Shown: piece by piece, positions 1 through 48,803 of the stretch
How the letters are laid out: the number at the start of each line of letters is the position of its first letter
Position numbering within the stretch: the stretch's first letter is position 1
NCBI GenBank assembly: GCA_043813525.1
Contig: JBDRKY010000068.1
Span: 1-48,803 of the forward strand
Direction of reading: 5' to 3'
DNA: 48,803 nucleotides
Origin: Candidatus Woesearchaeota archaeon
Lineage (GTDB): Archaea; Nanobdellota; Nanobdellia; Woesearchaeales; DSVV01
Notes under the pieces: generated by a model
The model's database searches: none
What the model saw: the letters and a program-made list of their open reading frames with translations, nothing else
What the model was told of the DNA's origin: nothing
Translations under genes and position numbers: made by a program

Positions 1-4
1 CCTC

Positions 5-221
5 AGTTTGACAGTTGTCAAACTTCGAAGCAATTTATTTATCAAGCCCTTTCAGGGCATGTAAATAAATTGTTAGCATCTTAAAACAAAAAACATAATG
101 CAATGTTTCACTAAATTATGCTTAATTTTTATGTAATTCGTACAAAACGCTAGTAATTTATTTACATGCCCTTTCAGGGCTTGATAAATAAATTACTCCA
201 AGTTTGACAGTTGTCAAACTT
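5..221. repeat. Composite dyad-symmetric element: a 21-nt palindromic box at both ends, two 42-44-nt imperfect hairpins, and an 80-nt AT-rich core
   Basis: agtttgacagttgtcaaactt occurs at 5-25 and 201-221 and is itself 8-bp arms around gt. 31-72 (caatttatttatcaaGCCCTttcAGGGCatgtaaataaattg) and 153-196 (gtaatttatttacatGCCCTttcAGGGCttgataaataaattac) are each hairpins. They are reverse complements of one another except that the ttc loop keeps the same orientation. 73-152 is an AT-rich spacer. The element abuts the window edge. Confidence 0.8.
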
Positions 222-242
222 GGGTAATAAGTCTCCTTTTTA

Positions 243-391
243 GAATATTATTGCCGCCTTATGTTTGTTTTCATCATAATATAGTTCGTAAGATATTTAT
301 ATTGCGAAAACTTTCTATCCAAAGTAAGCATATTTTCCAGAATCAAATGTATTCAGTTTTCGCTGATGAAAACTGGCAACAATAATATTCT
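243..391. other. Nested long-range inverted repeats; candidate structured ncRNA or MITE-like element
   Basis: Pairings read directly from the sequence: 243-255 with 375-391 (agaatattattgcc / ggcaacaataatattct, 3-nt bulge); 267-276 with 364-373 (gttttcatca / tgatgaaaac); 278-283 with 298-303 (aatata / tatatt); 304-311 with 356-363 (gcgaaaac / gttttcgc). All are nested and non-crossing. No ORF lies here. Confidence 0.4.
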
Positions 392-423
392 TGTTTAGGA
401 AACTTATTACATACAAAATTGAG

Positions 424-1131
424 TTAATTACTTAAACTATACACACCATTTTCCTCTTTAACTTTACCTTCTTTTATTAATGCGTCTACAAATTTTAGGA
501 TATGATCTGCAGGCACACCAGCTTCTTTAGATATATCATTGATATTCCTGCTCTTCTCCTTCAAGAGTATAATGATCAGATTCTTGACTAATGTCAGTCC
601 ATTTTTCTTAAGGACTTTATTATCAGCTTCAAAATTCTTGATAAGCATATCTAACTTATGTAATTTTGATTGTATCTCATTAAGAAAATCTGTAAAATCA
701 GGTGCTTTATATACAAACTCATCAGGAGAGATAATCTCAACAGAGCTAGGCATAAAATCAAAGCAGAACCACATCAGCTTATCAACATCATCAAATTCAA
801 CATCTACTTCAACAAAGGTGCTGAACATGACATTATTGTTATCCTTAATGCCTTTTCCATTTATTCTGTTGTTATTATCTATATTGTTTTTACTGCCATC
901 AGTATATTTACTGCTTTCACTATCTTTAGTGTCATCATCATCACCATCAACTACACCATCATCATTCTGTCTCTTAGCTTCAGCATAATCTTCTTTTAAT
1001 ACCTTCACTCCATCTTCTTTCCTAAGCTCTTCAATATAATTCCTGATAATCTGCTCTAAATGTTCCTTAGGTTTACCCACCATATTAATGATAGATCTTA
1101 CAACAATCTTTTGTTTATTTTTTTCTGACAT
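424..1131 (-). CDS. Hypothetical protein with Asp/Asn-rich insert and C-terminal winged-helix-like domain
   Basis: 235-aa ORF with ATG start. The C-terminal ~55 aa (RNINDISKEAGVPADHILKFVDALIKEGKVKEENGVYSL) look like a MarR/TrmB-type wHTH. There is a central low-complexity acidic/Asn stretch. No family recognised. Confidence 0.6.
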   Translation of the reverse strand: MSEKNKQKIVVRSIINMVGKPKEHLEQIIRNYIEELRKEDGVKVLKEDYAEAKRQNDDGVVDGDDDDTKDSESSKYTDGSKNNIDNNNRINGKGIKDNNNVMFSTFVEVDVEFDDVDKLMWFCFDFMPSSVEIISPDEFVYKAPDFTDFLNEIQSKLHKLDMLIKNFEADNKVLKKNGLTLVKNLIIILLKEKSRNINDISKEAGVPADHILKFVDALIKEGKVKEENGVYSLSN

Positions 1132-1180
1132 GATATAATCTAAGAAAACCGATTTATTTAAAAATGTTACTATAAAATAC

Positions 1181-2731
1181 TTAAACTTTTATAAAGAATA
1201 ATACAAGTACATTGAGAAATAATAACACACCTACAAAATATTTAATCTTACTTTTAATATTCTCTTGTTTCCCTTCAAATATGATTTTTGACGTCATTGT
1301 TTTATTTATATCATCAACTGCACATTCCTGCCTATAGATGAGTTCTTCACTTTTTAAATTCATATTTTGATATGGACTAATGGTTGTATTACTTGAGTTT
1401 AAAGTTAAGATATTGCTATCAATTTTTTCTTTGATTTCATTGGATTTTGTAGATTTAAGTGTGGATTTAGGTTCAGCAACAGCTTTTGTTTTAGTCTTTG
1501 TTTTATCTCCATTAGTTTCACAGGAAATAGAGATACTTTGTTTTGCAGAAACACCAAATCCTTCAGCAACAAGATAATATTTATTGCCATTAGATTGTTC
1601 ACAATCATCTTTTAATCTGACAGAAAGCGAAAGTTCTTGTGATATATATTTACCAAATATAGAAAGTGTTGTTGTTTCACTTACTTTTTTCCCGTTTTGA
1701 TCTATAATATATGCATTGAGTGTATTTTTAGTAGTATTTCCTTTGAAGAATTCAATCTTAGCTTTGACATCATTGCCAAATTTTAGTTTGTTACTATTAT
1801 ATATCAATTTAATATCAATATTAGATTTAATATTTTCTTCAATAATGTTTATATTACTATCACTATTATTATTCACGACAATTATCATCTCAGACACATA
1901 ATTGTTGATTTCATTTGTATCATTGCATAAAGGATATATCAAACCATTTATCAAAAATACACCAATTCTATCATCAATCTTAGGAGTAAACTGTTTATTA
2001 GTATTGGTTGTGTTTATTTTTGATCTGATCATATTTCCAAACAGGTCAGATATCCAATATTCAATAATTATAGGAAAATCATTGTTGTTATTATTATTAC
2101 CATTGTTGTTGACTTCAAAATTAAGTTTCAGCTGTTCAGAGAGATTATATATTGTTCTTGGTAAAATGAGATTTAAACTAACATCACATGAAACTTTTCT
2201 GACATCAATAACAGTGATATTTTGACATACTATAAAATCATCTGAAAGAGATGATAGATCATAATCAATTATATTGCCGCACAAAGTATAATTACCAGGT
2301 TCATCAATAAATAATATTCCAGTACTGCTACTTTTGTATTTATTAATCTCTTTTAATTCAAAACTATTATTATATTGAAATGTAGGATTATCATGTGAAA
2401 CAAGGCTGTAATAGACATTAGCATCAATCTTTTGTTCAGGATAGAGCAAATTATCGATTCTGAACAGTTTAGTGTATTCAATATTTGTGTATATTGATTC
2501 TGGCAGGATTATTGATAGGTTTGCAGATGGCTTGATTATTTTAATTGTAAAATTAGTGTCACGAATTACACAATTATCAGTATTATTAGATACTGAATAA
2601 TTTTGGCTTATGTTACAATAATTATCTAAAAGTGATTCATCCCCATATACATTATTTACAGAGGTACAAACTAATATGATTGATGGGATAATAAACAACA
2701 TAATAAACAACAGCAATTTTAGTTTACACAT
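1181..2731 (-). CDS. Asn-rich surface protein with N-terminal signal/anchor and C-terminal TM helix
   Basis: 516 aa with ATG start. N-terminal hydrophobic segment LLLFIMLFIIPSIILVC and C-terminal YFVGVLLFLNVLVLFFI. Many N-x-S/T sequons and a poly-Asn run. Confidence 0.6.
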   Translation of the reverse strand: MCKLKLLLFIMLFIIPSIILVCTSVNNVYGDESLLDNYCNISQNYSVSNNTDNCVIRDTNFTIKIIKPSANLSIILPESIYTNIEYTKLFRIDNLLYPEQKIDANVYYSLVSHDNPTFQYNNSFELKEINKYKSSSTGILFIDEPGNYTLCGNIIDYDLSSLSDDFIVCQNITVIDVRKVSCDVSLNLILPRTIYNLSEQLKLNFEVNNNGNNNNNNDFPIIIEYWISDLFGNMIRSKINTTNTNKQFTPKIDDRIGVFLINGLIYPLCNDTNEINNYVSEMIIVVNNNSDSNINIIEENIKSNIDIKLIYNSNKLKFGNDVKAKIEFFKGNTTKNTLNAYIIDQNGKKVSETTTLSIFGKYISQELSLSVRLKDDCEQSNGNKYYLVAEGFGVSAKQSISISCETNGDKTKTKTKAVAEPKSTLKSTKSNEIKEKIDSNILTLNSSNTTISPYQNMNLKSEELIYRQECAVDDINKTMTSKIIFEGKQENIKSKIKYFVGVLLFLNVLVLFFIKV

Positions 2732-2816
2732 GAATAAGCTGATAGATTTTGTTTTTAATAAGTGTTTGCTATAAAATTCCGTAAGATTTTTGGATTAAAT
2801 CAGATAAAATTAGATA

Positions 2817-3869
2817 TTATAGTAAAATTTTAGAAGATTCTTCAGAGATTATTTTTTCAGCTGCTTCAAATAATGTTATTTCTGTTCTTTCAGCTGCTTT
2901 AATTATTTGCTGAAGTCTTATAGGAATAATCTCTTTTAATTTCTCAATAACATAATTAAAATCTTTTCCTTGTATTTCACACATTGACAAAAATACTCCG
3001 CCAATATTCACAATATAATCAGGGGCATAAATTATTCCTTTATTTTTCATCTTCATTATAGATCGCAAACCATCAGCTAAAGGATTATTAGCTGCTCCAA
3101 TAACCATATCACAGTTTAATTTTTCAATTTTCTCGTCTGTCAATATACCACCACAGGCATTAGGTGAGAAAATATCACATTTTACAGAGTAAATCTCTTC
3201 TGGTTTTACTATTTTAATTCCAAATTCTTCTTTAACAGACTGCAAATTTTCAGCATTAACATCTGTTGCAATAACTTCTGCCCCTTCTACCACTAATCGC
3301 CTAACTAAATCTCTTCCTACGCTTCCAACTCCTTGAACAGCAATAACTTTTCCTTTCAAACTATTGCTTCCATATTTCCATCCACATAATTCTTTCATGG
3401 CAAGCAAAATTCCAAAAGCAGTAGGGATAGCTGTGTCTCCTAAACCTGTTTCTAACCCATCAATAAATTCAGACTCTTCTGCTATATATTCAATATCTTT
3501 AAGATTGATATTCATGTCTGTTCCTGTTTGAAATCTACCATTAAGAGTTTGAACAAACTTACCAAATCTTCTAAGCATATCAGGAGTTTTTTGTGTTATA
3601 GGGTTTCCTACAATTACTCCTTTTCCTCCACTATAACCCCCATTATACTTTTTTCCGATCACAACACATTTTTTAGTCATAGCTTTAACTAATTTGGTAG
3701 CATCTTTTATTCCATCTTCTGCATTGGAATAGTTAAGCATACGCGTACCGCCATTTCCTTTGTTCCCATATAGAGTGTTTAAAGCTATGATAAAGGTACA
3801 GCCAGATTCTTTGTCAAATTGGATGTGCAGTTCATCACAATTATTTTTATCCATTAGTTCCTGTATCAT
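2817..3869 (-). CDS. Glu/Leu/Phe/Val-family amino-acid dehydrogenase
   Basis: Family catalytic-Lys motif GGYSGGKGVIVGNP and Rossmann motif VAVQGVGSVGRDLVRRL. The start codon abuts the stop of the upstream gene (3869/3870). Confidence 0.85.
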   Translation of the reverse strand: MIQELMDKNNCDELHIQFDKESGCTFIIALNTLYGNKGNGGTRMLNYSNAEDGIKDATKLVKAMTKKCVVIGKKYNGGYSGGKGVIVGNPITQKTPDMLRRFGKFVQTLNGRFQTGTDMNINLKDIEYIAEESEFIDGLETGLGDTAIPTAFGILLAMKELCGWKYGSNSLKGKVIAVQGVGSVGRDLVRRLVVEGAEVIATDVNAENLQSVKEEFGIKIVKPEEIYSVKCDIFSPNACGGILTDEKIEKLNCDMVIGAANNPLADGLRSIMKMKNKGIIYAPDYIVNIGGVFLSMCEIQGKDFNYVIEKLKEIIPIRLQQIIKAAERTEITLFEAAEKIISEESSKILL

Positions 3870-4643
3870 CTAAATCACCCTCTCAGTTGAAATAATTCCA
3901 CGATTACAGAGTTCTTTCTTGAGATAAACAAACCAATCATCGCCAATAATATGATATTTCTCGCAAAGCTGATTCATTTCTTGCTGCTTCTCTTGTGTTG
4001 GATTTTTTAGCATCTCAAGACAAAACTTTGGTTCAAGATTTAGCAATGGCAAAATGTAACCGCATACTCCTTTTGATTCAAAACAAAGATGTTCCCAACC
4101 CTGAAAAATTGGAACATTTAAATTTACATGGGCTAATTTTTGAGTAAAATCAGAAGAACCACTTGCTTCTTTAATTCCGACAATATTTCCCAATTTACAG
4201 ATCATAACGATAGTTTCAAAACTGATTGAATTTCCAGATATTGCTTCTTCATTGTAAATAAATACAGGAATATCAACTTTATCTTTAACCTTCTTGAAAT
4301 GACCATAGATTTCCTGCTGAGAAATATCCTTTTGAAATGGAGTTGTAATTACAATAGCATCTACACCTAGAGCTTTTGCTATCTTTGCTTTTTCAATAAC
4401 TTTTTCAGTCGTTTTAAATTCAACTCCAGCAAAAACAGGCAAATTAGAATATTTAACAGCAAATTTAATCATGTCTTCAAATTGCTTGTTAGATAATGCA
4501 CAGCCTTCTCCAGAGCTTAATGTTGGCATTAATGCGTTAGAGTAAGAACTAACAAATTCAATCAGTTTTCTTACACTTTGTTCGCACACATTTCCATTAT
4601 TATCAACTGGCGTAACTAATGGAGGGATTAATCCTTTAATCAT
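3870..4643 (-). CDS. DapA / N-acetylneuraminate-lyase family class I aldolase
   Basis: N-terminal LIPPLVTPVD, GVDAIVITTPF, and Schiff-base lysine context IVGIKEASG typical of the DHDPS family. 4-nt ATGA overlap with the upstream ORF at 4640-4643. Confidence 0.75.
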   Translation of the reverse strand: MIKGLIPPLVTPVDNNGNVCEQSVRKLIEFVSSYSNALMPTLSSGEGCALSNKQFEDMIKFAVKYSNLPVFAGVEFKTTEKVIEKAKIAKALGVDAIVITTPFQKDISQQEIYGHFKKVKDKVDIPVFIYNEEAISGNSISFETIVMICKLGNIVGIKEASGSSDFTQKLAHVNLNVPIFQGWEHLCFESKGVCGYILPLLNLEPKFCLEMLKNPTQEKQQEMNQLCEKYHIIGDDWFVYLKKELCNRGIISTERVI

Positions 4644-5104
4644 ATTCGCACCCCCAAAGATTGCCTATACAATTGTTCTAATTCTTCAGGAAAAGTAAGT
4701 TCTTCACCATCTTTTGGACGAGAAACTAAACCACTGCTTGCTAAATTAGGATTAACTGAATATAGTGTTGCTCTTCGTGCTAATGCCATCCCTATTGTTA
4801 ATCTGCCTGAAATATCTAAATCCTGTAATTCTGGATTTGTTAAAGCTTCTTGGATATCTCTTTCATGGTATGGAGTTCTTTCAATATCCATCACTGTATG
4901 CAAATTGTCCATGAATGGATAATAAATGTCTTGTGCTTCTCTGGAATATTGCCAAATTACATCATCACATTTACCAACTTGCTCTAAACTCATTCCTACT
5001 TTGTCATCTAATCTTTCAACAAAGTAATTTTTACATGCAACTCTGGTTGGTTCATCCTTACTATGCATTCCTAAGAAAACATATGCATCAATGTATTCAT
5101 TCAT
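4640..5104 (-). CDS. Hypothetical protein, operon member
   Basis: 154-aa ORF with ATG start 1 nt after the stop of the radical-SAM-like gene. No recognisable motif. Confidence 0.6.
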   Translation of the reverse strand: MNEYIDAYVFLGMHSKDEPTRVACKNYFVERLDDKVGMSLEQVGKCDDVIWQYSREAQDIYYPFMDNLHTVMDIERTPYHERDIQEALTNPELQDLDISGRLTIGMALARRATLYSVNPNLASSGLVSRPKDGEELTFPEELEQLYRQSLGVRI

Positions 5105-5105
5105 T

Positions 5106-6116
5106 TTATTTACCTCTTACTTCTTGTTCCCATTCATCTTTACATCCATGATAGAGTTTTCTAAGACGAGTTACGTCCTGATGACCATTGAATGCTTGAA
5201 TCTCTCTTCGCACTTCATCATCGCAAAATCCACAGTTAGAGGTCATTCTATCTGCTGAGAGGTTCTCATCACTTAATCCAACAAAGAGTTTACCTTCTGT
5301 ATTTTCCATTCCCAAACGTTCAGCAGTTTTGATTAGAACTTCTGCAACACTCCAAAGTTTAGGTGGTTTGTACTCTCCATTCTTCCAAAGCTCTTCAATG
5401 ATCTTTCCTTTAGTTACGAATACCGGTTCAAAAGCAATACGAGCTTTTACACCATATTGTTCTGCTTTTGTTAATATATGTACGGCTGTATCCACAGCTT
5501 CTTTAATTCCTTCTGCTTCTGTCAAAGTATGTGGCTTAATAAGAACATAAGATACAAAATCTACATCAGCTTCTTTACACATCTGTAAAGATTCATCTAA
5601 ATGCGTTTCAGGAGTGCCCTTATTAAGAACATGATTTCTTAATATTGGATTAACTGTTTCATAACCTAATGCATATTCCAAAATCTGGTCATTTCTAAGA
5701 TAACTTTTTGCTTCCTTAAGCTTATCTACTGAAATATACTGTCTTCGAGCTTCAGTTAATACTCTTTTTACCCCACTAATCTTTGCCACAGATTTCAACA
5801 GAGCTGTCCTTAATTCAGCTGAAATCTCTCTATCATTATAGAAATTACCCAATGTTAAGAGATCAAAATGAACAAAATCAGCATTTTTAAGAGCTTCTAA
5901 AGACTGCTTATGTTGTGTTTTAATGTGTTCTATTTTCACATCAGGATTGGCATAAAAAGCAAAGTCACACATTGTACATCCCTTTCCTTTTAGTGCATAT
6001 TCACAACCAACTGTACGATACACTGTCATCAACCTTTGACCTGGTTTCCCATTTATGTTGATTAGACTTATAGCAATATAAGCTGGGGAATTTAATATGT
6101 TATCATTATTAATCAT
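5106..6116 (-). CDS. Radical-SAM-like enzyme with non-canonical CX8CX2C motif (resembles the TIGR01210 / archaeosine-synthase-beta type from memory)
   Basis: 336 aa. Cys triad in VGCEYALKGKGCTMCDF near the N-terminus, followed by a TIM-barrel-like alternation of beta/alpha segments. The family call is from recollection of the GGCxMC-type motif, not from a search. Confidence 0.55.
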   Translation of the reverse strand: MINNDNILNSPAYIAISLININGKPGQRLMTVYRTVGCEYALKGKGCTMCDFAFYANPDVKIEHIKTQHKQSLEALKNADFVHFDLLTLGNFYNDREISAELRTALLKSVAKISGVKRVLTEARRQYISVDKLKEAKSYLRNDQILEYALGYETVNPILRNHVLNKGTPETHLDESLQMCKEADVDFVSYVLIKPHTLTEAEGIKEAVDTAVHILTKAEQYGVKARIAFEPVFVTKGKIIEELWKNGEYKPPKLWSVAEVLIKTAERLGMENTEGKLFVGLSDENLSADRMTSNCGFCDDEVRREIQAFNGHQDVTRLRKLYHGCKDEWEQEVRGK

Positions 6117-6194
6117 AATCTATCACCACAAAGTAGTAATAGTAAGAGAAGTATATTAATTTATGTCGCACCAATATAGTACGAAATATTTAAA

Positions 6195-6212
6195 TAATAG
6201 TTAATACTATTA
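6195..6212. promoter_or_regulatory. 7-bp inverted repeat TAATAGT-taat-ACTATTA, candidate operator in the divergent promoter region
   Basis: Perfect dyad read at 6195-6212, 7 nt upstream of the TrmB-family ATG (6219) and inside the 102-nt divergent intergenic region. Confidence 0.3.
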
Positions 6213-6218
6213 AATAAT

Positions 6219-6983
6219 ATGGATACAAACATATTAAGGAAGATTGGATTAACTGAAAATGAGATCAAAATATATCTAAATCTGCTCAAAATTGGTTCAA
6301 GTACAGCTTATGAGATAGGAAAACAAACAGGAATTTACAGAGTTCATGTTTATGATAAGCTTGAACAATTGATGGATAAGGGCTTAGTTACACATATTTA
6401 TATGGGAGCAAAAAAATACTTTCAAGCTACACACCCAAGTAAAATCAAGCAATATATTGAAGATAAGAAAAAAAGATTAGAAATTCAAGAGCAAGAAATA
6501 GATTCTATTCTTCCTGAATTAGAAGCTATGACTAAGATACCTAAAGAAGATACGTTTGTTGAAGTGTTTAAGGGAAAAGAAGGATTAAAATATTTTCTTA
6601 AAGATATCATAAAAACAAAACAAGAGGTATTGATTACAGGAATTGACGATCAAAAGTATCAAGATGCCATCCCTATATTTATGAAACAATATTTTAGAGA
6701 TATTAAAAAAAATAAGATTAAAGAAAGAGTTATTACAATGAAAAAGTTAGGTGTATTTTTATTTGAAGAAGAATTAGCACCAACTACAAATTATAGATTT
6801 TTAGAAGAAAAACAATTTAATCCAACAAATACTTTTGTTTATGGAAATAAAGTTGTAATCGTAACATGGGGAGCCCCAGTTACAGCAGTGATGATAAAAA
6901 ACAAATCTATTGCTAAAACATACACGAATCACTTTGAGCAGTTATGGAATATTGCTTCTAAAAAACAAAAAGACAAAAAATAG
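6219..6983 (+). CDS. TrmB-family transcriptional regulator
   Basis: N-terminal wHTH LGLTENEIKIYLNLLKIGSSTAYEIGKQTGIYRVHVYDKLEQLMDKGLV is typical of TrmB. The C-terminal effector-like domain is present. Confidence 0.8.
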   Translation: MDTNILRKIGLTENEIKIYLNLLKIGSSTAYEIGKQTGIYRVHVYDKLEQLMDKGLVTHIYMGAKKYFQATHPSKIKQYIEDKKKRLEIQEQEIDSILPELEAMTKIPKEDTFVEVFKGKEGLKYFLKDIIKTKQEVLITGIDDQKYQDAIPIFMKQYFRDIKKNKIKERVITMKKLGVFLFEEELAPTTNYRFLEEKQFNPTNTFVYGNKVVIVTWGAPVTAVMIKNKSIAKTYTNHFEQLWNIASKKQKDKK

Positions 6984-7039
6984 AAATGACAAAAGAATAA
7001 AATTGAATTTACAATATAATAATCAAAAAGAAAAACTAA

Positions 7040-7465
7040 TTATTCAATCTCTTTAAAATCTTCTTTTATCCTGTTGAATACAATGCCGTGCGTATCAATA
7101 AAGACTTTAAATCCTTCAGGGAAATCTTCAAACTTTTCGCATTTGATCTTTCCTGCTGTTGGGTGTTTGCCTTCCTTAATCCAGTCAAATACAGTCAGAT
7201 ATATAGACTTGAATTTGTTCTTATGAATGTCCAATATCCATCCATCTTTAGTCTCCTTTCGTTCATATACACCAAAATCAGTATAGATATATTCTTTATT
7301 ATCTGAACCTACAAGATATATTACTTCATTATGCACATAATAATCAACATTATTGATATTGCATTTATAATCATTGAGCAATGGCTCTTTCTCATTTGTT
7401 TTTATCAGGTATAATCCACCTGCTAAGAGGATTATAAGTACTATCACTGCTAATAATTTCTTCAT
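7040..7465 (-). CDS. Small membrane-anchored/secreted hypothetical protein
   Basis: The ORF-track start at 7474 is GTG. The in-frame ATG at 7465 gives MKKLLAVIVLIILLAGGLYLI (signal/anchor). Confidence 0.5.
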   Translation of the reverse strand: MKKLLAVIVLIILLAGGLYLIKTNEKEPLLNDYKCNINNVDYYVHNEVIYLVGSDNKEYIYTDFGVYERKETKDGWILDIHKNKFKSIYLTVFDWIKEGKHPTAGKIKCEKFEDFPEGFKVFIDTHGIVFNRIKEDFKEIE

Positions 7466-7631
7466 TTTCTGCACCTCACCAAATTGTAGTTATAAATCAG
7501 ATAAATTCAACCATCACCAATAAAATAGAGACTGGTTAAAAAATGATAATAGCTGTATAACTAATATATAATAGATTTAAGAATTATTATCAATTTATAA
7601 AGATTATTAAACATCTGCACAGATATAAAGA

Positions 7632-8228
7632 TCAATCCATAACTTTTGAAAGAACCTGCATTATTTTTGATTCAAATGCTTCCAAATTACCATCATTCTC
7701 TACAACATAATCATATTTATCAGGCATTTTCTGGTTGTTCATTATATTTATGATCTGTTTTTTTTCATAACCACTAATGATTCTGTCATATACCTTATCA
7801 ATGCCTGCTTTTATGAGAATAACAATATCACACAATTCCTCTAGTTCAAATTCTGCTAAAAGTGCAACATCTACAACTGCATTTTCACCTTTATTTTTCA
7901 TATCAATAATCATATCTCTAATCTGTTGTTTTAACTGTTTATGAACAATTTTGTTCAACCTCTGAAGAAGATCAGTATTGCTGAATACTATGCTAGCTAA
8001 CTTTTTTCTGTCTATTTTTAGATTTCTGTCAAGAATAGATTCACCAAACTCAGCTGCGATATTCTGCGTGACATCTCCTTGTTTAAGCAATTCATGACCA
8101 AGCTTATCAGCATCAATTACCTTAAATTTATTATTAATATTATTATATCCAGTTATTTTAGCCTCAGCTATGAACTTTGCAGCTGTTGTCTTTCCTACAC
8201 CTATATAACCAGTAATACCTATTATCAT
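7632..8228 (-). CDS. coaE: Dephospho-CoA kinase, bacterial CoaE type
   Basis: P-loop GITGYIGVGKTT. CoaE pattern: IDADKLGHELL, FGESILD, L..IVF, LN.IVH. Confidence 0.8.
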   Translation of the reverse strand: MIIGITGYIGVGKTTAAKFIAEAKITGYNNINNKFKVIDADKLGHELLKQGDVTQNIAAEFGESILDRNLKIDRKKLASIVFSNTDLLQRLNKIVHKQLKQQIRDMIIDMKNKGENAVVDVALLAEFELEELCDIVILIKAGIDKVYDRIISGYEKKQIINIMNNQKMPDKYDYVVENDGNLEAFESKIMQVLSKVMD

Positions 8229-8276
8229 CTATTATAATAAGATTAGAGAATATATAAATTTATTTATAAATCTATC

Positions 8277-8292
8277 AAAACCTTTAAATATT
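8277..8292 (+). promoter_or_regulatory. BRE/TATA-like box for the subtilase gene
   Basis: aaaacctttaaatatt, with tttaaata ending 28 nt before the ATG at 8319. Confidence 0.35.
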
Positions 8293-8318
8293 AAATTAAT
8301 AAGTATAAATAAAAGATA

Positions 8319-11300
8319 ATGAGAAAAAAGAGTGTATTAGTTATAGTTTTACTGTTTTTAGTTAGCTTTGCTTCTATTTACTATTTAACATTGCCAAATA
8401 CATATTTGCCAGAAACAACAGAGCCATTGCCTGATTATGATGTAGTAATTCTTAGCCCATCAGAAATTAAGGGTATCAATTCAGAAATAACAGATGAAGA
8501 ACATAAAGAAAGCACAATAAAAATAAACAATGAAATAATTGAACCAAATAAAACAAAAGAAGATTTAATGATAGAATTATCAAAATCAAAACACCAATAT
8601 TTTATTCTGCAATTCATTGGACCTATTAAACAGAAATGGAAACAAACATTAAAAAGATTAAACATTGAATTTTATGATTATATTCCTGATTTCTCGTACA
8701 AAATTAAGGCACATCCAAAACAGATTCCAGAGATACTTAAGTTAGATTTCGTTGCGAACATTGTAGAATATAGACCAGAACTGAAGATAATCAAAGATAC
8801 AAGAGATAAGATTGATACAATGTCAAGTTTTGGTGAAATTAATTTATTTGTTGAGACTTTTGATGATATTGATAATGTTGAGATTGAAAAATATGCAAAA
8901 GAATATGTAAAAGATTCATCAAACTCGTATATAGTGAAAATTAAAAAATCAAATATAGGTAAATTATTGGAATCAGAAAATATCAATGTGATTGAAGAAA
9001 TGAAACCAATTAATATTTTCAATGATTTCACAGCTGATATAATTGAGGTTGATCCAACTGCTGAGATATTAAATTTAAATGGTACTGGACAGATTGTTGG
9101 TGTGATTGATTCTGGAATTGACACAGGTGTTGACAGCTTAACAACAGAAGGTGACATTCATTTAGATTTAGATAATAGGATAGTAAATATATCAATAATA
9201 GGAAATAATGTATGTCAATTATCAAGTAGAACATGCACAGATCCTGATGACATAAATGGTCATGGTACACATGTATCTGGCTCTGTTTTAGCTAATGGTA
9301 CACAATCTTCTGGCCAGTATAGAGGCATTGCATATGCAGCAGCTCTTTCTTTTTTTGCTGCAGGTGATGATGATGGAACAACGAGTGTTTATATTAGTAA
9401 TCTTGCTTCATCAATGATTCAGACATTATATAATGATGGAGCAAGGATTGAGACAAACAGTTGGGGTTCTGGCACAACTGAATATAGTAGTGCACTTGCA
9501 AGAAACTTTGATAGATTTATGTGGAATAATAAAGATATATTAATATTGAATTCGGCTGGCAACAGTGGTAGTTCTTTACAGACTATTCGTGATCCAGGAA
9601 CAGCAAAAAATATTCTAACAGTTGGCGCATCAAATAGTAATAGGTCTGGAAGTGGATATGGTACAGATCCTGAAGCAATACCAACCTTTTCAAGTAGAGG
9701 TCCTGCAAATGACGGCAGGATAAAGCCAGATGTTGTTGCACCAGGAACAAATATTGTATCTACAAGATCAAGTGTTGGAGTTACTAGTTGTACTTCTGCA
9801 ATAAGTGGAAACAACAATTATTCAACATGTTCAGGAACTTCAATGGCAACTCCTTTGACAGCAGGATATGCTGCATTGATAAGACAAAATTTCATTGATA
9901 ATTTAGGTGATGATGAAGTACAAGGATCATTAATCAAAGCAATGATAATAAATGGTGCATCATATATTGGTGCTTACCCAATACCAAGCAATCATACAGG
10001 ATGGGGAAGGATTAATATGACAAACACACTTATTCCAACATATCCTATTTATTTCAAATACATTGATAATAGAACAGGATTCAGCTCATCTGGACAATAT
10101 GATATTTATACATTTGATATAATCAATGATACAGCACCGATTAAGATAACATTGGTATGGACAGATTATGAATCAACTGCTTCTGCTGAGACTAATCTGG
10201 TAAATGATTTAGACCTTATTGTGACAAGTCCGAATGGAACAGTTTATTATGGAAACACTGCACCACCAAATCATAACAGTTCACAAGACAGATTAAATAC
10301 AGTTGAACAGTTGATATTAAATTCATCTACTGCTGAGGTTGAGAATGGAACTTATACAATAAACATATCTGCATTTTCAATCAGCCAAACAGATCAGGAT
10401 TACAGTCTTGTTATTTCAGGACCATTAAATGTTTCACCAACAACAGCAAAGTTTGATGGTGGAACAACAGATTTTGGAACAGTACAACAATTATATAATA
10501 CAACTGGTCATACATTGGAAAACAGCAGTTATGGTAATATAACATGGAATGATTATGCTTATTTTGCAGATATGAATTTTGATAAGAATGTTATATTTTC
10601 AAGCAATAGTTTATATGTTAATAGTTCTGGTTTGCATACAACCCTCAATTCAAATGTTACAATTTATTTAATTAACTTAAGTTATGCAGCACCTATGCCT
10701 ATTAAAGATGACTCATCTTGTGTATATCCTGATTGTCAGTTAGTAAGCAGTTCTGAAGGAAAAATAGAATTTTATGCAGTTGGTTTTTCTGGCGCAGATA
10801 CTTATAGTCTAAGTTCTGCCGAGAACACAAGTTTAGATATATGGGATATGTTAGATACAGGCAAATCAAATGTACAAAATGTAGTCTCAGAGCCAATGTA
10901 TCAAGATCAGGAAATTTATTTTTATGCAAATTATACCAATTTCACATCTTCTTTACCAATCATAAATGCAAACTGCAATATCACTTTCAATCACACAGCA
11001 ACCATAGCAGTAATGACATACAATTCAACATCAGCTTATTATGAATACAATAGAACTTTTGCAGATGCAGATAATTTCATTTACAATATAAGCTGCAGTG
11101 CGCCAAACTTTTATCAGAGAAACTCTTCAAACACAACATCAATTTCAGATATCAATGCAATTTACCCATGGCAGCCAACTAATCATTCAATTGTTCTTAA
11201 TGACAATATAACTGTAACATTATCATGGAATTCTACAAAAGATGCAGGCAGTTATGGTATTTTTTATGACAACAATGTTACATTGTTATGGGAATTTAAT

Positions 11301-12065
11301 GATACATCAACACCAAACATCACTGGGATTACAGATTTGAATTATACAGATAATACAATCAATGCAACAGCTCAAAGATATTATAAGATTGTTGCTGAAA
11401 ATAGTTCTAGAATAAATGCATCAAATGTGACATTAGGTGTTTTCAAGAAAGAATTACCTGCCACAACAGGAAACCCAAACAGTGGTATTGAACAGATTAT
11501 CATTTCTGTACCATTGAATGTGACTAATTTAACATTAGCAAATTTGATTTCAACATCATCTGAATTAGCGTCTAATAATGATATGATATATACCTACAAT
11601 ACAACATCAGACAAAAGCACAGCATCACAGCCAGAATCAGTACAATTCTTTTCAGGTTTAGGGTGGTATGGTGATTTTGACAAATTCAATCTAAATCAAG
11701 GTTATATATTCAAGCCAGTAGCATCAGCATATAATATTACTTTCGTAGGTTTTGTACCAACAACAAATTCAACAATAACTATTAATTCATCAACAAATAT
11801 AGCTGGCAATACTTCTTCTGGAACAAAAGCAGAATTAAATGTGATTGGTTTAAACACAGCACAACAGAAGTGTGATTTAGATACAATATTCTATGGTGCA
11901 ACTGATGGTGACAGCATATTCAGGTATAATACAGTAACTGCAGCTTATGAAACAGTATCTTATGATGGCACAAACTGGTCAGGAGATTTTAACTGCATCA
12001 ATGCAGGAGAAGGTTATGAGATGAGAATTGTTGGAAGTTCTTATAATGTTAATTATGAGAGATAA
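8319..12065 (+). CDS. Secreted S8 subtilisin-family serine protease with long sequon-rich C-terminal extension
   Basis: Signal/anchor VLVIVLLFLVSFASIYY. I9-like propeptide (YFILQFIGPIK...). Catalytic triad contexts VGVIDSGID, NGHGTHVSGS, SGTSMATP. LVWTD...LVNDLDLIV beta-sandwich motif. The remaining ~700 aa have no recognised domain. Confidence 0.9.
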   Translation: MRKKSVLVIVLLFLVSFASIYYLTLPNTYLPETTEPLPDYDVVILSPSEIKGINSEITDEEHKESTIKINNEIIEPNKTKEDLMIELSKSKHQYFILQFIGPIKQKWKQTLKRLNIEFYDYIPDFSYKIKAHPKQIPEILKLDFVANIVEYRPELKIIKDTRDKIDTMSSFGEINLFVETFDDIDNVEIEKYAKEYVKDSSNSYIVKIKKSNIGKLLESENINVIEEMKPINIFNDFTADIIEVDPTAEILNLNGTGQIVGVIDSGIDTGVDSLTTEGDIHLDLDNRIVNISIIGNNVCQLSSRTCTDPDDINGHGTHVSGSVLANGTQSSGQYRGIAYAAALSFFAAGDDDGTTSVYISNLASSMIQTLYNDGARIETNSWGSGTTEYSSALARNFDRFMWNNKDILILNSAGNSGSSLQTIRDPGTAKNILTVGASNSNRSGSGYGTDPEAIPTFSSRGPANDGRIKPDVVAPGTNIVSTRSSVGVTSCTSAISGNNNYSTCSGTSMATPLTAGYAALIRQNFIDNLGDDEVQGSLIKAMIINGASYIGAYPIPSNHTGWGRINMTNTLIPTYPIYFKYIDNRTGFSSSGQYDIYTFDIINDTAPIKITLVWTDYESTASAETNLVNDLDLIVTSPNGTVYYGNTAPPNHNSSQDRLNTVEQLILNSSTAEVENGTYTINISAFSISQTDQDYSLVISGPLNVSPTTAKFDGGTTDFGTVQQLYNTTGHTLENSSYGNITWNDYAYFADMNFDKNVIFSSNSLYVNSSGLHTTLNSNVTIYLINLSYAAPMPIKDDSSCVYPDCQLVSSSEGKIEFYAVGFSGADTYSLSSAENTSLDIWDMLDTGKSNVQNVVSEPMYQDQEIYFYANYTNFTSSLPIINANCNITFNHTATIAVMTYNSTSAYYEYNRTFADADNFIYNISCSAPNFYQRNSSNTTSISDINAIYPWQPTNHSIVLNDNITVTLSWNSTKDAGSYGIFYDNNVTLLWEFNDTSTPNITGITDLNYTDNTINATAQRYYKIVAENSSRINASNVTLGVFKKELPATTGNPNSGIEQIIISVPLNVTNLTLANLISTSSELASNNDMIYTYNTTSDKSTASQPESVQFFSGLGWYGDFDKFNLNQGYIFKPVASAYNITFVGFVPTTNSTITINSSTNIAGNTSSGTKAELNVIGLNTAQQKCDLDTIFYGATDGDSIFRYNTVTAAYETVSYDGTNWSGDFNCINAGEGYEMRIVGSSYNVNYER

Positions 12066-12083
12066 ATTATTTGATAATTCATG

Positions 12084-12509
12084 TTATTTCTGTTTAAGAT
12101 ACTTTTCCAGATCATTCAGATGGCCATAATGATGCCTCATCAGCCTTAGTCGTCTTGCTTCATCAAATGTGAATAATGCACCACCTAATGAATCTTTAAA
12201 CTGTATCTTATCAAATCCAGGAAATTCAGCAACAAACAGATGTTCAACAGCTTTGATATTATCAGCTGGTTGTATATGATAACTCTTGACATGCCTATAA
12301 TTTGTAACAGCATAATTTAATTCCTGAAGTATCTCTCTTTCAAGACCTTGTTCCTTGCTTTCAAGACCTTGCTCATTGCTATTTTCAGGTTCAAGCACAC
12401 CGCCAAAAAAAGCCCATTCCTCACTGTATTTGCTTCTTAGTCTTTTTTCTAATAGGATTCTGTTATTTGAGTCATAAAAAGCTATAATAGATACTTCAAT
12501 ATGTTTCAT
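12084..12509 (-). CDS. Nudix-family hydrolase with an expanded Nudix box
   Basis: GGVLEPE...REILQELNY resembles GX5EX7REUXEEXGU, but 15 residues rather than 7 separate the first Glu from RE. Confidence 0.65.
   Translation of the reverse strand: MKHIEVSIIAFYDSNNRILLEKRLRSKYSEEWAFFGGVLEPENSNEQGLESKEQGLEREILQELNYAVTNYRHVKSYHIQPADNIKAVEHLFVAEFPGFDKIQFKDSLGGALFTFDEARRLRLMRHHYGHLNDLEKYLKQK
12337..12378. repeat. In-frame 21-nt tandem duplication inside the Nudix box
   Basis: ctttcaagaccttg is repeated exactly at 12337-12350 and 12358-12371. It encodes EQGLE(S/R) twice. Confidence 0.85.
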
Positions 12510-12572
12510 GTAAGAGAGAAATATATATAGATTTAAAAATGTTATTTTTGAAAAAACTAATTAGATTACAGA

Positions 12573-13829
12573 TTATTCTTTTCCTTTCCAATATTCTTTC
12601 ATCATATTAAGCAATTGGTTAGGTTCAATGTGATAACCGCCTTGGAGATTATATATCCTGTCTGCTTTTGTTTCTTTTTGTTCCTTTTGTTCTTTAATAC
12701 CTTTTACACATTTAGGTTTTTCATTGTATATTATTTGTATTTTCATTTCACCTTTATCATCCATTACACCATAGCTAAACCATTTGGTGCTGATATCTTT
12801 TACAGATTTCCATGGTATGACATATACAATATCAAATATTTTTTCAATCAATCCATCTTTAGTCACAATCAACTGCTGTTTTTTTGAGTGTATAATCTTT
12901 ACCAGATTAACAATGATTATGCTTAAGCCACCAATTATGAAAAGAGATAATAAGATAGATATAAACAATTTGATGTTATAATTATATTTAGTAAAATCCA
13001 TACCCCAGAAATTCGTGACATTAAAAAGATCAAATATAGTCATAATGAATCCAAAGCTGAGTACAAAGAATAGTACAGACAAGAATATCCTTAAGAAATA
13101 ATTTTCTTTTGCTTCGAAATATAATGTTCTTTCTCCTTTTTGTTTTATTTTCAGCAGAGACAATATGTTTTCCGGCAATTTTTCATTCTTTACAGAAAGA
13201 CCAATCACAATAGGCCATTCCTTTGCATTTGCTGTCTCTTCATTTTGTGCCTTATGTTTTTTTACATGATGATATATCAAGCCATAAACCTTGTTAAAAT
13301 TATCTAAAAATAGTTTGGGAATTACCACTACTTTGTTAGGTGTTGCACTATCACCAATAGATTCTACAACCAATCTGATTGATGTGACAAAATTATCTGT
13401 GTCCCTTCTATCAATGTTATAATCAGTTATATTCTTCCATGGGATTAATGTTGCCAGACTTCCTTTTCTTATAATAATCATATTATCTGTTATGATAATA
13501 TAATATTTATTTTTGTGCATCCTCGCAATCAGACCATCAAAGAACACTAATGTAAAAAAAACGACAAATAGAGCAAGCATGGCTTCAACAGCTAAAAATA
13601 ACCATAAAGAAAACATATAATCTGGTCTTGAATTTAGCTCAAAAAAAGACAGCAATATAATCGCAGAAAATAATAATAATGCAAGGAACAAGCTTACTCC
13701 TTTCCATATTTTATTGCTAGTTGTTAGCTCTTTAAGATAGAAAACAGTCCTATTTTCAACTGTTTCAACCTCTTTTTTCTGCTCTTCAGATAATTTATCT
13801 AAATTTATGTTAAGATATAACAGCCCCAT
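12573..13829 (-). CDS. Membrane protein with duplicated TM-pair plus bacterial-PH-like (YdbS/YdbT-type) modules
   Basis: Two repeats of two hydrophobic helices, each followed by YYIIITDNMIIIRKGSLATLIPWKNITDY or QQLIVTKDGLIEKIFDIVYVIPWKSVKDI. Confidence 0.6.
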   Translation of the reverse strand: MGLLYLNINLDKLSEEQKKEVETVENRTVFYLKELTTSNKIWKGVSLFLALLLFSAIILLSFFELNSRPDYMFSLWLFLAVEAMLALFVVFFTLVFFDGLIARMHKNKYYIIITDNMIIIRKGSLATLIPWKNITDYNIDRRDTDNFVTSIRLVVESIGDSATPNKVVVIPKLFLDNFNKVYGLIYHHVKKHKAQNEETANAKEWPIVIGLSVKNEKLPENILSLLKIKQKGERTLYFEAKENYFLRIFLSVLFFVLSFGFIMTIFDLFNVTNFWGMDFTKYNYNIKLFISILLSLFIIGGLSIIIVNLVKIIHSKKQQLIVTKDGLIEKIFDIVYVIPWKSVKDISTKWFSYGVMDDKGEMKIQIIYNEKPKCVKGIKEQKEQKETKADRIYNLQGGYHIEPNQLLNMMKEYWKGKE

Positions 13830-13953
13830 AATAAGATATTAAGGTGATGTGTATTTATAAAGTTATTGTTAGCAATTTATTTCATTAAAAATACCTATAC
13901 CACTATTAGTAGATAGAAAATATTATAAAGAGATAATTAATTCTTATGCCAAG

Positions 13954-15471
13954 ATGATTAATCTAAACAAACTAAACAATTTTAATCTTAAATTGATGTT
14001 AATATCAGTGTTAGTGTTTATCCTGATAATTGCCCCACATGTTTTTTCTGAAACAGATAAGGGTACAACAAATATGGATTATGTTGATATAACAACAGAT
14101 GATACAGATAATGCTGTTACAGATGAAAATATTAAAAATTTAGATGTTGATTCTATTAATGAAGCAGAAAAAGGTACAGGAGAACATGGTTCTGAGTTTG
14201 CAGTTACATTCTTATGGATTGCAGTCATATTGATATTTGCAAAACTATCCAGTCTTGTTGAGAAATTCGGGCAGCCAGCTGTTTTAGGTGAGCTTGTCAT
14301 AGGTGTAATATTAGGAAATTTAGTTCTTTTAGGCATACATATATTTGAACCTATCAAACATAATTCAATAATTACTTTTTTGGCAGAATTAGGTGTAGTT
14401 ATATTATTATTTCAGATAGGTCTTGAATCTAATTTAGGTGAGATGAAAAGAGTTGGATTCAGGGCAGGTGTTGTAGCAGTTATTGGAGTTGTGCTTCCAT
14501 TTTTGATAGGTACACTATTAGGGCCATTTTTTCTGCCTGGATTATCATTCAATGCATATTTATTCTTAGGTGCGACATTGACAGCAACATCAGTAGGTAT
14601 AACTGCAAGGGTTTTCAAGGATCTGAATAAATTAAACACACCAGAGGCTAAGATTGTTCTTGGTGCAGCAGTTATTGATGATGTACTTGGCTTAATAATA
14701 TTAGCTGTTGTATCTGCTATTGTAACACTAGGAGCTGTAAGTGTTGGGATGGTCAGTTGGATATTAGCTAAAGCAATCTTATTTTTAGTAGGATCAATAA
14801 TTTTAGGGCAATTGCTTGCACCTCGTGTCAGCAGGATATTTGCTAAGATACATACAGGTGTTGGCATGAAATTTGCGATTGTCATTTCTTTTTGTCTGAT
14901 ATTTGCATATTTGGCTCAATTGATTGGTTTGGCAGCAATAGTTGGTGCTTTTGCAGCTGGTTTGATACTTGATCCTGTTCATTTCCGTTATTTCAAGGAT
15001 CCAAAGGTAGTGAGAGATGTCAGAGAAGGCATAAAAGAATGTGAACCTAATCTGAAAGAAAGCATATCACGTGTCATAAATAAGCATGCTGATAGGCATA
15101 TAGAAGATTTCATTGAACCACTTGGCTTATTTTTAGTTCCTATATTTTTTGTTGCTACAGGTATGGCAGTCAATCTTGAAACAATGTTTAATCTGTCAAT
15201 ACTTCTCGTTGCATTAGGAATCACAGCTGTTGCGATAATTGGTAAGATAGCAGCAGGTTTTGTTGCTGGTGACGTAAAAAAATGGATAGTTGGGTGGGGT
15301 ATGGTTCCAAGAGGTGAAGTTGGCCTTATATTTGCGACAATAGGTAAAAGTTTAGGTGTTGTCAATGATACAGTATTTTCTGTTATAGTTATAATGGTCA
15401 TACTGACAACATTGATACCACCAGTTATATTGACATTCCTTATAAGAAGACAAGAAGGGAAAAAGATTTGA
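13954..15471 (+). CDS. Cation:proton antiporter (CPA2 / Kef-NapA type)
   Basis: 505 aa with ~12 hydrophobic segments. PAVLGELVIGVILG and GLE motif region typical of the Na_H_Exchanger family. N-terminal acidic extension after a signal-like helix. Confidence 0.8.
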   Translation: MINLNKLNNFNLKLMLISVLVFILIIAPHVFSETDKGTTNMDYVDITTDDTDNAVTDENIKNLDVDSINEAEKGTGEHGSEFAVTFLWIAVILIFAKLSSLVEKFGQPAVLGELVIGVILGNLVLLGIHIFEPIKHNSIITFLAELGVVILLFQIGLESNLGEMKRVGFRAGVVAVIGVVLPFLIGTLLGPFFLPGLSFNAYLFLGATLTATSVGITARVFKDLNKLNTPEAKIVLGAAVIDDVLGLIILAVVSAIVTLGAVSVGMVSWILAKAILFLVGSIILGQLLAPRVSRIFAKIHTGVGMKFAIVISFCLIFAYLAQLIGLAAIVGAFAAGLILDPVHFRYFKDPKVVRDVREGIKECEPNLKESISRVINKHADRHIEDFIEPLGLFLVPIFFVATGMAVNLETMFNLSILLVALGITAVAIIGKIAAGFVAGDVKKWIVGWGMVPRGEVGLIFATIGKSLGVVNDTVFSVIVIMVILTTLIPPVILTFLIRRQEGKKI

Positions 15472-15492
15472 TATTTTATATGATGTTATTTT

Positions 15493-17832
15493 TTAGGGCA
15501 TATAATTAATCAATCTTTCCAACCCTTTAATTCTCGAATGAATCATTGTATGATATTCTGATTCATGTGCAATCTCATCTGATAATAGTCTTGATGCTTC
15601 AAGCATCTGCAACATAAGTGGTCTTATATGCTGATGCATTGTTAGTCTTGATTGGCTGCTCCATGAATAACATAATGCTATACCTCTTTCATAGACTGAG
15701 TTAAGATAGCTTAATCTAAACAAATGATTAATATCTTCAGTTACAAATGCTTCTTCAAGATCATCAGTAGATATTTTTGAATCACCATTGCCTGTCATTT
15801 TGAAATAATTATATGCATCAAAATATTGATTAACTGATCTAAGTTTAGTTTTCCAACAAATATCTCCAAAAGTGTTGAGAAGATTAACTAGTTCATGTGT
15901 TTGATCAACACAGCCTTTTTCATCCCAGTCCAGAGCAACAATGATTGGTTCTCTTAAGCCTTTAGTTAGGCCAGCATCAATCACCCAATTTTCTGGATGT
16001 GCATCTTTATTGAACACATAATCCTGTTGTAATCGAAGTTCATCAATATATCCCTTATTCAGATGATGAGCAATGACATCTGGAACATAAAATCTGTCAA
16101 TTAGGCCAGCCAATTTATCATGAAAATATTCTTTTCTTGGCATGATTGTTTTATGTTTAATAGTCATGGTTGAATGTATAAATGCAAGCATGACAACAAT
16201 ATCTGATAATGATTGTTCTGCCTTTTCAGGTGATTGAAATAATTGAACCTTAAGTGTTGCACCAATATTTTTTCTCATAACTCCCACAGCCTTATCATCC
16301 TGAGAAAAACAAGCTAAATAATCAGGAAAACCCAATTTTCTGAGAGATTCTACAATCATTACAACATCAGCAAATCTTGAAAACTTTCCACAATCAACAT
16401 TCCTTACAAATCCAGCAGAAGTGTCATTTGCATAAGATAATACTTCAAGCATTGATGCATGCTTTTCTTTTATTTCAGTTAAATTATTTTGAGCTTTTTT
16501 AGTTTCATCTTCTGTATCTAATTTATAAACATAACTAAAATGTAAAAAATCATTATTTTTCTTACCTACTTGTACAACAGTTTTGGTTGTTTCACCACAA
16601 TCCTCAAGAACAAATCTTTCATCTTCCTTTATTTTTAGATAAACTTGCTGGTGTATTCTTCCAGATTTTTTCATGTCATTCAATTCATTTAAATAATCCA
16701 AATCTTCAAGTTCTTTTGCATACAATACCTTAAGTTCAACAAATTCAGGAAACCGATTTACTGCTTCTTCAAACAAACTGCAGCATTTTGCATGTTTTCC
16801 AAGAACTTTAGCAAGATATGCAGTGAAACAATACATCAAAGCTTCATGAACCCTATATATATTATACCCTTCTTTAGCCATAGATACAGAAATTCGTTCT
16901 CTAACATTATGTTCATTTTCGTCTATATTTGGCTCATTTTTCTTGCCCTGCCTCCTAATTCTCTTAAGTTTAGAATATTCTCTGCGATATAATTCTCTGT
17001 AAGCTAAATTTTCAATAAAAGAGTCAAAGCTTACAAATCTAATTTCATGCTGGTATGGCAATTTTTCTTCAGCTTTTTTCAATTCGAGAAAAGCTTTGCC
17101 ATATTGATTCAGTTTAGCATAGATTGATACTTTTTTAAGATTAATCCTATAATCTTCAGGAGACATCTGTTCTCTTTGATCAGATAATTCCAACGCTTCA
17201 GCATATTGTCTTTTTAATAACATATATTTCAGATGTAAAGAAGTACAGGCATATTCTCTATGTTCTTTGTGTACAAATCTACCTAAATTATCTGACAAAA
17301 ATGCTGTAAAGCTAACAGATGGTATAGTCAGAAGACTTAATGCTGTCGTCATTCTTGATACACCTTCAGTTATAAAACCCAATGGTAAGTATATAGCTTC
17401 ATTTTTATCAGGATTCATGATAGAACCATAAATAGGGATTAATTTTCTAAAATTACCAATTTCATAGTATTCACTAACCAACCCAATTAAATACCTAATA
17501 TCTTCAATCAAAATATTATTATAGGTTAATGCACATAATGCAACCCCTGTTATTACGGGAATTTTAAGAGTATCTGCAGAAGAATTATTTTTCTTTGCTT
17601 TATGAGTTCTTAATCTTATATATACAATAACAGATTCAAGTCCACGAATAGCAATATTATTTGTGATATCTGATTCATCTGGTACAAAAAACTCTTCAAT
17701 AGAATTCCAGGCAAAGAATGAAGCAGAGGCATAAGCTATTGTTAATATTTCAGGATAGTATTGATATGTAAATGATCTAACCTGATTAAATAAAGAATAT
17801 ACTAATTTTTCTAAATTGATGGATTTAAACAT
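15493..17832 (-). CDS. Large protein: hydrophobic N-terminal region, TPR-like helical middle, C-terminal APH/choline-kinase-like phosphotransferase motifs
   Basis: The ORF-track start at 17844 is GTG; there is an ATG at 17832. C-terminal NKDAHPENWVID (compare the HxDxxxxN Brenner motif) and VALDWDEKG (compare the DxD/DWE metal-binding motif). Confidence 0.55.
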   Translation of the reverse strand: MFKSINLEKLVYSLFNQVRSFTYQYYPEILTIAYASASFFAWNSIEEFFVPDESDITNNIAIRGLESVIVYIRLRTHKAKKNNSSADTLKIPVITGVALCALTYNNILIEDIRYLIGLVSEYYEIGNFRKLIPIYGSIMNPDKNEAIYLPLGFITEGVSRMTTALSLLTIPSVSFTAFLSDNLGRFVHKEHREYACTSLHLKYMLLKRQYAEALELSDQREQMSPEDYRINLKKVSIYAKLNQYGKAFLELKKAEEKLPYQHEIRFVSFDSFIENLAYRELYRREYSKLKRIRRQGKKNEPNIDENEHNVRERISVSMAKEGYNIYRVHEALMYCFTAYLAKVLGKHAKCCSLFEEAVNRFPEFVELKVLYAKELEDLDYLNELNDMKKSGRIHQQVYLKIKEDERFVLEDCGETTKTVVQVGKKNNDFLHFSYVYKLDTEDETKKAQNNLTEIKEKHASMLEVLSYANDTSAGFVRNVDCGKFSRFADVVMIVESLRKLGFPDYLACFSQDDKAVGVMRKNIGATLKVQLFQSPEKAEQSLSDIVVMLAFIHSTMTIKHKTIMPRKEYFHDKLAGLIDRFYVPDVIAHHLNKGYIDELRLQQDYVFNKDAHPENWVIDAGLTKGLREPIIVALDWDEKGCVDQTHELVNLLNTFGDICWKTKLRSVNQYFDAYNYFKMTGNGDSKISTDDLEEAFVTEDINHLFRLSYLNSVYERGIALCYSWSSQSRLTMHQHIRPLMLQMLEASRLLSDEIAHESEYHTMIHSRIKGLERLINYMP

Positions 17833-17880
17833 TATTATCAACACTATAAAGTGGTCTTTAATTAAGAATTATTTAACAAA

Positions 17881-17892
17881 CATTTAAATATT
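17881..17892 (+). promoter_or_regulatory. TATA-like box upstream of the small ORF and paralog pair
   Basis: catttaaatatt, with tttaaata ending 25 nt before the ATG at 17916. Confidence 0.3.
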
Positions 17893-17915
17893 TCTTTTAC
17901 AAATAGCTAAGTAGC

Positions 17916-18050
17916 ATGGTATTTAGGTCAAAAAAAGGGTTTTCCATGGTTTGGGAAGAGCTTGATATAAAAGTTATCTTTGTAGTTATACTTTTAATAT
18001 TAATATTTGCAGTATCATTATATTTGAGAAACATATTGTTTGGAAGTTGA
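17916..18050 (+). CDS. Possible 44-aa membrane peptide (not in the ORF track)
   Basis: Hand translation: MVFRSKKGFSMVWEELDIKVIFVVILLILIFAVSLYLRNILFGS, stop at 18048-18050. A TATA-like box sits at the right distance, and the ORF ends 7 nt before the next ATG. Confidence 0.3.
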   Translation: MVFRSKKGFSMVWEELDIKVIFVVILLILIFAVSLYLRNILFGS

Positions 18051-18057
18051 TTTTAAG

Positions 18058-18960
18058 ATGATAATAAAGAAAAATAAGAAAGCAATGGCAATGAATAAAT
18101 TGCTGCAGAGTGTGTTAATAATAGGATTCTTTGTAATTGCCATATTAATACTTCCGAGTTTGTTTAATTTTTCAATGTTAGAGGCAAAAGAAAAGACTTG
18201 TATGTTCACAGTTGGTGCAAAAGATCTGACAAAGATAGGCTCTGTTAGTTTAATAAGAGAAAAATGCCCTGCATACAATATATTGATATATGATAATAAG
18301 ATTACAAAAGATGGTGCTGAGCTAATATTTAAGTATAAAGATGAAAAAGATAATAAAAAAGTTGGAAAAATATTCAAAGAAGGGATTCCTGAAGATTTTA
18401 TCTATAAAACTATTGCAGATGAAATGGTAGAATGCTGGCAGCGTTTTGGAGAAGGAAGAGATTTATATAAAGGAGATTTGTTTGATAAGAAAAGAAATTG
18501 TGCAAGATGCACCCATATCTCTTTTGATCAGAGCATATGGGGAAAAGGGCCATACAAAGGTTTAGTAAATTATCTTAAGAACAACAAACCAGAAGACATG
18601 GATAAGGCATATTATGATTATTTATCGATGGATGCTATTGAAGATACATATAAGACTGATTTATTGATAGGTCCATATGGCATAGATGTAGGTGCAGATG
18701 AAGCAAGGGAACTTGTTACATATTATAAACCAAGAGATTTCACCATTCATGGCAATCCATCTGATGAAAATTCACCAGATCAAATAATTCCATCCTCATC
18801 AAACAATTATGACATATTATATTTCACATATAGCAGTTCTGCAAACACACAGAATATGCAAGCGTTAGGATTAAAAGGAAAAATAGATGTGCCAGCGCAT
18901 ATATTTTTTGTGAAGTCAGACAGGATTACAACATATCTTTGTGAAAATTTTATTAATTAA
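18058..18960 (+). CDS. Membrane-anchored/secreted Cys-motif protein, paralog A
   Basis: The track start at 18040 is TTG; ATG at 18058 gives MIIKKNKKAMAMNKLLQSVLIIGFFVIAILIL. Shares IADEMVECWQRFGEG...CARCTHISF with the next gene. Confidence 0.65.
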   Translation: MIIKKNKKAMAMNKLLQSVLIIGFFVIAILILPSLFNFSMLEAKEKTCMFTVGAKDLTKIGSVSLIREKCPAYNILIYDNKITKDGAELIFKYKDEKDNKKVGKIFKEGIPEDFIYKTIADEMVECWQRFGEGRDLYKGDLFDKKRNCARCTHISFDQSIWGKGPYKGLVNYLKNNKPEDMDKAYYDYLSMDAIEDTYKTDLLIGPYGIDVGADEARELVTYYKPRDFTIHGNPSDENSPDQIIPSSSNNYDILYFTYSSSANTQNMQALGLKGKIDVPAHIFFVKSDRITTYLCENFIN

Positions 18961-18969
18961 GATTATAAA

Positions 18970-19917
18970 ATGAGACAGTTCAATAAAAAATCAATAGTAG
19001 CAAGTTTTGTATTGATTGGTGTACTTGCAATGACATTCTTGTTATTTATGTTTATCTATAATCACCAGATCACATCTAAATATCAGGAGATAGAAAAGCT
19101 CAAGATATGCAGACAATCAACAATGCTGCATTCGTTCAGACAATCTGATTTCATAGAAGGGCTGAAAGGTGCAGAGTTCCCGCAAGAAACATCAGGCAAA
19201 GGATTAAACTGCCCGATAATATATAAAGATATTAAGACTTATGATGGCACAAAAGAAGATACATATAAGATCAATAAGATAGTTGCTGATGAATTAGCTG
19301 GCTGCTGGTATAAGTTTAATGAAGGTGATGTGAATTTGTTTGCCAGAGAAAAAGGAGAACAGATTGATTATTGTGCAGTATGCAGCATTATCAAATTCAG
19401 CGGCAGTGCAAAGAACAAGGAAATCAAAGGGCTAAGCAAATTAATGAGTGAAAAGACAACACCAAGATTGATAAGTGATAAGACCTATTTGGGATATCTA
19501 ACAGGTATAGCGACTGACCATGAGATGTTAGGAGAAATAGAAAAACAGATTAGTGCGCAGGATTTAAGTGAATTGAATACTGCAAATGATTATGTTGTGA
19601 TGTTTTATTACCCTAAGAAAGGTTATGGCACAAAAGAGGAATATGCAGTGATAGGGACTGCAATAGCTTATGGTGCTAAAAAAGTGTTTGATGTTGCTGT
19701 GACTCTAATACCTAAATTAAGGCCGCTTAAATTTCTGACAGGGAAAAAGTTCACAGTCCTTACCACAACATTAGGCGGGTGGATAGGTTATAAATTAGGC
19801 CATGACACACCTTATGAATATGCAGCTATACCATTGCTTATTCCTTATAATGAAGGCCTGTTAAGCAGTTTAAATTGCGAACAGATGCCAACTCCTCTTG
19901 GTTATAGACCAAGCTGA
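18970..19917 (+). CDS. Membrane-anchored/secreted Cys-motif protein, paralog B
   Basis: MRQFNKKSIVASFVLIGVLAMTFLLF, then VADELAGCWYKFNEG...CAVCSIIKF. There is an extra hydrophobic segment near the C-terminus. Confidence 0.65.
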   Translation: MRQFNKKSIVASFVLIGVLAMTFLLFMFIYNHQITSKYQEIEKLKICRQSTMLHSFRQSDFIEGLKGAEFPQETSGKGLNCPIIYKDIKTYDGTKEDTYKINKIVADELAGCWYKFNEGDVNLFAREKGEQIDYCAVCSIIKFSGSAKNKEIKGLSKLMSEKTTPRLISDKTYLGYLTGIATDHEMLGEIEKQISAQDLSELNTANDYVVMFYYPKKGYGTKEEYAVIGTAIAYGAKKVFDVAVTLIPKLRPLKFLTGKKFTVLTTTLGGWIGYKLGHDTPYEYAAIPLLIPYNEGLLSSLNCEQMPTPLGYRPS

Positions 19918-19960
19918 TGATGTTTGTTAATTATTTAATAGTATTATATGATTTCTTAAC

Positions 19961-19975
19961 ATTAAATTTATAAAT
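19961..19975 (+). promoter_or_regulatory. TATA-like box for the tRNA gene
   Basis: attaaatttataaat, with tttataaa at 19967-19974, 27 nt before the tRNA 5' end. Confidence 0.4.
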
Positions 19976-20001
19976 GCTCATTAGTTCTTTATTTAACACA
20001 T

Positions 20002-20240
20002 GAGGAGGTGCCGGAGTGGCCAAAAATGGGAAGTTTTCTTTTCATTGGCTTCACGGGATAGCTCTTAGCGACAAAGGCGCTAAAAATCCAAACTCAAGTT
20101 TGTTGAGTAATAAGACTTAAAAGGTCAATGAAATACTCAGATGAGCCATCTATTGGCTTAGTGCCTTCGAGGGTTCGAAATCAAAACTCTGTTTTTATAA
20201 GAATCAACACAGAATTTTTACGAATGTCCCTTCCTCCTCA
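20002..20240 (+). tRNA. Intron-containing class II tRNA, probably tRNA-Leu; anticodon not resolved
   Basis: GAGGAGG (20002-20008) pairs perfectly with CCTCCTC (20233-20239). Discriminator A at 20240; no encoded CCA; U8. D arm is CCG/UGG with a 13-nt GAGTGGCCAAAAA loop. Variable-arm hairpin GGC-TTAGT-GCC (20155-20165) is followed by TTC. T stem is GAGGG (20169-20173)/CCCTT (20228-20232), and the TTCGAA T-loop is interrupted by ~47 nt. The total span of 239 nt implies ~150 nt of insertions. Confidence 0.7.
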
Positions 20241-20244
20241 TTAA

Positions 20245-20250
20245 TTTTTT
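20245..20250 (+). terminator. Oligo-T tract after the tRNA
   Basis: tttttt begins 5 nt after the discriminator base. Archaeal RNAP terminates at T-runs. Confidence 0.3.
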
Positions 20251-20415
20251 CTGGTTTATTCATATAAACAAAATTTGTTCCTTTTAGCTCGTCCTATCCC
20301 TACGCTGAAGCTTGATAAAAGTTCGTGAAAATCCATTCATCATCATTATGACCCATTCTTGGATTAATTTAATTCATCAATAAGTTTTATATAATCTTAA
20401 ATAAAAATAGATAAT

Positions 20416-21261
20416 ATGATTGCATTAATAGGAATTATGTTAGCATTAACGTGTTTGGTTCTTTGGGGAGTTTCAGATTTAATCACAAAAATATCACTTG
20501 ATCATGAATCAAAATGGAAAGTATTGTTTATCAGCCAATTATCTGGCGGATTATTGGTGCTGACATTAGCTTTTTTCTTTGCTGATCTAAAACAACTTTT
20601 TTCAATTGCAGTGATATATTTATTTGTGTTAGGATTTATGAACCTCTGCGGAACATATACATTTTATAAAGCTATTAAAATAAAAGGCATTGCATTAACA
20701 ACACCAATTATGAACTCATGGGTTTTGGTATCAATAATATTAGGGTTGATATTTTATAATGAATCAATGTCTATTTTTCAGGGGGTAGCTGTGTTATTGA
20801 TAATTGGAGGTATTTATTTGATAACCACAAACAGTGATAAATTAGTATTTGATAAGAGTTTTGTGTACCCTATTTTGTCTATATTGATATTTGGTATATT
20901 TTATTTTTCACTTAAGGTGCCAAACCTAATATTTGGTGCTGTCATTGTAACAAGTATGATAAAGATATTAACATCTTTATTCTCAATCCCAATATTGATA
21001 AAAAAAAGGATTAAAATCACATTTATTAAGCAAAAAATCTTATTTTATGTGATATTAATCGGTTTTTTAGATGCGTTAGGTTTTCTTGCATTTAATTCAT
21101 CATTAAAATTAGCGCCAGTCTCACTTATTGCACCTATTGTTTCAGCAGCCCCTGCATTGAGTGTAGTTTTAGGCATATTATTTTTGAAAGAGCATATTAG
21201 CAAGAGACAGGCATCAGGCATAATAATTACAATTATTGGACTGATAATAATCGCTATTTAA
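20416..21261 (+). CDS. EamA/DMT-family transporter
   Basis: 281 aa with ten hydrophobic segments in two similar halves. WGVSDLITK and IIGGIYLI / IIGLIIIA ends are typical of EamA repeats. ttttatataa at 20385-20394. Confidence 0.75.
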   Translation: MIALIGIMLALTCLVLWGVSDLITKISLDHESKWKVLFISQLSGGLLVLTLAFFFADLKQLFSIAVIYLFVLGFMNLCGTYTFYKAIKIKGIALTTPIMNSWVLVSIILGLIFYNESMSIFQGVAVLLIIGGIYLITTNSDKLVFDKSFVYPILSILIFGIFYFSLKVPNLIFGAVIVTSMIKILTSLFSIPILIKKRIKITFIKQKILFYVILIGFLDALGFLAFNSSLKLAPVSLIAPIVSAAPALSVVLGILFLKEHISKRQASGIIITIIGLIIIAI

Positions 21262-21314
21262 ACAATATTAAGAAATATATATTTGATATAATCAAAAGGT
21301 TAAGGGCAATTTAT

Positions 21315-21662
21315 TTATTGTCCACCCAATTCTCTCAGCTTTTTCTCGATATTGCCTATGCTGCTTTCGAGTTCAGTCAGTTGTTTGCTGTAATCATAGA
21401 ATGTTTTTGGCTCTTCTTTTCTTTTGACTTCTTTCTGCTCAAGCTTAATCTTCACTTTTGGCAGTAATAGTTTTAGATTGTTGTTTGTAGTGATTGCATA
21501 TTTAAGGATTGTTCTTAGTTTATCAATCTCTCTCAGCTTCTCTTCTCTAACCTGCTTGAACATCTCACATCTTTTCAGGCATGTCAGCAGAGTCTTCTGT
21601 GCTGTCAATATTTCTATCCTGAACTTGTCTTTTGGTGTGACTTCAATAAAATAATCTACCAT
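21315..21662 (-). CDS. Small coiled-coil protein
   Basis: 115 aa with ATG start. Heptad-like charged helices. Third gene of a co-directional triad. Confidence 0.5.
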   Translation of the reverse strand: MVDYFIEVTPKDKFRIEILTAQKTLLTCLKRCEMFKQVREEKLREIDKLRTILKYAITTNNNLKLLLPKVKIKLEQKEVKRKEEPKTFYDYSKQLTELESSIGNIEKKLRELGGQ

Positions 21663-21720
21663 TTTTTTTACCTTTTATTTATTAATCATTTATATTAAAA
21701 TATAGTTAAATAACAATATA

Positions 21721-21957
21721 TTACCTATGCCCTGCATTAATAAGAGTATGATCAATTTTCTTCAGCTTATCTTCGACATCATGAACCATCTTTTTCCAGA
21801 TCTCCATCTCCAGCTCTTCTTCCTTTTTAAGCTCATTTATCTTATTAAGGCTTTTCTTTGCATCTTCTATCTTAGATTTGATAGTATCAATTGTTGTCAG
21901 TGCTTCTTTATATGTGTCCATCTTGATGAACATTGAATTATCATTTACAATCCCCAT
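21721..21957 (-). CDS. Small coiled-coil protein related to the C-terminus of the upstream gene
   Basis: 78 aa. FIKMDTYKEALTTIDTIKSKI...KLKKIDHTL parallels FITLEQYKFVMHSLSSMKDAL...NFSKIDDLI of 21970..22956. Confidence 0.5.
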   Translation of the reverse strand: MGIVNDNSMFIKMDTYKEALTTIDTIKSKIEDAKKSLNKINELKKEEELEMEIWKKMVHDVEDKLKKIDHTLINAGHR

Positions 21958-21969
21958 ATTATCACCATC

Positions 21970-22956
21970 TTAATTTTTATTAAATATTAAATCATCAATC
22001 TTGCTGAAATTACTGAACATTGTCTCAAAATCTTTTTGTATCTTATCATATCTTATCCCATCGCTCTCGTGTATATTTTCCATCCTTGTCACTGTATCAA
22101 CTTGGTTTTGTAAGGCATCTTTCATAGAGCTTAATGAATGCATCACAAACTTATATTGCTCTAATGTAATAAAATGTGTTGTTTTGTGCTGTATCAACCT
22201 AGGCGGTATTTTTTCAGATAACAACCTATCAAAATTAGGTACACTTGCTTTATTAAGTTTAGGCTGTTTATATTGTGCTGACATTGATGGCACTATAGTT
22301 TCCCTTAATTCATCTTCAGATGGGAATTCACCATAATGTTCAAAGGGAAACCTCATCTCCCTTGTTGATTGTCTTGGTTGTGATGATTGTTGTTGTGATG
22401 ATTGTGATAGAATTGATTTTTCTGATTCATGTCCACTTTGTGCAAAGGTTTCTCTTAACTCATCTTCAGTTGGAAATTTACCATATGAACCATAATGTTC
22501 AAAAGGCATCCTTGTTTGCTTAGGTGGCTTAGGCAGTTCTGGTTCATTTGTTTGTGCAAAAGTTTCTCTTAGCTCATCTTCATTAGGATAATCTTCATTA
22601 GGATAATCTTCATTTGAATAATCTTCAGATGGTATATCTTGTGGTAATTCAGGAAATGCCTGCAGACCAGATGCATCTGAATACTCATCAGGTACATATT
22701 CTGCATATGGTAATTCAGGGAATAAAGGTTCTGGAGCTGCTGTTTCCCTATGTTCTTTAGGAGGAATAGGTGCTGCATCCAATTGCATATTAGCTGCCAT
22801 ATTTTGATTATTAGGTGTAATAAAAGGAATATCAGGCTCACTTAACCCAGATATTGAAGGATTAAGGTCATCATCTGTTATATTAACAGGTGGTGGGACA
22901 TCTAATCCTGGCGGTAAATCCATCACTTTCTTATTTTTTCTCTTAAACCAACCCAT
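21970..22956 (-). CDS. Pro/acidic-rich repeat protein with C-terminal helical domain
   Basis: 328 aa. Three copies of an EDELRET(F/I) motif, each near (P/F)FEHYG. EDYxN tandem repeats. C-terminal ~70-aa helical module. Confidence 0.6.
   Translation of the reverse strand: MGWFKRKNKKVMDLPPGLDVPPPVNITDDDLNPSISGLSEPDIPFITPNNQNMAANMQLDAAPIPPKEHRETAAPEPLFPELPYAEYVPDEYSDASGLQAFPELPQDIPSEDYSNEDYPNEDYPNEDELRETFAQTNEPELPKPPKQTRMPFEHYGSYGKFPTEDELRETFAQSGHESEKSILSQSSQQQSSQPRQSTREMRFPFEHYGEFPSEDELRETIVPSMSAQYKQPKLNKASVPNFDRLLSEKIPPRLIQHKTTHFITLEQYKFVMHSLSSMKDALQNQVDTVTRMENIHESDGIRYDKIQKDFETMFSNFSKIDDLIFNKN
22581..22640. repeat. 15-nt coding tandem repeat (about four units, two identical)
   Basis: cattaggataatctt at 22581-22595 and 22596-22610, then the diverged units catttgaataatctt and cagatggtatatctt. 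Encodes (N)EDYP/EDYS repeats on the minus strand. Confidence 0.85.
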
Positions 22957-23166
22957 TTAAGTTCACCCACTCAACAAATAATTAAATTTTATGTATAAAT
23001 GTTGTAATAATACATCCTTATGTGTCTTGACTTATTAAAGTTTTTGTACTCCTTTAAAATAACAACTCACTTATCACGAAAAAACAAGAAATTTAAAATA
23101 CATATTTTAGACATTGATAAAAAATATAAATTCTTATTTCCCAGCAATAAAAAAAGGTAATAATTA

Positions 23167-24084
23167 ATGAATCTAAAAAATAAAGATATAATATCAATAA
23201 ATGATATGAGTAAAGAAGAGATTATTTATATAATCAATACAGCTGAAAGAATTGAAAAAATTGATTTTTCTGATCTTTGCAGAGGTAAGATTTTAGGCAC
23301 ATTATTCTTTGAACCAAGTACAAGAACAAGGCTAAGCTTTGAGAGTGCTATGAAAAGATTAGGAGGCAGTGTAATTGGTTTCAGCAGCGAAGATTCAACT
23401 TCCAGAAAAAAGGGAGAGACAATGTATGACACTGCAAAAATGATAGAAGGTTACACAGATATCATTGCAATTAGACATAAGGTTGAAGGAGCATCAAGGC
23501 TGACTGCAGAATCTGTCTGTATACCAGTCATCAATTGCGGTGATGGTGCAAACCAGCATCCAACACAGACATTGCTTGATCTGTTCACAATAAAAAAATC
23601 ACATGGCACACTTGATGGTCTGCATATCGCAATGGTTGGTGATTTAAAATATGGACGAACAGTACACAGTTTAGCGACAGCAATGGCGCATTTCAATACA
23701 ATACTTTATTTTGTGGCACCAAATGAGCTGAAGATGCCTAAATATATTCTTGAAGAATTAGATAAGAAAGGAGTAAAATACTATATTAATGATAAAATCA
23801 CAGACATAATTGATAAAGTAGATATCCTGTATATGACTAGAATCCAAAAAGAAAGATTTCCTGATCTTATGGAATATGAACGAGTAAAAAGTGTATATAT
23901 ACTTAGAAATTCAATGTTAAAAAATGTAAAGCTTGGATTAAAGATAATGCATCCATTGCCTAGGGTTAGTGAGATACATAAAGAGATTGATAAGAGCATC
24001 CATGCCCATTATTTCCAGCAGGCAAATAATGGGGTTCCTGTAAGGATGGCAATAATTGCCTTATTGTTAGGGTGTTTAAAATGA
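23167..24084 (+). CDS. pyrB: Aspartate carbamoyltransferase catalytic subunit
   Basis: EPSTRTRLSFE, NQHPTQTLLD and HPLPR motifs. 305 aa. Confidence 0.95.
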   Translation: MNLKNKDIISINDMSKEEIIYIINTAERIEKIDFSDLCRGKILGTLFFEPSTRTRLSFESAMKRLGGSVIGFSSEDSTSRKKGETMYDTAKMIEGYTDIIAIRHKVEGASRLTAESVCIPVINCGDGANQHPTQTLLDLFTIKKSHGTLDGLHIAMVGDLKYGRTVHSLATAMAHFNTILYFVAPNELKMPKYILEELDKKGVKYYINDKITDIIDKVDILYMTRIQKERFPDLMEYERVKSVYILRNSMLKNVKLGLKIMHPLPRVSEIHKEIDKSIHAHYFQQANNGVPVRMAIIALLLGCLK

Positions 24085-24611
24085 ATCAGATTGAACAAGA
24101 TATATTTAACAATAAAATAGATAATGATAATAATGAATCATTAGGAACAGTATACACAGAATATAAGCAGATGAAGCTTGGCAAGATTGAGAATGGGACA
24201 GTAATAGATCATATTCCACCAGAGTTATGTTTTAAGATAATCACTATATTAAAATTAGAAGATTATGGAAAGGTTGTTTCTGCAGCTGTGAATTTGAACA
24301 GCTTAAAGAGGGGTAAGAAAGGAATAATTAAGATTAGCAGCAAATATCTGACTGAAGAGGAGATAAACAAGATATCTGTTGTCTGCCAGGATGTTACTGC
24401 ATGTATAATAAAAGATTATAAAGTTGAGGAAAAAATCAGGTTGAGGCTTCCGATGGGTATCAAAAATATCGTCAGATGCAATAATCCTAATTGTATCACA
24501 AATGTTGAAGATGTAAATACACATTTTAAAGTGATCAATCAGATTCCATTAAAGATTAGATGTAATTTTTGTGAACGTATAATTAATAAAAAAGATATTG
24601 TGTTGAAATGA
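24081..24611 (+). CDS. pyrI: Aspartate carbamoyltransferase regulatory subunit
   Basis: GTVIDHIP motif and Zn-finger cysteines CNNPNC...CNFC. The track start at 24072 is GTG. The ATG at 24081 forms an ATGA overlap with the pyrB stop. Asn-rich N-terminal extension. Confidence 0.85.
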   Translation: MNQIEQDIFNNKIDNDNNESLGTVYTEYKQMKLGKIENGTVIDHIPPELCFKIITILKLEDYGKVVSAAVNLNSLKRGKKGIIKISSKYLTEEEINKISVVCQDVTACIIKDYKVEEKIRLRLPMGIKNIVRCNNPNCITNVEDVNTHFKVINQIPLKIRCNFCERIINKKDIVLK

Positions 24612-25522
24612 TAGAATGTAAATTTTTGAACATAGAATTCAGAAATCCTATAATTTTAGCCTCAGGCATATTAGGAAAAAGTTCAGAATATTTTACCACT
24701 TTAGAAAAATATGGCATTGGCGGCATAACAACAAAATCAATCTCATCAAAACCAAGGAGTGGCCATAATAATCCAATTATGTTCTGCGACGAGCATGGTT
24801 TTATGAATGCAGTAGGTCTGAGCAATGCTGGTGTCGAAGAATCAATCAAGATGATCAGACAAGCCAAGAAAATGATTGACATACCAATCATAGCAAGTAT
24901 ATTTGGCGGAAATACTGAAGAGTTTGGCGAGATTGCAGAATTAGTCAGTGAAGCAAGGCCTGACATCATTGAAATAAATATATCATGTCCTAATGTTAAG
25001 AAAGAGTTCAGGATATTTGCAGCTGATGAGAAAAGTGCTGCTGATGTGACTTCTATTGTCAAAGATAATTTAAGCCATGTTAAAATACCAGTAACAGTCA
25101 AATTAAGCCCTAATGTAACAAATATAGTCCCTGTAGCAAAAGCTGTTCAAGAAGCAGGTGCAGATGCAATCACAGCAATCAACACAATAGGCGGGATGAG
25201 AATAAATATTGATGCACGAATGCCAATCCTGACAAACAAATTTGGAGGTGTAAGTGGTAAAGGCATATTTCCTGTCGCTGTTAAAAATGTATATGAAATT
25301 TACAAAGCTGTTGACATCCCTATTATAGGGACAGGCGGTATCACAACAGGAAAAGATGGAATTGAGATGATGATGGCTGGCGCTTCATTATTAGGTGTTG
25401 GAAGTGCTGTTTATTATCGCGGGGAAAAAGTTTTTGGAATGATTGCAGAAGAGATGGAAAAATGGCTGTCTGACAATGGTTATTCAGGCTTAAAAGAATT
25501 GATAGGTGCTGCCCATGACTGA
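24608..25522 (+). CDS. pyrD: Dihydroorotate dehydrogenase, class 1B catalytic subunit
   Basis: NAVGLSN, active-site Cys context NISCPN, GTGGITTGKD. ATGA overlap with pyrI. Followed by a PyrK-type partner. Confidence 0.9.
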   Translation: MIECKFLNIEFRNPIILASGILGKSSEYFTTLEKYGIGGITTKSISSKPRSGHNNPIMFCDEHGFMNAVGLSNAGVEESIKMIRQAKKMIDIPIIASIFGGNTEEFGEIAELVSEARPDIIEINISCPNVKKEFRIFAADEKSAADVTSIVKDNLSHVKIPVTVKLSPNVTNIVPVAKAVQEAGADAITAINTIGGMRINIDARMPILTNKFGGVSGKGIFPVAVKNVYEIYKAVDIPIIGTGGITTGKDGIEMMMAGASLLGVGSAVYYRGEKVFGMIAEEMEKWLSDNGYSGLKELIGAAHD

Positions 25523-27731
25523 CCATAATTCAAAAACAGATAAAAATATCGATACTGATGAACATATGGACTTAAATATTTATGACAGGCATGACATACC
25601 AAAGACAACAAAAGTTGCTGGTGTTGTAATACATAATCCCTATTTGATCACAATCTGGCTTAAAGGTAAGATAAATATAAAGCCAGGACAATTCATCATG
25701 GTTTGGCTGCCTAATATTGAAGAGAAACCATTTACAGTTTCTTGTGTTGAAAAAGACAGGTTTTCTTTCACTGCTGCAAAAATAGGTAAATTTACAACTG
25801 CATTGTTTGATCTTAAAATAAATGATGTAGTAGGATATAGAGGACCTTATGGCAATGGATTTACACTTGTTGAAGGCAAGAATGTATGCATTGTCGCAGG
25901 CGGTATAGGTATAGCTGCTGTTAGCTTATTGTATCTTGCTCTTAAGGATAAGAATAATGTCAAATTAATTTATGGAGCTAAGAGCAGTTGTAATCTTGTA
26001 TTAAAGGAAAAAATATGTGATAATCATCTGTGTGTGTGTACTGATGACGGCAGTGATGGCAAAAAAGCATTCACTACTAATGTTTTAGAGGAATTTATTA
26101 AAGAAAAAAATAAAGAAGAAAACTATAATGAAAAAATAGATATGATTTATACATGCGGACCTGAAATAATGATGAAAAAAGTTGCTGACATCTGTGAAAT
26201 GTACAATATAAAATGCGAAGTAAGTTTAGAAAGAAAGATGGGTTGTGGTTTTGGTATATGTGGTGGGTGTACAATCAATCACAAACTTGTGTGTTTAGAT
26301 GGTCCTGTGTTTAATTTAGAACAGCTAAAAGAATTGCCAGATTTTGGAAGTCATAATGCTGTTTCAGCTCATAGATGTGAATGTAAAAAAAATATGAGTA
26401 TCAATAAAGATTGTAATAATAATAACACTTTGCTTCTTAAGAATTGCAGAATATTAAATGAAAATAATTTATCATCAGTTGATATATTTATAGAAGATAA
26501 TATAATTAAGAGAATATGTAAAGTAAAAAGTGATATTAAAGTAGATAAGATAATAGACTGTAAAAATATGATAATCATGCCCGGACTTATTGATCCGCAT
26601 GTTCATTTTCGTGATTTTATACAGTGTTATAAAGCAGATTTTTTGAGTGAAAGCAAAGCTGCTGCTGCAGGCGGTGTGACAACAATATTAGATATGCCTA
26701 ATACAAAACCGCCAGTAATCAACAAAGATATGTTAGAAAAAAGAAGAAAGATTGCATCACAGGATTGTTTGGTCAATTATGGATTTTATTTTGGCGCTGC
26801 AAATGATAATATTGATGAGATCAGAGATATCTGTTCACCAGAAAACATAGATAATTCAAAAAACATAGCTAATATAGCTGCAGTAAAAGTTTTCATGAAT
26901 GAATCTACAGGAAATATGAAAATAGATGACGATAAAGTACTACAACAGATATTTAACAGTTCAAAAATAATAGCTGTACATGCAGAAGATGATATGGTTG
27001 AAAAATCAATAAGATTAAGCAAAACAAACAAACTTTATTTGTGCCATATTTCGCAGCAAAAAGAATTAGATGTTATCAAGGGATATAAGCAATCACAAGA
27101 ATACAACCAAAGGCTGTTTGTTGAAATTACACCTCACCATCTGTTTTTATCAAATGATGATATGATTAGTTTAGGAAATTTTGGCCTAATGAAACCAAAT
27201 TTAAGGACAAAACAAGACCAAGATGCATTATGGAAAGCCATAGATGATGATATTGTTGATACAATTGGCACAGACCATGCACCGCATACAATTGCTGAGA
27301 AAAAAACAGATAAACCACAGTATGGTGTTCCTGGTGTTGAGACAAGGCTGCCTTTATTGTTGAATGAGATTAACAGAGGGATTGAAGCAAGGATAACATT
27401 GAAAAAAGTGCAGCAATTATGCTGTGAGAATCCAGCAATGATAATTGGAATAAAAAATAAGGGATTTATCAAAGAAGGTTATGATGCTGATCTTGTTGTT
27501 GTTGACATGGAAAAGGAAAAAATTATAAAAAATAAAGAATTGCTGACAAAATGCAGATGGTCGCCTTTCGAAGGCATGAAGCTGAAAGGATGGCCAGTCA
27601 TGACTATTGTTGATGGCAGTATTGTTTTTGACGATATGAATAGTTGTGATGATATGAATAACAATGATGAAAAAAATAAGATATGTGAATCAGTTAAAGG
27701 TAAAGAAGTTATATTTAATAGAAAAGATTAA
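25515..27731 (+). CDS. pyrK-pyrC: Fusion ORF: DHOD electron-transfer subunit (PyrK) plus dihydroorotase (PyrC)
   Basis: The N-terminal half has an FAD/NAD-binding fold and the 2Fe-2S motif MGCGFGICGGCT...CLDGPVF. A linker lies at ~26346-26430. The C-terminal half has PGLIDPHVHFRD, VKVFM, AVHAED, LCHIS and GTDHAPH (DHOase metal ligands). The start could instead be GTG at 25506. Confidence 0.85.
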   Translation: MTDHNSKTDKNIDTDEHMDLNIYDRHDIPKTTKVAGVVIHNPYLITIWLKGKINIKPGQFIMVWLPNIEEKPFTVSCVEKDRFSFTAAKIGKFTTALFDLKINDVVGYRGPYGNGFTLVEGKNVCIVAGGIGIAAVSLLYLALKDKNNVKLIYGAKSSCNLVLKEKICDNHLCVCTDDGSDGKKAFTTNVLEEFIKEKNKEENYNEKIDMIYTCGPEIMMKKVADICEMYNIKCEVSLERKMGCGFGICGGCTINHKLVCLDGPVFNLEQLKELPDFGSHNAVSAHRCECKKNMSINKDCNNNNTLLLKNCRILNENNLSSVDIFIEDNIIKRICKVKSDIKVDKIIDCKNMIIMPGLIDPHVHFRDFIQCYKADFLSESKAAAAGGVTTILDMPNTKPPVINKDMLEKRRKIASQDCLVNYGFYFGAANDNIDEIRDICSPENIDNSKNIANIAAVKVFMNESTGNMKIDDDKVLQQIFNSSKIIAVHAEDDMVEKSIRLSKTNKLYLCHISQQKELDVIKGYKQSQEYNQRLFVEITPHHLFLSNDDMISLGNFGLMKPNLRTKQDQDALWKAIDDDIVDTIGTDHAPHTIAEKKTDKPQYGVPGVETRLPLLLNEINRGIEARITLKKVQQLCCENPAMIIGIKNKGFIKEGYDADLVVVDMEKEKIIKNKELLTKCRWSPFEGMKLKGWPVMTIVDGSIVFDDMNSCDDMNNNDEKNKICESVKGKEVIFNRKD

Positions 27732-27774
27732 TTGTAATAAATAAAAACAATAAATAATATATGAGGTACAGAAG

Positions 27775-28446
27775 ATGGCATTTGATCAGGATGAATTTAA
27801 TAGATTTTTAATTGACAATAATGTTGTTGGCTTTTTTGAGAAACCAATAATATTAGTTTCAGGCAGACAAAGTTATTGGTATGCAAACTGCAGAGATCTT
27901 ATGAACACATTTGAGCTTATTGATAAATTAGCTAATTTTGTTATAGAGTTTATAAAAAATGAGGATTTAGAATTTGATTATGTATATGGTGTTCCAGAAG
28001 GAATAACTAAACTGGCAGATATCATTAATTATAAGTTAGGATTAAGCAATCCTAAACAAAAATTAGTTATTGGTAGGGCAAAGCCTAAAGAACATGGAAG
28101 TCCAAAAGATAAATATTTTATTGGCAATGTTAAGGAAGGTGATAAAGTAATTGTAATTGAAGATGTTACAACAACAGGTGGATCATTATTAAAAACATTG
28201 CAACGATTAAAAGAAGCAAATGTAGAAATTATAGCAGCAGTTGGTTTAGTTAACAGAATGGAAAAGAGAGATGATGGAAAGAGTGTTGAGCAGGCTGTTA
28301 ATGAAAAGGGTGTTCCTTATTATGCAATTAGTAATAGCCTAATATTACTGCCAATGGCAAAAGAAAAGAATAACCCATCAGATGAAGCATTAAAACAAGT
28401 TGAGATTGGATTTGAAAAATATGGGTTAAGAGAACTTAAATTTTAA
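27775..28446 (+). CDS. pyrE: Orotate phosphoribosyltransferase
   Basis: PRPP-binding motif KVIVIEDVTTTGGS. GAGGT Shine-Dalgarno sequence at 27763-27767. Confidence 0.9.
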   Translation: MAFDQDEFNRFLIDNNVVGFFEKPIILVSGRQSYWYANCRDLMNTFELIDKLANFVIEFIKNEDLEFDYVYGVPEGITKLADIINYKLGLSNPKQKLVIGRAKPKEHGSPKDKYFIGNVKEGDKVIVIEDVTTTGGSLLKTLQRLKEANVEIIAAVGLVNRMEKRDDGKSVEQAVNEKGVPYYAISNSLILLPMAKEKNNPSDEALKQVEIGFEKYGLRELKF

Positions 28447-28459
28447 TCAGGTGAAAGAT

Positions 28460-28981
28460 ATGAAAAAAACAATTGGTGTGATGGGAAGAGCTTCAGGAGA
28501 TTTTTCAGATGAACTAATTGAAAAAGCAAGAGTGATTGGTGAAGAGATTGCTAAAAATAATTTTATACTTGTGACTGGTGCAACAACAGGTATGAGTTTT
28601 GAGTCTACAAAAGGTGCAAAGCATGAAAATGGGATGGTTATTGGCATTAGCCCATGGATAAATAAAGATGAACATTTAGCAAAGAATTATCCAATTGAAA
28701 ACTTTGATTTTATTTTGTATACAGGTTATGGACACAAAGGAAGAAATATATTGAATATTAGAGCATGTGATGCTGTAATTATAATTAATGGAAGTATTGG
28801 AACATTAAATGAATTTACTATTGCTTATGATGATGGAAAAGTCATAGGTGTTTTAGAATCTGGTGGGATAAGTGAGAAAATTAAGGAGATTATACAAGTA
28901 TGCAATAAAAAAACTAATGCAATCGTAATTTATGATTCTGATCCTAAGATGTTGATAGAAAAGATAATTAAATTGATATGA
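28460..28981 (+). CDS. LOG / TIGR00725-like Rossmann-fold protein
   Basis: IGVMGRASG...ILVTGATTGMSFESTKGA...AVIIINGSIGTLNEFT pattern of the LOG/SLOG family. The track start at 28451 is GTG; the ATG at 28460 is preceded by AGGTGA. Confidence 0.65.
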   Translation: MKKTIGVMGRASGDFSDELIEKARVIGEEIAKNNFILVTGATTGMSFESTKGAKHENGMVIGISPWINKDEHLAKNYPIENFDFILYTGYGHKGRNILNIRACDAVIIINGSIGTLNEFTIAYDDGKVIGVLESGGISEKIKEIIQVCNKKTNAIVIYDSDPKMLIEKIIKLI

Positions 28982-29009
28982 TTTAATAAAAAATGGGTTT
29001 GGTGATGAT

Positions 29010-29996
29010 ATGAATTATTTAGAAAAGCTAAGACAAAGAACAAAAGAAGTAAATAATATTATATGTGTTGGTTTGGATCCAGATATTGATAAAATACCAA
29101 GCACGGGTTGTGAAGAGTTTATGAATAAACAGGCAGAGCCAGGCAAAGCAATTGCTAAGTTTTATATTGATATACTTAATGCGTTTATTTCTGCGAATAC
29201 AATACCAGCAATAGTCAAGCCAAACATTGCTTTTTATGAGCAGTATGGCTTTAAAGGCCTGTTGGCATTGAAAGATATTATTGATGAATGTAAAAGATTA
29301 GAAATTCCTGTTTTATTGGATGCTAAAAGAGGTGATATTGGAAAAACAAGCAAAGCATATGCAAAGGCTTTGTTTGAATTTTGGAAAGCTGATGCAATCA
29401 CAATTGCCCCTTATATGGGCAGTGATAGTGTTGGCCCTTTTTTGGATTATTGTGGTGATAAGATTGATGTAAAAACAAGTGAAGCAGATAATCCAGACAA
29501 AAAAGGCAAAGGAGTTTATGTTTTAGTAAGAACTTCAAATAAAGGTGCTGTTGATTTACAAAATTTACTTGTATGTTCAAATGATAATACAGCTTCTGAT
29601 TCAACAAATAATACCAATGGAAAACCAGTTTATATGAAAACAGCAGAGAAATTATTAGAATGGCATAAACCAGGTGTTGGAGCTGTTATTGGTGCAACAT
29701 ATCTTACTGAATTAGAACAGATTAGTAGCTATTTTATTGAGTATGGTAAACAATCTGGTATTGGTGATAATTCAAGCAGACAAATACCGATGCTGATACC
29801 AGGTGTAGGTGCACAGGGTGGCAGTGCAAAAGAAGTTGTTGAAGCATTAAAGAAAACAAGGAATGAATTAGCGATACATAGGATCAATTCAAGCTCTGGA
29901 ATAAATTATGCATATCTTAAGAAAGGAACTGATGATTATTGTGGTGCTGCTGTTGATGCATTAAAGGAATTGATTGAACAGGCAAAGATAGATTAA
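29010..29996 (+). CDS. pyrF: Orotidine-5'-phosphate decarboxylase, long (type 2) form
   Basis: VGLDPD and LDAKRGDIGKT motifs. 328 aa with an Asn/Ser-rich insertion. GGTGA at 29001-29005. Confidence 0.85.
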   Translation: MNYLEKLRQRTKEVNNIICVGLDPDIDKIPSTGCEEFMNKQAEPGKAIAKFYIDILNAFISANTIPAIVKPNIAFYEQYGFKGLLALKDIIDECKRLEIPVLLDAKRGDIGKTSKAYAKALFEFWKADAITIAPYMGSDSVGPFLDYCGDKIDVKTSEADNPDKKGKGVYVLVRTSNKGAVDLQNLLVCSNDNTASDSTNNTNGKPVYMKTAEKLLEWHKPGVGAVIGATYLTELEQISSYFIEYGKQSGIGDNSSRQIPMLIPGVGAQGGSAKEVVEALKKTRNELAIHRINSSSGINYAYLKKGTDDYCGAAVDALKELIEQAKID

Positions 29997-30007
29997 TTTT
30001 TTATATT

Positions 30008-30934
30008 TTAACAATTCAATGCAATAATAGAGGCAGAAAAATCAGTTGTTTGTGTTAGTAGAACATTCAAATGATTAATGATTATTAAATTAAACTTATC
30101 ATTTTTATCAATCATCGATATATTCTGTTTGATAGATTTATTCATATCAGTTATTTTATTCATAAGTTCTATATTAAAATTATAATACAGGTTATAATAC
30201 TGTTCAAGATAAAGATTAATAGAATTAAAAACGTTGAGGACATCATCTGAGACATTTATATTAATAGCATTACCATAAGATTTAATCCAATTATTAATTT
30301 CATCAATAATATACTTATAATTATCACATACTTTTTCTAAGTTCCATATTATAGTATACAAGAAAGTAGTTTTATCACTAAATTTATATTTGTTCAAAAG
30401 CCGTTCACAAAAATTAGTAAGCTGATTATTAAGCAATTCTTTTTCTGTTATCATACCTAATTTAACAAAATCCTTATTATTAATACAATCTAATAATTCT
30501 TTACCCATTGATATAGTAACCCTAAATGCTCTTCTTAATGCTTGATCAAACTCATCTTTGTTATCTTTAGATATATTTTTCAGAACAACAGAATTATCAG
30601 TCTCAGATATGATATTAAATCCCGTAAACAGGTTTTTCATCAGAGAATATATTAATTTAAGTTGTTCAGGATTATGATATTTGATGCTAATCTCATCAAA
30701 TCCTGATTTATGCAGAGCAGAAAGATACCACCTAATTACTCTCTCATTTAAAAAAGATATATCAATAGTTATAAGTTTAGATTGTGTAGAATCACCAGGA
30801 TAAAGCAATAAGTTTTCTCCTGCTTCATCAACTTCAATCTCATCACCTTTCTTTATATCATGCTGTTTAACCCATGCTAAAGGTAAAGATATCATTAAAG
30901 TCTTATCTGCAACCTGTATCACTTTTCGTTTCAT
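30008..30934 (-). CDS. AbrB/SpoVT-domain plus PhoU-like regulator
   Basis: N-terminal swapped-hairpin motif KVIQVADKTLMISLPLAWVKQHDIKKGDEIEV, followed by two helical PhoU-like repeats. Lies 37 nt downstream of the pilin-like cluster on the same strand. Confidence 0.7.
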   Translation of the reverse strand: MKRKVIQVADKTLMISLPLAWVKQHDIKKGDEIEVDEAGENLLLYPGDSTQSKLITIDISFLNERVIRWYLSALHKSGFDEISIKYHNPEQLKLIYSLMKNLFTGFNIISETDNSVVLKNISKDNKDEFDQALRRAFRVTISMGKELLDCINNKDFVKLGMITEKELLNNQLTNFCERLLNKYKFSDKTTFLYTIIWNLEKVCDNYKYIIDEINNWIKSYGNAININVSDDVLNVFNSINLYLEQYYNLYYNFNIELMNKITDMNKSIKQNISMIDKNDKFNLIIINHLNVLLTQTTDFSASIIALNC

Positions 30935-30971
30935 ATAAAATGATAGGTTTAACTAATATTTAAAATTTAAG

Positions 30972-31277
30972 TTAATTATCTTCAATGATTGAATAATCCT
31001 GTGGTATGCAGCAATGCATATCTTTGTTAACTTTTTTTGTATCATGATCAATACAGCTACTCACCTTATCTTCAACATAACCATCACCACAGCTAAAATC
31101 ACAGACTGCACCTTTAACTTTCTCACAATCAGACACACCAATATTGAACAATGCCAATCTTCCGGTGAATATCGCTGCAATAATGACAAGCACAAGCAAA
31201 GCTATAATAGCTATGATGATCATATTAAGTGATATATCTCCTTTTTTAGATTTAATTTTTTTAGATGTTTTGAACAT
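30972..31277 (-). CDS. Small pilin-like protein (class III signal peptide), six-Cys globular part
   Basis: MFKTSKKIKSKKG-DISLNMIIIAIIALLVLVIIAAIF, then six Cys in ~50 aa. Strong Shine-Dalgarno GAGGTGG on the minus strand at 31282-31288. Confidence 0.65.
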   Translation of the reverse strand: MFKTSKKIKSKKGDISLNMIIIAIIALLVLVIIAAIFTGRLALFNIGVSDCEKVKGAVCDFSCGDGYVEDKVSSCIDHDTKKVNKDMHCCIPQDYSIIEDN

Positions 31278-31357
31278 TTAACCACCTCATTTTGTGTATG
31301 TTTTATGTTTATTTAATATCAATTGTCGAATCTGATATATAAATATTACGCATAGTA

Positions 31358-31927
31358 TCAGATATTAGGACATTCCCCACCAACACATAACCAAATCTCC
31401 AATACTTCATCTGTTGGGTATATTGGAAGGGTATATGGTGTAACCTCAACACTTTTTGCTCTTGCAAATTCCTCTTCTAAATGCTTTATATCAGGTATTA
31501 TTTTAAGTGTACCGGCTTTTATCTTAAGATGAAATGGTCTGCCCATCTCCTTCAAAGATTCTGAAATAAGAGATATTGCACACACAGCTGCATCATCACC
31601 CATGTTGATATCCTTACAAGCATCCATATTAGAATACCTCTGTTCAAGCATATCAAGATTACAGGTGATTGTGCTTCCGCCGCCAGCTCTGACCATATCA
31701 ATCAACAGATCTTCTATAGTAGTATCTTTCGTACAACCAGAATCAGTCTTAAGCATGGCTCCTATTATGCTTGCTGACAGATCCTTTTGAATATAGCTTT
31801 CTAAAAAATCATCAGTTGGCTTAAAATACACTACTGAAACCACAAATAATACAACTAATGTGATTATAACTACAATGATCATCAGCCCCATTATTTCAGT
31901 CTGTGATTTTTTATGTTTATTTTTCAT
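31358..31927 (-). CDS. Pilin-like protein (class III signal peptide)
   Basis: MKNKHKKS-QTEIMGLMIIVVIITLVVLFVV. The start abuts the upstream stop (31927/31928). Confidence 0.6.
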   Translation of the reverse strand: MKNKHKKSQTEIMGLMIIVVIITLVVLFVVSVVYFKPTDDFLESYIQKDLSASIIGAMLKTDSGCTKDTTIEDLLIDMVRAGGGSTITCNLDMLEQRYSNMDACKDINMGDDAAVCAISLISESLKEMGRPFHLKIKAGTLKIIPDIKHLEEEFARAKSVEVTPYTLPIYPTDEVLEIWLCVGGECPNI

Positions 31928-32467
31928 TCAGCCAACAACCTCCAATACAATAAATCCAAAGCTGTTGGAATCAGCGATAGAATCATATATGGTAATAGGT
32001 ATAGATATTTTTTGAAAAGACTTTATGTCCTCATCTTTAATATATATATTATTAAATAATAGAATGCCTTCTTGATGAAGCAAATCTCCTGATGGTGCAA
32101 ATACCTGTTTGATTGTTATTTTTGCGTTAGGAAACATCTGCGCATAATACCTGCCATACCAATCCTTACCATCCATTACCAGTTTATAAACCTGAAGTTT
32201 TGCAAGATCAACACAATCAAACTCTTCAGTTGCTTGAGAAGTGCATTGTAATTCAGGAAGGAATTTAATTGCTAATGCCATATCAATTGCACGTTTAGCA
32301 TTAAACTCTTCACCATCTTTTTGAGTTATATGAGATTGTATCTTTGCATAAAAAACAAGACCAACAATAAGCAGTATAAAGAAGATTATAAGGACAATTA
32401 TAGATTCACCTAATTTAAGCTGTGATTGTTTCCTGAATTTCCTAATTTTCCTTATCTTTTTTTTCAT
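31928..32467 (-). CDS. Pilin-like protein (class III signal peptide)
   Basis: From the ATG at 32467: MKKKIRKIRKFRKQS-QLKLGESIIVLIIFFILLIVGLVFY. The longer ORF-track start at 32530 would overlap the upstream gene by 35 nt. Confidence 0.6.
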   Translation of the reverse strand: MKKKIRKIRKFRKQSQLKLGESIIVLIIFFILLIVGLVFYAKIQSHITQKDGEEFNAKRAIDMALAIKFLPELQCTSQATEEFDCVDLAKLQVYKLVMDGKDWYGRYYAQMFPNAKITIKQVFAPSGDLLHQEGILLFNNIYIKDEDIKSFQKISIPITIYDSIADSNSFGFIVLEVVG

Positions 32468-32495
32468 TTTATTTAAATTTATTAGTTCATTTGAA

Positions 32496-33584
32496 TCAAT
32501 ACAGCTTAGGGCATGAGTTAAGCACTGCATTTTGGTTTGTGTTAGCAGCTATATCATTTATATTTTTTAGTGCAATTAGATTATTAGCTGTGAATTGTCC
32601 AAGATATTTGATAGGTGTTTTAGGGAGTGACGCAAATCCTTCATAAATTTGGCTGCAATGTGAATATTTGGGATTATCTAACACATGTTGAGATAGGTAA
32701 CTTGCTCTTTCTCTGTAAATATCAAACAGACGATTAAGATGATTAAAGCTTTTTTCCATGCTGCATTTGTAAAAATCAGCATTCTCTGAAAAGATTGCAC
32801 CCATCAATGTTTCCTTTCCATAGTAACCATATTTAAGAACTGTAGCATAATTAACTCCATTTTTAACTTCATCCTTTGTGAAAAACATAGCATTACCTTC
32901 AAATACAGGCTCTAATACAACAACATCAAAATCACCTTTTTCAAAAAGTTCTGGATCAACTTTGATGTCGTCTTTACCAAACTGATAAAAAAAGACAAAC
33001 CTTATTTTTTCATGGCCTAAATCAGCCACATCAGCAAATTCATCATGTGCTTTAATCTCAACAGTGAGAAATTCATTATCAAGCATGAGATTATATACTT
33101 TGTTTGCAAAAGCTTCAGATACAGGATCATTATAAACAAGCACATATTTGATAGCAGGGCTTGTAAGATAAAGCAGATTACCTACTTTGAAAGGGACTGT
33201 CCAATCCAATGACCAAGTGATCAGATAATCGCTTTCAATATGTTCAGAGGTAAATATGACTTGGTGAGGAGTCTGTTTATTGACTCCTGTATCACCCATG
33301 GAAAAATCTGAGCTGCATCCTTCTTCACTGCAGTCTGGAAAACAAGTAAATCTCATCTCAAGTTTAGGTATCTCTAATTTCGTTGCTGATTTAGTTGAAG
33401 CAGTTGCGCCGCGCATGATTGAATCTAAATCAAACATAATCCTGCTGGCAAGCTTAATCTCAGAATTATGCAAATATGTTTTACCAGCAGATACAAAAAA
33501 TAAAAGTATGATTGTACCGACTATAAAGATAAATATCCAGTTAAATTGTACTTCAATGTCTCCTCTTTTTTTTAAGGTTTTCAT
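32496..33584 (-). CDS. Pilin-like protein (class III signal peptide), 362 aa
   Basis: MKTLKKRG-DIEVQFNWIFIFIVGTIILLFF, followed by a large soluble domain. Confidence 0.6.
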   Translation of the reverse strand: MKTLKKRGDIEVQFNWIFIFIVGTIILLFFVSAGKTYLHNSEIKLASRIMFDLDSIMRGATASTKSATKLEIPKLEMRFTCFPDCSEEGCSSDFSMGDTGVNKQTPHQVIFTSEHIESDYLITWSLDWTVPFKVGNLLYLTSPAIKYVLVYNDPVSEAFANKVYNLMLDNEFLTVEIKAHDEFADVADLGHEKIRFVFFYQFGKDDIKVDPELFEKGDFDVVVLEPVFEGNAMFFTKDEVKNGVNYATVLKYGYYGKETLMGAIFSENADFYKCSMEKSFNHLNRLFDIYRERASYLSQHVLDNPKYSHCSQIYEGFASLPKTPIKYLGQFTANNLIALKNINDIAANTNQNAVLNSCPKLY

Positions 33585-33594
33585 GTTATAATTA

Positions 33595-34104
33595 TTATGC
33601 TTCAGAGATCATCACACCATTACCTATACCAGTCATCTTGACTGAGAGTTTCCTGTCTGAAACTGCAAAGCATTTATATCCTTGTGGAATATCTTTATCA
33701 ACAATCATTTTAGTAAGATTTATTGGAGATTCCAACACAAAAGGTACAGTCATAACATTTTGTGATCCAGACTGCCAAGCATCACACATCACAGGATCAA
33801 GGTCAGGAAGGTCTATGCATCCACTTTTGTATTTGTCAGCAGTGAAAAAGCAGACTTTCTTGAGTTCCTTAGGAACAACATATGTCTTCACTTTCCAGCT
33901 GCCATATTTGGTGACCATCACATCAGTATCGTCTTGTAAACTTGTTTTGAATTCTACCAGGTCTATTGTCTCTACCTGTTTGAGAAGCTTGCCGATATAC
34001 TTAACACCTAATAACAATATCATACCAATGACAAAGATAGCAAGTATGTAAAATAACATCTGTTCAACCTGTGATTTTCGTTTAAATTTTCTAATTTTAG
34101 CCAT
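33595..34104 (-). CDS. Pilin-like protein (class III signal peptide)
   Basis: MAKIRKFKRKS-QVEQMLFYILAIFVIGMILLLGV. Lies 6 nt downstream of the 2405-aa gene. Confidence 0.6.
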   Translation of the reverse strand: MAKIRKFKRKSQVEQMLFYILAIFVIGMILLLGVKYIGKLLKQVETIDLVEFKTSLQDDTDVMVTKYGSWKVKTYVVPKELKKVCFFTADKYKSGCIDLPDLDPVMCDAWQSGSQNVMTVPFVLESPINLTKMIVDKDIPQGYKCFAVSDRKLSVKMTGIGNGVMISEA

Positions 34105-34110
34105 TAATTT

Positions 34111-37100
34111 TCACCTGTTTTTGTTTTTGAATTTTGCTAATTTTTTCAAAGCATCCCTGCTTTTTGATTTAACACCCAGTTTATCCAATGTGTTTATACT
34201 GCCTTTTTTTAGTTTGGATGATAATTTATCCAATGCAGAATCTGGTTTAAGTTTATCAGAGGATTTGTTCTTATTAAATCCAACTGATTTAACAGTTATT
34301 TTTTCTGTTTTGTCTGGTTTATTTTTAGGAATTGGCTTAACTAAAGATTTAACTGAAGATTTTGTAGTTGATTTAACTGATTGTTTAGCTGTTGGCGTAG
34401 TTGATAATATTTTGGGTGCAACCCTAAAATCTGTTTCTGTTTCTTTATCAGTTTTAGCCTTAAAAGCAGATGCAATCTCAAGCTTCTGTGCTTTAGTCTC
34501 AGCTTTTATTTCTTTAGTAAGTTCTTCTTTTCTTTTTTCATTCATTTCTTCCTTTCTTTGTTCTTTTGCTGCATTTATTCTTATCTTTCCAGCCTTAACT
34601 TCTTTTTCTGTCTCTTTAGGCTGGAGCTTAATATCATTACTTAATTTAGATCTTTCATCAAAAGCATTAAACATCTCCAATCTTTGCTTAAGTTTGCCAG
34701 ATGTTTTTTTCTGTCTCACATCTCTTGATAATGGCCTGAACAACGCATTCATATTATTAATCATGCTATTTTGCATTGACCTTTGCATTGGTTTAGGTTG
34801 CTGCATACCCTTTATGACAGGCCTTTGCTGCTGGATTGATTGAATAGTTTTAGGCATTTGCTGATGCATATTTTTGTTAGGAAATAATGGTTTCTCTTTT
34901 AAAAAATAATTAATATAATAGTAATATCCACAGCCGCCAAGCCCTGCAATCAATAATATCAAGATCAACCAAACAAATAAACTTGTACCCCCTTCTTTAT
35001 TATCATCTTTTTTAGGTTCTTCTGTTGTAGGTGGTTTTTCACATGAACTGCATGGTCCGCCGCAATCTATGCCTTCTTCTCCTTGATTTTTGATGCCATC
35101 ATCACAGCTTGCTGTTGATTCTTCACCTGGTTTGAGCTCACATTCCTTTGGACATTGTCCGCCACAATCAGCACCAAGCTCCTGTCCGTTCTGCACACCA
35201 TCATTGCATGTAGGTAAAGTACATAAACCAGCTTTGCAGTATCCACTTATGCAGTCACTATTGATATTGCAGTTCATATCATCTGCGCATGCTGCACAAT
35301 AACCGCCGCAATCTATGTCTGTCTCCAATTGATTAATGATGCCATCATCACACCCTGCACTTATGCATATGCCTAATTCACACTGGCCGCTCATACAATC
35401 AGAAACAAGATTACAGTTTTTACCATTTGAACATTCTTGGCAGCTTCCACCGCAGTCTATATCAGTCTCATCGTTATCTTTTACATCATTTTTACATAGA
35501 TCAATCTCTTCGTCAATCAAAATCTCCTCACCCGGATTATAATTAGGATCAACATATGTGCTATTGCTTGCGACAACACTCCATAAGCCAACAGAATTCT
35601 GCGCAATCACATTCCACCAATAAGTGGTCTCATTGTTTAGGTTTAGATTTTTTATTGTTTTCTTGTGGTCATCTGTTGAGCTCCATTCATATATATCATC
35701 CAGTCCAGCTGCAGTACCTATTGAAAAATTATATAATGAAACCATGATACCTTCATCATCTTCTGCTTCCCAGCTTGCTGTCAATGTTGTCAATGAATTA
35801 GTATAAGGCTGTGTTTTGACTTGAATATCAGGTGGTGATAGGTCTATATAAAATATGAAATGATCTTCAATCCATCCTTCTGCTGCAGTAAGGCATCTAA
35901 AATAGAAATCATGCTTGCCTTCAGAAAGCTGCAGAGGACCAGCAGTATGTATTTTATATCTATCAACACCTTCACTTACAGTGTTCATAACATATTGTTC
36001 TATCAGTTCTTTACTTGGACCAAATTCACAATTTGCTGCTTGTTTAGTTGTATGTAATTCAAAGGATACTGTGTTATAACCTAAATAAGTTTCAGGTTTG
36101 ACAAGAGTAAATCCTGTGAACATGGAAGTATTGACATTAAAAGTGAAATTTGCTTTTTCAGATATATGGTTTGATGCAGGCTCTGTTGGACCATTATCAC
36201 ACATGACATAATAAGTATAGCTATACCCATCAAACAGATTAGTTAAAGGCTGTTCATTGACAAAACTTAAATTTTCATATCCGTCAAAAGGCGTCATTGA
36301 AAAATAAGAGTCTGTATTGACAGTTGAGTATTTACATCTTGATTTATCATCTGTCACAATTGTAAGATTTGTAATAAGAGGATGTTCAACAATATTAGGC
36401 GGGCTTTTCCTGTCACTTGGCTCAATGAATACTTTCTCAAGGCTTGGAGGGGTGACATCCCATATCAATTCAACCTCTTTGATGTCAAACAAACCACCAG
36501 GGAAATCACATTTGATAAATACTGTATAATAAGTCTCTTCTGCCATCCCAGGAAAATTAATATGCTTCTTAAACTGTCTTCCTGATAATTTTTCTAATTG
36601 TGAAGTATAACCAACAAGAGGATTTGTTGATAATTTGCAGGTATCTGCAGGAGGAAGCTCTTTTGCGGTCTCAATGATAAGATCAAACTCTTCCACATCA
36701 GAAACACCTTTGATTGGTGATATTACATTTAATAGCTCTCCTTCAAAAGTAGATATGGCAATATAATACTCATAAACTGCAGAATCTTTGCCTGACCTGT
36801 CTTTTGCTGTCAAAACAATTTTATTATAACCTGAAGAAAGTTCTAATTCTTGGAAGAAATCATTGTTTGCATCAATATTCTCAAAAGATTGTATTGGTTC
36901 AAATTCTAATTCAATAGTTCCATCACCTGAATCTGCTCCATTTGTTCCAGTTGTTTTTGTTCCTGATGTTCCTGTTGCACCTGTTGCTGCCTGTAATTTT
37001 TGCAAAGCTTCTGCTGACAGACCATATACATTTATGTCTAATTTATTATTTGCAGGTGGACTAACTTCAGAATCACTATCAATTACTGCTCCTTTTAAAT

Positions 37101-40100
37101 TAAATAAAGTAGTATAATAGATATAAGGATTGAGTGGATCTGAATGAGGTTTAAGCAAAGGTACATCAATTACAGGACCATTATCAGAATCAATCAAAAG
37201 CTTGATGCATTTCTTTTGTTCTTGATTTCCACCATAATCTGTTCCTAAAGAATTATAAATATTTTCCTTTGATTGGTAACATAACCATTGTGATGATGCT
37301 GAAGATTCCACTTTGACAGATATATAAGGATCTATTACTGTTCCTTGTTGGCCTACACCTGACTGACCAATAACTTGTTGATTTCCAAAAGAAAGGTCGC
37401 ACTTAGCAGCACCTGATTGCAGGCAATAAATAGTATTTTCACAGCCAAAACCAAATTCAGGCTCATCATTGCATTCCAAGAACACAGAATCACCAGCCTC
37501 ATCTTTGTTATACCATTTTGAATAATCAAATGGCACACCACTGCCGCTTGTCAAGCTAGTTACTGGTGGAGTGATATCATAGACAAATTGTATCTCATCT
37601 TTGTGTAATTCATTGCTTAATGCAGGGAATTTGCACATTACTTTAAACTCATAAAGGCCATCTTCTGCCAAAGAGCTCTGTGTTGAATATTTCTTGAATT
37701 TACCGTTGGTATTATCATCTGTTTCAGTATCAAAAGATGTCAAGAGCTCAAATGAATCAGATGTACCATACCTGCAGTCACCTTTATGCAATGTTTTTAT
37801 TTCTAATTTGATAGGAGAATAATCAATCTTACCCATAGGAAGTGATGCCTGTATCTCCTGATCAGCATCAATAGTCACAAAAGTAGTCTTATTGATTTTA
37901 TTATCAAGCATATCTGTGCATACCACAGTATAATAATAAGTTCCATCTGTAAGACCATTATAGTTAGACTGAAAATATTGTCCCTGCTCATAATTAATCT
38001 TTTTTATACCATCATAACCTTCAAAGATATCATAACATTCCTTTGCAATCTCATCCAGTTCAACTGCAAAGAGTATAGAACTATCATCATATGGCTTTGA
38101 TTTGTCATAGGTAATGTATGGTGTAATCTTTATTTCAGGAGGTTTTTTATCAACATTAAATATGAAGCTTTTTACTTCTTCAAGATTTTTTGCGCCATCT
38201 GTTGAATAAAAGAACATAGTTTGTTTACCATTTTCTTTTGGTATTGAGATATAATCTAAGCCATCTTCAGGCTTAAATAATATGTTAGGATAACAATATC
38301 CTTTATACCCTTCATAATTAACTGTTAATTCTGTTGTTTCAGCAGAAAAGCCATAATTCTGATTGTTTGGGTGGCTGATTATGCTCTCAGACAACAATTT
38401 GTCTTCAGGAAAACAGTAATAGGTCTTTAATTCACCTGAACTTGGTCTGCCGTAAGGTGTTGGATCAGTGACAGCAAATTTTAATCTAATCTCATCAACA
38501 TTTGCAGGGACAATAACTTCTGTGACAGGAGGAATTATATCTATGGCTTTTTTACCAAGAGCAGTGCCGCCATCATGCTTGCCATCACCATCTGCATCTT
38601 TTATGCAATTATCACTTAATGGATTCCACCTGCATACACCTAATCCGAGAATGTCATTGCTCTTCCATTTGAGCTTGTTTGTACCCCATATCCTTTTTGT
38701 CCCGCCAGAAGTAAGATACCATGCATCAACTTCAACATCCCACGCATCCCCTGTTCCTTTGTAGCCATTTGCATGGCAATCTTTCTCATTATCTTTATAA
38801 TTAGTGCATGTCAACTCATGCTGTTCAACACATTTTTTGTTTAGATAATTGATATAGCATTTTGTATTTTCTGTGCTGAAACTTTCATAACATATATCTT
38901 TGGTGCATGAAGCAAATACACTGTTAGCACTCATTTTGTTGCACATATCACATGTCTTATAGTTTTCAACTTCATTAATACATAAGCCAATATCTAAAGA
39001 TCCTTTTTCAATTTCATCAGTTAATTTATTATCATAAGATGATTTCCACATACAGTTTTGTGCTAAGCATTTATTATTTGGCGTAAGATCATCCTCATCA
39101 AGAGCATATTGTTCACATGCTGTCTTAGATTTATAATCTGAACAGCTTCCTATATTTTTGCAATAACCATAAGCATCTTTGACAGTATTTGTAAAATCAT
39201 AATTGCAGATTGCATTTTTACTGCAGTCCATCTCAGAATCAACAACATTATAATCCATAAACCCTTTAGGAACACCAAGCATGCTTCCGTCTTTTCCTAA
39301 GCTGCCATACATGTTAAAAGGCTGTCCGCAAAATATACATGGTGTATTTGAAATGCAGCCAGTAGTGACTTTCCCATTTTCCTTTTTTTCGATACATATT
39401 GTATCAGGCCATGAATCACCATAACCATCACATTCATCAGATTGTAACAGATTATTTTCATCACAATAATATTTAAGGCTTTCAGAACCCACACCCATAC
39501 CTTCCCCTCTTAGACAAAAATCACCAGTATGGCTAAGACAGATATTGTGGCCTGAAGCAATATGTTCAATAGTTGAAAAACTTACTTCTTTGTCAGGATA
39601 AGTTGATTTGATGACATAGCTGTAATGTTTAAGATTATTATTAGAATTGCTTCCTTCAATCTTTGTATCATAGATACCAATAACTTCATAATTAGGGTTA
39701 AGGTTCGCACCTGGTTGGACAACACCATCTTTGCCAAAGCAAGGCATCTGTATGATAGTATCTGAATCTTTAGAATATACTATGCATTGTACTTGATCAG
39801 TTATATCTGTAAATTTAAAACTTGTCTCTAATGTAATCATGCTTTGAGAATCAGCGCCGCAGTTTCCTGGTGTGCCTTCGCATCTCATGATATTGAGTTC
39901 AATATTATTTTCCTGACAGCCAAAATAAAAACTTATGTTAATCCTTGGTTTTCCATAATCATGATTCAGTTTTAATTCCTGTGCAGGCATATGAAGACTC
40001 ACACATTTACACTGTCCGCATGTATCAGGAATGCCATCATTATATTTACAATCATTCACATTGCTTTTTATTATATCACCATTAGAGTTAGTTTCAGGAA

Positions 40101-41328
40101 AACAGCATTTCCAAAGATCATCTACTTCATCAAGATATGACACATCATAAATGTTCAATGATGGATTTTGGCTGTAATACCCATTGAAGCCAACAGGCCT
40201 GCAGCCATCAGGAGCAGCTGCTGATGCTTTAAGATTAGAACATTTCAGAGAAAAACAATCAGGATCAACACAATTCTGCTTATTATCCTTATCCTGATCA
40301 ATCTCTGCAGGATCAAGACATACTTCAATTGAACCTATTGGTTCAACACCAATCTCTACCAATTGGCTGTTTGAGCATTGATATTTATGCTTGCCATCTG
40401 CTTTAATCTCATAAGTGATTTCATTTTCAACACAGGCTGCACATGGCTCTTGGCTGCATTTACCATTGCAGCAATATTTTCCAGTGAAATAAGATGGTTT
40501 TGTTCCTGTGTAAGAAACAGTGTAATCAGGTATTGTATTTGGAAAGCCACATACATTGTTTCCGCATTTGCATAGTTCATCATTCTGTTTATCCACACTG
40601 CATTCATCAAATTCACAGCTTTCTGATACACCATAAGATTTGGTGCAGCAATCATCAGGATTTACTATTTTTTTGGTTGTATCAGCTGGGTTCAATAGAT
40701 TATTATAATATTGTTTTTTTTGTTCAGCATCATCTTTGTTATAATAGTTTGGAGCATAGAACCAGTTTTCATAAAAACCAAAAAAATCAATCTTACCATC
40801 ACCATCATTATCAATGCCATCCATACATTCAAGCTTTTCTAATGTTTGCATTTCAGAATCATCTTCAAGCCCGACACAATCTTTATCTTTAGGATAATCA
40901 AATAGACCATCCTGATCATCATCCACTCCGTTTGAACATGCTGGTAATTTACCGCTTTTTTTATAAACATTTGTTAGATCAACGCAATATTTTTTACATC
41001 CGTCAAAAGATTTGTCACCACCTTTAAACACAGGATTTGATAAGCTGTTACAGTATGCTTTTGTAATCACTGCATATTGTGCATAAACCTTGTCTACAGA
41101 ATTAAGAGAACAGCAGCATCCAATCTGGCATAGCTCATTATCAGATGATACAATCCCACCTGTATCTTCACATTGTGCATCATCTGCTACATTTTCTCCA
41201 TCACCAATCCCCTCACATGGCATATCTGGCAGATTAGGATATAAACACATATCAACAGCATTGACAGAACTAATTAAAATACTAAAAACTATTATAAATA
41301 TAACCAACTCTTTTTTAACAAATTTCAT
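34111..41328 (-). CDS. Giant (2405 aa) Cys-rich type I membrane surface protein with Lys-rich cytoplasmic tail
   Basis: Uninterrupted 7.2-kb ORF with ATG start. Signal peptide IFIIVFSILISSVNA. CxDGxDNDGDG-type acidic Cys motifs (~40770-40970). FN3-like segment (~35550-35850). Four DCGGxCxxC modules (35035-35505). TM helix LFVWLILILLIAGLGG (~34905-34985). 262-aa Lys/Ser/Thr-rich tail. Confidence 0.85.
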   Translation of the reverse strand: MKFVKKELVIFIIVFSILISSVNAVDMCLYPNLPDMPCEGIGDGENVADDAQCEDTGGIVSSDNELCQIGCCCSLNSVDKVYAQYAVITKAYCNSLSNPVFKGGDKSFDGCKKYCVDLTNVYKKSGKLPACSNGVDDDQDGLFDYPKDKDCVGLEDDSEMQTLEKLECMDGIDNDGDGKIDFFGFYENWFYAPNYYNKDDAEQKKQYYNNLLNPADTTKKIVNPDDCCTKSYGVSESCEFDECSVDKQNDELCKCGNNVCGFPNTIPDYTVSYTGTKPSYFTGKYCCNGKCSQEPCAACVENEITYEIKADGKHKYQCSNSQLVEIGVEPIGSIEVCLDPAEIDQDKDNKQNCVDPDCFSLKCSNLKASAAAPDGCRPVGFNGYYSQNPSLNIYDVSYLDEVDDLWKCCFPETNSNGDIIKSNVNDCKYNDGIPDTCGQCKCVSLHMPAQELKLNHDYGKPRINISFYFGCQENNIELNIMRCEGTPGNCGADSQSMITLETSFKFTDITDQVQCIVYSKDSDTIIQMPCFGKDGVVQPGANLNPNYEVIGIYDTKIEGSNSNNNLKHYSYVIKSTYPDKEVSFSTIEHIASGHNICLSHTGDFCLRGEGMGVGSESLKYYCDENNLLQSDECDGYGDSWPDTICIEKKENGKVTTGCISNTPCIFCGQPFNMYGSLGKDGSMLGVPKGFMDYNVVDSEMDCSKNAICNYDFTNTVKDAYGYCKNIGSCSDYKSKTACEQYALDEDDLTPNNKCLAQNCMWKSSYDNKLTDEIEKGSLDIGLCINEVENYKTCDMCNKMSANSVFASCTKDICYESFSTENTKCYINYLNKKCVEQHELTCTNYKDNEKDCHANGYKGTGDAWDVEVDAWYLTSGGTKRIWGTNKLKWKSNDILGLGVCRWNPLSDNCIKDADGDGKHDGGTALGKKAIDIIPPVTEVIVPANVDEIRLKFAVTDPTPYGRPSSGELKTYYCFPEDKLLSESIISHPNNQNYGFSAETTELTVNYEGYKGYCYPNILFKPEDGLDYISIPKENGKQTMFFYSTDGAKNLEEVKSFIFNVDKKPPEIKITPYITYDKSKPYDDSSILFAVELDEIAKECYDIFEGYDGIKKINYEQGQYFQSNYNGLTDGTYYYTVVCTDMLDNKINKTTFVTIDADQEIQASLPMGKIDYSPIKLEIKTLHKGDCRYGTSDSFELLTSFDTETDDNTNGKFKKYSTQSSLAEDGLYEFKVMCKFPALSNELHKDEIQFVYDITPPVTSLTSGSGVPFDYSKWYNKDEAGDSVFLECNDEPEFGFGCENTIYCLQSGAAKCDLSFGNQQVIGQSGVGQQGTVIDPYISVKVESSASSQWLCYQSKENIYNSLGTDYGGNQEQKKCIKLLIDSDNGPVIDVPLLKPHSDPLNPYIYYTTLFNLKGAVIDSDSEVSPPANNKLDINVYGLSAEALQKLQAATGATGTSGTKTTGTNGADSGDGTIELEFEPIQSFENIDANNDFFQELELSSGYNKIVLTAKDRSGKDSAVYEYYIAISTFEGELLNVISPIKGVSDVEEFDLIIETAKELPPADTCKLSTNPLVGYTSQLEKLSGRQFKKHINFPGMAEETYYTVFIKCDFPGGLFDIKEVELIWDVTPPSLEKVFIEPSDRKSPPNIVEHPLITNLTIVTDDKSRCKYSTVNTDSYFSMTPFDGYENLSFVNEQPLTNLFDGYSYTYYVMCDNGPTEPASNHISEKANFTFNVNTSMFTGFTLVKPETYLGYNTVSFELHTTKQAANCEFGPSKELIEQYVMNTVSEGVDRYKIHTAGPLQLSEGKHDFYFRCLTAAEGWIEDHFIFYIDLSPPDIQVKTQPYTNSLTTLTASWEAEDDEGIMVSLYNFSIGTAAGLDDIYEWSSTDDHKKTIKNLNLNNETTYWWNVIAQNSVGLWSVVASNSTYVDPNYNPGEEILIDEEIDLCKNDVKDNDETDIDCGGSCQECSNGKNCNLVSDCMSGQCELGICISAGCDDGIINQLETDIDCGGYCAACADDMNCNINSDCISGYCKAGLCTLPTCNDGVQNGQELGADCGGQCPKECELKPGEESTASCDDGIKNQGEEGIDCGGPCSSCEKPPTTEEPKKDDNKEGGTSLFVWLILILLIAGLGGCGYYYYINYFLKEKPLFPNKNMHQQMPKTIQSIQQQRPVIKGMQQPKPMQRSMQNSMINNMNALFRPLSRDVRQKKTSGKLKQRLEMFNAFDERSKLSNDIKLQPKETEKEVKAGKIRINAAKEQRKEEMNEKRKEELTKEIKAETKAQKLEIASAFKAKTDKETETDFRVAPKILSTTPTAKQSVKSTTKSSVKSLVKPIPKNKPDKTEKITVKSVGFNKNKSSDKLKPDSALDKLSSKLKKGSINTLDKLGVKSKSRDALKKLAKFKNKNR

Positions 41329-41353
41329 GTTATAGTTAAATCTATTAATTAAT

Positions 41354-41370
41354 ACTATATATAAAGTTTA
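41354..41370 (-). promoter_or_regulatory. BRE/TATA-like box for the 2405-aa gene
   Basis: The minus strand reads taaactttatatatagt. The TATA portion lies 28-35 nt upstream of the ATG at 41328. Confidence 0.35.
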
Positions 41371-41429
41371 TTAGTTTTATGTTATTATTGATAAATAGTT
41401 ATATATTATTAATACATATTGAGAAAAAA

Positions 41430-43808
41430 TTATTTGCATCCATCTTTTGTACATTCTTTATCTTTAGAGCATGGTTTAGATACTGTCTTAAAATTATGAT
41501 TAGACACCTGCATATGAAAATAACATATATCTTCATTATGGCAATAGCCTTTATAGAATGAGCCTTCAGTGCATGGACCAGGGATATAAATAAAATATAC
41601 ATTTTTGTCTGGAATCAAAGATGTCATCACAGAACTTTTTTGGTTGACACTATAAATTTTCTTGTTTATGTAAAGGTTTTTGTTGCCATCAGCAGCATCA
41701 TAACCAAAAGTATTGCCGCCTTTCTCTACAAAATTTCTGAACTCATCTGTTTCTGGTACAACAAAAGGGCCGGCATTGTTCACTGTATTTTTGACAATAA
41801 CATATCTTCCATCTAAATAATACATCTCATAAGGAAGTTTAGTCCCTTCTAATGCTTTGGATATAAGCACATCAAACTCATCATTGTTGACAGGTGACTG
41901 CATTGTTTCAGTTGACATTTCTGTTGGTTGTTGAGATGATAATGGTTGTGTTTCCGTTGGTTGTTGAGATAGTGATTCTGTTGGTTGGATAGGCTGGATA
42001 GGAGAAGTATCATGTTCAATATCTGAATTTGGAGATTCAGAATATTCTGGAGCAATTGGTACAGTAGGAATAGAATCAGATGAACCTTCATCTCCACTTG
42101 GTGCAAAAAATATTGATTGTGCAATTACCTGTTTTTTCCCCAAAGTTACAATGCTATCTTGAAATACCCCTAAAGATTTTCCTTCGACAATATAACCTTT
42201 TGAATTATCATATGTACTGAATGCATCTTTAGGCAGTATTAATATTTTAATTTCCTGCCAATCACATTGATTCATCAAATCACATACTTTGATTTTAATT
42301 ATTCTTGCACCAATATCTTTTTTTCCAAGTTTGTAGGTCACTTTTCTTAATGGAGATGCAGGCGATGAAGAAGAGAATGATGAAGGGGCAGTCGTTGATA
42401 CCAGACAGCTTTTGATGCCATTCAAAAAACTATTGATATTAGAATTTTCTGAGCCTGAAAATATACAATCAAGAGCACCATCGCCATCTTTATCTTCTTT
42501 AAATTCAGTATATCCATTAACAAAATTTCCATTTAGCCAGCTTTGGAAATCATATATATAACCATAATTCATAAGATTGTCACTGCCATAATAATCTTCA
42601 TCAGGATCATAGCCATAAGGATCAATGACTAAAGTCATTCCTTCAACAAGTATTGCATCATAATCAAAATTATCCATTTTCAGACCATCAATAGTGATAT
42701 AATCAAGTGCAGGATATCTATTTTGGAAAACAACCTGATAATCAAATTTATGTCCATCGATCATCGATTCAGTATCACTTATTGTTATGATATAATCTTT
42801 GTTAGGCAGTAATTTTTTTTCAACAATCATACCAGGTTTAAGGCAGCTTTTATCATTATCACTTCCGCAATTTTTCAGGACTGCTGCATTTCTCACATCA
42901 AAAAATATATTTTTTGAATCCTCCTGCCTGATTCTAGCCAATAAATCAAACATCTGTTTCAGCCTTATATTTTTTTCAACAGTTATGCCGCTGATATCAA
43001 TTGTTGGCGAAGTTTCATCAACTGTTATTGACAGACTTAAATTCATCCTTGAAATCACAGTAGTCTCACCAATGATTATATCAACATTCATATTTTCTTT
43101 AATGATATTATACCCTTGAAGCTCTGGTAGAGATTCTAATTTTATGCAGTCATCTGTTTTTTGTGTGATGTAGCTTTCCAGATATTCCTGTACTGAATTT
43201 ATATCTTTGATGTCAGCAGAATCAAACATTTTAGGTGCATCGCCGCAGTATGGATCAATTGAATCATGAAAGCTGTTTGGCCCATTTTTATCACATAATG
43301 GAATAAAAGGGTCGTCAGATAATGCACTGATAAATGGTGTTGAGAAAGAAGTATAGCCGTATACAGCAATATCTGAGCTTAGAAAAGGCTCTGATATTGC
43401 AGTATAAATTTCATTCTTAAAAGGATATTCCGGAACTTTTCTGCCAGTTCCTGTTGCAGAAACTTCAGGAGCAAGAAGAGCATAATGTATCTTCACACCA
43501 TCTTCATCTTCATAATATCTGCTGTTCTTGTCAGGTTTGCCGTTTATAGTCTGGCTGTCATAGATAGCACCGCCTTGTTTTCCAATGAGCTGCAGGCCTT
43601 GTTTTGTTGCTTGATCAAGACAGCTTTTGATATAAGTAGTATATTTTCCTTTTCCTATGAATAGCTCTTCAACCTGCTGCTGCTTTGCCTTGACAGATTT
43701 GCCTGTGCTGTTAGACACACCATAGAAAGCCAAACCTATAAGGATTACAGCAGTTATACCAAGAATCATAAAAATAGCAATTTGAGATTTCCTGTTCATG
43801 TTCAGCAT
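41430..43808 (-). CDS. 792-aa protein with pilin-type N-terminus and large extracellular body
   Basis: The track start at 43811 is TTG. The ATG at 43808 gives MLNMNRKS-QIAIFMILGITAVILIGLAFYGV. GAGGGG lies 10 nt upstream. There is a Pro/Gln/Thr/Ser-rich linker (~41880-42110) and a Cys-rich C-terminal ~50 aa. Confidence 0.8.
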   Translation of the reverse strand: MLNMNRKSQIAIFMILGITAVILIGLAFYGVSNSTGKSVKAKQQQVEELFIGKGKYTTYIKSCLDQATKQGLQLIGKQGGAIYDSQTINGKPDKNSRYYEDEDGVKIHYALLAPEVSATGTGRKVPEYPFKNEIYTAISEPFLSSDIAVYGYTSFSTPFISALSDDPFIPLCDKNGPNSFHDSIDPYCGDAPKMFDSADIKDINSVQEYLESYITQKTDDCIKLESLPELQGYNIIKENMNVDIIIGETTVISRMNLSLSITVDETSPTIDISGITVEKNIRLKQMFDLLARIRQEDSKNIFFDVRNAAVLKNCGSDNDKSCLKPGMIVEKKLLPNKDYIITISDTESMIDGHKFDYQVVFQNRYPALDYITIDGLKMDNFDYDAILVEGMTLVIDPYGYDPDEDYYGSDNLMNYGYIYDFQSWLNGNFVNGYTEFKEDKDGDGALDCIFSGSENSNINSFLNGIKSCLVSTTAPSSFSSSSPASPLRKVTYKLGKKDIGARIIKIKVCDLMNQCDWQEIKILILPKDAFSTYDNSKGYIVEGKSLGVFQDSIVTLGKKQVIAQSIFFAPSGDEGSSDSIPTVPIAPEYSESPNSDIEHDTSPIQPIQPTESLSQQPTETQPLSSQQPTEMSTETMQSPVNNDEFDVLISKALEGTKLPYEMYYLDGRYVIVKNTVNNAGPFVVPETDEFRNFVEKGGNTFGYDAADGNKNLYINKKIYSVNQKSSVMTSLIPDKNVYFIYIPGPCTEGSFYKGYCHNEDICYFHMQVSNHNFKTVSKPCSKDKECTKDGCK

Positions 43809-43840
43809 CAATCATTTACCCCTCTTTTAATCTTAATATT

Positions 43841-46800
43841 TCAAGTTTCTGCATATCTGATCTTTGCAGTGAGATCCTGCCAATATTTCATGACATACAT
43901 ATCCTGTTCATCATCTGAATCATATTCTGACATTGTCGGTGCTATGACAACAGCATAATTATTATTGCCATCAGCCATGCTCTTTCCTATTTCACCTTCT
44001 TTTGTTTTACTATCATGACAGATCAGTTCAGGCGCAGCTTCTTTTATAGTATCACATGATATCACACTACCATCAAACACATTAGTATAATTGATGGCAT
44101 AAAAATACTTCACCTTGCCAGCAAGATCAGACGATGATGGTTGAGAATCTGATTTCCTTTCAACAATACCAAAGATTTCTCTCATAACAGGTGTAGCAGG
44201 ATTTGAATTATCAAGATGTTTCGCATAATACAGCCTGTCAAAATCACTTATAGCAGAGATGATTGACATATCTTTGGTCTGTGCAATGATGTCTTTATTT
44301 TTCTCTTGATAAGATTTTATGCTTTTTACATGTTTGTTTATTGCATTTTGTGATGACACCACAGTTGTATAGAACATACCAAGATTAACAATTGAACTAT
44401 TAGAAAAAATTATTGCGTTGGTATAATTATTATAAAGCAAATGATCATTTTCACATTTCTTAAAAGAAATAAAAGGTTCTGTATCAAAATTAATGCCACC
44501 TGGATTTGTTTCACTAATAGTAGTTTTACAATCTTTTTCATTGTAAACCTTTGTTATAAGATTAAATAAATACTCACTGTTCAAAATACCTTTTGCATCT
44601 GATTCACCATAGAACAGCTTGCCAAGATCTTTCATGTTATGCATATCAACTGTTTTGGGTGCATTAGGAATACAGCTGCCAGGATCAATATCATTGCCAT
44701 CATCATCTTTATCATGCGCACATTCTTCATTATCACTGCAGTCATTATTATCAATGCAGTTAGCAACACATGTCCCTTTGCTGTATGCAGGTGCTTTATA
44801 GCAGGTATATCCTTTCCAAGACATGCCATCATCAGCTGCAGGACAGTCTGCATCAACACTGCACGCTGAAAAAGGATCAATAGTTTCCTGATTATATAAT
44901 ATTTCAGGTATTGTATCATAATCTATCCTTGGGTTTAAAGTTGTACCGATATAAACAGCATCTGGAAATTTTAATACACAGAAATTGTTATAATCATTCT
45001 CATCAACAAAAAGCTCTTCTGGCAGTTCAATATTATATTGGTTAAGCACATATTCAGGTGTATCGCAATGCAGCACAAAATCATCTGGTGAGCCATATTC
45101 TTCATTAACTGCAAAATTCCATAATGCAAAAGCTAAATATTTAGTTCTTGATGACCATTTAGCAGTCTTTGGCTCTTTAAAATTGCTGCCTGAATAAGTA
45201 GGTTCACAGAATCTATCGCCAATAAACATAGCTGGCTCTCTTGTACACAAAGAATTTGGCTGAGTATATTTTTCACATATATCAATCTCACGCTGGTCTT
45301 CATCATTCAAAGAATATGCTTTACTTTCAGGACATGCGCATGACCAGTCATCGATGCAATACTGCAATCCAACAATTTTAGGATCAGTCTCTCCTCCAAA
45401 CTTTTCACCATACCAGTTGTAAGATGCTTCTCCTAATTCCCATTTGCTGTTAGCGCATAGATAGATTTTCTTAGCATCGCCAGAACCTTTTGATTTCGTC
45501 TCACCATTAGCAACACATTTGCTTCCATCCCAACAATCCCCCTCAATACAGCATCCTTTATCAGAAATTATATTAGAACTTTTGAGGTCATCAGGCACTT
45601 CTGATTCCTTTAATTTTTCATATTCACTTGGATACCTGCCAAGCATTTGATATACAGAATCAGATTCATCTGGCTGAGCATATATATCCATACTGACCCA
45701 AGTATTGTTAGGCATACAATAAGCAAATTTAGCATCTCCATCCCACATATCATAATCATCCAAGAGGTAGAAGGAATCGCAATGATTGTGGACATTATTA
45801 CTATTTTTAATAAAAAGTTGATTATTTGGAGTAGATAAGGGGTTATAATTCTTATCACTAATTTTACTAAAAGCATAAGTATAACCCATATCTTTTAATG
45901 GTGCATTTGGATAGCTACATAATTGGAGTTCACCTTTATCATTAAGTATTGAAAAACTTGGAGGATAACATTGTATATGTAATTGTATATTATTATTATC
46001 ATTTGTAGTTTTTGATGATTCTTTTGGAACTACAGCTCCTTTATCACCATGAACATTAAAACAACATTGTTCTTGGTCTTTAACACTACCATCAATTATG
46101 TTAAGTTCAATTAAAGGATATTGAGGAGCAGGTATAAAATTTTGGCATGTGAATATATTATTAGAAATATATATCAAAGAGACAGATTGCATATATGATG
46201 AAGCTGGAACATTCTTCACTTCACCATGCCCAACAGCTTCACCCATATAACAGGCTTTGTTAGGCATTTTCCATACATCATCTCCGTCAACCTCAGCATT
46301 TAATGAATACAATTTTAGTTTATCTTTAGATAAAACATAATGTTCACCATCATCAGCAGTATCATGGAAATTTTCAAGAACTTTAACTTGTGGATTATAA
46401 GCAAATTTTCCACCGCAACAATGATGGCCTGTCCATGTTCCACCAAGATATAGATTGCAGATATTAAGATCATCAGAATCAACACCATCATTATCTTTAT
46501 CAAACTTTTTTAGGTCTGCTGAACTGTATTTAGCCACAATATCATAGATATAATCTGGTGCCATTGGATTTAATTTGAATTTATTATCATTAACATAAGG
46601 AACATTATCTTTGGTATAAGGCTTTTTTGCATTTGCATCGACACCAAAATAGTGTATTTCACCTGCTTCATGGCCAAACAACCATTCAAAATTATCACCT
46701 GTCTGATTAAAGAAATGATGACAATATAATGGTGCCCTCTTACCCTTAACATCATTCATCTTAAGGTATCTTACACCGACATCTGTTGTTGTTGTTGCAT

Positions 46801-48004
46801 CACCATACTTTGCTTGGAACAGATTCATAACTTGGTTCTCTGCTTCAGGATCAAAATCATTGATATAAGTGTCATAAGCACTGTGTATACCTGAGAATTG
46901 GGTTAGATAATTAGGTGTACAATACACATTTCGATAAGGATGATTTCCAACCTTAGAAGATGTCTGCCCTGATTGCGCTTCTGTAAATTTAACATCTTCA
47001 TATCCATATAAGCATAATTCATCTACTGTTTTTCCATCAGTCTTTCCATCATAATCATTAACACCATTCATTATCCATAGATAATCATCCCCACAGCATT
47101 CATCTTTTTGAGAAATCGCTTCTTTACCATCTGGACCAAAATTCCAGAAATTATTAAATTTTTTACCTACATTATCAATAGAAGGATAATCAATATTCAA
47201 ATGTTTACCTAAACATTTACTAACACCATCATTATAGCTTTCCCAATCAACCTCATATTCATATTTCCCATCATACACATGTGAATAATCATTTAATATC
47301 TCACCTTCTTCATATTGTGGAAGTTGTTTAATATAATAGTTCACAAACTCATCATCAGGAGTATTAACACAATCAGATGCAGATAAATCATCTATATTAT
47401 CATCTTCACAATTCTTAACTTGTTTTACAGATATTGGTCCTCCATATTTTAGCTCATTAGAACCATCTTCATTTTTATGGTATTCATGGTATAAATAATG
47501 CTGACCTTTAACATAAGTTTTACAAAAACCTTCATAAATAAAATTCTTCATGTTTTTTTTGTCTGACCTTATTCCAACATTATCATTTTCATTTTTAAAA
47601 TATGTTATTCCTATTTTATCATTTGAAGTAGTCCAATAATTAGTATTGTCTTTAGCGTTATAGCTTGTATCAACTGCGCATTCATCAGAACCTTCACAGA
47701 AATTCTTGAGAAAACCACCATCATAATCAGAAACAGTCATTTCCTTGAATATAGGATAACCTAAGATAGGTACCATACTTCCATCATCATTAATCTCATT
47801 TCTGACACATTCAAATCCAAGACCTAACTCAAGCAAAGAGCTGCCATAAAACTGTTCAGAATCAAAATCAGAACTTTCCTTACCACCAATAGCATCGCCA
47901 ACTTTAGGGTTAATTGTTGCTGTTGAGATTATTGAAGTAAGGCTAAGAAATAATAAGAGCATTGACAATATACATAATAGCAACAAACCTCTTTTTTTCT
48001 CCAT
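43841..48004 (-). CDS. Giant (1387 aa) secreted Cys-rich protein
   Basis: The track start at 48025 is TTG. The ATG at 48004 is preceded by AAGGAG 9 nt upstream. MEKKRGLLLLCILSMLLLFLSLTSIISTA signal. Cysteines throughout. No C-terminal TM. Confidence 0.8.
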   Translation of the reverse strand: MEKKRGLLLLCILSMLLLFLSLTSIISTATINPKVGDAIGGKESSDFDSEQFYGSSLLELGLGFECVRNEINDDGSMVPILGYPIFKEMTVSDYDGGFLKNFCEGSDECAVDTSYNAKDNTNYWTTSNDKIGITYFKNENDNVGIRSDKKNMKNFIYEGFCKTYVKGQHYLYHEYHKNEDGSNELKYGGPISVKQVKNCEDDNIDDLSASDCVNTPDDEFVNYYIKQLPQYEEGEILNDYSHVYDGKYEYEVDWESYNDGVSKCLGKHLNIDYPSIDNVGKKFNNFWNFGPDGKEAISQKDECCGDDYLWIMNGVNDYDGKTDGKTVDELCLYGYEDVKFTEAQSGQTSSKVGNHPYRNVYCTPNYLTQFSGIHSAYDTYINDFDPEAENQVMNLFQAKYGDATTTTDVGVRYLKMNDVKGKRAPLYCHHFFNQTGDNFEWLFGHEAGEIHYFGVDANAKKPYTKDNVPYVNDNKFKLNPMAPDYIYDIVAKYSSADLKKFDKDNDGVDSDDLNICNLYLGGTWTGHHCCGGKFAYNPQVKVLENFHDTADDGEHYVLSKDKLKLYSLNAEVDGDDVWKMPNKACYMGEAVGHGEVKNVPASSYMQSVSLIYISNNIFTCQNFIPAPQYPLIELNIIDGSVKDQEQCCFNVHGDKGAVVPKESSKTTNDNNNIQLHIQCYPPSFSILNDKGELQLCSYPNAPLKDMGYTYAFSKISDKNYNPLSTPNNQLFIKNSNNVHNHCDSFYLLDDYDMWDGDAKFAYCMPNNTWVSMDIYAQPDESDSVYQMLGRYPSEYEKLKESEVPDDLKSSNIISDKGCCIEGDCWDGSKCVANGETKSKGSGDAKKIYLCANSKWELGEASYNWYGEKFGGETDPKIVGLQYCIDDWSCACPESKAYSLNDEDQREIDICEKYTQPNSLCTREPAMFIGDRFCEPTYSGSNFKEPKTAKWSSRTKYLAFALWNFAVNEEYGSPDDFVLHCDTPEYVLNQYNIELPEELFVDENDYNNFCVLKFPDAVYIGTTLNPRIDYDTIPEILYNQETIDPFSACSVDADCPAADDGMSWKGYTCYKAPAYSKGTCVANCIDNNDCSDNEECAHDKDDDGNDIDPGSCIPNAPKTVDMHNMKDLGKLFYGESDAKGILNSEYLFNLITKVYNEKDCKTTISETNPGGINFDTEPFISFKKCENDHLLYNNYTNAIIFSNSSIVNLGMFYTTVVSSQNAINKHVKSIKSYQEKNKDIIAQTKDMSIISAISDFDRLYYAKHLDNSNPATPVMREIFGIVERKSDSQPSSSDLAGKVKYFYAINYTNVFDGSVISCDTIKEAAPELICHDSKTKEGEIGKSMADGNNNYAVVIAPTMSEYDSDDEQDMYVMKYWQDLTAKIRYAET

Positions 48005-48259
48005 ATATACACACTCCTTTTTCAAACTTCAGCAAACAACAGCAAAAGATAAGATAAAAATGCTAAATAGCTGATAAATGATATTATATCTTAGGTAATA
48101 ATGCAAGTCAGTAGACTTACAATTATTATAATCTTATTTTTTATATATATAAAGTTTCTGATTTTTAATAGATTTTATATTTTTAATTTATTTATATATC
48201 AATAAAAATATAAAAGCAAAAAATATTAATACCTGCACTTTTAGAAAGATAATAATCTA

Positions 48260-48661
48260 ATGACAAATCTAGATATGTATGTCAAAAAAGAGTTAAGCAA
48301 GGGTTTTTCAAAAAAAGAGGTAAAAGCTGTTTTGCTTAAGGCAGGCTGGCCTGAGAATGAAGTAGATAATGCTCTAGAAAATGTGAAAGAGACTGAATTT
48401 CCACAACATAAGATAAAAACAAGAAAATTCTGGATTATATTAATAGTTATACTTATTATTGTATTATTAATTGGAAGTGTGTTATATGTTTATAGTTATC
48501 ACAAACCAAAAATTATAAAAGAATGCACAGATAAAAAAAGTTATATAGGCGCTTATAACTGTTTATTAGAACATGGTCTTTTAAAACCAGATAAAGCAGA
48601 TGATAATTGTATTGACATATCTGATGAGATAGAAAAAGAAAGATGTTATTCTAAACAATAA
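48260..48661 (+). CDS. Small single-pass membrane protein
   Basis: 133 aa. N-terminal KGFSKKEVKAVLLKAGWPENEVDNAL helix-pair motif, TM FWIILIVILIIVLLIGSVLYV, and a Cys-containing C-terminal part. Confidence 0.5.
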   Translation: MTNLDMYVKKELSKGFSKKEVKAVLLKAGWPENEVDNALENVKETEFPQHKIKTRKFWIILIVILIIVLLIGSVLYVYSYHKPKIIKECTDKKSYIGAYNCLLEHGLLKPDKADDNCIDISDEIEKERCYSKQ

Positions 48662-48663
48662 AA

Positions 48664-48803
48664 ATGAAACACATAACAAAAAAATGGTTTTTTACAATTT
48701 ATATATTTATATTGATATTCTTTGTAATGCATAGCGCATATTCTGAAACATTAGAGATTAATCATGAAGTTAGTGATGTTGGAAAAATAGGTAGCAGTGA
48801 TTG
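48664..48803 (+). CDS. 5' fragment of a secreted protein gene running off the window
   Basis: ATG at 48664, open to the window end. Hand translation: MKHITKKWFFTIYIFILIFFVMHSAYSETLEINHEV... Confidence 0.35.
   Translation, partial: MKHITKKWFFTIYIFILIFFVMHSAYSETLEINHEVSDVGKIGSSD

What the first reader, a model, noticed from the sequence alone, without database searches (positions are those of the whole stretch)
30972..48025. Single-strand locus coupling six class-III-signal (archaeal pilin-like) proteins to two giant cysteine-rich surface proteins
Seen: from 48004 down to 30972 every gene is on the minus strand, with gaps of 0-101 nt. Six of the eight products start with a short Lys/Arg-rich stretch, then S-Q or G-D, then about 20 uninterrupted hydrophobic residues. 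The six N-termini are RKS-QIAIFMILGITAVIL, RKS-QVEQMLFYILAIFVIG, KRG-DIEVQFNWIFIFIVG, KQS-QLKLGESIIVLIIFF, KKS-QTEIMGLMIIVVIITL and KKG-DISLNMIIIAIIALLVL. The other two products are 2405-aa and 1387-aa Cys-rich proteins with N-terminal signal sequences. An AbrB-PhoU regulator follows 37 nt downstream. Established: this N-terminal layout is the class III signal peptide of archaeal type IV pilins/archaellins, which PibD/EppA-type prepilin peptidases cleave. EppA substrates carry Gln at +1. Inference: the locus encodes a pilus-like or surface-fibre adhesion module in which giant Cys-rich proteins are displayed or anchored together with a set of minor pilins. That would be a plausible host-contact apparatus for a small-genome episymbiotic archaeon. 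I do not recognise this gene combination as a described system. No assembly ATPase, platform protein or peptidase lies in the window.
Basis: partly seen in the sequence, partly recalled or inferred. Interest (0 to 1): 0.8.

Follow-up and report, generated by a model that had tools for sequence, protein, structure and literature searches.

The report
Woesearchaeal pilin-like operon with giant surface proteins
This is a real operon, conserved across about 50 species of the tiny Woesearchaeota archaea, that combines a set of type-IV-pilin-like proteins with two giant cysteine-rich surface proteins; it is probably a cell-surface fibre or attachment apparatus built from protein families that no database yet names.

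Summary
Eight minus-strand genes (30972-48025) lie 0-101 nt apart. Six begin with [KR][KR]-[G/S], then Q or D, then a hydrophobic helix. Two are giant Cys-rich Sec-signal proteins (2405 aa, 4.6% Cys; 1387 aa, 3.5% Cys).

- Across about 50 Woesearchaeota/Nanoarchaeota species the order giant - A - B - C - D - E is kept on one strand.
- In five of the pilin-like families position -1 is only Ala, Ser or Gly, -2 is Lys/Arg, and in four of them +1 is almost always Gln. This is the pattern of EppA-type prepilin peptidase substrates.
- A high-confidence AlphaFold model of the 362-aa protein has a 55-residue N-terminal helix followed by a β-sheet. The rest has no PDB neighbour.
- An archaeal A24 prepilin peptidase is encoded in a related genome that carries the locus.
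- No pilus ATPase or platform gene lies in the window or in 1 Mb of related loci.
- No product matches Pfam, NCBIfam or PDB sequences.

Two more pilin-like genes (18058-19917) and a 779-aa gene (15493-17832) also belong to the system.

Archaeal pilus loci with minor pilins plus large adhesin or S-layer-like proteins are already described. I therefore rate this a new variant of a known kind, built from undescribed families.

The parts
43841..48004 (-). G1: 1387-aa secreted Cys-rich giant protein. It has a Sec-type signal peptide and no C-terminal anchor. It is the first gene of the operon. The ORF also has an upstream TTG at 48025.
   Evidence: Translation. 49 Cys, one N-terminal hydrophobic segment only. 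Only 6 homologues, all Woesearchaeota, always first in the locus. Orthologues have ordinary Sec signals. No Pfam, NCBIfam or PDB hit.
41430..43799 (-). F: 789-aa pilin-like protein. Layout: MNRKS|QIAIFMILGITAVIL, a large globular part, an S/P/T/Q-rich linker (about 575-650) and a C-terminal Cys-rich domain.
   Evidence: Family F occurs in 28 loci. Position -1 is A8/S5/G4 and +1 is Q in 17/18. No Pfam hit.
34111..41328 (-). G2: 2405-aa type-I membrane giant. Sec signal (1-24). Cys-rich N-terminal ~900 aa with three DxDxDG motifs. At least 5 'D..PP' β-sandwich module starts (930-1830). Four CGGxC modules (1956-2100). TM (about 2112-2135). 275-aa Lys-rich cytoplasmic tail.
   Evidence: A G2-like giant lies within 3 genes upstream of B in 49/54 loci. 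Weak Big_13 hit only. No PDB sequence hit.
33595..34104 (-). A: 169-aa pilin-like protein (KRKS|QVEQMLFYILAIFVIG).
   Evidence: Found in 57 loci. Immediately upstream of B in 46/54. Position -1 is A24/S10/G10 and +1 is Q in 40/44.
32496..33584 (-). B: 362-aa pilin-like protein (KKRG|DIEVQFNWIFIFIVG). It is the largest core member.
   Evidence: The profile finds 1904 cluster representatives. N-terminal logo. AF2 pLDDT 94.4, helix 6-60 followed by a β-sheet 67-141. No Foldseek PDB neighbour.
31928..32467 (-). C: 179-aa pilin-like protein (FRKQS|QLKLGESIIVLIIFF). The ORF runs up to 32530, but orthologues start at the MKK... position.
   Evidence: Position -1 is A27/S13/G7, +1 is Q in 47/47, +6 is E in 45/48.
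31358..31927 (-). D: 189-aa pilin-like protein (HKKS|QTEIMGLMIIVVIITL).
   Evidence: Position -1 is A17/S17/G11, +1 is Q in 45/45, +3 E and +6 G are invariant. N-terminus is homologous to that of B (hhalign 92.6%, E 4e-7).
30972..31277 (-). E: 101-aa pilin-like protein with a 6-Cys head (SKKG|DISLNMIIIAIIALLVL). It is the candidate major subunit.
   Evidence: 89 family members in 43 loci, often 2-5 tandem copies. Family consensus is K-[GA]-Q-G-L-S-L-N. Weak, non-significant in-register hits to archaellin N-termini.
30008..30934 (-). R: 308-aa regulator with an AbrB/MazE-type DNA-binding N-domain. The C-domain is unassigned.
   Evidence: Pfam MazE_antitoxin 4e-8. Present beside the locus in 17 loci, on either strand. 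No PhoU signal.
18058..18960 (+). H: 300-aa pilin-like protein (KNKKA|MAMNKLLQSVLIIGFF).
   Evidence: phmmer hits to the ~300-aa pair that follows D/E in most loci, and to the pair contiguous with R in L001/L014/L015.
18970..19917 (+). I: 315-aa pilin-like paralogue of H (FNKKS|IVASFVLIGVLAMTF).
   Evidence: In the H/I family position -1 is G18/A11/S5.
15493..17832 (-). 779-aa cytoplasmic protein with weak TPR signal. It is linked to R-H-I in related genomes.
   Evidence: Homologues lie next to R in L001, L014, L015, L047, L050, L057, L058, L061 and L065. Pfam gives TPR_14 at 5e-4 only.

Best explanation
The locus is the structural-subunit operon of a type-IV-filament-like surface apparatus specific to Woesearchaeota and related Nanoarchaeota.

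The proposed mechanism has five steps:
1. Six products here (A, B, C, D, E, F), plus H and I elsewhere in the window, are prepilin-like. They are inserted through Sec. [inferred]
2. A membrane A24 aspartic prepilin peptidase of the EppA/FlaK type, encoded elsewhere in the genome, cuts after the small residue of the [KR][KR][G/A/S] motif. This exposes Gln (or Asp/Val) as residue 1. [inferred]
3. The mature proteins keep a long hydrophobic N-terminal helix. [helix shown in the B model]
4. A secretion ATPase and platform encoded elsewhere extract these helices from the membrane and bundle them into a short fibre or pseudopilus. E, which is small and multi-copy in relatives, is the bulk subunit. 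The invariant four-gene block A-B-C-D forms a minor-pilin priming or tip complex. F is a pilin with a large adhesive head. [inferred]
5. The two giant Cys-rich proteins are exported by ordinary Sec signals. G2 stays anchored by its C-terminal TM, like an S-layer or adhesin-like wall protein. G1 is released and is held by the fibre or by G2. [Sec signals and TM shown; association inferred]

Together they would give a disulfide-stabilised attachment structure, regulated by the adjacent AbrB-type protein.

Shown: the gene order and its conservation, the signal motif and its constraint, the helix-plus-sheet architecture of B, and a peptidase in a related genome.

My confidence by claim: class III-type proteins about 0.8; fibre assembly about 0.5; physical coupling to the giant proteins about 0.5; a role in host or cell attachment about 0.35.
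For: - Gene order and tight spacing.
- Synteny in 55 non-redundant loci from about 50 species: A directly upstream of B in 46/54; a G2-like giant within 3 genes upstream in 49/54; C-D directly downstream in 44/47; E downstream in 36/42; all on one strand in 55/55. Flanking genes differ between genomes.
- Signal motif: -1 is restricted to A/S/G, -2 is K/R, +1 is Gln in families at about 25% identity. It matches the EppA substrate sites [KR][GA]Q[IVL], with +1 Gln required (PMC4371748).
- The N-terminal modules of different families are homologous and in register at the cut site (hhalign 92.6%, E 4e-7).
- AF2 model of B: pLDDT 94.4, helix 6-60 then a β-sheet.
- Peptidase: Peptidase_A24 + Arc_PepC + Arc_PepC_II hits on a 353-aa, 9-TM protein 4.3 kb upstream of G1 in L013/L066/L067. 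It has 103 homologues, many carrying PF01478/PF06819, in Woesearchaeota and Nanoarchaeota.
- E occurs in tandem multi-copy arrays.
- G1 and G2 orthologues have AxA-type Sec signals, and G2 has a C-terminal TM.
- Literature: TFF ATPases occur in nanoarchaea whose cognate pilins were not identified, and archaeal T4P loci combine minor pilins with large Cys-rich proteins (PMC4858521). DPANN carry system 1/4A/Aap-like machineries (bioRxiv 10.64898/2026.04.22.720090).
Against: - No secretion ATPase, FlaJ/TadC platform or peptidase lies in the window. None was found within 10 kb of the locus in 66 related loci, about 1 Mb.
- No product hits any curated pilin or class-III model in Pfam or NCBIfam.
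- Four of the six window proteins have Ser at -1. This is outside the [GA] at -1 that I recall for the FlaFind rule (recalled, not verified), and I could not find evidence that Ser is cleaved.
- The globular part of B has no structural neighbour in PDB and so is not a recognisable pilin head.
- The peptidase gene is consistently linked to HxsD and radical-SAM genes. Its proximity to the locus in one lineage may therefore be coincidental.
- The very broad, near-universal distribution in the clade fits a housekeeping envelope role as well as an adhesion organelle.
Confidence: 0.55

Rival explanations
1. It is an envelope scaffold and not a filament. G2 (with G1) is the S-layer or wall protein of these cells. 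The small proteins, cleaved or uncleaved, stay in the membrane by their N-terminal helices as a stalk or anchor complex that organises it. This would be a housekeeping cell-envelope module similar in spirit to the Sulfolobus bindosome or SlaB-type anchors.
For: - The locus or its core occurs in every sampled lineage: 1904 B-family clusters and 52 species from only two search patterns.
- A giant protein with a C-terminal TM always lies directly upstream of A.
- No assembly ATPase is ever linked to the locus.
- Makarova 2016 assigns S-layer-like roles to C-terminally anchored Cys-rich proteins in T4P loci.
Against: - The strict [KR][GAS]|Q constraint and the conserved acidic residue at +3 or +6 are features of cleavage and helix-helix assembly. 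A plain membrane anchor does not need them.
- E-type small subunits in tandem arrays look like filament subunits.
- A long Lys-rich cytoplasmic tail is unusual for S-layer proteins.
Confidence: 0.25
2. It is a type-II-secretion-like pseudopilus. A-E form a piston that pushes G1 and, in sister lineages, peptidoglycan hydrolases across the envelope. It would not be an adhesive fibre.
For: - A five-member set with one large member (B) resembles a GspG-H-I-J-K set. This analogy rests on my own knowledge.
- In distant loci, conserved KK[GA]-type scaffold proteins carry swapped peptidoglycan-hydrolase domains: M23, muramidase, VanY, Amidase_3, DUF2272 and 3D. This suggests an export or delivery role.
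Against: - G1 and G2 have their own Sec signals, and archaea of this kind have a single membrane, so no second translocation step is obviously needed.
- The hydrolase block is absent from the window and its close relatives.
- No secretin, ATPase or platform is linked.
Confidence: 0.12
3. The six are unrelated secreted or membrane proteins with ordinary Sec signals or signal anchors. The resemblance to class III signals is a by-product of AT-rich, Lys-rich coding.
For: - No pilin-family HMM hit.
- In this 30% GC genome, Lys-rich N-termini are common. The subtilase at 8319 also starts MRKKS followed by a hydrophobic stretch.
Against: - Position -1 is only A/S/G and +1 is Gln across about 50 species in four or five independent families.
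- Enrichment is 6/8 against 1/33 (p = 4e-5).
- The N-terminal modules are homologous between families.
- True Sec signals in the same operon (G1, G2) look different, with AxA sites about 20-25 residues in.
Confidence: 0.04

Closest known systems
Epd pilus locus of Methanococcus maripaludis (archaeal TFF 'system 1' / Makarova clade 1)
   Same: - Several minor pilins with [KR][GA]|Q processing sites cut by a dedicated large A24 peptidase (EppA).
- One small major pilin.
- Large adhesin-like proteins in the same cluster.
- System 1 is reported in DPANN.
   Different: - The Epd cluster includes the ATPase (EpdL), two platform genes and EppA. Here no machinery gene is linked in any of 66 loci.
- No sequence match to DUF361/PF04021 or to DUF2341/PilY-like models.
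- The motif after Gln differs: Q-x-E-I-M-G-L, Q-L-K-x-G-E and x-I-E-V-Q-F-N-W, instead of QxSxExxxL.
- Ser is frequent at -1.
Thermoproteales T4P loci (Makarova 2016 subclades 4B/4G)
   Same: - Many small, diverse minor-pilin-like proteins.
- One large protein with a C-terminal TM (S-layer-like) and one large signal-peptide protein (adhesin).
- Nearly all components are rich in conserved cysteines.
- Pilin genes can lie far from the machinery genes.
   Different: - A different phylum and unrelated sequences.
- The proteins here are far larger (2405 and 1387 aa).
- G2 has a 275-aa Lys-rich cytoplasmic tail.
- The gene order is fixed across a whole order-level clade.
Bacterial T4aP minor-pilin operon fimU-pilVWXY1E (Pseudomonas) and T2SS GspH-I-J-K
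   Same: This comparison rests on my own knowledge. It is an operon of four or five minor (pseudo)pilins that prime assembly and sit at the tip. It is encoded together with a large (>1000 aa) tip adhesin, PilY1, and apart from the ATPase genes.
   Different: - No homology is detectable.
- The bacterial leader is G|F with E5 and N-methylation.
- PilY1 has a β-propeller and no TM anchor.
- The archaeal proteins have Gln-1 and an acidic residue at +3 or +6.
Castelle et al. 2021 'Module 98' (51 protein families specific to Pacearchaeota and Woesearchaeota)
   Same: - The same taxonomic restriction.
- Mostly unknown function.
- It includes giant extracellular proteins proposed to mediate attachment to hosts (PMC8204110).
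   Different: - That study lists co-occurring families and describes no locus, pilin-type signals or gene order.
- Whether A-F, G1 and G2 are among those 51 families was not checked.

Membership tests
Archaeal type IV pilin-like proteins (class III signal peptide substrates) | A short basic leader ending in [KR]-[small residue], directly followed by a hydrophobic segment of about 20 aa at the extreme N-terminus. | tested here: met
   All six, plus H and I. The feature is conserved in orthologues: -1 is only A/S/G and -2 is K/R.
Archaeal type IV pilin-like proteins (class III signal peptide substrates) | A strict FlaFind-type site with G or A at -1. I recall this rule from Szabo 2007; the paper could not be read here. 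| tested here: inconclusive
   B (KRG|D) and E (KKG|D) fit. A, C, D and F have Ser at -1 in the window, but their orthologues alternate among A, S and G. Cleavability of Ser at -1 could not be verified.
Archaeal type IV pilin-like proteins (class III signal peptide substrates) | The mature protein begins with a long α-helix packed against a β-sheet. | tested here: met
   B only: AF2 pLDDT 94.4, helix 6-60, strands 67-141.
Archaeal type IV pilin-like proteins (class III signal peptide substrates) | A match to curated pilin or archaellin N-terminal models (Pfam, NCBIfam), or structural similarity to solved pilins. | tested here: not met
   No hit at E <= 1. Foldseek has no PDB hit at E <= 1e-3. 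The E-family profile gives only E of about 1 to archaellins.
Archaeal type IV pilin-like proteins (class III signal peptide substrates) | Actual cleavage by an A24 prepilin peptidase. | not testable with these tools
   A peptidase gene is present in a related genome that carries the locus. None is in the window.
EppA substrates / DUF361 (PF04021, QxSxExxxL) | Gln at +1. | tested here: met
   A, C, D and F in the window. The value is about 100% in those families, and it is the majority in family E. The requirement is stated in PMC4371748.
EppA substrates / DUF361 (PF04021, QxSxExxxL) | The QxSxExxxL motif or a hit to PF04021. | tested here: not met
   No Pfam hit. The motifs here are QxEIMGL, QLKxGE, QxxQxF and QI[TA]IF.
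Complete type IV filament (TFF) system | A secretion ATPase (FlaI/PilB type), a FlaJ/TadC platform, a pilin and a class III peptidase in the genome. | not testable with these tools
   Only 48.8 kb of the genome is available. There is none in the window and none in 66 related loci. A peptidase was found in a relative. The literature reports TFF ATPases in DPANN and nanoarchaea.
PilY1-like tip adhesin (DUF2341 / Neisseria_PilC) | Sequence match of the large protein to PilY1/DUF2341 models. | tested here: not met
   G1 and G2 have no Pfam, NCBIfam or PDB sequence hit.
S-layer-like large protein of archaeal T4P loci (Makarova 2016) | A Sec signal, a large ectodomain with conserved Cys, and a single C-terminal TM. 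| tested here: met
   G2. Homology to arCOG05471 was not tested because no arCOG library was available.
AbrB-PhoU regulators | An AbrB/SpoVT N-domain plus PhoU repeats. | tested here: inconclusive
   The AbrB/MazE domain scores 4e-8. No PhoU hit by Pfam at E <= 1, by NCBIfam or by a family profile against PDB.

The most novel reading that the evidence does not exclude
The locus is the core of a lineage-defining contact organelle of Woesearchaeota and Nanoarchaeota. In this reading a fibre of new-fold, pilin-like subunits is tied to giant envelope proteins. In sister lineages its conserved pilin-like scaffold proteins carry interchangeable peptidoglycan-hydrolase heads (M23, muramidase, VanY, amidase, DUF2272, 3D). 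It would therefore be an apparatus for attaching to and breaching bacterial cell walls. That would make these archaea episymbionts or predators of bacteria and would identify the hardware they use.
Probability: 0.2. Interest if true: 0.85.

Novelty: new variant of a known kind. Interest (0 to 1): 0.6.

Why it matters
Woesearchaeota are among the most abundant uncultured DPANN archaea. How they touch other cells is unknown.

- This operon is conserved in order and content across at least 50 species. One of its families has about 1900 clusters at 50% identity. It carries no annotation in Pfam, NCBIfam or PDB.
- Makarova et al. [quoted passage not shown] This locus supplies candidates for those missing pilins.
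- It gives concrete targets for metaproteomics, cryo-ET labelling and peptidase assays: eight prepilin-like proteins, two giant surface proteins and one regulator.
- The confidently modelled B protein has no solved structural neighbour.
- The link in sister lineages to swappable peptidoglycan hydrolases makes it directly testable whether some DPANN archaea target bacteria.

Tried and rejected
1. Pfam and NCBIfam scans of all products gave nothing beyond the AbrB/MazE domain of the regulator.
2. PDB sequence searches with G1, G2 and with profiles of families B, D, E and R gave no significant hit. Archaellin N-termini appear only at E of about 1 for family E. There is no PhoU hit for R. The LRR-design hits for R are spurious.
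3. The first AF2 run of B, with 11 sequences, was poor (pLDDT 64.7). The 124-sequence alignment fixed it. Foldseek against PDB found no neighbour for either model.
4. The search for an assembly ATPase used Walker-A regexes over 915 ORFs of 66 loci. The only GxxGSGKT hits of note were RadA (L025/L028). I did not identify the others; none looks like a secretion ATPase. A multi-TM screen found no FlaJ/TadC candidate and only the A24 peptidase in L013.
5. I asked whether the peptidase is genuinely linked to the locus. It lies 4.3 kb from G1 in one species. In two other lineages it sits beside HxsD and radical-SAM genes. The nearby 1386-aa gene in L068 is not a G1 homologue. I therefore do not count the linkage as evidence.
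6. Exact look-up of the window's own B protein in the contig index failed: it is not on record.
7. Rfam and tRNA scans of the window were empty.
8. The primary papers on FlaK/PibD/EppA site specificity were not available.
9. A mobile-element origin is rejected. There is no integrase, the composition is like the rest of the window, and the locus is present in all relatives.

Full report
**Observation**

The ORF listing and direct translation give eight consecutive minus-strand genes from 48025/48004 to 30972:

| Label | Coordinates | Length |
|---|---|---|
| G1 | 43841-48004 | 1387 aa |
| F | 41430-43799 | 789 aa |
| G2 | 34111-41328 | 2405 aa |
| A | 33595-34104 | 169 aa |
| B | 32496-33584 | 362 aa |
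| C | 31928-32467 | 179 aa |
| D | 31358-31927 | 189 aa |
| E | 30972-31277 | 101 aa |

- For C, the ORF extends to 32530, but orthologues begin at the inner Met.
- The gaps are 0-101 nt. A 308-aa gene follows 37 nt downstream.
- All six quoted N-termini are exact.
- G2 has 111 Cys (4.6%) and G1 has 49 (3.5%), against 1.4% in the window's other ORFs.
- The basic-[GAS]-hydrophobic N-terminus occurs in 6 of these 8 genes and in 1 of about 33 other ORFs (p = 4e-5).
- The window is archaeal (TrmB regulators) and about 31% GC. It also carries pyrimidine-biosynthesis genes, a subtilase and transporters.
- It has no tRNA or Rfam feature.

**Whose genome, and is the gene combination conserved?**

B has only 11 close relatives in the word-indexed database; those that carry a name are Candidatus Woesearchaeota. 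G1 has only 6. Every contig fetched for these relatives keeps the same order on one strand: [~1250-1400 aa] - [~760-850] - [~2200-2300] - [~160] - [~360] - [~175] - [~190] - [~91]. The flanking genes differ.

A profile of B, searched against 1.84 billion cluster representatives, finds 1904 proteins (876 at E <= 1e-30). The named ones are Woesearchaeota or Nanoarchaeia. A scan of one genome per GTDB species returned 52 loci.

I called ORFs in all 66 loci held, including the window, and built iterated family profiles. In 55 non-redundant B-centred loci:
- A lies directly upstream of B in 46/54.
- A G2-like giant lies within three genes upstream in 49/54.
- C-D lie directly downstream in 44/47.
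- One to five E copies lie downstream in 36/42.
- The core is on one strand in 55/55.

G1 and F are present in a subset (17 and 28 loci) and are shorter in distant clades. In many clades G2 is split into two genes (~1650 + ~1440 aa).

Window 18058-18960 (H, 300 aa, KNKKA|MAMNKLL...) and 18970-19917 (I, 315 aa, FNKKS|IVASF...) are homologues of a ~300 + ~300-aa pair. That pair directly follows D/E in most loci. The 779-aa gene at 15493-17832 has homologues next to the regulator in nine loci.

In the closest relatives (L001, L014, L015) regulator-779-H-I are contiguous. In the window about 10 kb, including the pyrimidine genes (20416-29996), separates them.

**Are the N-termini class III signals?**

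Three lines of evidence say yes for the motif. None proves cleavage.

1. *Constraint on the motif.* Counts are.

| Family | -1 | +1 and beyond |
|---|---|---|
| A | A24/S10/G10 | Q 40/44 |
| C | A27/S13/G7 | Q 47/47; +6 E 45/48 |
| D | A17/S17/G11 | Q 45/45; +3 E and +6 G invariant |
| F | A8/S5/G4 | Q 17/18 |
| H/I | G18/A11/S5 | variable |

Position -2 is K/R in about 90% of sequences. In 147 B representatives at no more than 50% identity to each other, -1 is G79/A59/S3, -2 and -3 are K/R in 142 and 138, and +3 is E/D in 128. The motif [VI]-Q-F-N-W follows. The family-E consensus is K-[GA]-Q-G-L-S-L-N.

2. *Match to a characterised class.* The M. maripaludis Epd pilins are cut at RAQI, KGQV and KGQL. 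EppA requires Gln at +1 (PMC4371748; PMC2910488).

3. *Shared N-terminal module.* The N-terminal modules of different families are homologous and align in register at the predicted cut site. D against B gives hhalign 92.6%, E 4e-7. D against E gives 48%, E 2e-4. This is the pilin hallmark of a shared N-terminal helix with unrelated heads.

By contrast, G1, G2 and their orthologues have ordinary Sec signals with AxA-type sites.

Caveats:
- No product hits any curated pilin or class-III model.
- Four of the six window proteins have Ser at -1, outside the [GA] at -1 that I recall for the FlaFind rule.
- The primary specificity papers were not available.

**Structure**

With a 124-sequence alignment, AlphaFold2 models B at pLDDT 94.4 and pTM 0.89:
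- a 55-residue N-terminal helix (6-60);
- an antiparallel sheet (67-141);
- an α/β domain;
- a helical bundle.

The helix-plus-sheet start is pilin-like. The whole model has no PDB neighbour: the best Foldseek E-value is 0.04 and TM is below 0.3. B is therefore a pilin-like protein with a head that matches no solved structure.

**Giant proteins**

G2 reads as a type-I membrane protein:
- Sec signal (1-24);
- a Cys-rich ~900-aa region with three DxDxDG motifs;
- at least five β-sandwich-type modules, each opening with D-x-x-P-P (930-1830; weak Big_13 hit);
- four CGGxC modules (1956-2100);
- a TM (about 2112-2135);
- a 275-aa cytoplasmic tail with 20% Lys.

G1 has a Sec signal and no anchor. 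Neither matches Pfam, NCBIfam or PDB sequences.

**Machinery**

No ATPase, platform or peptidase lies in the window. All ORFs were scanned. None of the 915 ORFs in the 66 loci has a secretion-ATPase Walker A or looks like FlaJ/TadC.

One related species that carries the locus (L013/L066/L067) encodes a 353-aa, 9-TM protein 4.3 kb upstream of G1. It hits Peptidase_A24 (3e-5), Arc_PepC (5e-4) and Arc_PepC_II (4e-3). Its 103 homologues are mostly Woesearchaeota or Nanoarchaeota. Many carry PF01478/PF06819 and names such as FlaK, CpaA or PulO-like.

I do not count the proximity as linkage. In three lineages the peptidase is followed by HxsD and radical-SAM genes, and the large gene near it in L068 is unrelated to G1.

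The presence of an ATPase and platform in these genomes could not be tested. [quoted passage not shown] It also reports system 1, 4A and Aap-like machineries in DPANN (bioRxiv 10.64898/2026.04.22.720090).

**Most likely mechanism**

Sec inserts the eight prepilin-like proteins. An EppA/FlaK-type A24 peptidase removes the basic leader after the small residue. The mature Gln-1 helices are assembled by an unlinked ATPase/platform pair into a short fibre.

- E is small, has a six-Cys head and occurs in tandem copies in relatives. It is the candidate bulk subunit.
- The invariant A-B-C-D block is the candidate priming or tip complex.
- F is a pilin with a big adhesive head.
- G2 is the membrane-anchored wall or adhesin partner. 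G1 is a released partner.
- The AbrB-type protein regulates the operon.

Shown here: the anatomy, its conservation, the motif constraint, the architecture of B, and the peptidase in a relative. Inferred: cleavage, assembly, the pilin-giant interaction and the attachment role.

The main rival is that the same proteins form a non-filamentous envelope scaffold around an S-layer-like G2. The absence of linked machinery and the near-universal distribution favour it. The assembly-type sequence constraints and the tandem E arrays argue against it.

**Comparison with known systems**

The architecture is not unprecedented. Makarova et al. 2016 describe archaeal T4P loci with the following features:
- at least five minor pilins plus two large proteins;
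- PilY-like DUF2341 adhesins in the Methanococcus-type system;
- in Thermoproteales, a C-terminally anchored S-layer-like protein plus a signal-peptide adhesin, with nearly all components Cys-rich;
- pilin loci separated from machinery loci.

The bacterial fimU-pilVWXY1E operon is the functional analogue (my own knowledge).

What is new:
- None of the ten families is in Pfam or NCBIfam.
- The gene order is fixed across an order-level DPANN clade.
- The giants are much larger, and G2 has a long basic cytoplasmic tail.
- Ser is frequent at -1.
- B's head has no solved relative.

Castelle et al. 2021 listed 51 Pace/Woesearchaeota-specific families of unknown function (Module 98) without describing a locus. 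No paper found in eight completed literature searches describes this operon.

**Verdict**

- Novelty: a new variant of a known kind (an archaeal TFF pilin/adhesin module).
- Interest: 0.6.

The most novel reading still open draws on sister lineages. There, conserved pilin-like scaffold proteins of the extended locus carry interchangeable peptidoglycan-hydrolase domains. The system may therefore be the hardware by which these archaea attach to, or attack, bacteria.

Noticed in passing
L018, L023, L026, L033, L036, L056 (e.g. L033:14514-16502, L023:17615-19456, L036:12606-14663, L018:17187-19870, L056:18266-20350): Downstream of the A-E block, distant Woesearchaeota loci carry a second conserved block of KK[GA]-type proteins. 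Their C-termini carry different peptidoglycan-hydrolase domains in different genomes: M23 (1e-24), muramidase (5e-39), VanY/M15, Amidase_3, DUF2272 and 3D. The layout is a conserved scaffold with a swappable head. It is absent from the window.
   Followed up: partly
L013:4635-7870, L066:10001-13236, L068:10001-15360, JGI 3300072015 contig: In three lineages the Woesearchaeal A24 prepilin peptidase gene is always followed by HxsD and one or two radical-SAM genes. L068 also encodes a His-Ser-Ser repeat (HxsA-like) protein. The peptidase may therefore serve a His-Xaa-Ser peptide-maturation system as well as, or instead of, the pilins.
   Followed up: partly
window 15493-19917: Two further pilin-like genes (H, I) and a 779-aa TPR-like gene belong to the same system. 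They are contiguous with the regulator in the closest relatives. In the window about 10 kb, including the pyrimidine genes, separates them from it.
   Followed up: yes
window 8319-12065: A 1248-aa subtilase (Peptidase_S8, 3e-47) starts MRKKS-VLVIVLLFLVSF. This is the same K-K-S plus hydrophobic layout, so it could be another class III substrate or an ordinary Sec signal.
   Followed up: no
L011:16356-17189, L012:11179-12012: A Bro-N domain gene (277 aa, opposite strand) is inserted between F and G2 in one species. This looks like a mobile or viral gene insertion inside the operon.
   Followed up: no
L025:6430-8130: A 566-aa, 12-TM cation/H+ exchanger-like gene is inserted between A and B in one lineage.
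   Followed up: no
Loci (e.g. L018, L023, L056 = OZ246410.1, 774-kb chromosome): About 20 MAGs titled 'uncultured Methanosarcinales archaeon' carry this Woesearchaeota-type locus, and the one complete chromosome among them is DPANN-sized. The organism label looks like a placeholder or a misassignment.
   Followed up: no
window 15493-17832: The 779-aa protein contains ...NKDAHPENWVID..., which is reminiscent of a protein-kinase-like catalytic loop. Pfam gives only weak TPR hits.
   Followed up: no
L005:10001-10960 (P0007): The database gene call for this B orthologue (319 aa) starts inside the gene. The ORF with the KK[GA] leader is 360 aa. Automated calls therefore clip the signal in some records.
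   Followed up: partly
window 1181-2731: A 516-aa Asn-rich protein with an N-terminal signal and a C-terminal hydrophobic anchor has no Pfam hit. It is another uncharacterised surface protein, unrelated to the locus families.
   Followed up: no

What the first reader, a model, noticed from the sequence alone, without database searches (positions are those of the whole stretch)
34111..41328. 2405-aa type I membrane protein: huge Cys-rich ectodomain plus a 262-aa Lys-rich cytoplasmic tail
Seen: one 7.2-kb ORF. It has a cleavable-looking signal peptide and an ectodomain of about 2090 aa that is dense in cysteines. Acidic motifs CSNGVDDDQDGLFD and CMDGIDNDGDGKID lie near the N-terminus. An FN3-like stretch (TASWEAEDDEG...YWWNVIAQNSVGLWS) follows, then a single TM helix. 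The tail is very basic and low-complexity (KxxK, SVKS repeats) and I counted it at 262 residues. Established: CxDGxDNDGDG-type motifs resemble the MopE-type putative metal/Ca-binding repeats seen in myxobacterial and other secreted proteins. Inference: this is an anchored adhesin whose basic tail could contact nucleic acid, the membrane inner face or a cytoskeletal partner. Outside-in coupling of that kind is not expected for a simple S-layer protein.
Basis: partly seen in the sequence, partly recalled or inferred. Interest (0 to 1): 0.7.

Follow-up and report, generated by a model that had tools for sequence, protein, structure and literature searches.

The report
Giant anchored adhesin in pilin-gene cluster
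This is a real 2405-residue, membrane-anchored surface protein of a tiny symbiotic-type archaeon (Woesearchaeota), always encoded next to pilin-like genes, and its basic inner tail carries two short conserved motifs shared by hundreds of similar giant proteins, which points to an undescribed link between the cell surface and the cell interior.

Summary
Window 34111-41328 (-) is one intact 2405-aa ORF with a Sec-type signal peptide, a 2090-aa acidic, Cys-rich ectodomain, one TM helix (aa 2116-2142) and a 263-aa Lys-rich tail. Colinear orthologs in independent Woesearchaeota/Nanobdellota assemblies rule out a chimera.

No Pfam, NCBIfam or PDB family claims it. The acidic motifs resemble the teneurin C-rich/TSP3-type Ca-binding module rather than MopE. 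Residues 931-1930 are predicted as about ten Ig/FN3-like beta-sandwiches.

Two things are new.
- The gene always sits in one cassette: a secreted Cys-rich protein, a large pilin-like protein, the giant, then four or five small proteins with class-III (prepilin-like, +1 Gln) N-termini.
- The TM plus tail is a widespread unnamed C-terminal module. It matches 505 protein clusters, and every one that carries a name is DPANN. It has two conserved motifs: M1, [IL]RKKRxEEKxKERxxLFxAF, and M2, DVFxKLKxI, near the C-terminus.

Best reading: a Ca-stabilised, disulfide-rich fibrillar adhesin that works with a type-IV-filament-like apparatus, with the tail docking to an intracellular partner or the inner membrane face. 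The tail's partner is inferred, not shown. I rate it a new variant of a known kind, of moderate to high interest.

The parts
34111..41328 (-). Whole gene: 2405-aa type I membrane protein. The stop codon is at 34111-34113.
   Evidence: Full-length colinear orthologs.
41257..41328 (-). Signal peptide, aa 1-24 (MKFVKKELVIFIIVFSILISSVNA|VD). It is Sec/SPase-I type.
   Evidence: Hydropathy peak. A -3/-1 small-residue site is present in most of the twelve relatives inspected. No class-III pattern was detected.
39997..41256 (-). Distal Cys-rich head, aa 25-444. It includes two acidic Cys-flanked DxDxDG modules at aa 131-144 (40897-40938) and aa 168-181 (40786-40827).
   Evidence: Motif positions. NCBIfam NF033662 E=6.4e-5, 22.6 bits, below the cut-off of 41. 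Teneurin-4 C-rich domain 7plp E=0.0085. The AF2 model is poor here, pLDDT 30-45.
39514..39996 (-). Beta-sandwich region, aa 445-605. It is the only confidently modelled part of the N-terminal half.
   Evidence: pLDDT is mostly 62-86. Foldseek matches to FN3 pairs are weak, E about 0.01.
38539..39513 (-). Conserved Cys-rich core, aa about 606-930. It holds CIFCGQPFNMYG, SCSDYKSK, NNKCL..C.W and a DADGDG loop at aa 911-916. The fold is unknown.
   Evidence: More than 30 invariant Cys across 13 relatives. No Pfam or PDB match.
35830..38538 (-). Stalk, aa 931-1833: about nine Ig-like beta-sandwich domains separated by D-x-x-P-P linkers.
   Evidence: The AF2 model is all-beta with many blocks at pLDDT 70-90. 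Foldseek PDB matches are GhpA hook base 9fly at 4e-16, mastigoneme, contactin and titin. Weak Big_13 and SiiE matches.
35539..35829 (-). FN3-like domain, aa 1834-1930.
   Evidence: Seven predicted strands at pLDDT 73-89. Profile matches to FN3 of midline-2 and titin at E 0.08-0.25. No Pfam fn3 hit.
35041..35496 (-). Four membrane-proximal Cys-rich repeats, aa 1945-2096 (C.[DN]G..N..E..[IA]DCGG.C..C...).
   Evidence: Repeat alignment. Invariant Cys/DCGG columns. Short 38-56% identical matches in many unrelated giant proteins. No PDB or Pfam match. Low pLDDT.
34903..34983 (-). Single transmembrane helix, aa 2116-2142.
   Evidence: Second and last hydropathy peak. Conserved in all relatives.
34114..34902 (-). 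Cytoplasmic polybasic tail, aa 2143-2405: 263 aa, 20.5% Lys, net charge +38.
   Evidence: The profile of TM plus tail finds 505 protein clusters, almost all matched at their extreme C-terminus.
34654..34719 (-). Tail motif M1, aa 2204-2225 (VRQKKTSGKLKQRLEMFNAFDE).
   Evidence: R2216 and F2223 are invariant in A1 and A4. The consensus from 58 tails has R at 94% and F at 98%.
34114..34161 (-). Tail motif M2 in a degenerate form, aa 2390-2405 (SRDALKKLAKFKNKNR). The family consensus is DVFxKLKxI.
   Evidence: The strict pattern lies in the last 35 aa in 9 of 17 relatives, against 0.01 expected from shuffles. The window's own copy fails the strict pattern.
41329..41429 (-). Upstream intergenic region with a TATA-like element (ctttatatata). 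Its 3' end lies about 27 nt upstream of the ATG.
   Evidence: Read directly from the sequence. The promoter function is inferred.
41430..43811 (-). Upstream partner gene, 793 aa, with a class-III-like N-terminus (NRKS|QIAIFMILG...).
   Evidence: The ortholog sits upstream of the giant gene in L001, L003, L004, L005, L006, L009 and L010.
43841..48025 (-). First gene of the cassette, 1394 aa: Sec signal, 50 Cys.
   Evidence: Orthologs in L001, L005, L006, L009, L010 and L014.
30972..34104 (-). Five downstream genes of 169, 362, 200, 189 and 101 aa. All have a short basic N-terminus, then K/R-[GAS] followed by Q or D, then a hydrophobic helix. The first starts 6 nt after the giant gene's stop codon.
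   Evidence: Orthologs lie in the same order in L001 and L002 at E 1e-11 to 1e-163. The same size pattern is seen in L003, L004, L009, L010, L012, L014, L015 and L016.

Best explanation
The ORF encodes a genuine giant type I membrane protein of a Woesearchaeota-type (Nanobdellota, DPANN) archaeon. It is the signature large subunit of a conserved surface-apparatus gene cassette.

Outside the cell (partly shown, partly inferred): a Sec signal peptide exports a 2090-aa acidic ectodomain. From the membrane outward it consists of:
- four small Cys-knot-like repeats;
- an FN3-like domain;
- about nine Ig-like beta-sandwiches that form a rod some tens of nanometres long;
- a strongly conserved Cys-rich core of unknown fold;
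- a more variable Cys-rich head with two or three Cys-flanked DxDxDG acidic loops that probably bind Ca2+.
The even number of ectodomain cysteines (110) suggests that all are paired in disulfides.

In the membrane and inside the cell: one C-terminal TM helix anchors the protein. A 263-aa, probably disordered, polybasic tail stays in the cytoplasm. It carries two short conserved, probably helical motifs:
- M1: [IL]RKKRxEEKxKERxxLFxAF;
- M2: DVFxKLKxI, near the C-terminus.

The gene is co-oriented with, and probably co-transcribed with, a set of proteins that have class-III (prepilin-like, +1 Gln) N-termini.

Most likely mechanism (inferred): the protein is a fibrillar adhesin or host-contact protein that works beside or at the base of a type-IV-filament-like structure built from the neighbouring pilin-like proteins. 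The tail is almost the only cytoplasmically exposed part of the cassette's products. It probably docks the complex to a conserved intracellular partner or to the acidic inner membrane face, which would fix its position or couple it to the inside.
For: The ORF is real:
- The frame is intact.
- It is colinear with P0002 (51% identity over the full length), P0003-P0006 and the Woesearchaeota MAG loci L005 and L006.

Topology:
- Only two hydrophobic segments are present.
- Net charge is -162 for the ectodomain and +38 for the tail.

Stalk:
- The AF2 model of aa 925-2110 is all-beta with a mean pLDDT of 65.
- Foldseek returned 311 PDB matches at E<=0.001, and the listed top ones are nearly all multi-Ig/FN3 proteins. 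GhpA, the grappling-hook protein, is on top.
- A 2026 preprint reports that archaeal type-IV-filament loci often encode large Ig-rich adhesin-like proteins resembling GhpA.

Ca-binding modules: NF033662 at E=6.4e-5. Teneurin-4 C-rich domain at E=0.0085, which binds three Ca2+ ions (PMC9058538).

Disulfides: the ectodomain Cys count is even in 10 of 12 relatives.

Cassette:
- The same gene order was found in 12 or more independent loci, including relatives of 1685 to 6163 aa.
- The neighbours' N-termini fit the class-3 signal of Methanococcus pilins, which is 5-13 aa long with Gln at +1 (PMC3875500).

Tail module:
- The TM plus tail profile found 505 clusters at E<=1e-3 and 92 at E<=1e-10. Matches lie at the C-terminal end of proteins of 700-6163 aa.
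- M1 and M2 recur in those hits.
- All carriers that have a name are Woesearchaeota, Nanoarchaeota or DPANN.

Conservation pattern: the distal head is variable, the proximal stalk is conserved, and the tail is poorly conserved apart from the motifs. This is what is expected of an adhesin with a disordered tail carrying short linear motifs.
Against: - There is no experimental or expression evidence.
- No adhesin, pilin or S-layer family model matches the giant protein or its neighbours. 'Pilin-like' therefore rests on N-terminal pattern and synteny alone.
- No type-IV-filament ATPase, platform protein or prepilin peptidase lies within 8-10 kb in any locus examined.
- The N-terminal 900 aa could not be modelled (pLDDT 49), so nothing identifies a binding site.
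- The window's own M2 is degenerate.
- Lys-rich low-complexity sequence could inflate some of the 505 profile hits. Only 59 of 154 inspected tails pass a strict search with the M1 model alone.
- No partner for the tail is known.
Confidence: 0.55

Rival explanations
1. It is an envelope-building protein: an S-layer subunit or S-layer stalk or anchor, like tetrabrachion. It would hold the cell wall at a fixed distance from the membrane and would not be an adhesin. The pilin-like neighbours would then be envelope-embedded 'bindosome-like' components.
For: - It has a C-terminal TM anchor and a long rod of beta-sandwich domains.
- There appears to be one copy per genome locus, with wide conservation in the lineage.
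- The 2026 preprint notes that some Ig-rich proteins of type-IV-filament loci resemble S-layer proteins.
- Periodic surface layers have been seen on ultrasmall groundwater cells (PMC7906910).
Against: - No S-layer family match was found.
- The size varies from 1685 to 6163 aa and the head evolves fast. That is unusual for a lattice-forming protein.
- A 95-340-aa tail bearing conserved motifs is not needed for a simple anchor.
Confidence: 0.2
2. The tail has no specific partner. It would be a topogenic (positive-inside) and membrane-hugging polybasic region whose charge binds acidic archaeal lipids. M1 and M2 would be amphipathic membrane-binding helices.
For: - Net positive charge is kept in all relatives, +3 to +42, even where composition shifts to Arg or to Ala/Pro/Lys.
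- Hydrophobic residues in M1 (L, F, F) and M2 (V/F, L, I) have i, i+3/4, i+7 spacing, read directly from the sequences.
Against: - A few basic residues are enough for topology.
- 94-98% conservation of single Arg and Phe positions across divergent proteins suggests a stereospecific contact rather than bulk electrostatics.
- M1 lies at a variable distance from both the TM helix and the C-terminus, 8-260 aa from the latter.
Confidence: 0.25
3. The tail binds nucleic acid. It would tether the nucleoid, or imported DNA or RNA, to the host-contact apparatus.
For: - Some relatives have histone-H1-like Lys/Ala/Pro tracts, for example P0003 ...KPAKPKS...KAPAKPKPKATKAKTSKPK.
- From general knowledge: DPANN cells depend on imported nucleotides, and type IV filaments serve DNA uptake in other organisms.
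Against: No DNA-binding fold or motif was detected. Basic low-complexity tails are common next to membranes. Nothing in the cassette is a nuclease or translocase.
Confidence: 0.1
4. It is a PilY1-like tip adhesin. It would be held in the membrane only until it is loaded onto a minor-pilin tip complex (the four downstream proteins), then released by cleavage near the TM helix.
For: - The arrangement of four or five small pilin-like genes next to one or more very large non-pilin proteins mirrors bacterial minor-pilin/PilY1 operons (the analogy is from general knowledge).
- In an archaeon without an outer membrane, a soluble adhesin would be lost unless tethered (inference).
Against: No cleavage motif or sortase-type signal was recognised. 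No PilY1 homology was found. A long conserved cytoplasmic tail would be wasteful for a transient anchor.
Confidence: 0.1
5. The ORF is an assembly chimera or a frameshifted pseudogene.
For: One relative, L006 (RIFCSPHIGHO2_02_FULL_33_21), has the gene split into two ORFs of 533 and 1772 aa. This shows that such breaks occur in assemblies of this gene.
Against: The window's frame is uninterrupted. It is colinear end to end with independent assemblies: P0002, L005, and P0003-P0006.
Confidence: 0.02

Closest known systems
Large Ig-fold-rich 'adhesin-like' proteins encoded in archaeal type IV filament (TFF) loci (bioRxiv 10.64898/2026.04.22.720090), and the Aureispira grappling-hook protein GhpA (PDB 9fly)
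   Same: Giant size and a tandem Ig-like beta-sandwich rod. The best Foldseek match is GhpA. The gene is encoded among pilin-like genes.
   Different: - No sequence-family link to the arCOGs named in that preprint was tested.
- This protein has a Sec signal, a C-terminal TM helix and a long conserved cytoplasmic tail.
- The core ATPase and platform genes are not adjacent here.
- Its Cys-rich head and core have no counterpart in GhpA.
Bacterial Ca2+-dependent fibrillar/giant adhesins (e.g. Salmonella SiiE, BIg-domain stalks)
   Same: A rod of Ig-like domains, an acidic ectodomain and predicted Ca2+ sites. There are weak profile matches to SiiE BIg domains and to Big_13.
   Different: SiiE-type adhesins are T1SS substrates without a TM helix or tail and without cysteines. 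This protein is Sec-exported, disulfide-rich and TM-anchored.
Teneurin C-rich Ca2+-binding domain / thrombospondin type 3 repeat / NCBIfam 'acidic double-disulfide repeat' (NF033662)
   Same: The C-x-DG-x-D-N-D-G-D-G-x-x-D pattern flanked by Cys. Matches at E=0.0085 to 7plp and 6.4e-5 to NF033662. The teneurin domain binds three Ca2+ ions (PMC9058538).
   Different: Only two or three copies are present, and the score is below the NCBIfam cut-off (22.6 against 41 bits). Ca2+ binding was not tested. The rest of the protein is unrelated to teneurins.
Methanococcus maripaludis Epd pilus genes (EppA-processed pilins with class 3 signal peptides, +1 Gln)
   Same: The neighbours have short basic N-termini ending in G, A or S, followed by Gln and a hydrophobic helix. 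They include several 'minor pilin'-sized proteins and one of about 90 aa.
   Different: No Pfam or NCBIfam pilin model hits them. Glu is at +3 or +6 rather than +5. No peptidase, ATPase or platform gene lies in the locus.
Tetrabrachion and other archaeal surface proteins with a C-terminal TM anchor
   Same: A large archaeal ectodomain held by one C-terminal TM helix (the comparison is from general knowledge).
   Different: Tetrabrachion is a coiled-coil stalk with a short tail. This protein is all-beta and Cys-rich with a 263-aa tail carrying conserved motifs. No sequence similarity was found.
Eukaryotic type I adhesion receptors (integrins, cadherins) whose cytoplasmic tails carry short docking motifs
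   Same: It works like them in outline only: a modular ectodomain, a single TM helix, and a disordered tail with conserved short motifs.
   Different: There is no homology, and the only PDB 'hits' to integrin are TM-helix noise. The partner and any signalling are unknown.
MopE-type putative metal-binding motif
   Same: An Asp/Asn/Gly-rich motif next to Cys.
   Different: The scan of all Pfam-A models, which I take to include the MopE motif model, gave no hit for the N-terminal segment even at E<=5.

Membership tests
Type I (Nout-Cin) single-pass membrane protein | Cleavable N-terminal signal peptide, exactly one further TM helix, and a positive-inside charge bias | tested here: met
   There are two hydropathy peaks only. 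A VNA|VD site is present. Net charge is -162 for the ectodomain and +38 for the tail. DeepTMHMM and SignalP were not available.
Fibronectin type III domain (Pfam fn3) | Significant match to the fn3 sequence model | tested here: not met
   No fn3 hit for aa 1825-1945 at E<=5. The only hit was Ig_Rha78A_N at E=0.037.
Fibronectin type III domain (fold level) | Seven-stranded beta-sandwich similar to solved FN3 domains | tested here: inconclusive
   Seven strands are predicted for aa 1834-1926 at pLDDT 73-89. Profile matches to midline-2 and titin FN3 are at E 0.08-0.25. The whole-model Foldseek matches include FN3 arrays, but this single domain was not searched on its own.
MopE-type metal-binding motif (Pfam Cu-binding_MopE) | Match to the Pfam motif model | tested here: not met
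   No hit at E<=5 for aa 25-330.
Acidic double-disulfide repeat (NCBIfam NF033662) | Score at or above the curated cut-off of 41 bits | tested here: not met
   22.6 bits, E=6.4e-5, two stretches, the best at aa 130-153. This is a resemblance only.
Teneurin C-rich / TSP3-like Ca2+-binding module | Acidic residues coordinating Ca2+, stapled by disulfides | not testable with these tools
   The sequence match to 7plp is at E=0.0085. Metal binding needs experiment, and the AF2 model is unreliable here.
Archaeal S-layer protein families / halomucin | Match to any S-layer family model, or to halomucin-type repeats | tested here: not met
   Zero Pfam families at E<=0.01 for the whole protein and nothing relevant at E<=5 by segment. 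NCBIfam gave none. Homologs found carry no such names.
Archaeal type IV pilin-like proteins (the neighbouring genes) | Class III signal: short basic N-terminus, G/A/S at -1, then a hydrophobic helix (Gln at +1 in the EppA type) | tested here: met
   The pattern is seen in the 793-, 169-, 362-, 189- and 101-aa products by script, and in the 200-aa product by eye. It is seen in essentially every downstream gene of the related loci. Reference pattern: PMC3875500.
Archaeal type IV pilin-like proteins (the neighbouring genes) | Match to a pilin or class-III-signal family model, or to a solved pilin | tested here: not met
   No Pfam or NCBIfam hits. The PDB profile search gave only noise.
Type IV filament (TFF) system locus | ATPase, platform protein and prepilin peptidase encoded with the pilins | tested here: not met
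   None of these lies in the window among the ORFs scanned or within 8-10 kb in L001-L004 and L014-L016. Whether they lie elsewhere in the genomes could not be tested.
New 'TM + polybasic tail with M1/M2' C-terminal module (proposed here) | C-terminal TM helix followed by a basic tail containing [IL]RKKRxEEKxKERxxLFxAF, and usually DVFxKLKxI near the end | tested here: met
   The window protein has M1 at aa 2204-2225 with the invariant Arg and Phe, and a degenerate M2. The module profile finds 505 clusters.

The most novel reading that the evidence does not exclude
The TM helix plus polybasic tail with motifs M1 and M2 could be a DPANN-specific cytoplasmic docking module. Through it, giant host-contact adhesins would be physically coupled to an intracellular machine such as a type-IV-filament motor or platform, a ParA/MinD-type positioning ATPase, or a division or cytoskeletal protein. 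That would be an archaeal, independently evolved counterpart of integrin-like coupling between surface and interior. The whole conserved cassette, which in some relatives ends in pilin-like proteins fused to cell-wall hydrolase domains, would then be the host-attachment and host-penetration organelle of Woesearchaeota.
Probability: 0.2. Interest if true: 0.85.

Novelty: new variant of a known kind. Interest (0 to 1): 0.6.

Why it matters
How DPANN archaea recognise, hold and exploit their hosts is a long-standing open question, and almost none of them can be grown.

This locus offers a concrete, lineage-wide candidate apparatus:
- a giant TM-anchored adhesin;
- a fixed set of pilin-like partners;
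- in some relatives, pilin-like cell-wall hydrolases.

The conserved tail motifs give a short, testable handle. Peptides, pull-downs and structure prediction of complexes could find what the surface apparatus is connected to inside the cell.

The TM plus tail module could also be turned into a family model. That would allow annotation of hundreds of currently 'hypothetical' giant proteins.

Tried and rejected
Family and structure searches that found nothing usable:
- Pfam on the whole protein and on six neighbours gave nothing.
- Pfam on nine segments at E<=5 gave only sub-threshold hints: EF-hand_8, Big_13, Glucodextran_B and Ig_Rha78A_N.
- NCBIfam gave only the sub-threshold acid_disulf_rpt match.
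- PDB sequence searches with the tail, the Cys repeats and the Cys-rich core returned noise.
- The AF2 model of aa 25-935 was too poor to use (mean pLDDT 49). Its Foldseek search had no match at E<=0.001.
- The candidate small 'major pilin' family A5 matched no Pfam family or solved pilin.

Other checks:
- tRNA and Rfam scans of the window found nothing.
- Tandem repeats in the gene are trivial.
- The first literature search, on Woesearchaeota pilins and cysteine-rich proteins, returned nothing relevant.

Ideas considered and rejected or left open:
- MopE membership: rejected, no model hit.
- S-layer or halomucin membership: rejected, no hit.
- A class-III signal on the giant protein itself: rejected. 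The N-terminus fits SPase I in most relatives, and my pattern did not fire on it.
- Chimera or frameshift: rejected, because the orthologs are colinear.
- MIT-interacting (MIM1), PIP-box or FtsZ C-terminal-peptide identities for M1 and M2: the spacings do not fit those consensus motifs. This is a comparison from memory and was not tested.


Full report
**1. The observation**

Window 34111-41328 on the minus strand is a single ATG-initiated ORF of 2405 codons. Hydropathy scanning finds only two hydrophobic stretches. The first is aa 1-24, a Sec-type signal with a VNA|VD site. The second is aa 2116-2142, the TM helix.

The ectodomain (aa 25 to about 2115) carries 110 of the 111 cysteines and has a net charge of -162. 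The 263-aa tail is 20.5% Lys with a net charge of +38. The other 35 ORFs of the window average 1.8% Cys and 8.7% Lys.

Cysteines are not evenly spread. They are dense in aa 25-1000 and aa 1945-2096 and sparse (about 2%) in aa 1000-1900.

The frame is colinear with full-length orthologs from independent assemblies. P0002 is 51% identical over 100% of the length. L005 and L006 are Woesearchaeota MAGs. P0003-P0006 are 29-30% identical, and P0005 is annotated as Nanobdellota. An assembly chimera is therefore very unlikely.

**2. What the ectodomain is made of**

No Pfam or NCBIfam model reaches its threshold anywhere in the protein.

A 13-sequence alignment allowed an AlphaFold2 model of aa 925-2110. 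It is entirely beta, has a mean pLDDT of 65, and has many blocks at 70-90. Foldseek against the PDB gave 311 matches at E<=0.001. The listed top ones are nearly all proteins built from tandem Ig/FN3 domains. The top match is the base of the Aureispira grappling-hook protein GhpA (9fly, 4e-16). Mastigoneme proteins, contactin, titin and receptor phosphatases follow.

Counting strand groups and the recurring D-x-x-P-P linkers gives about nine Ig-like domains (aa 931-1833). A seven-stranded FN3-like domain follows (aa 1834-1930, pLDDT 73-89). 'FN3-like' holds at the level of the predicted fold. It does not hold at sequence-family level: no Pfam fn3 hit was found, and PDB profile matches to FN3 domains have E 0.08-0.25.

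Four Cys-rich repeats (aa 1945-2096) sit next to the membrane. They are conserved in the family and occur as short 38-56% identical matches in many unrelated giant proteins. They match nothing solved or curated.

The N-terminal 900 aa could not be modelled (pLDDT 49). The exception is one beta-sandwich region at aa 445-605. Residues 606-930 contain more than 30 invariant cysteines across 13 relatives and are a conserved core of unknown fold.

The acidic motifs match the NCBIfam 'acidic double-disulfide repeat' below its cut-off (E=6.4e-5, 22.6 against 41 bits). They also match the C-rich domain of teneurin-4 (7plp, E=0.0085). That domain binds three Ca2+ ions in a thrombospondin-type-3-like manner (PMC9058538). 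The scan of all Pfam-A models found no MopE-motif hit. Ca2+ binding is therefore a reasonable inference, and MopE membership is not supported.

The ectodomain Cys count is even in 10 of 12 relatives, as expected if the cysteines are paired in disulfides.

**3. Genomic context**

All genes from 48025 down to 30972 are on the same strand as the giant gene.
- Upstream lies a 1394-aa Sec-signal protein with 50 Cys.
- Next is a 793-aa protein whose N-terminus reads NRKS|QIAIFMILG.
- Downstream, starting 6 nt after the giant gene's stop codon, are genes of 169, 362, 200, 189 and 101 aa.
- Each of those five begins with a few basic residues, then K/R-[G/A/S], then Q or D, then a helix of about 20 hydrophobic residues.

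That is the pattern of archaeal class 3 (prepilin-type) signal peptides. Methanococcus pilins processed by EppA have 5-13-residue signals, Gln at +1 and Glu at +5 (PMC3875500).

The same order and sizes recur in every related locus I could fetch. The order is a secreted protein of about 1000 aa, a pilin-like protein of 370-1060 aa, the giant, then proteins of about 170, 350, 170, 165-190 and 90 aa.
- These loci are L001-L006, L009, L010, L012 and L014-L016.
- They include relatives whose giant protein is 1685, 1769, 2709, 3436 or 6163 aa long.
- Pairwise orthology to the window's genes has E values from 1e-11 to 1e-163.

In several loci another ten or so genes with the same kind of N-terminus follow. 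In L001 and L003 the series ends with such an N-terminus fused to an NlpC/P60 or a VanY peptidase domain.

None of these small proteins matches a pilin model or a solved pilin. No filament ATPase, platform protein or prepilin peptidase lies within 8-10 kb. 'Pilin-like' is thus an inference from pattern and synteny.

A 2026 preprint on archaeal type IV filament systems reports two relevant things. Such loci often encode large Ig-rich adhesin-like proteins resembling GhpA. Pilin genes are often encoded away from the core machinery.

**4. The tail**

This is the second new point. Overall the tail is the least conserved part of the protein. It is 25-36% identical to P0002, against 63-69% for the membrane-proximal stalk. 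It nevertheless contains two islands of conservation.
- M1 in the window is VRQKKTSGKLKQRLEMFNAFDE (aa 2204-2225). R2216 and F2223 are invariant in the family alignments.
- M2 lies within the last 35 or so residues and has the consensus DVFxKLKxI. The strict pattern is present there in 9 of 17 relatives, against 0.01 expected from shuffled tails. The window's own copy (SRDALKKLAKF) is a degenerate form.

A profile of TM plus tail was searched against 1.84 billion representative proteins. It returned 505 clusters at E<=1e-3 and 92 at E<=1e-10. In nearly all of them the match is at the extreme C-terminus of a protein of 700-6163 aa. The short hits look like fragments.

The hits carry the same motifs. 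An M1-only model recovers 59 of 154 tails. The resulting consensus is [IL][RL]KKRxEEKxKER(E/K)xLFxAF, with the Arg at 94% and the last Phe at 98%.

All hits that carry a name are from Woesearchaeota, Nanoarchaeota or 'DPANN group' archaea. The module has no Pfam, NCBIfam or PDB counterpart.

Positive net charge is retained even where composition changes, for example to Arg-rich in L007 or to a histone-H1-like Lys/Ala/Pro tract in P0003.

**5. Interpretation**

Shown:
- the gene is real;
- the topology is type I by hydropathy and charge;
- the ectodomain contains a long predicted Ig/FN3-like rod;
- the gene belongs to a conserved cassette with class-III-like proteins;
- TM plus tail is a widespread, DPANN-restricted module with two conserved motifs.

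Inferred:
- the protein is a Ca2+-stabilised, disulfide-rich fibrillar adhesin or host-contact protein;
- it cooperates with a type-IV-filament-like structure built by its neighbours;
- the tail docks to a conserved partner or to the inner leaflet. It is essentially the only cytoplasmic part of the cassette's products.

Pili-like connections between ultrasmall cells and hosts have been imaged in the groundwater communities from which one of the closest relatives (L005) comes (PMC7906910).

The rivals are set out with their refuting tests in the rival-explanations section. They are an envelope or S-layer stalk, a tail that only hugs the membrane, a nucleic-acid-binding tail, and a releasable PilY1-like tip adhesin.

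**6. Comparison and novelty**

Giant modular adhesins, TM-anchored archaeal surface proteins and Ig-rich proteins in type-IV-filament loci are all known kinds. What is not described, as far as the libraries and papers searched here show, is threefold:
- this family;
- its fixed cassette;
- above all, the conserved cytoplasmic tail module.

I therefore rate it a new variant of a known kind, with interest 0.6. The most novel reading still allowed is a dedicated link between surface and interior at a host-attachment organelle. It has perhaps a 0.2 probability, but it is directly testable with the motifs defined here.

Noticed in passing
window 18040-18960 (+) and 18970-19917 (+): Two more genes (306 and 315 aa) with pilin-like N-termini. 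They are orthologs of a gene pair that lies inside or just downstream of the giant-gene cluster in L001, L002, L003, L009, L010, L012 and L014. In this genome the pair sits about 11 kb away on the other strand, so the cluster has been split or inverted.
   Followed up: partly
L001 25608-26213 and L003 23632-24349: The last genes of the extended clusters have the same class-III-like N-terminus (MKNKKAQ|HIFSV..., MIKQKKAS|FFSII...). They are fused to NlpC/P60 or VanY-type (weak hit) cell-wall peptidase domains. This could mean the apparatus attacks a host's peptidoglycan.
   Followed up: partly
L002 1154-1987 (-) and L010 6683-7510 (+): A Bro-N-domain gene (Pfam hit on record for L002 only) is inserted just upstream of the giant gene in two loci. 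Their giant proteins are 51% and 28% identical to the window's protein. The two inserted genes look highly similar over their first 100 residues by eye. This looks like a mobile gene with a preferred insertion site. The window has no such gene.
   Followed up: no
L006 7992-14715: In the RIFCSPHIGHO2_02_FULL_33_21 Woesearchaeota genome the orthologous giant gene is split into two ORFs of 533 and 1772 aa. The cause is a frameshift, a sequencing error or a pseudogene.
   Followed up: no
window 43841-48025 (-): A 1394-aa Sec-signal protein with 50 Cys and no family match. Its ortholog heads the cassette in L001, L005, L006, L009, L010 and L014. It is a second uncharacterised giant surface protein of the same apparatus.
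   Followed up: partly
window 30008-30934 (-): A 308-aa protein with an N-terminal AbrB/MazE-type (SpoVT-AbrB) domain lies directly after the pilin-like genes. It is conserved in that position in the close relatives L002, L005 and L006 (57% identity to the L002 ortholog) but not in distant ones. It may be a local regulator.
   Followed up: no
window 25506-27731 (+): A 741-aa ORF joins a PyrK-like module (NAD-binding and DHODB Fe-S domains) to an amidohydrolase (dihydroorotase-like) domain. It lies within a block of genes that includes an OMP-decarboxylase gene and looks like pyrimidine biosynthesis. This is an unusual fusion, or two genes merged by ORF calling.
   Followed up: no
window 8319-12065 (+): A 1248-aa secreted subtilase (Peptidase_S8, E=3e-47) with a long C-terminal extension that matches no family.
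   Followed up: no
L007, L009-L012 (record titles): Several TPA metagenome bins that carry this DPANN-type cassette are titled 'uncultured Methanosarcinales archaeon', and one weak hit is titled Saccharibacteria. These labels look doubtful given the gene content, but I did not check marker genes.
   Followed up: no
P0003/P0004/L012 tails: In these relatives the tail between M1 and M2 is a Lys/Ala/Pro-rich tract that resembles histone H1 C-terminal domains. The window's tail is Lys/Ser/Thr/Gln-rich instead. Charge is conserved, but composition is not.
   Followed up: partly
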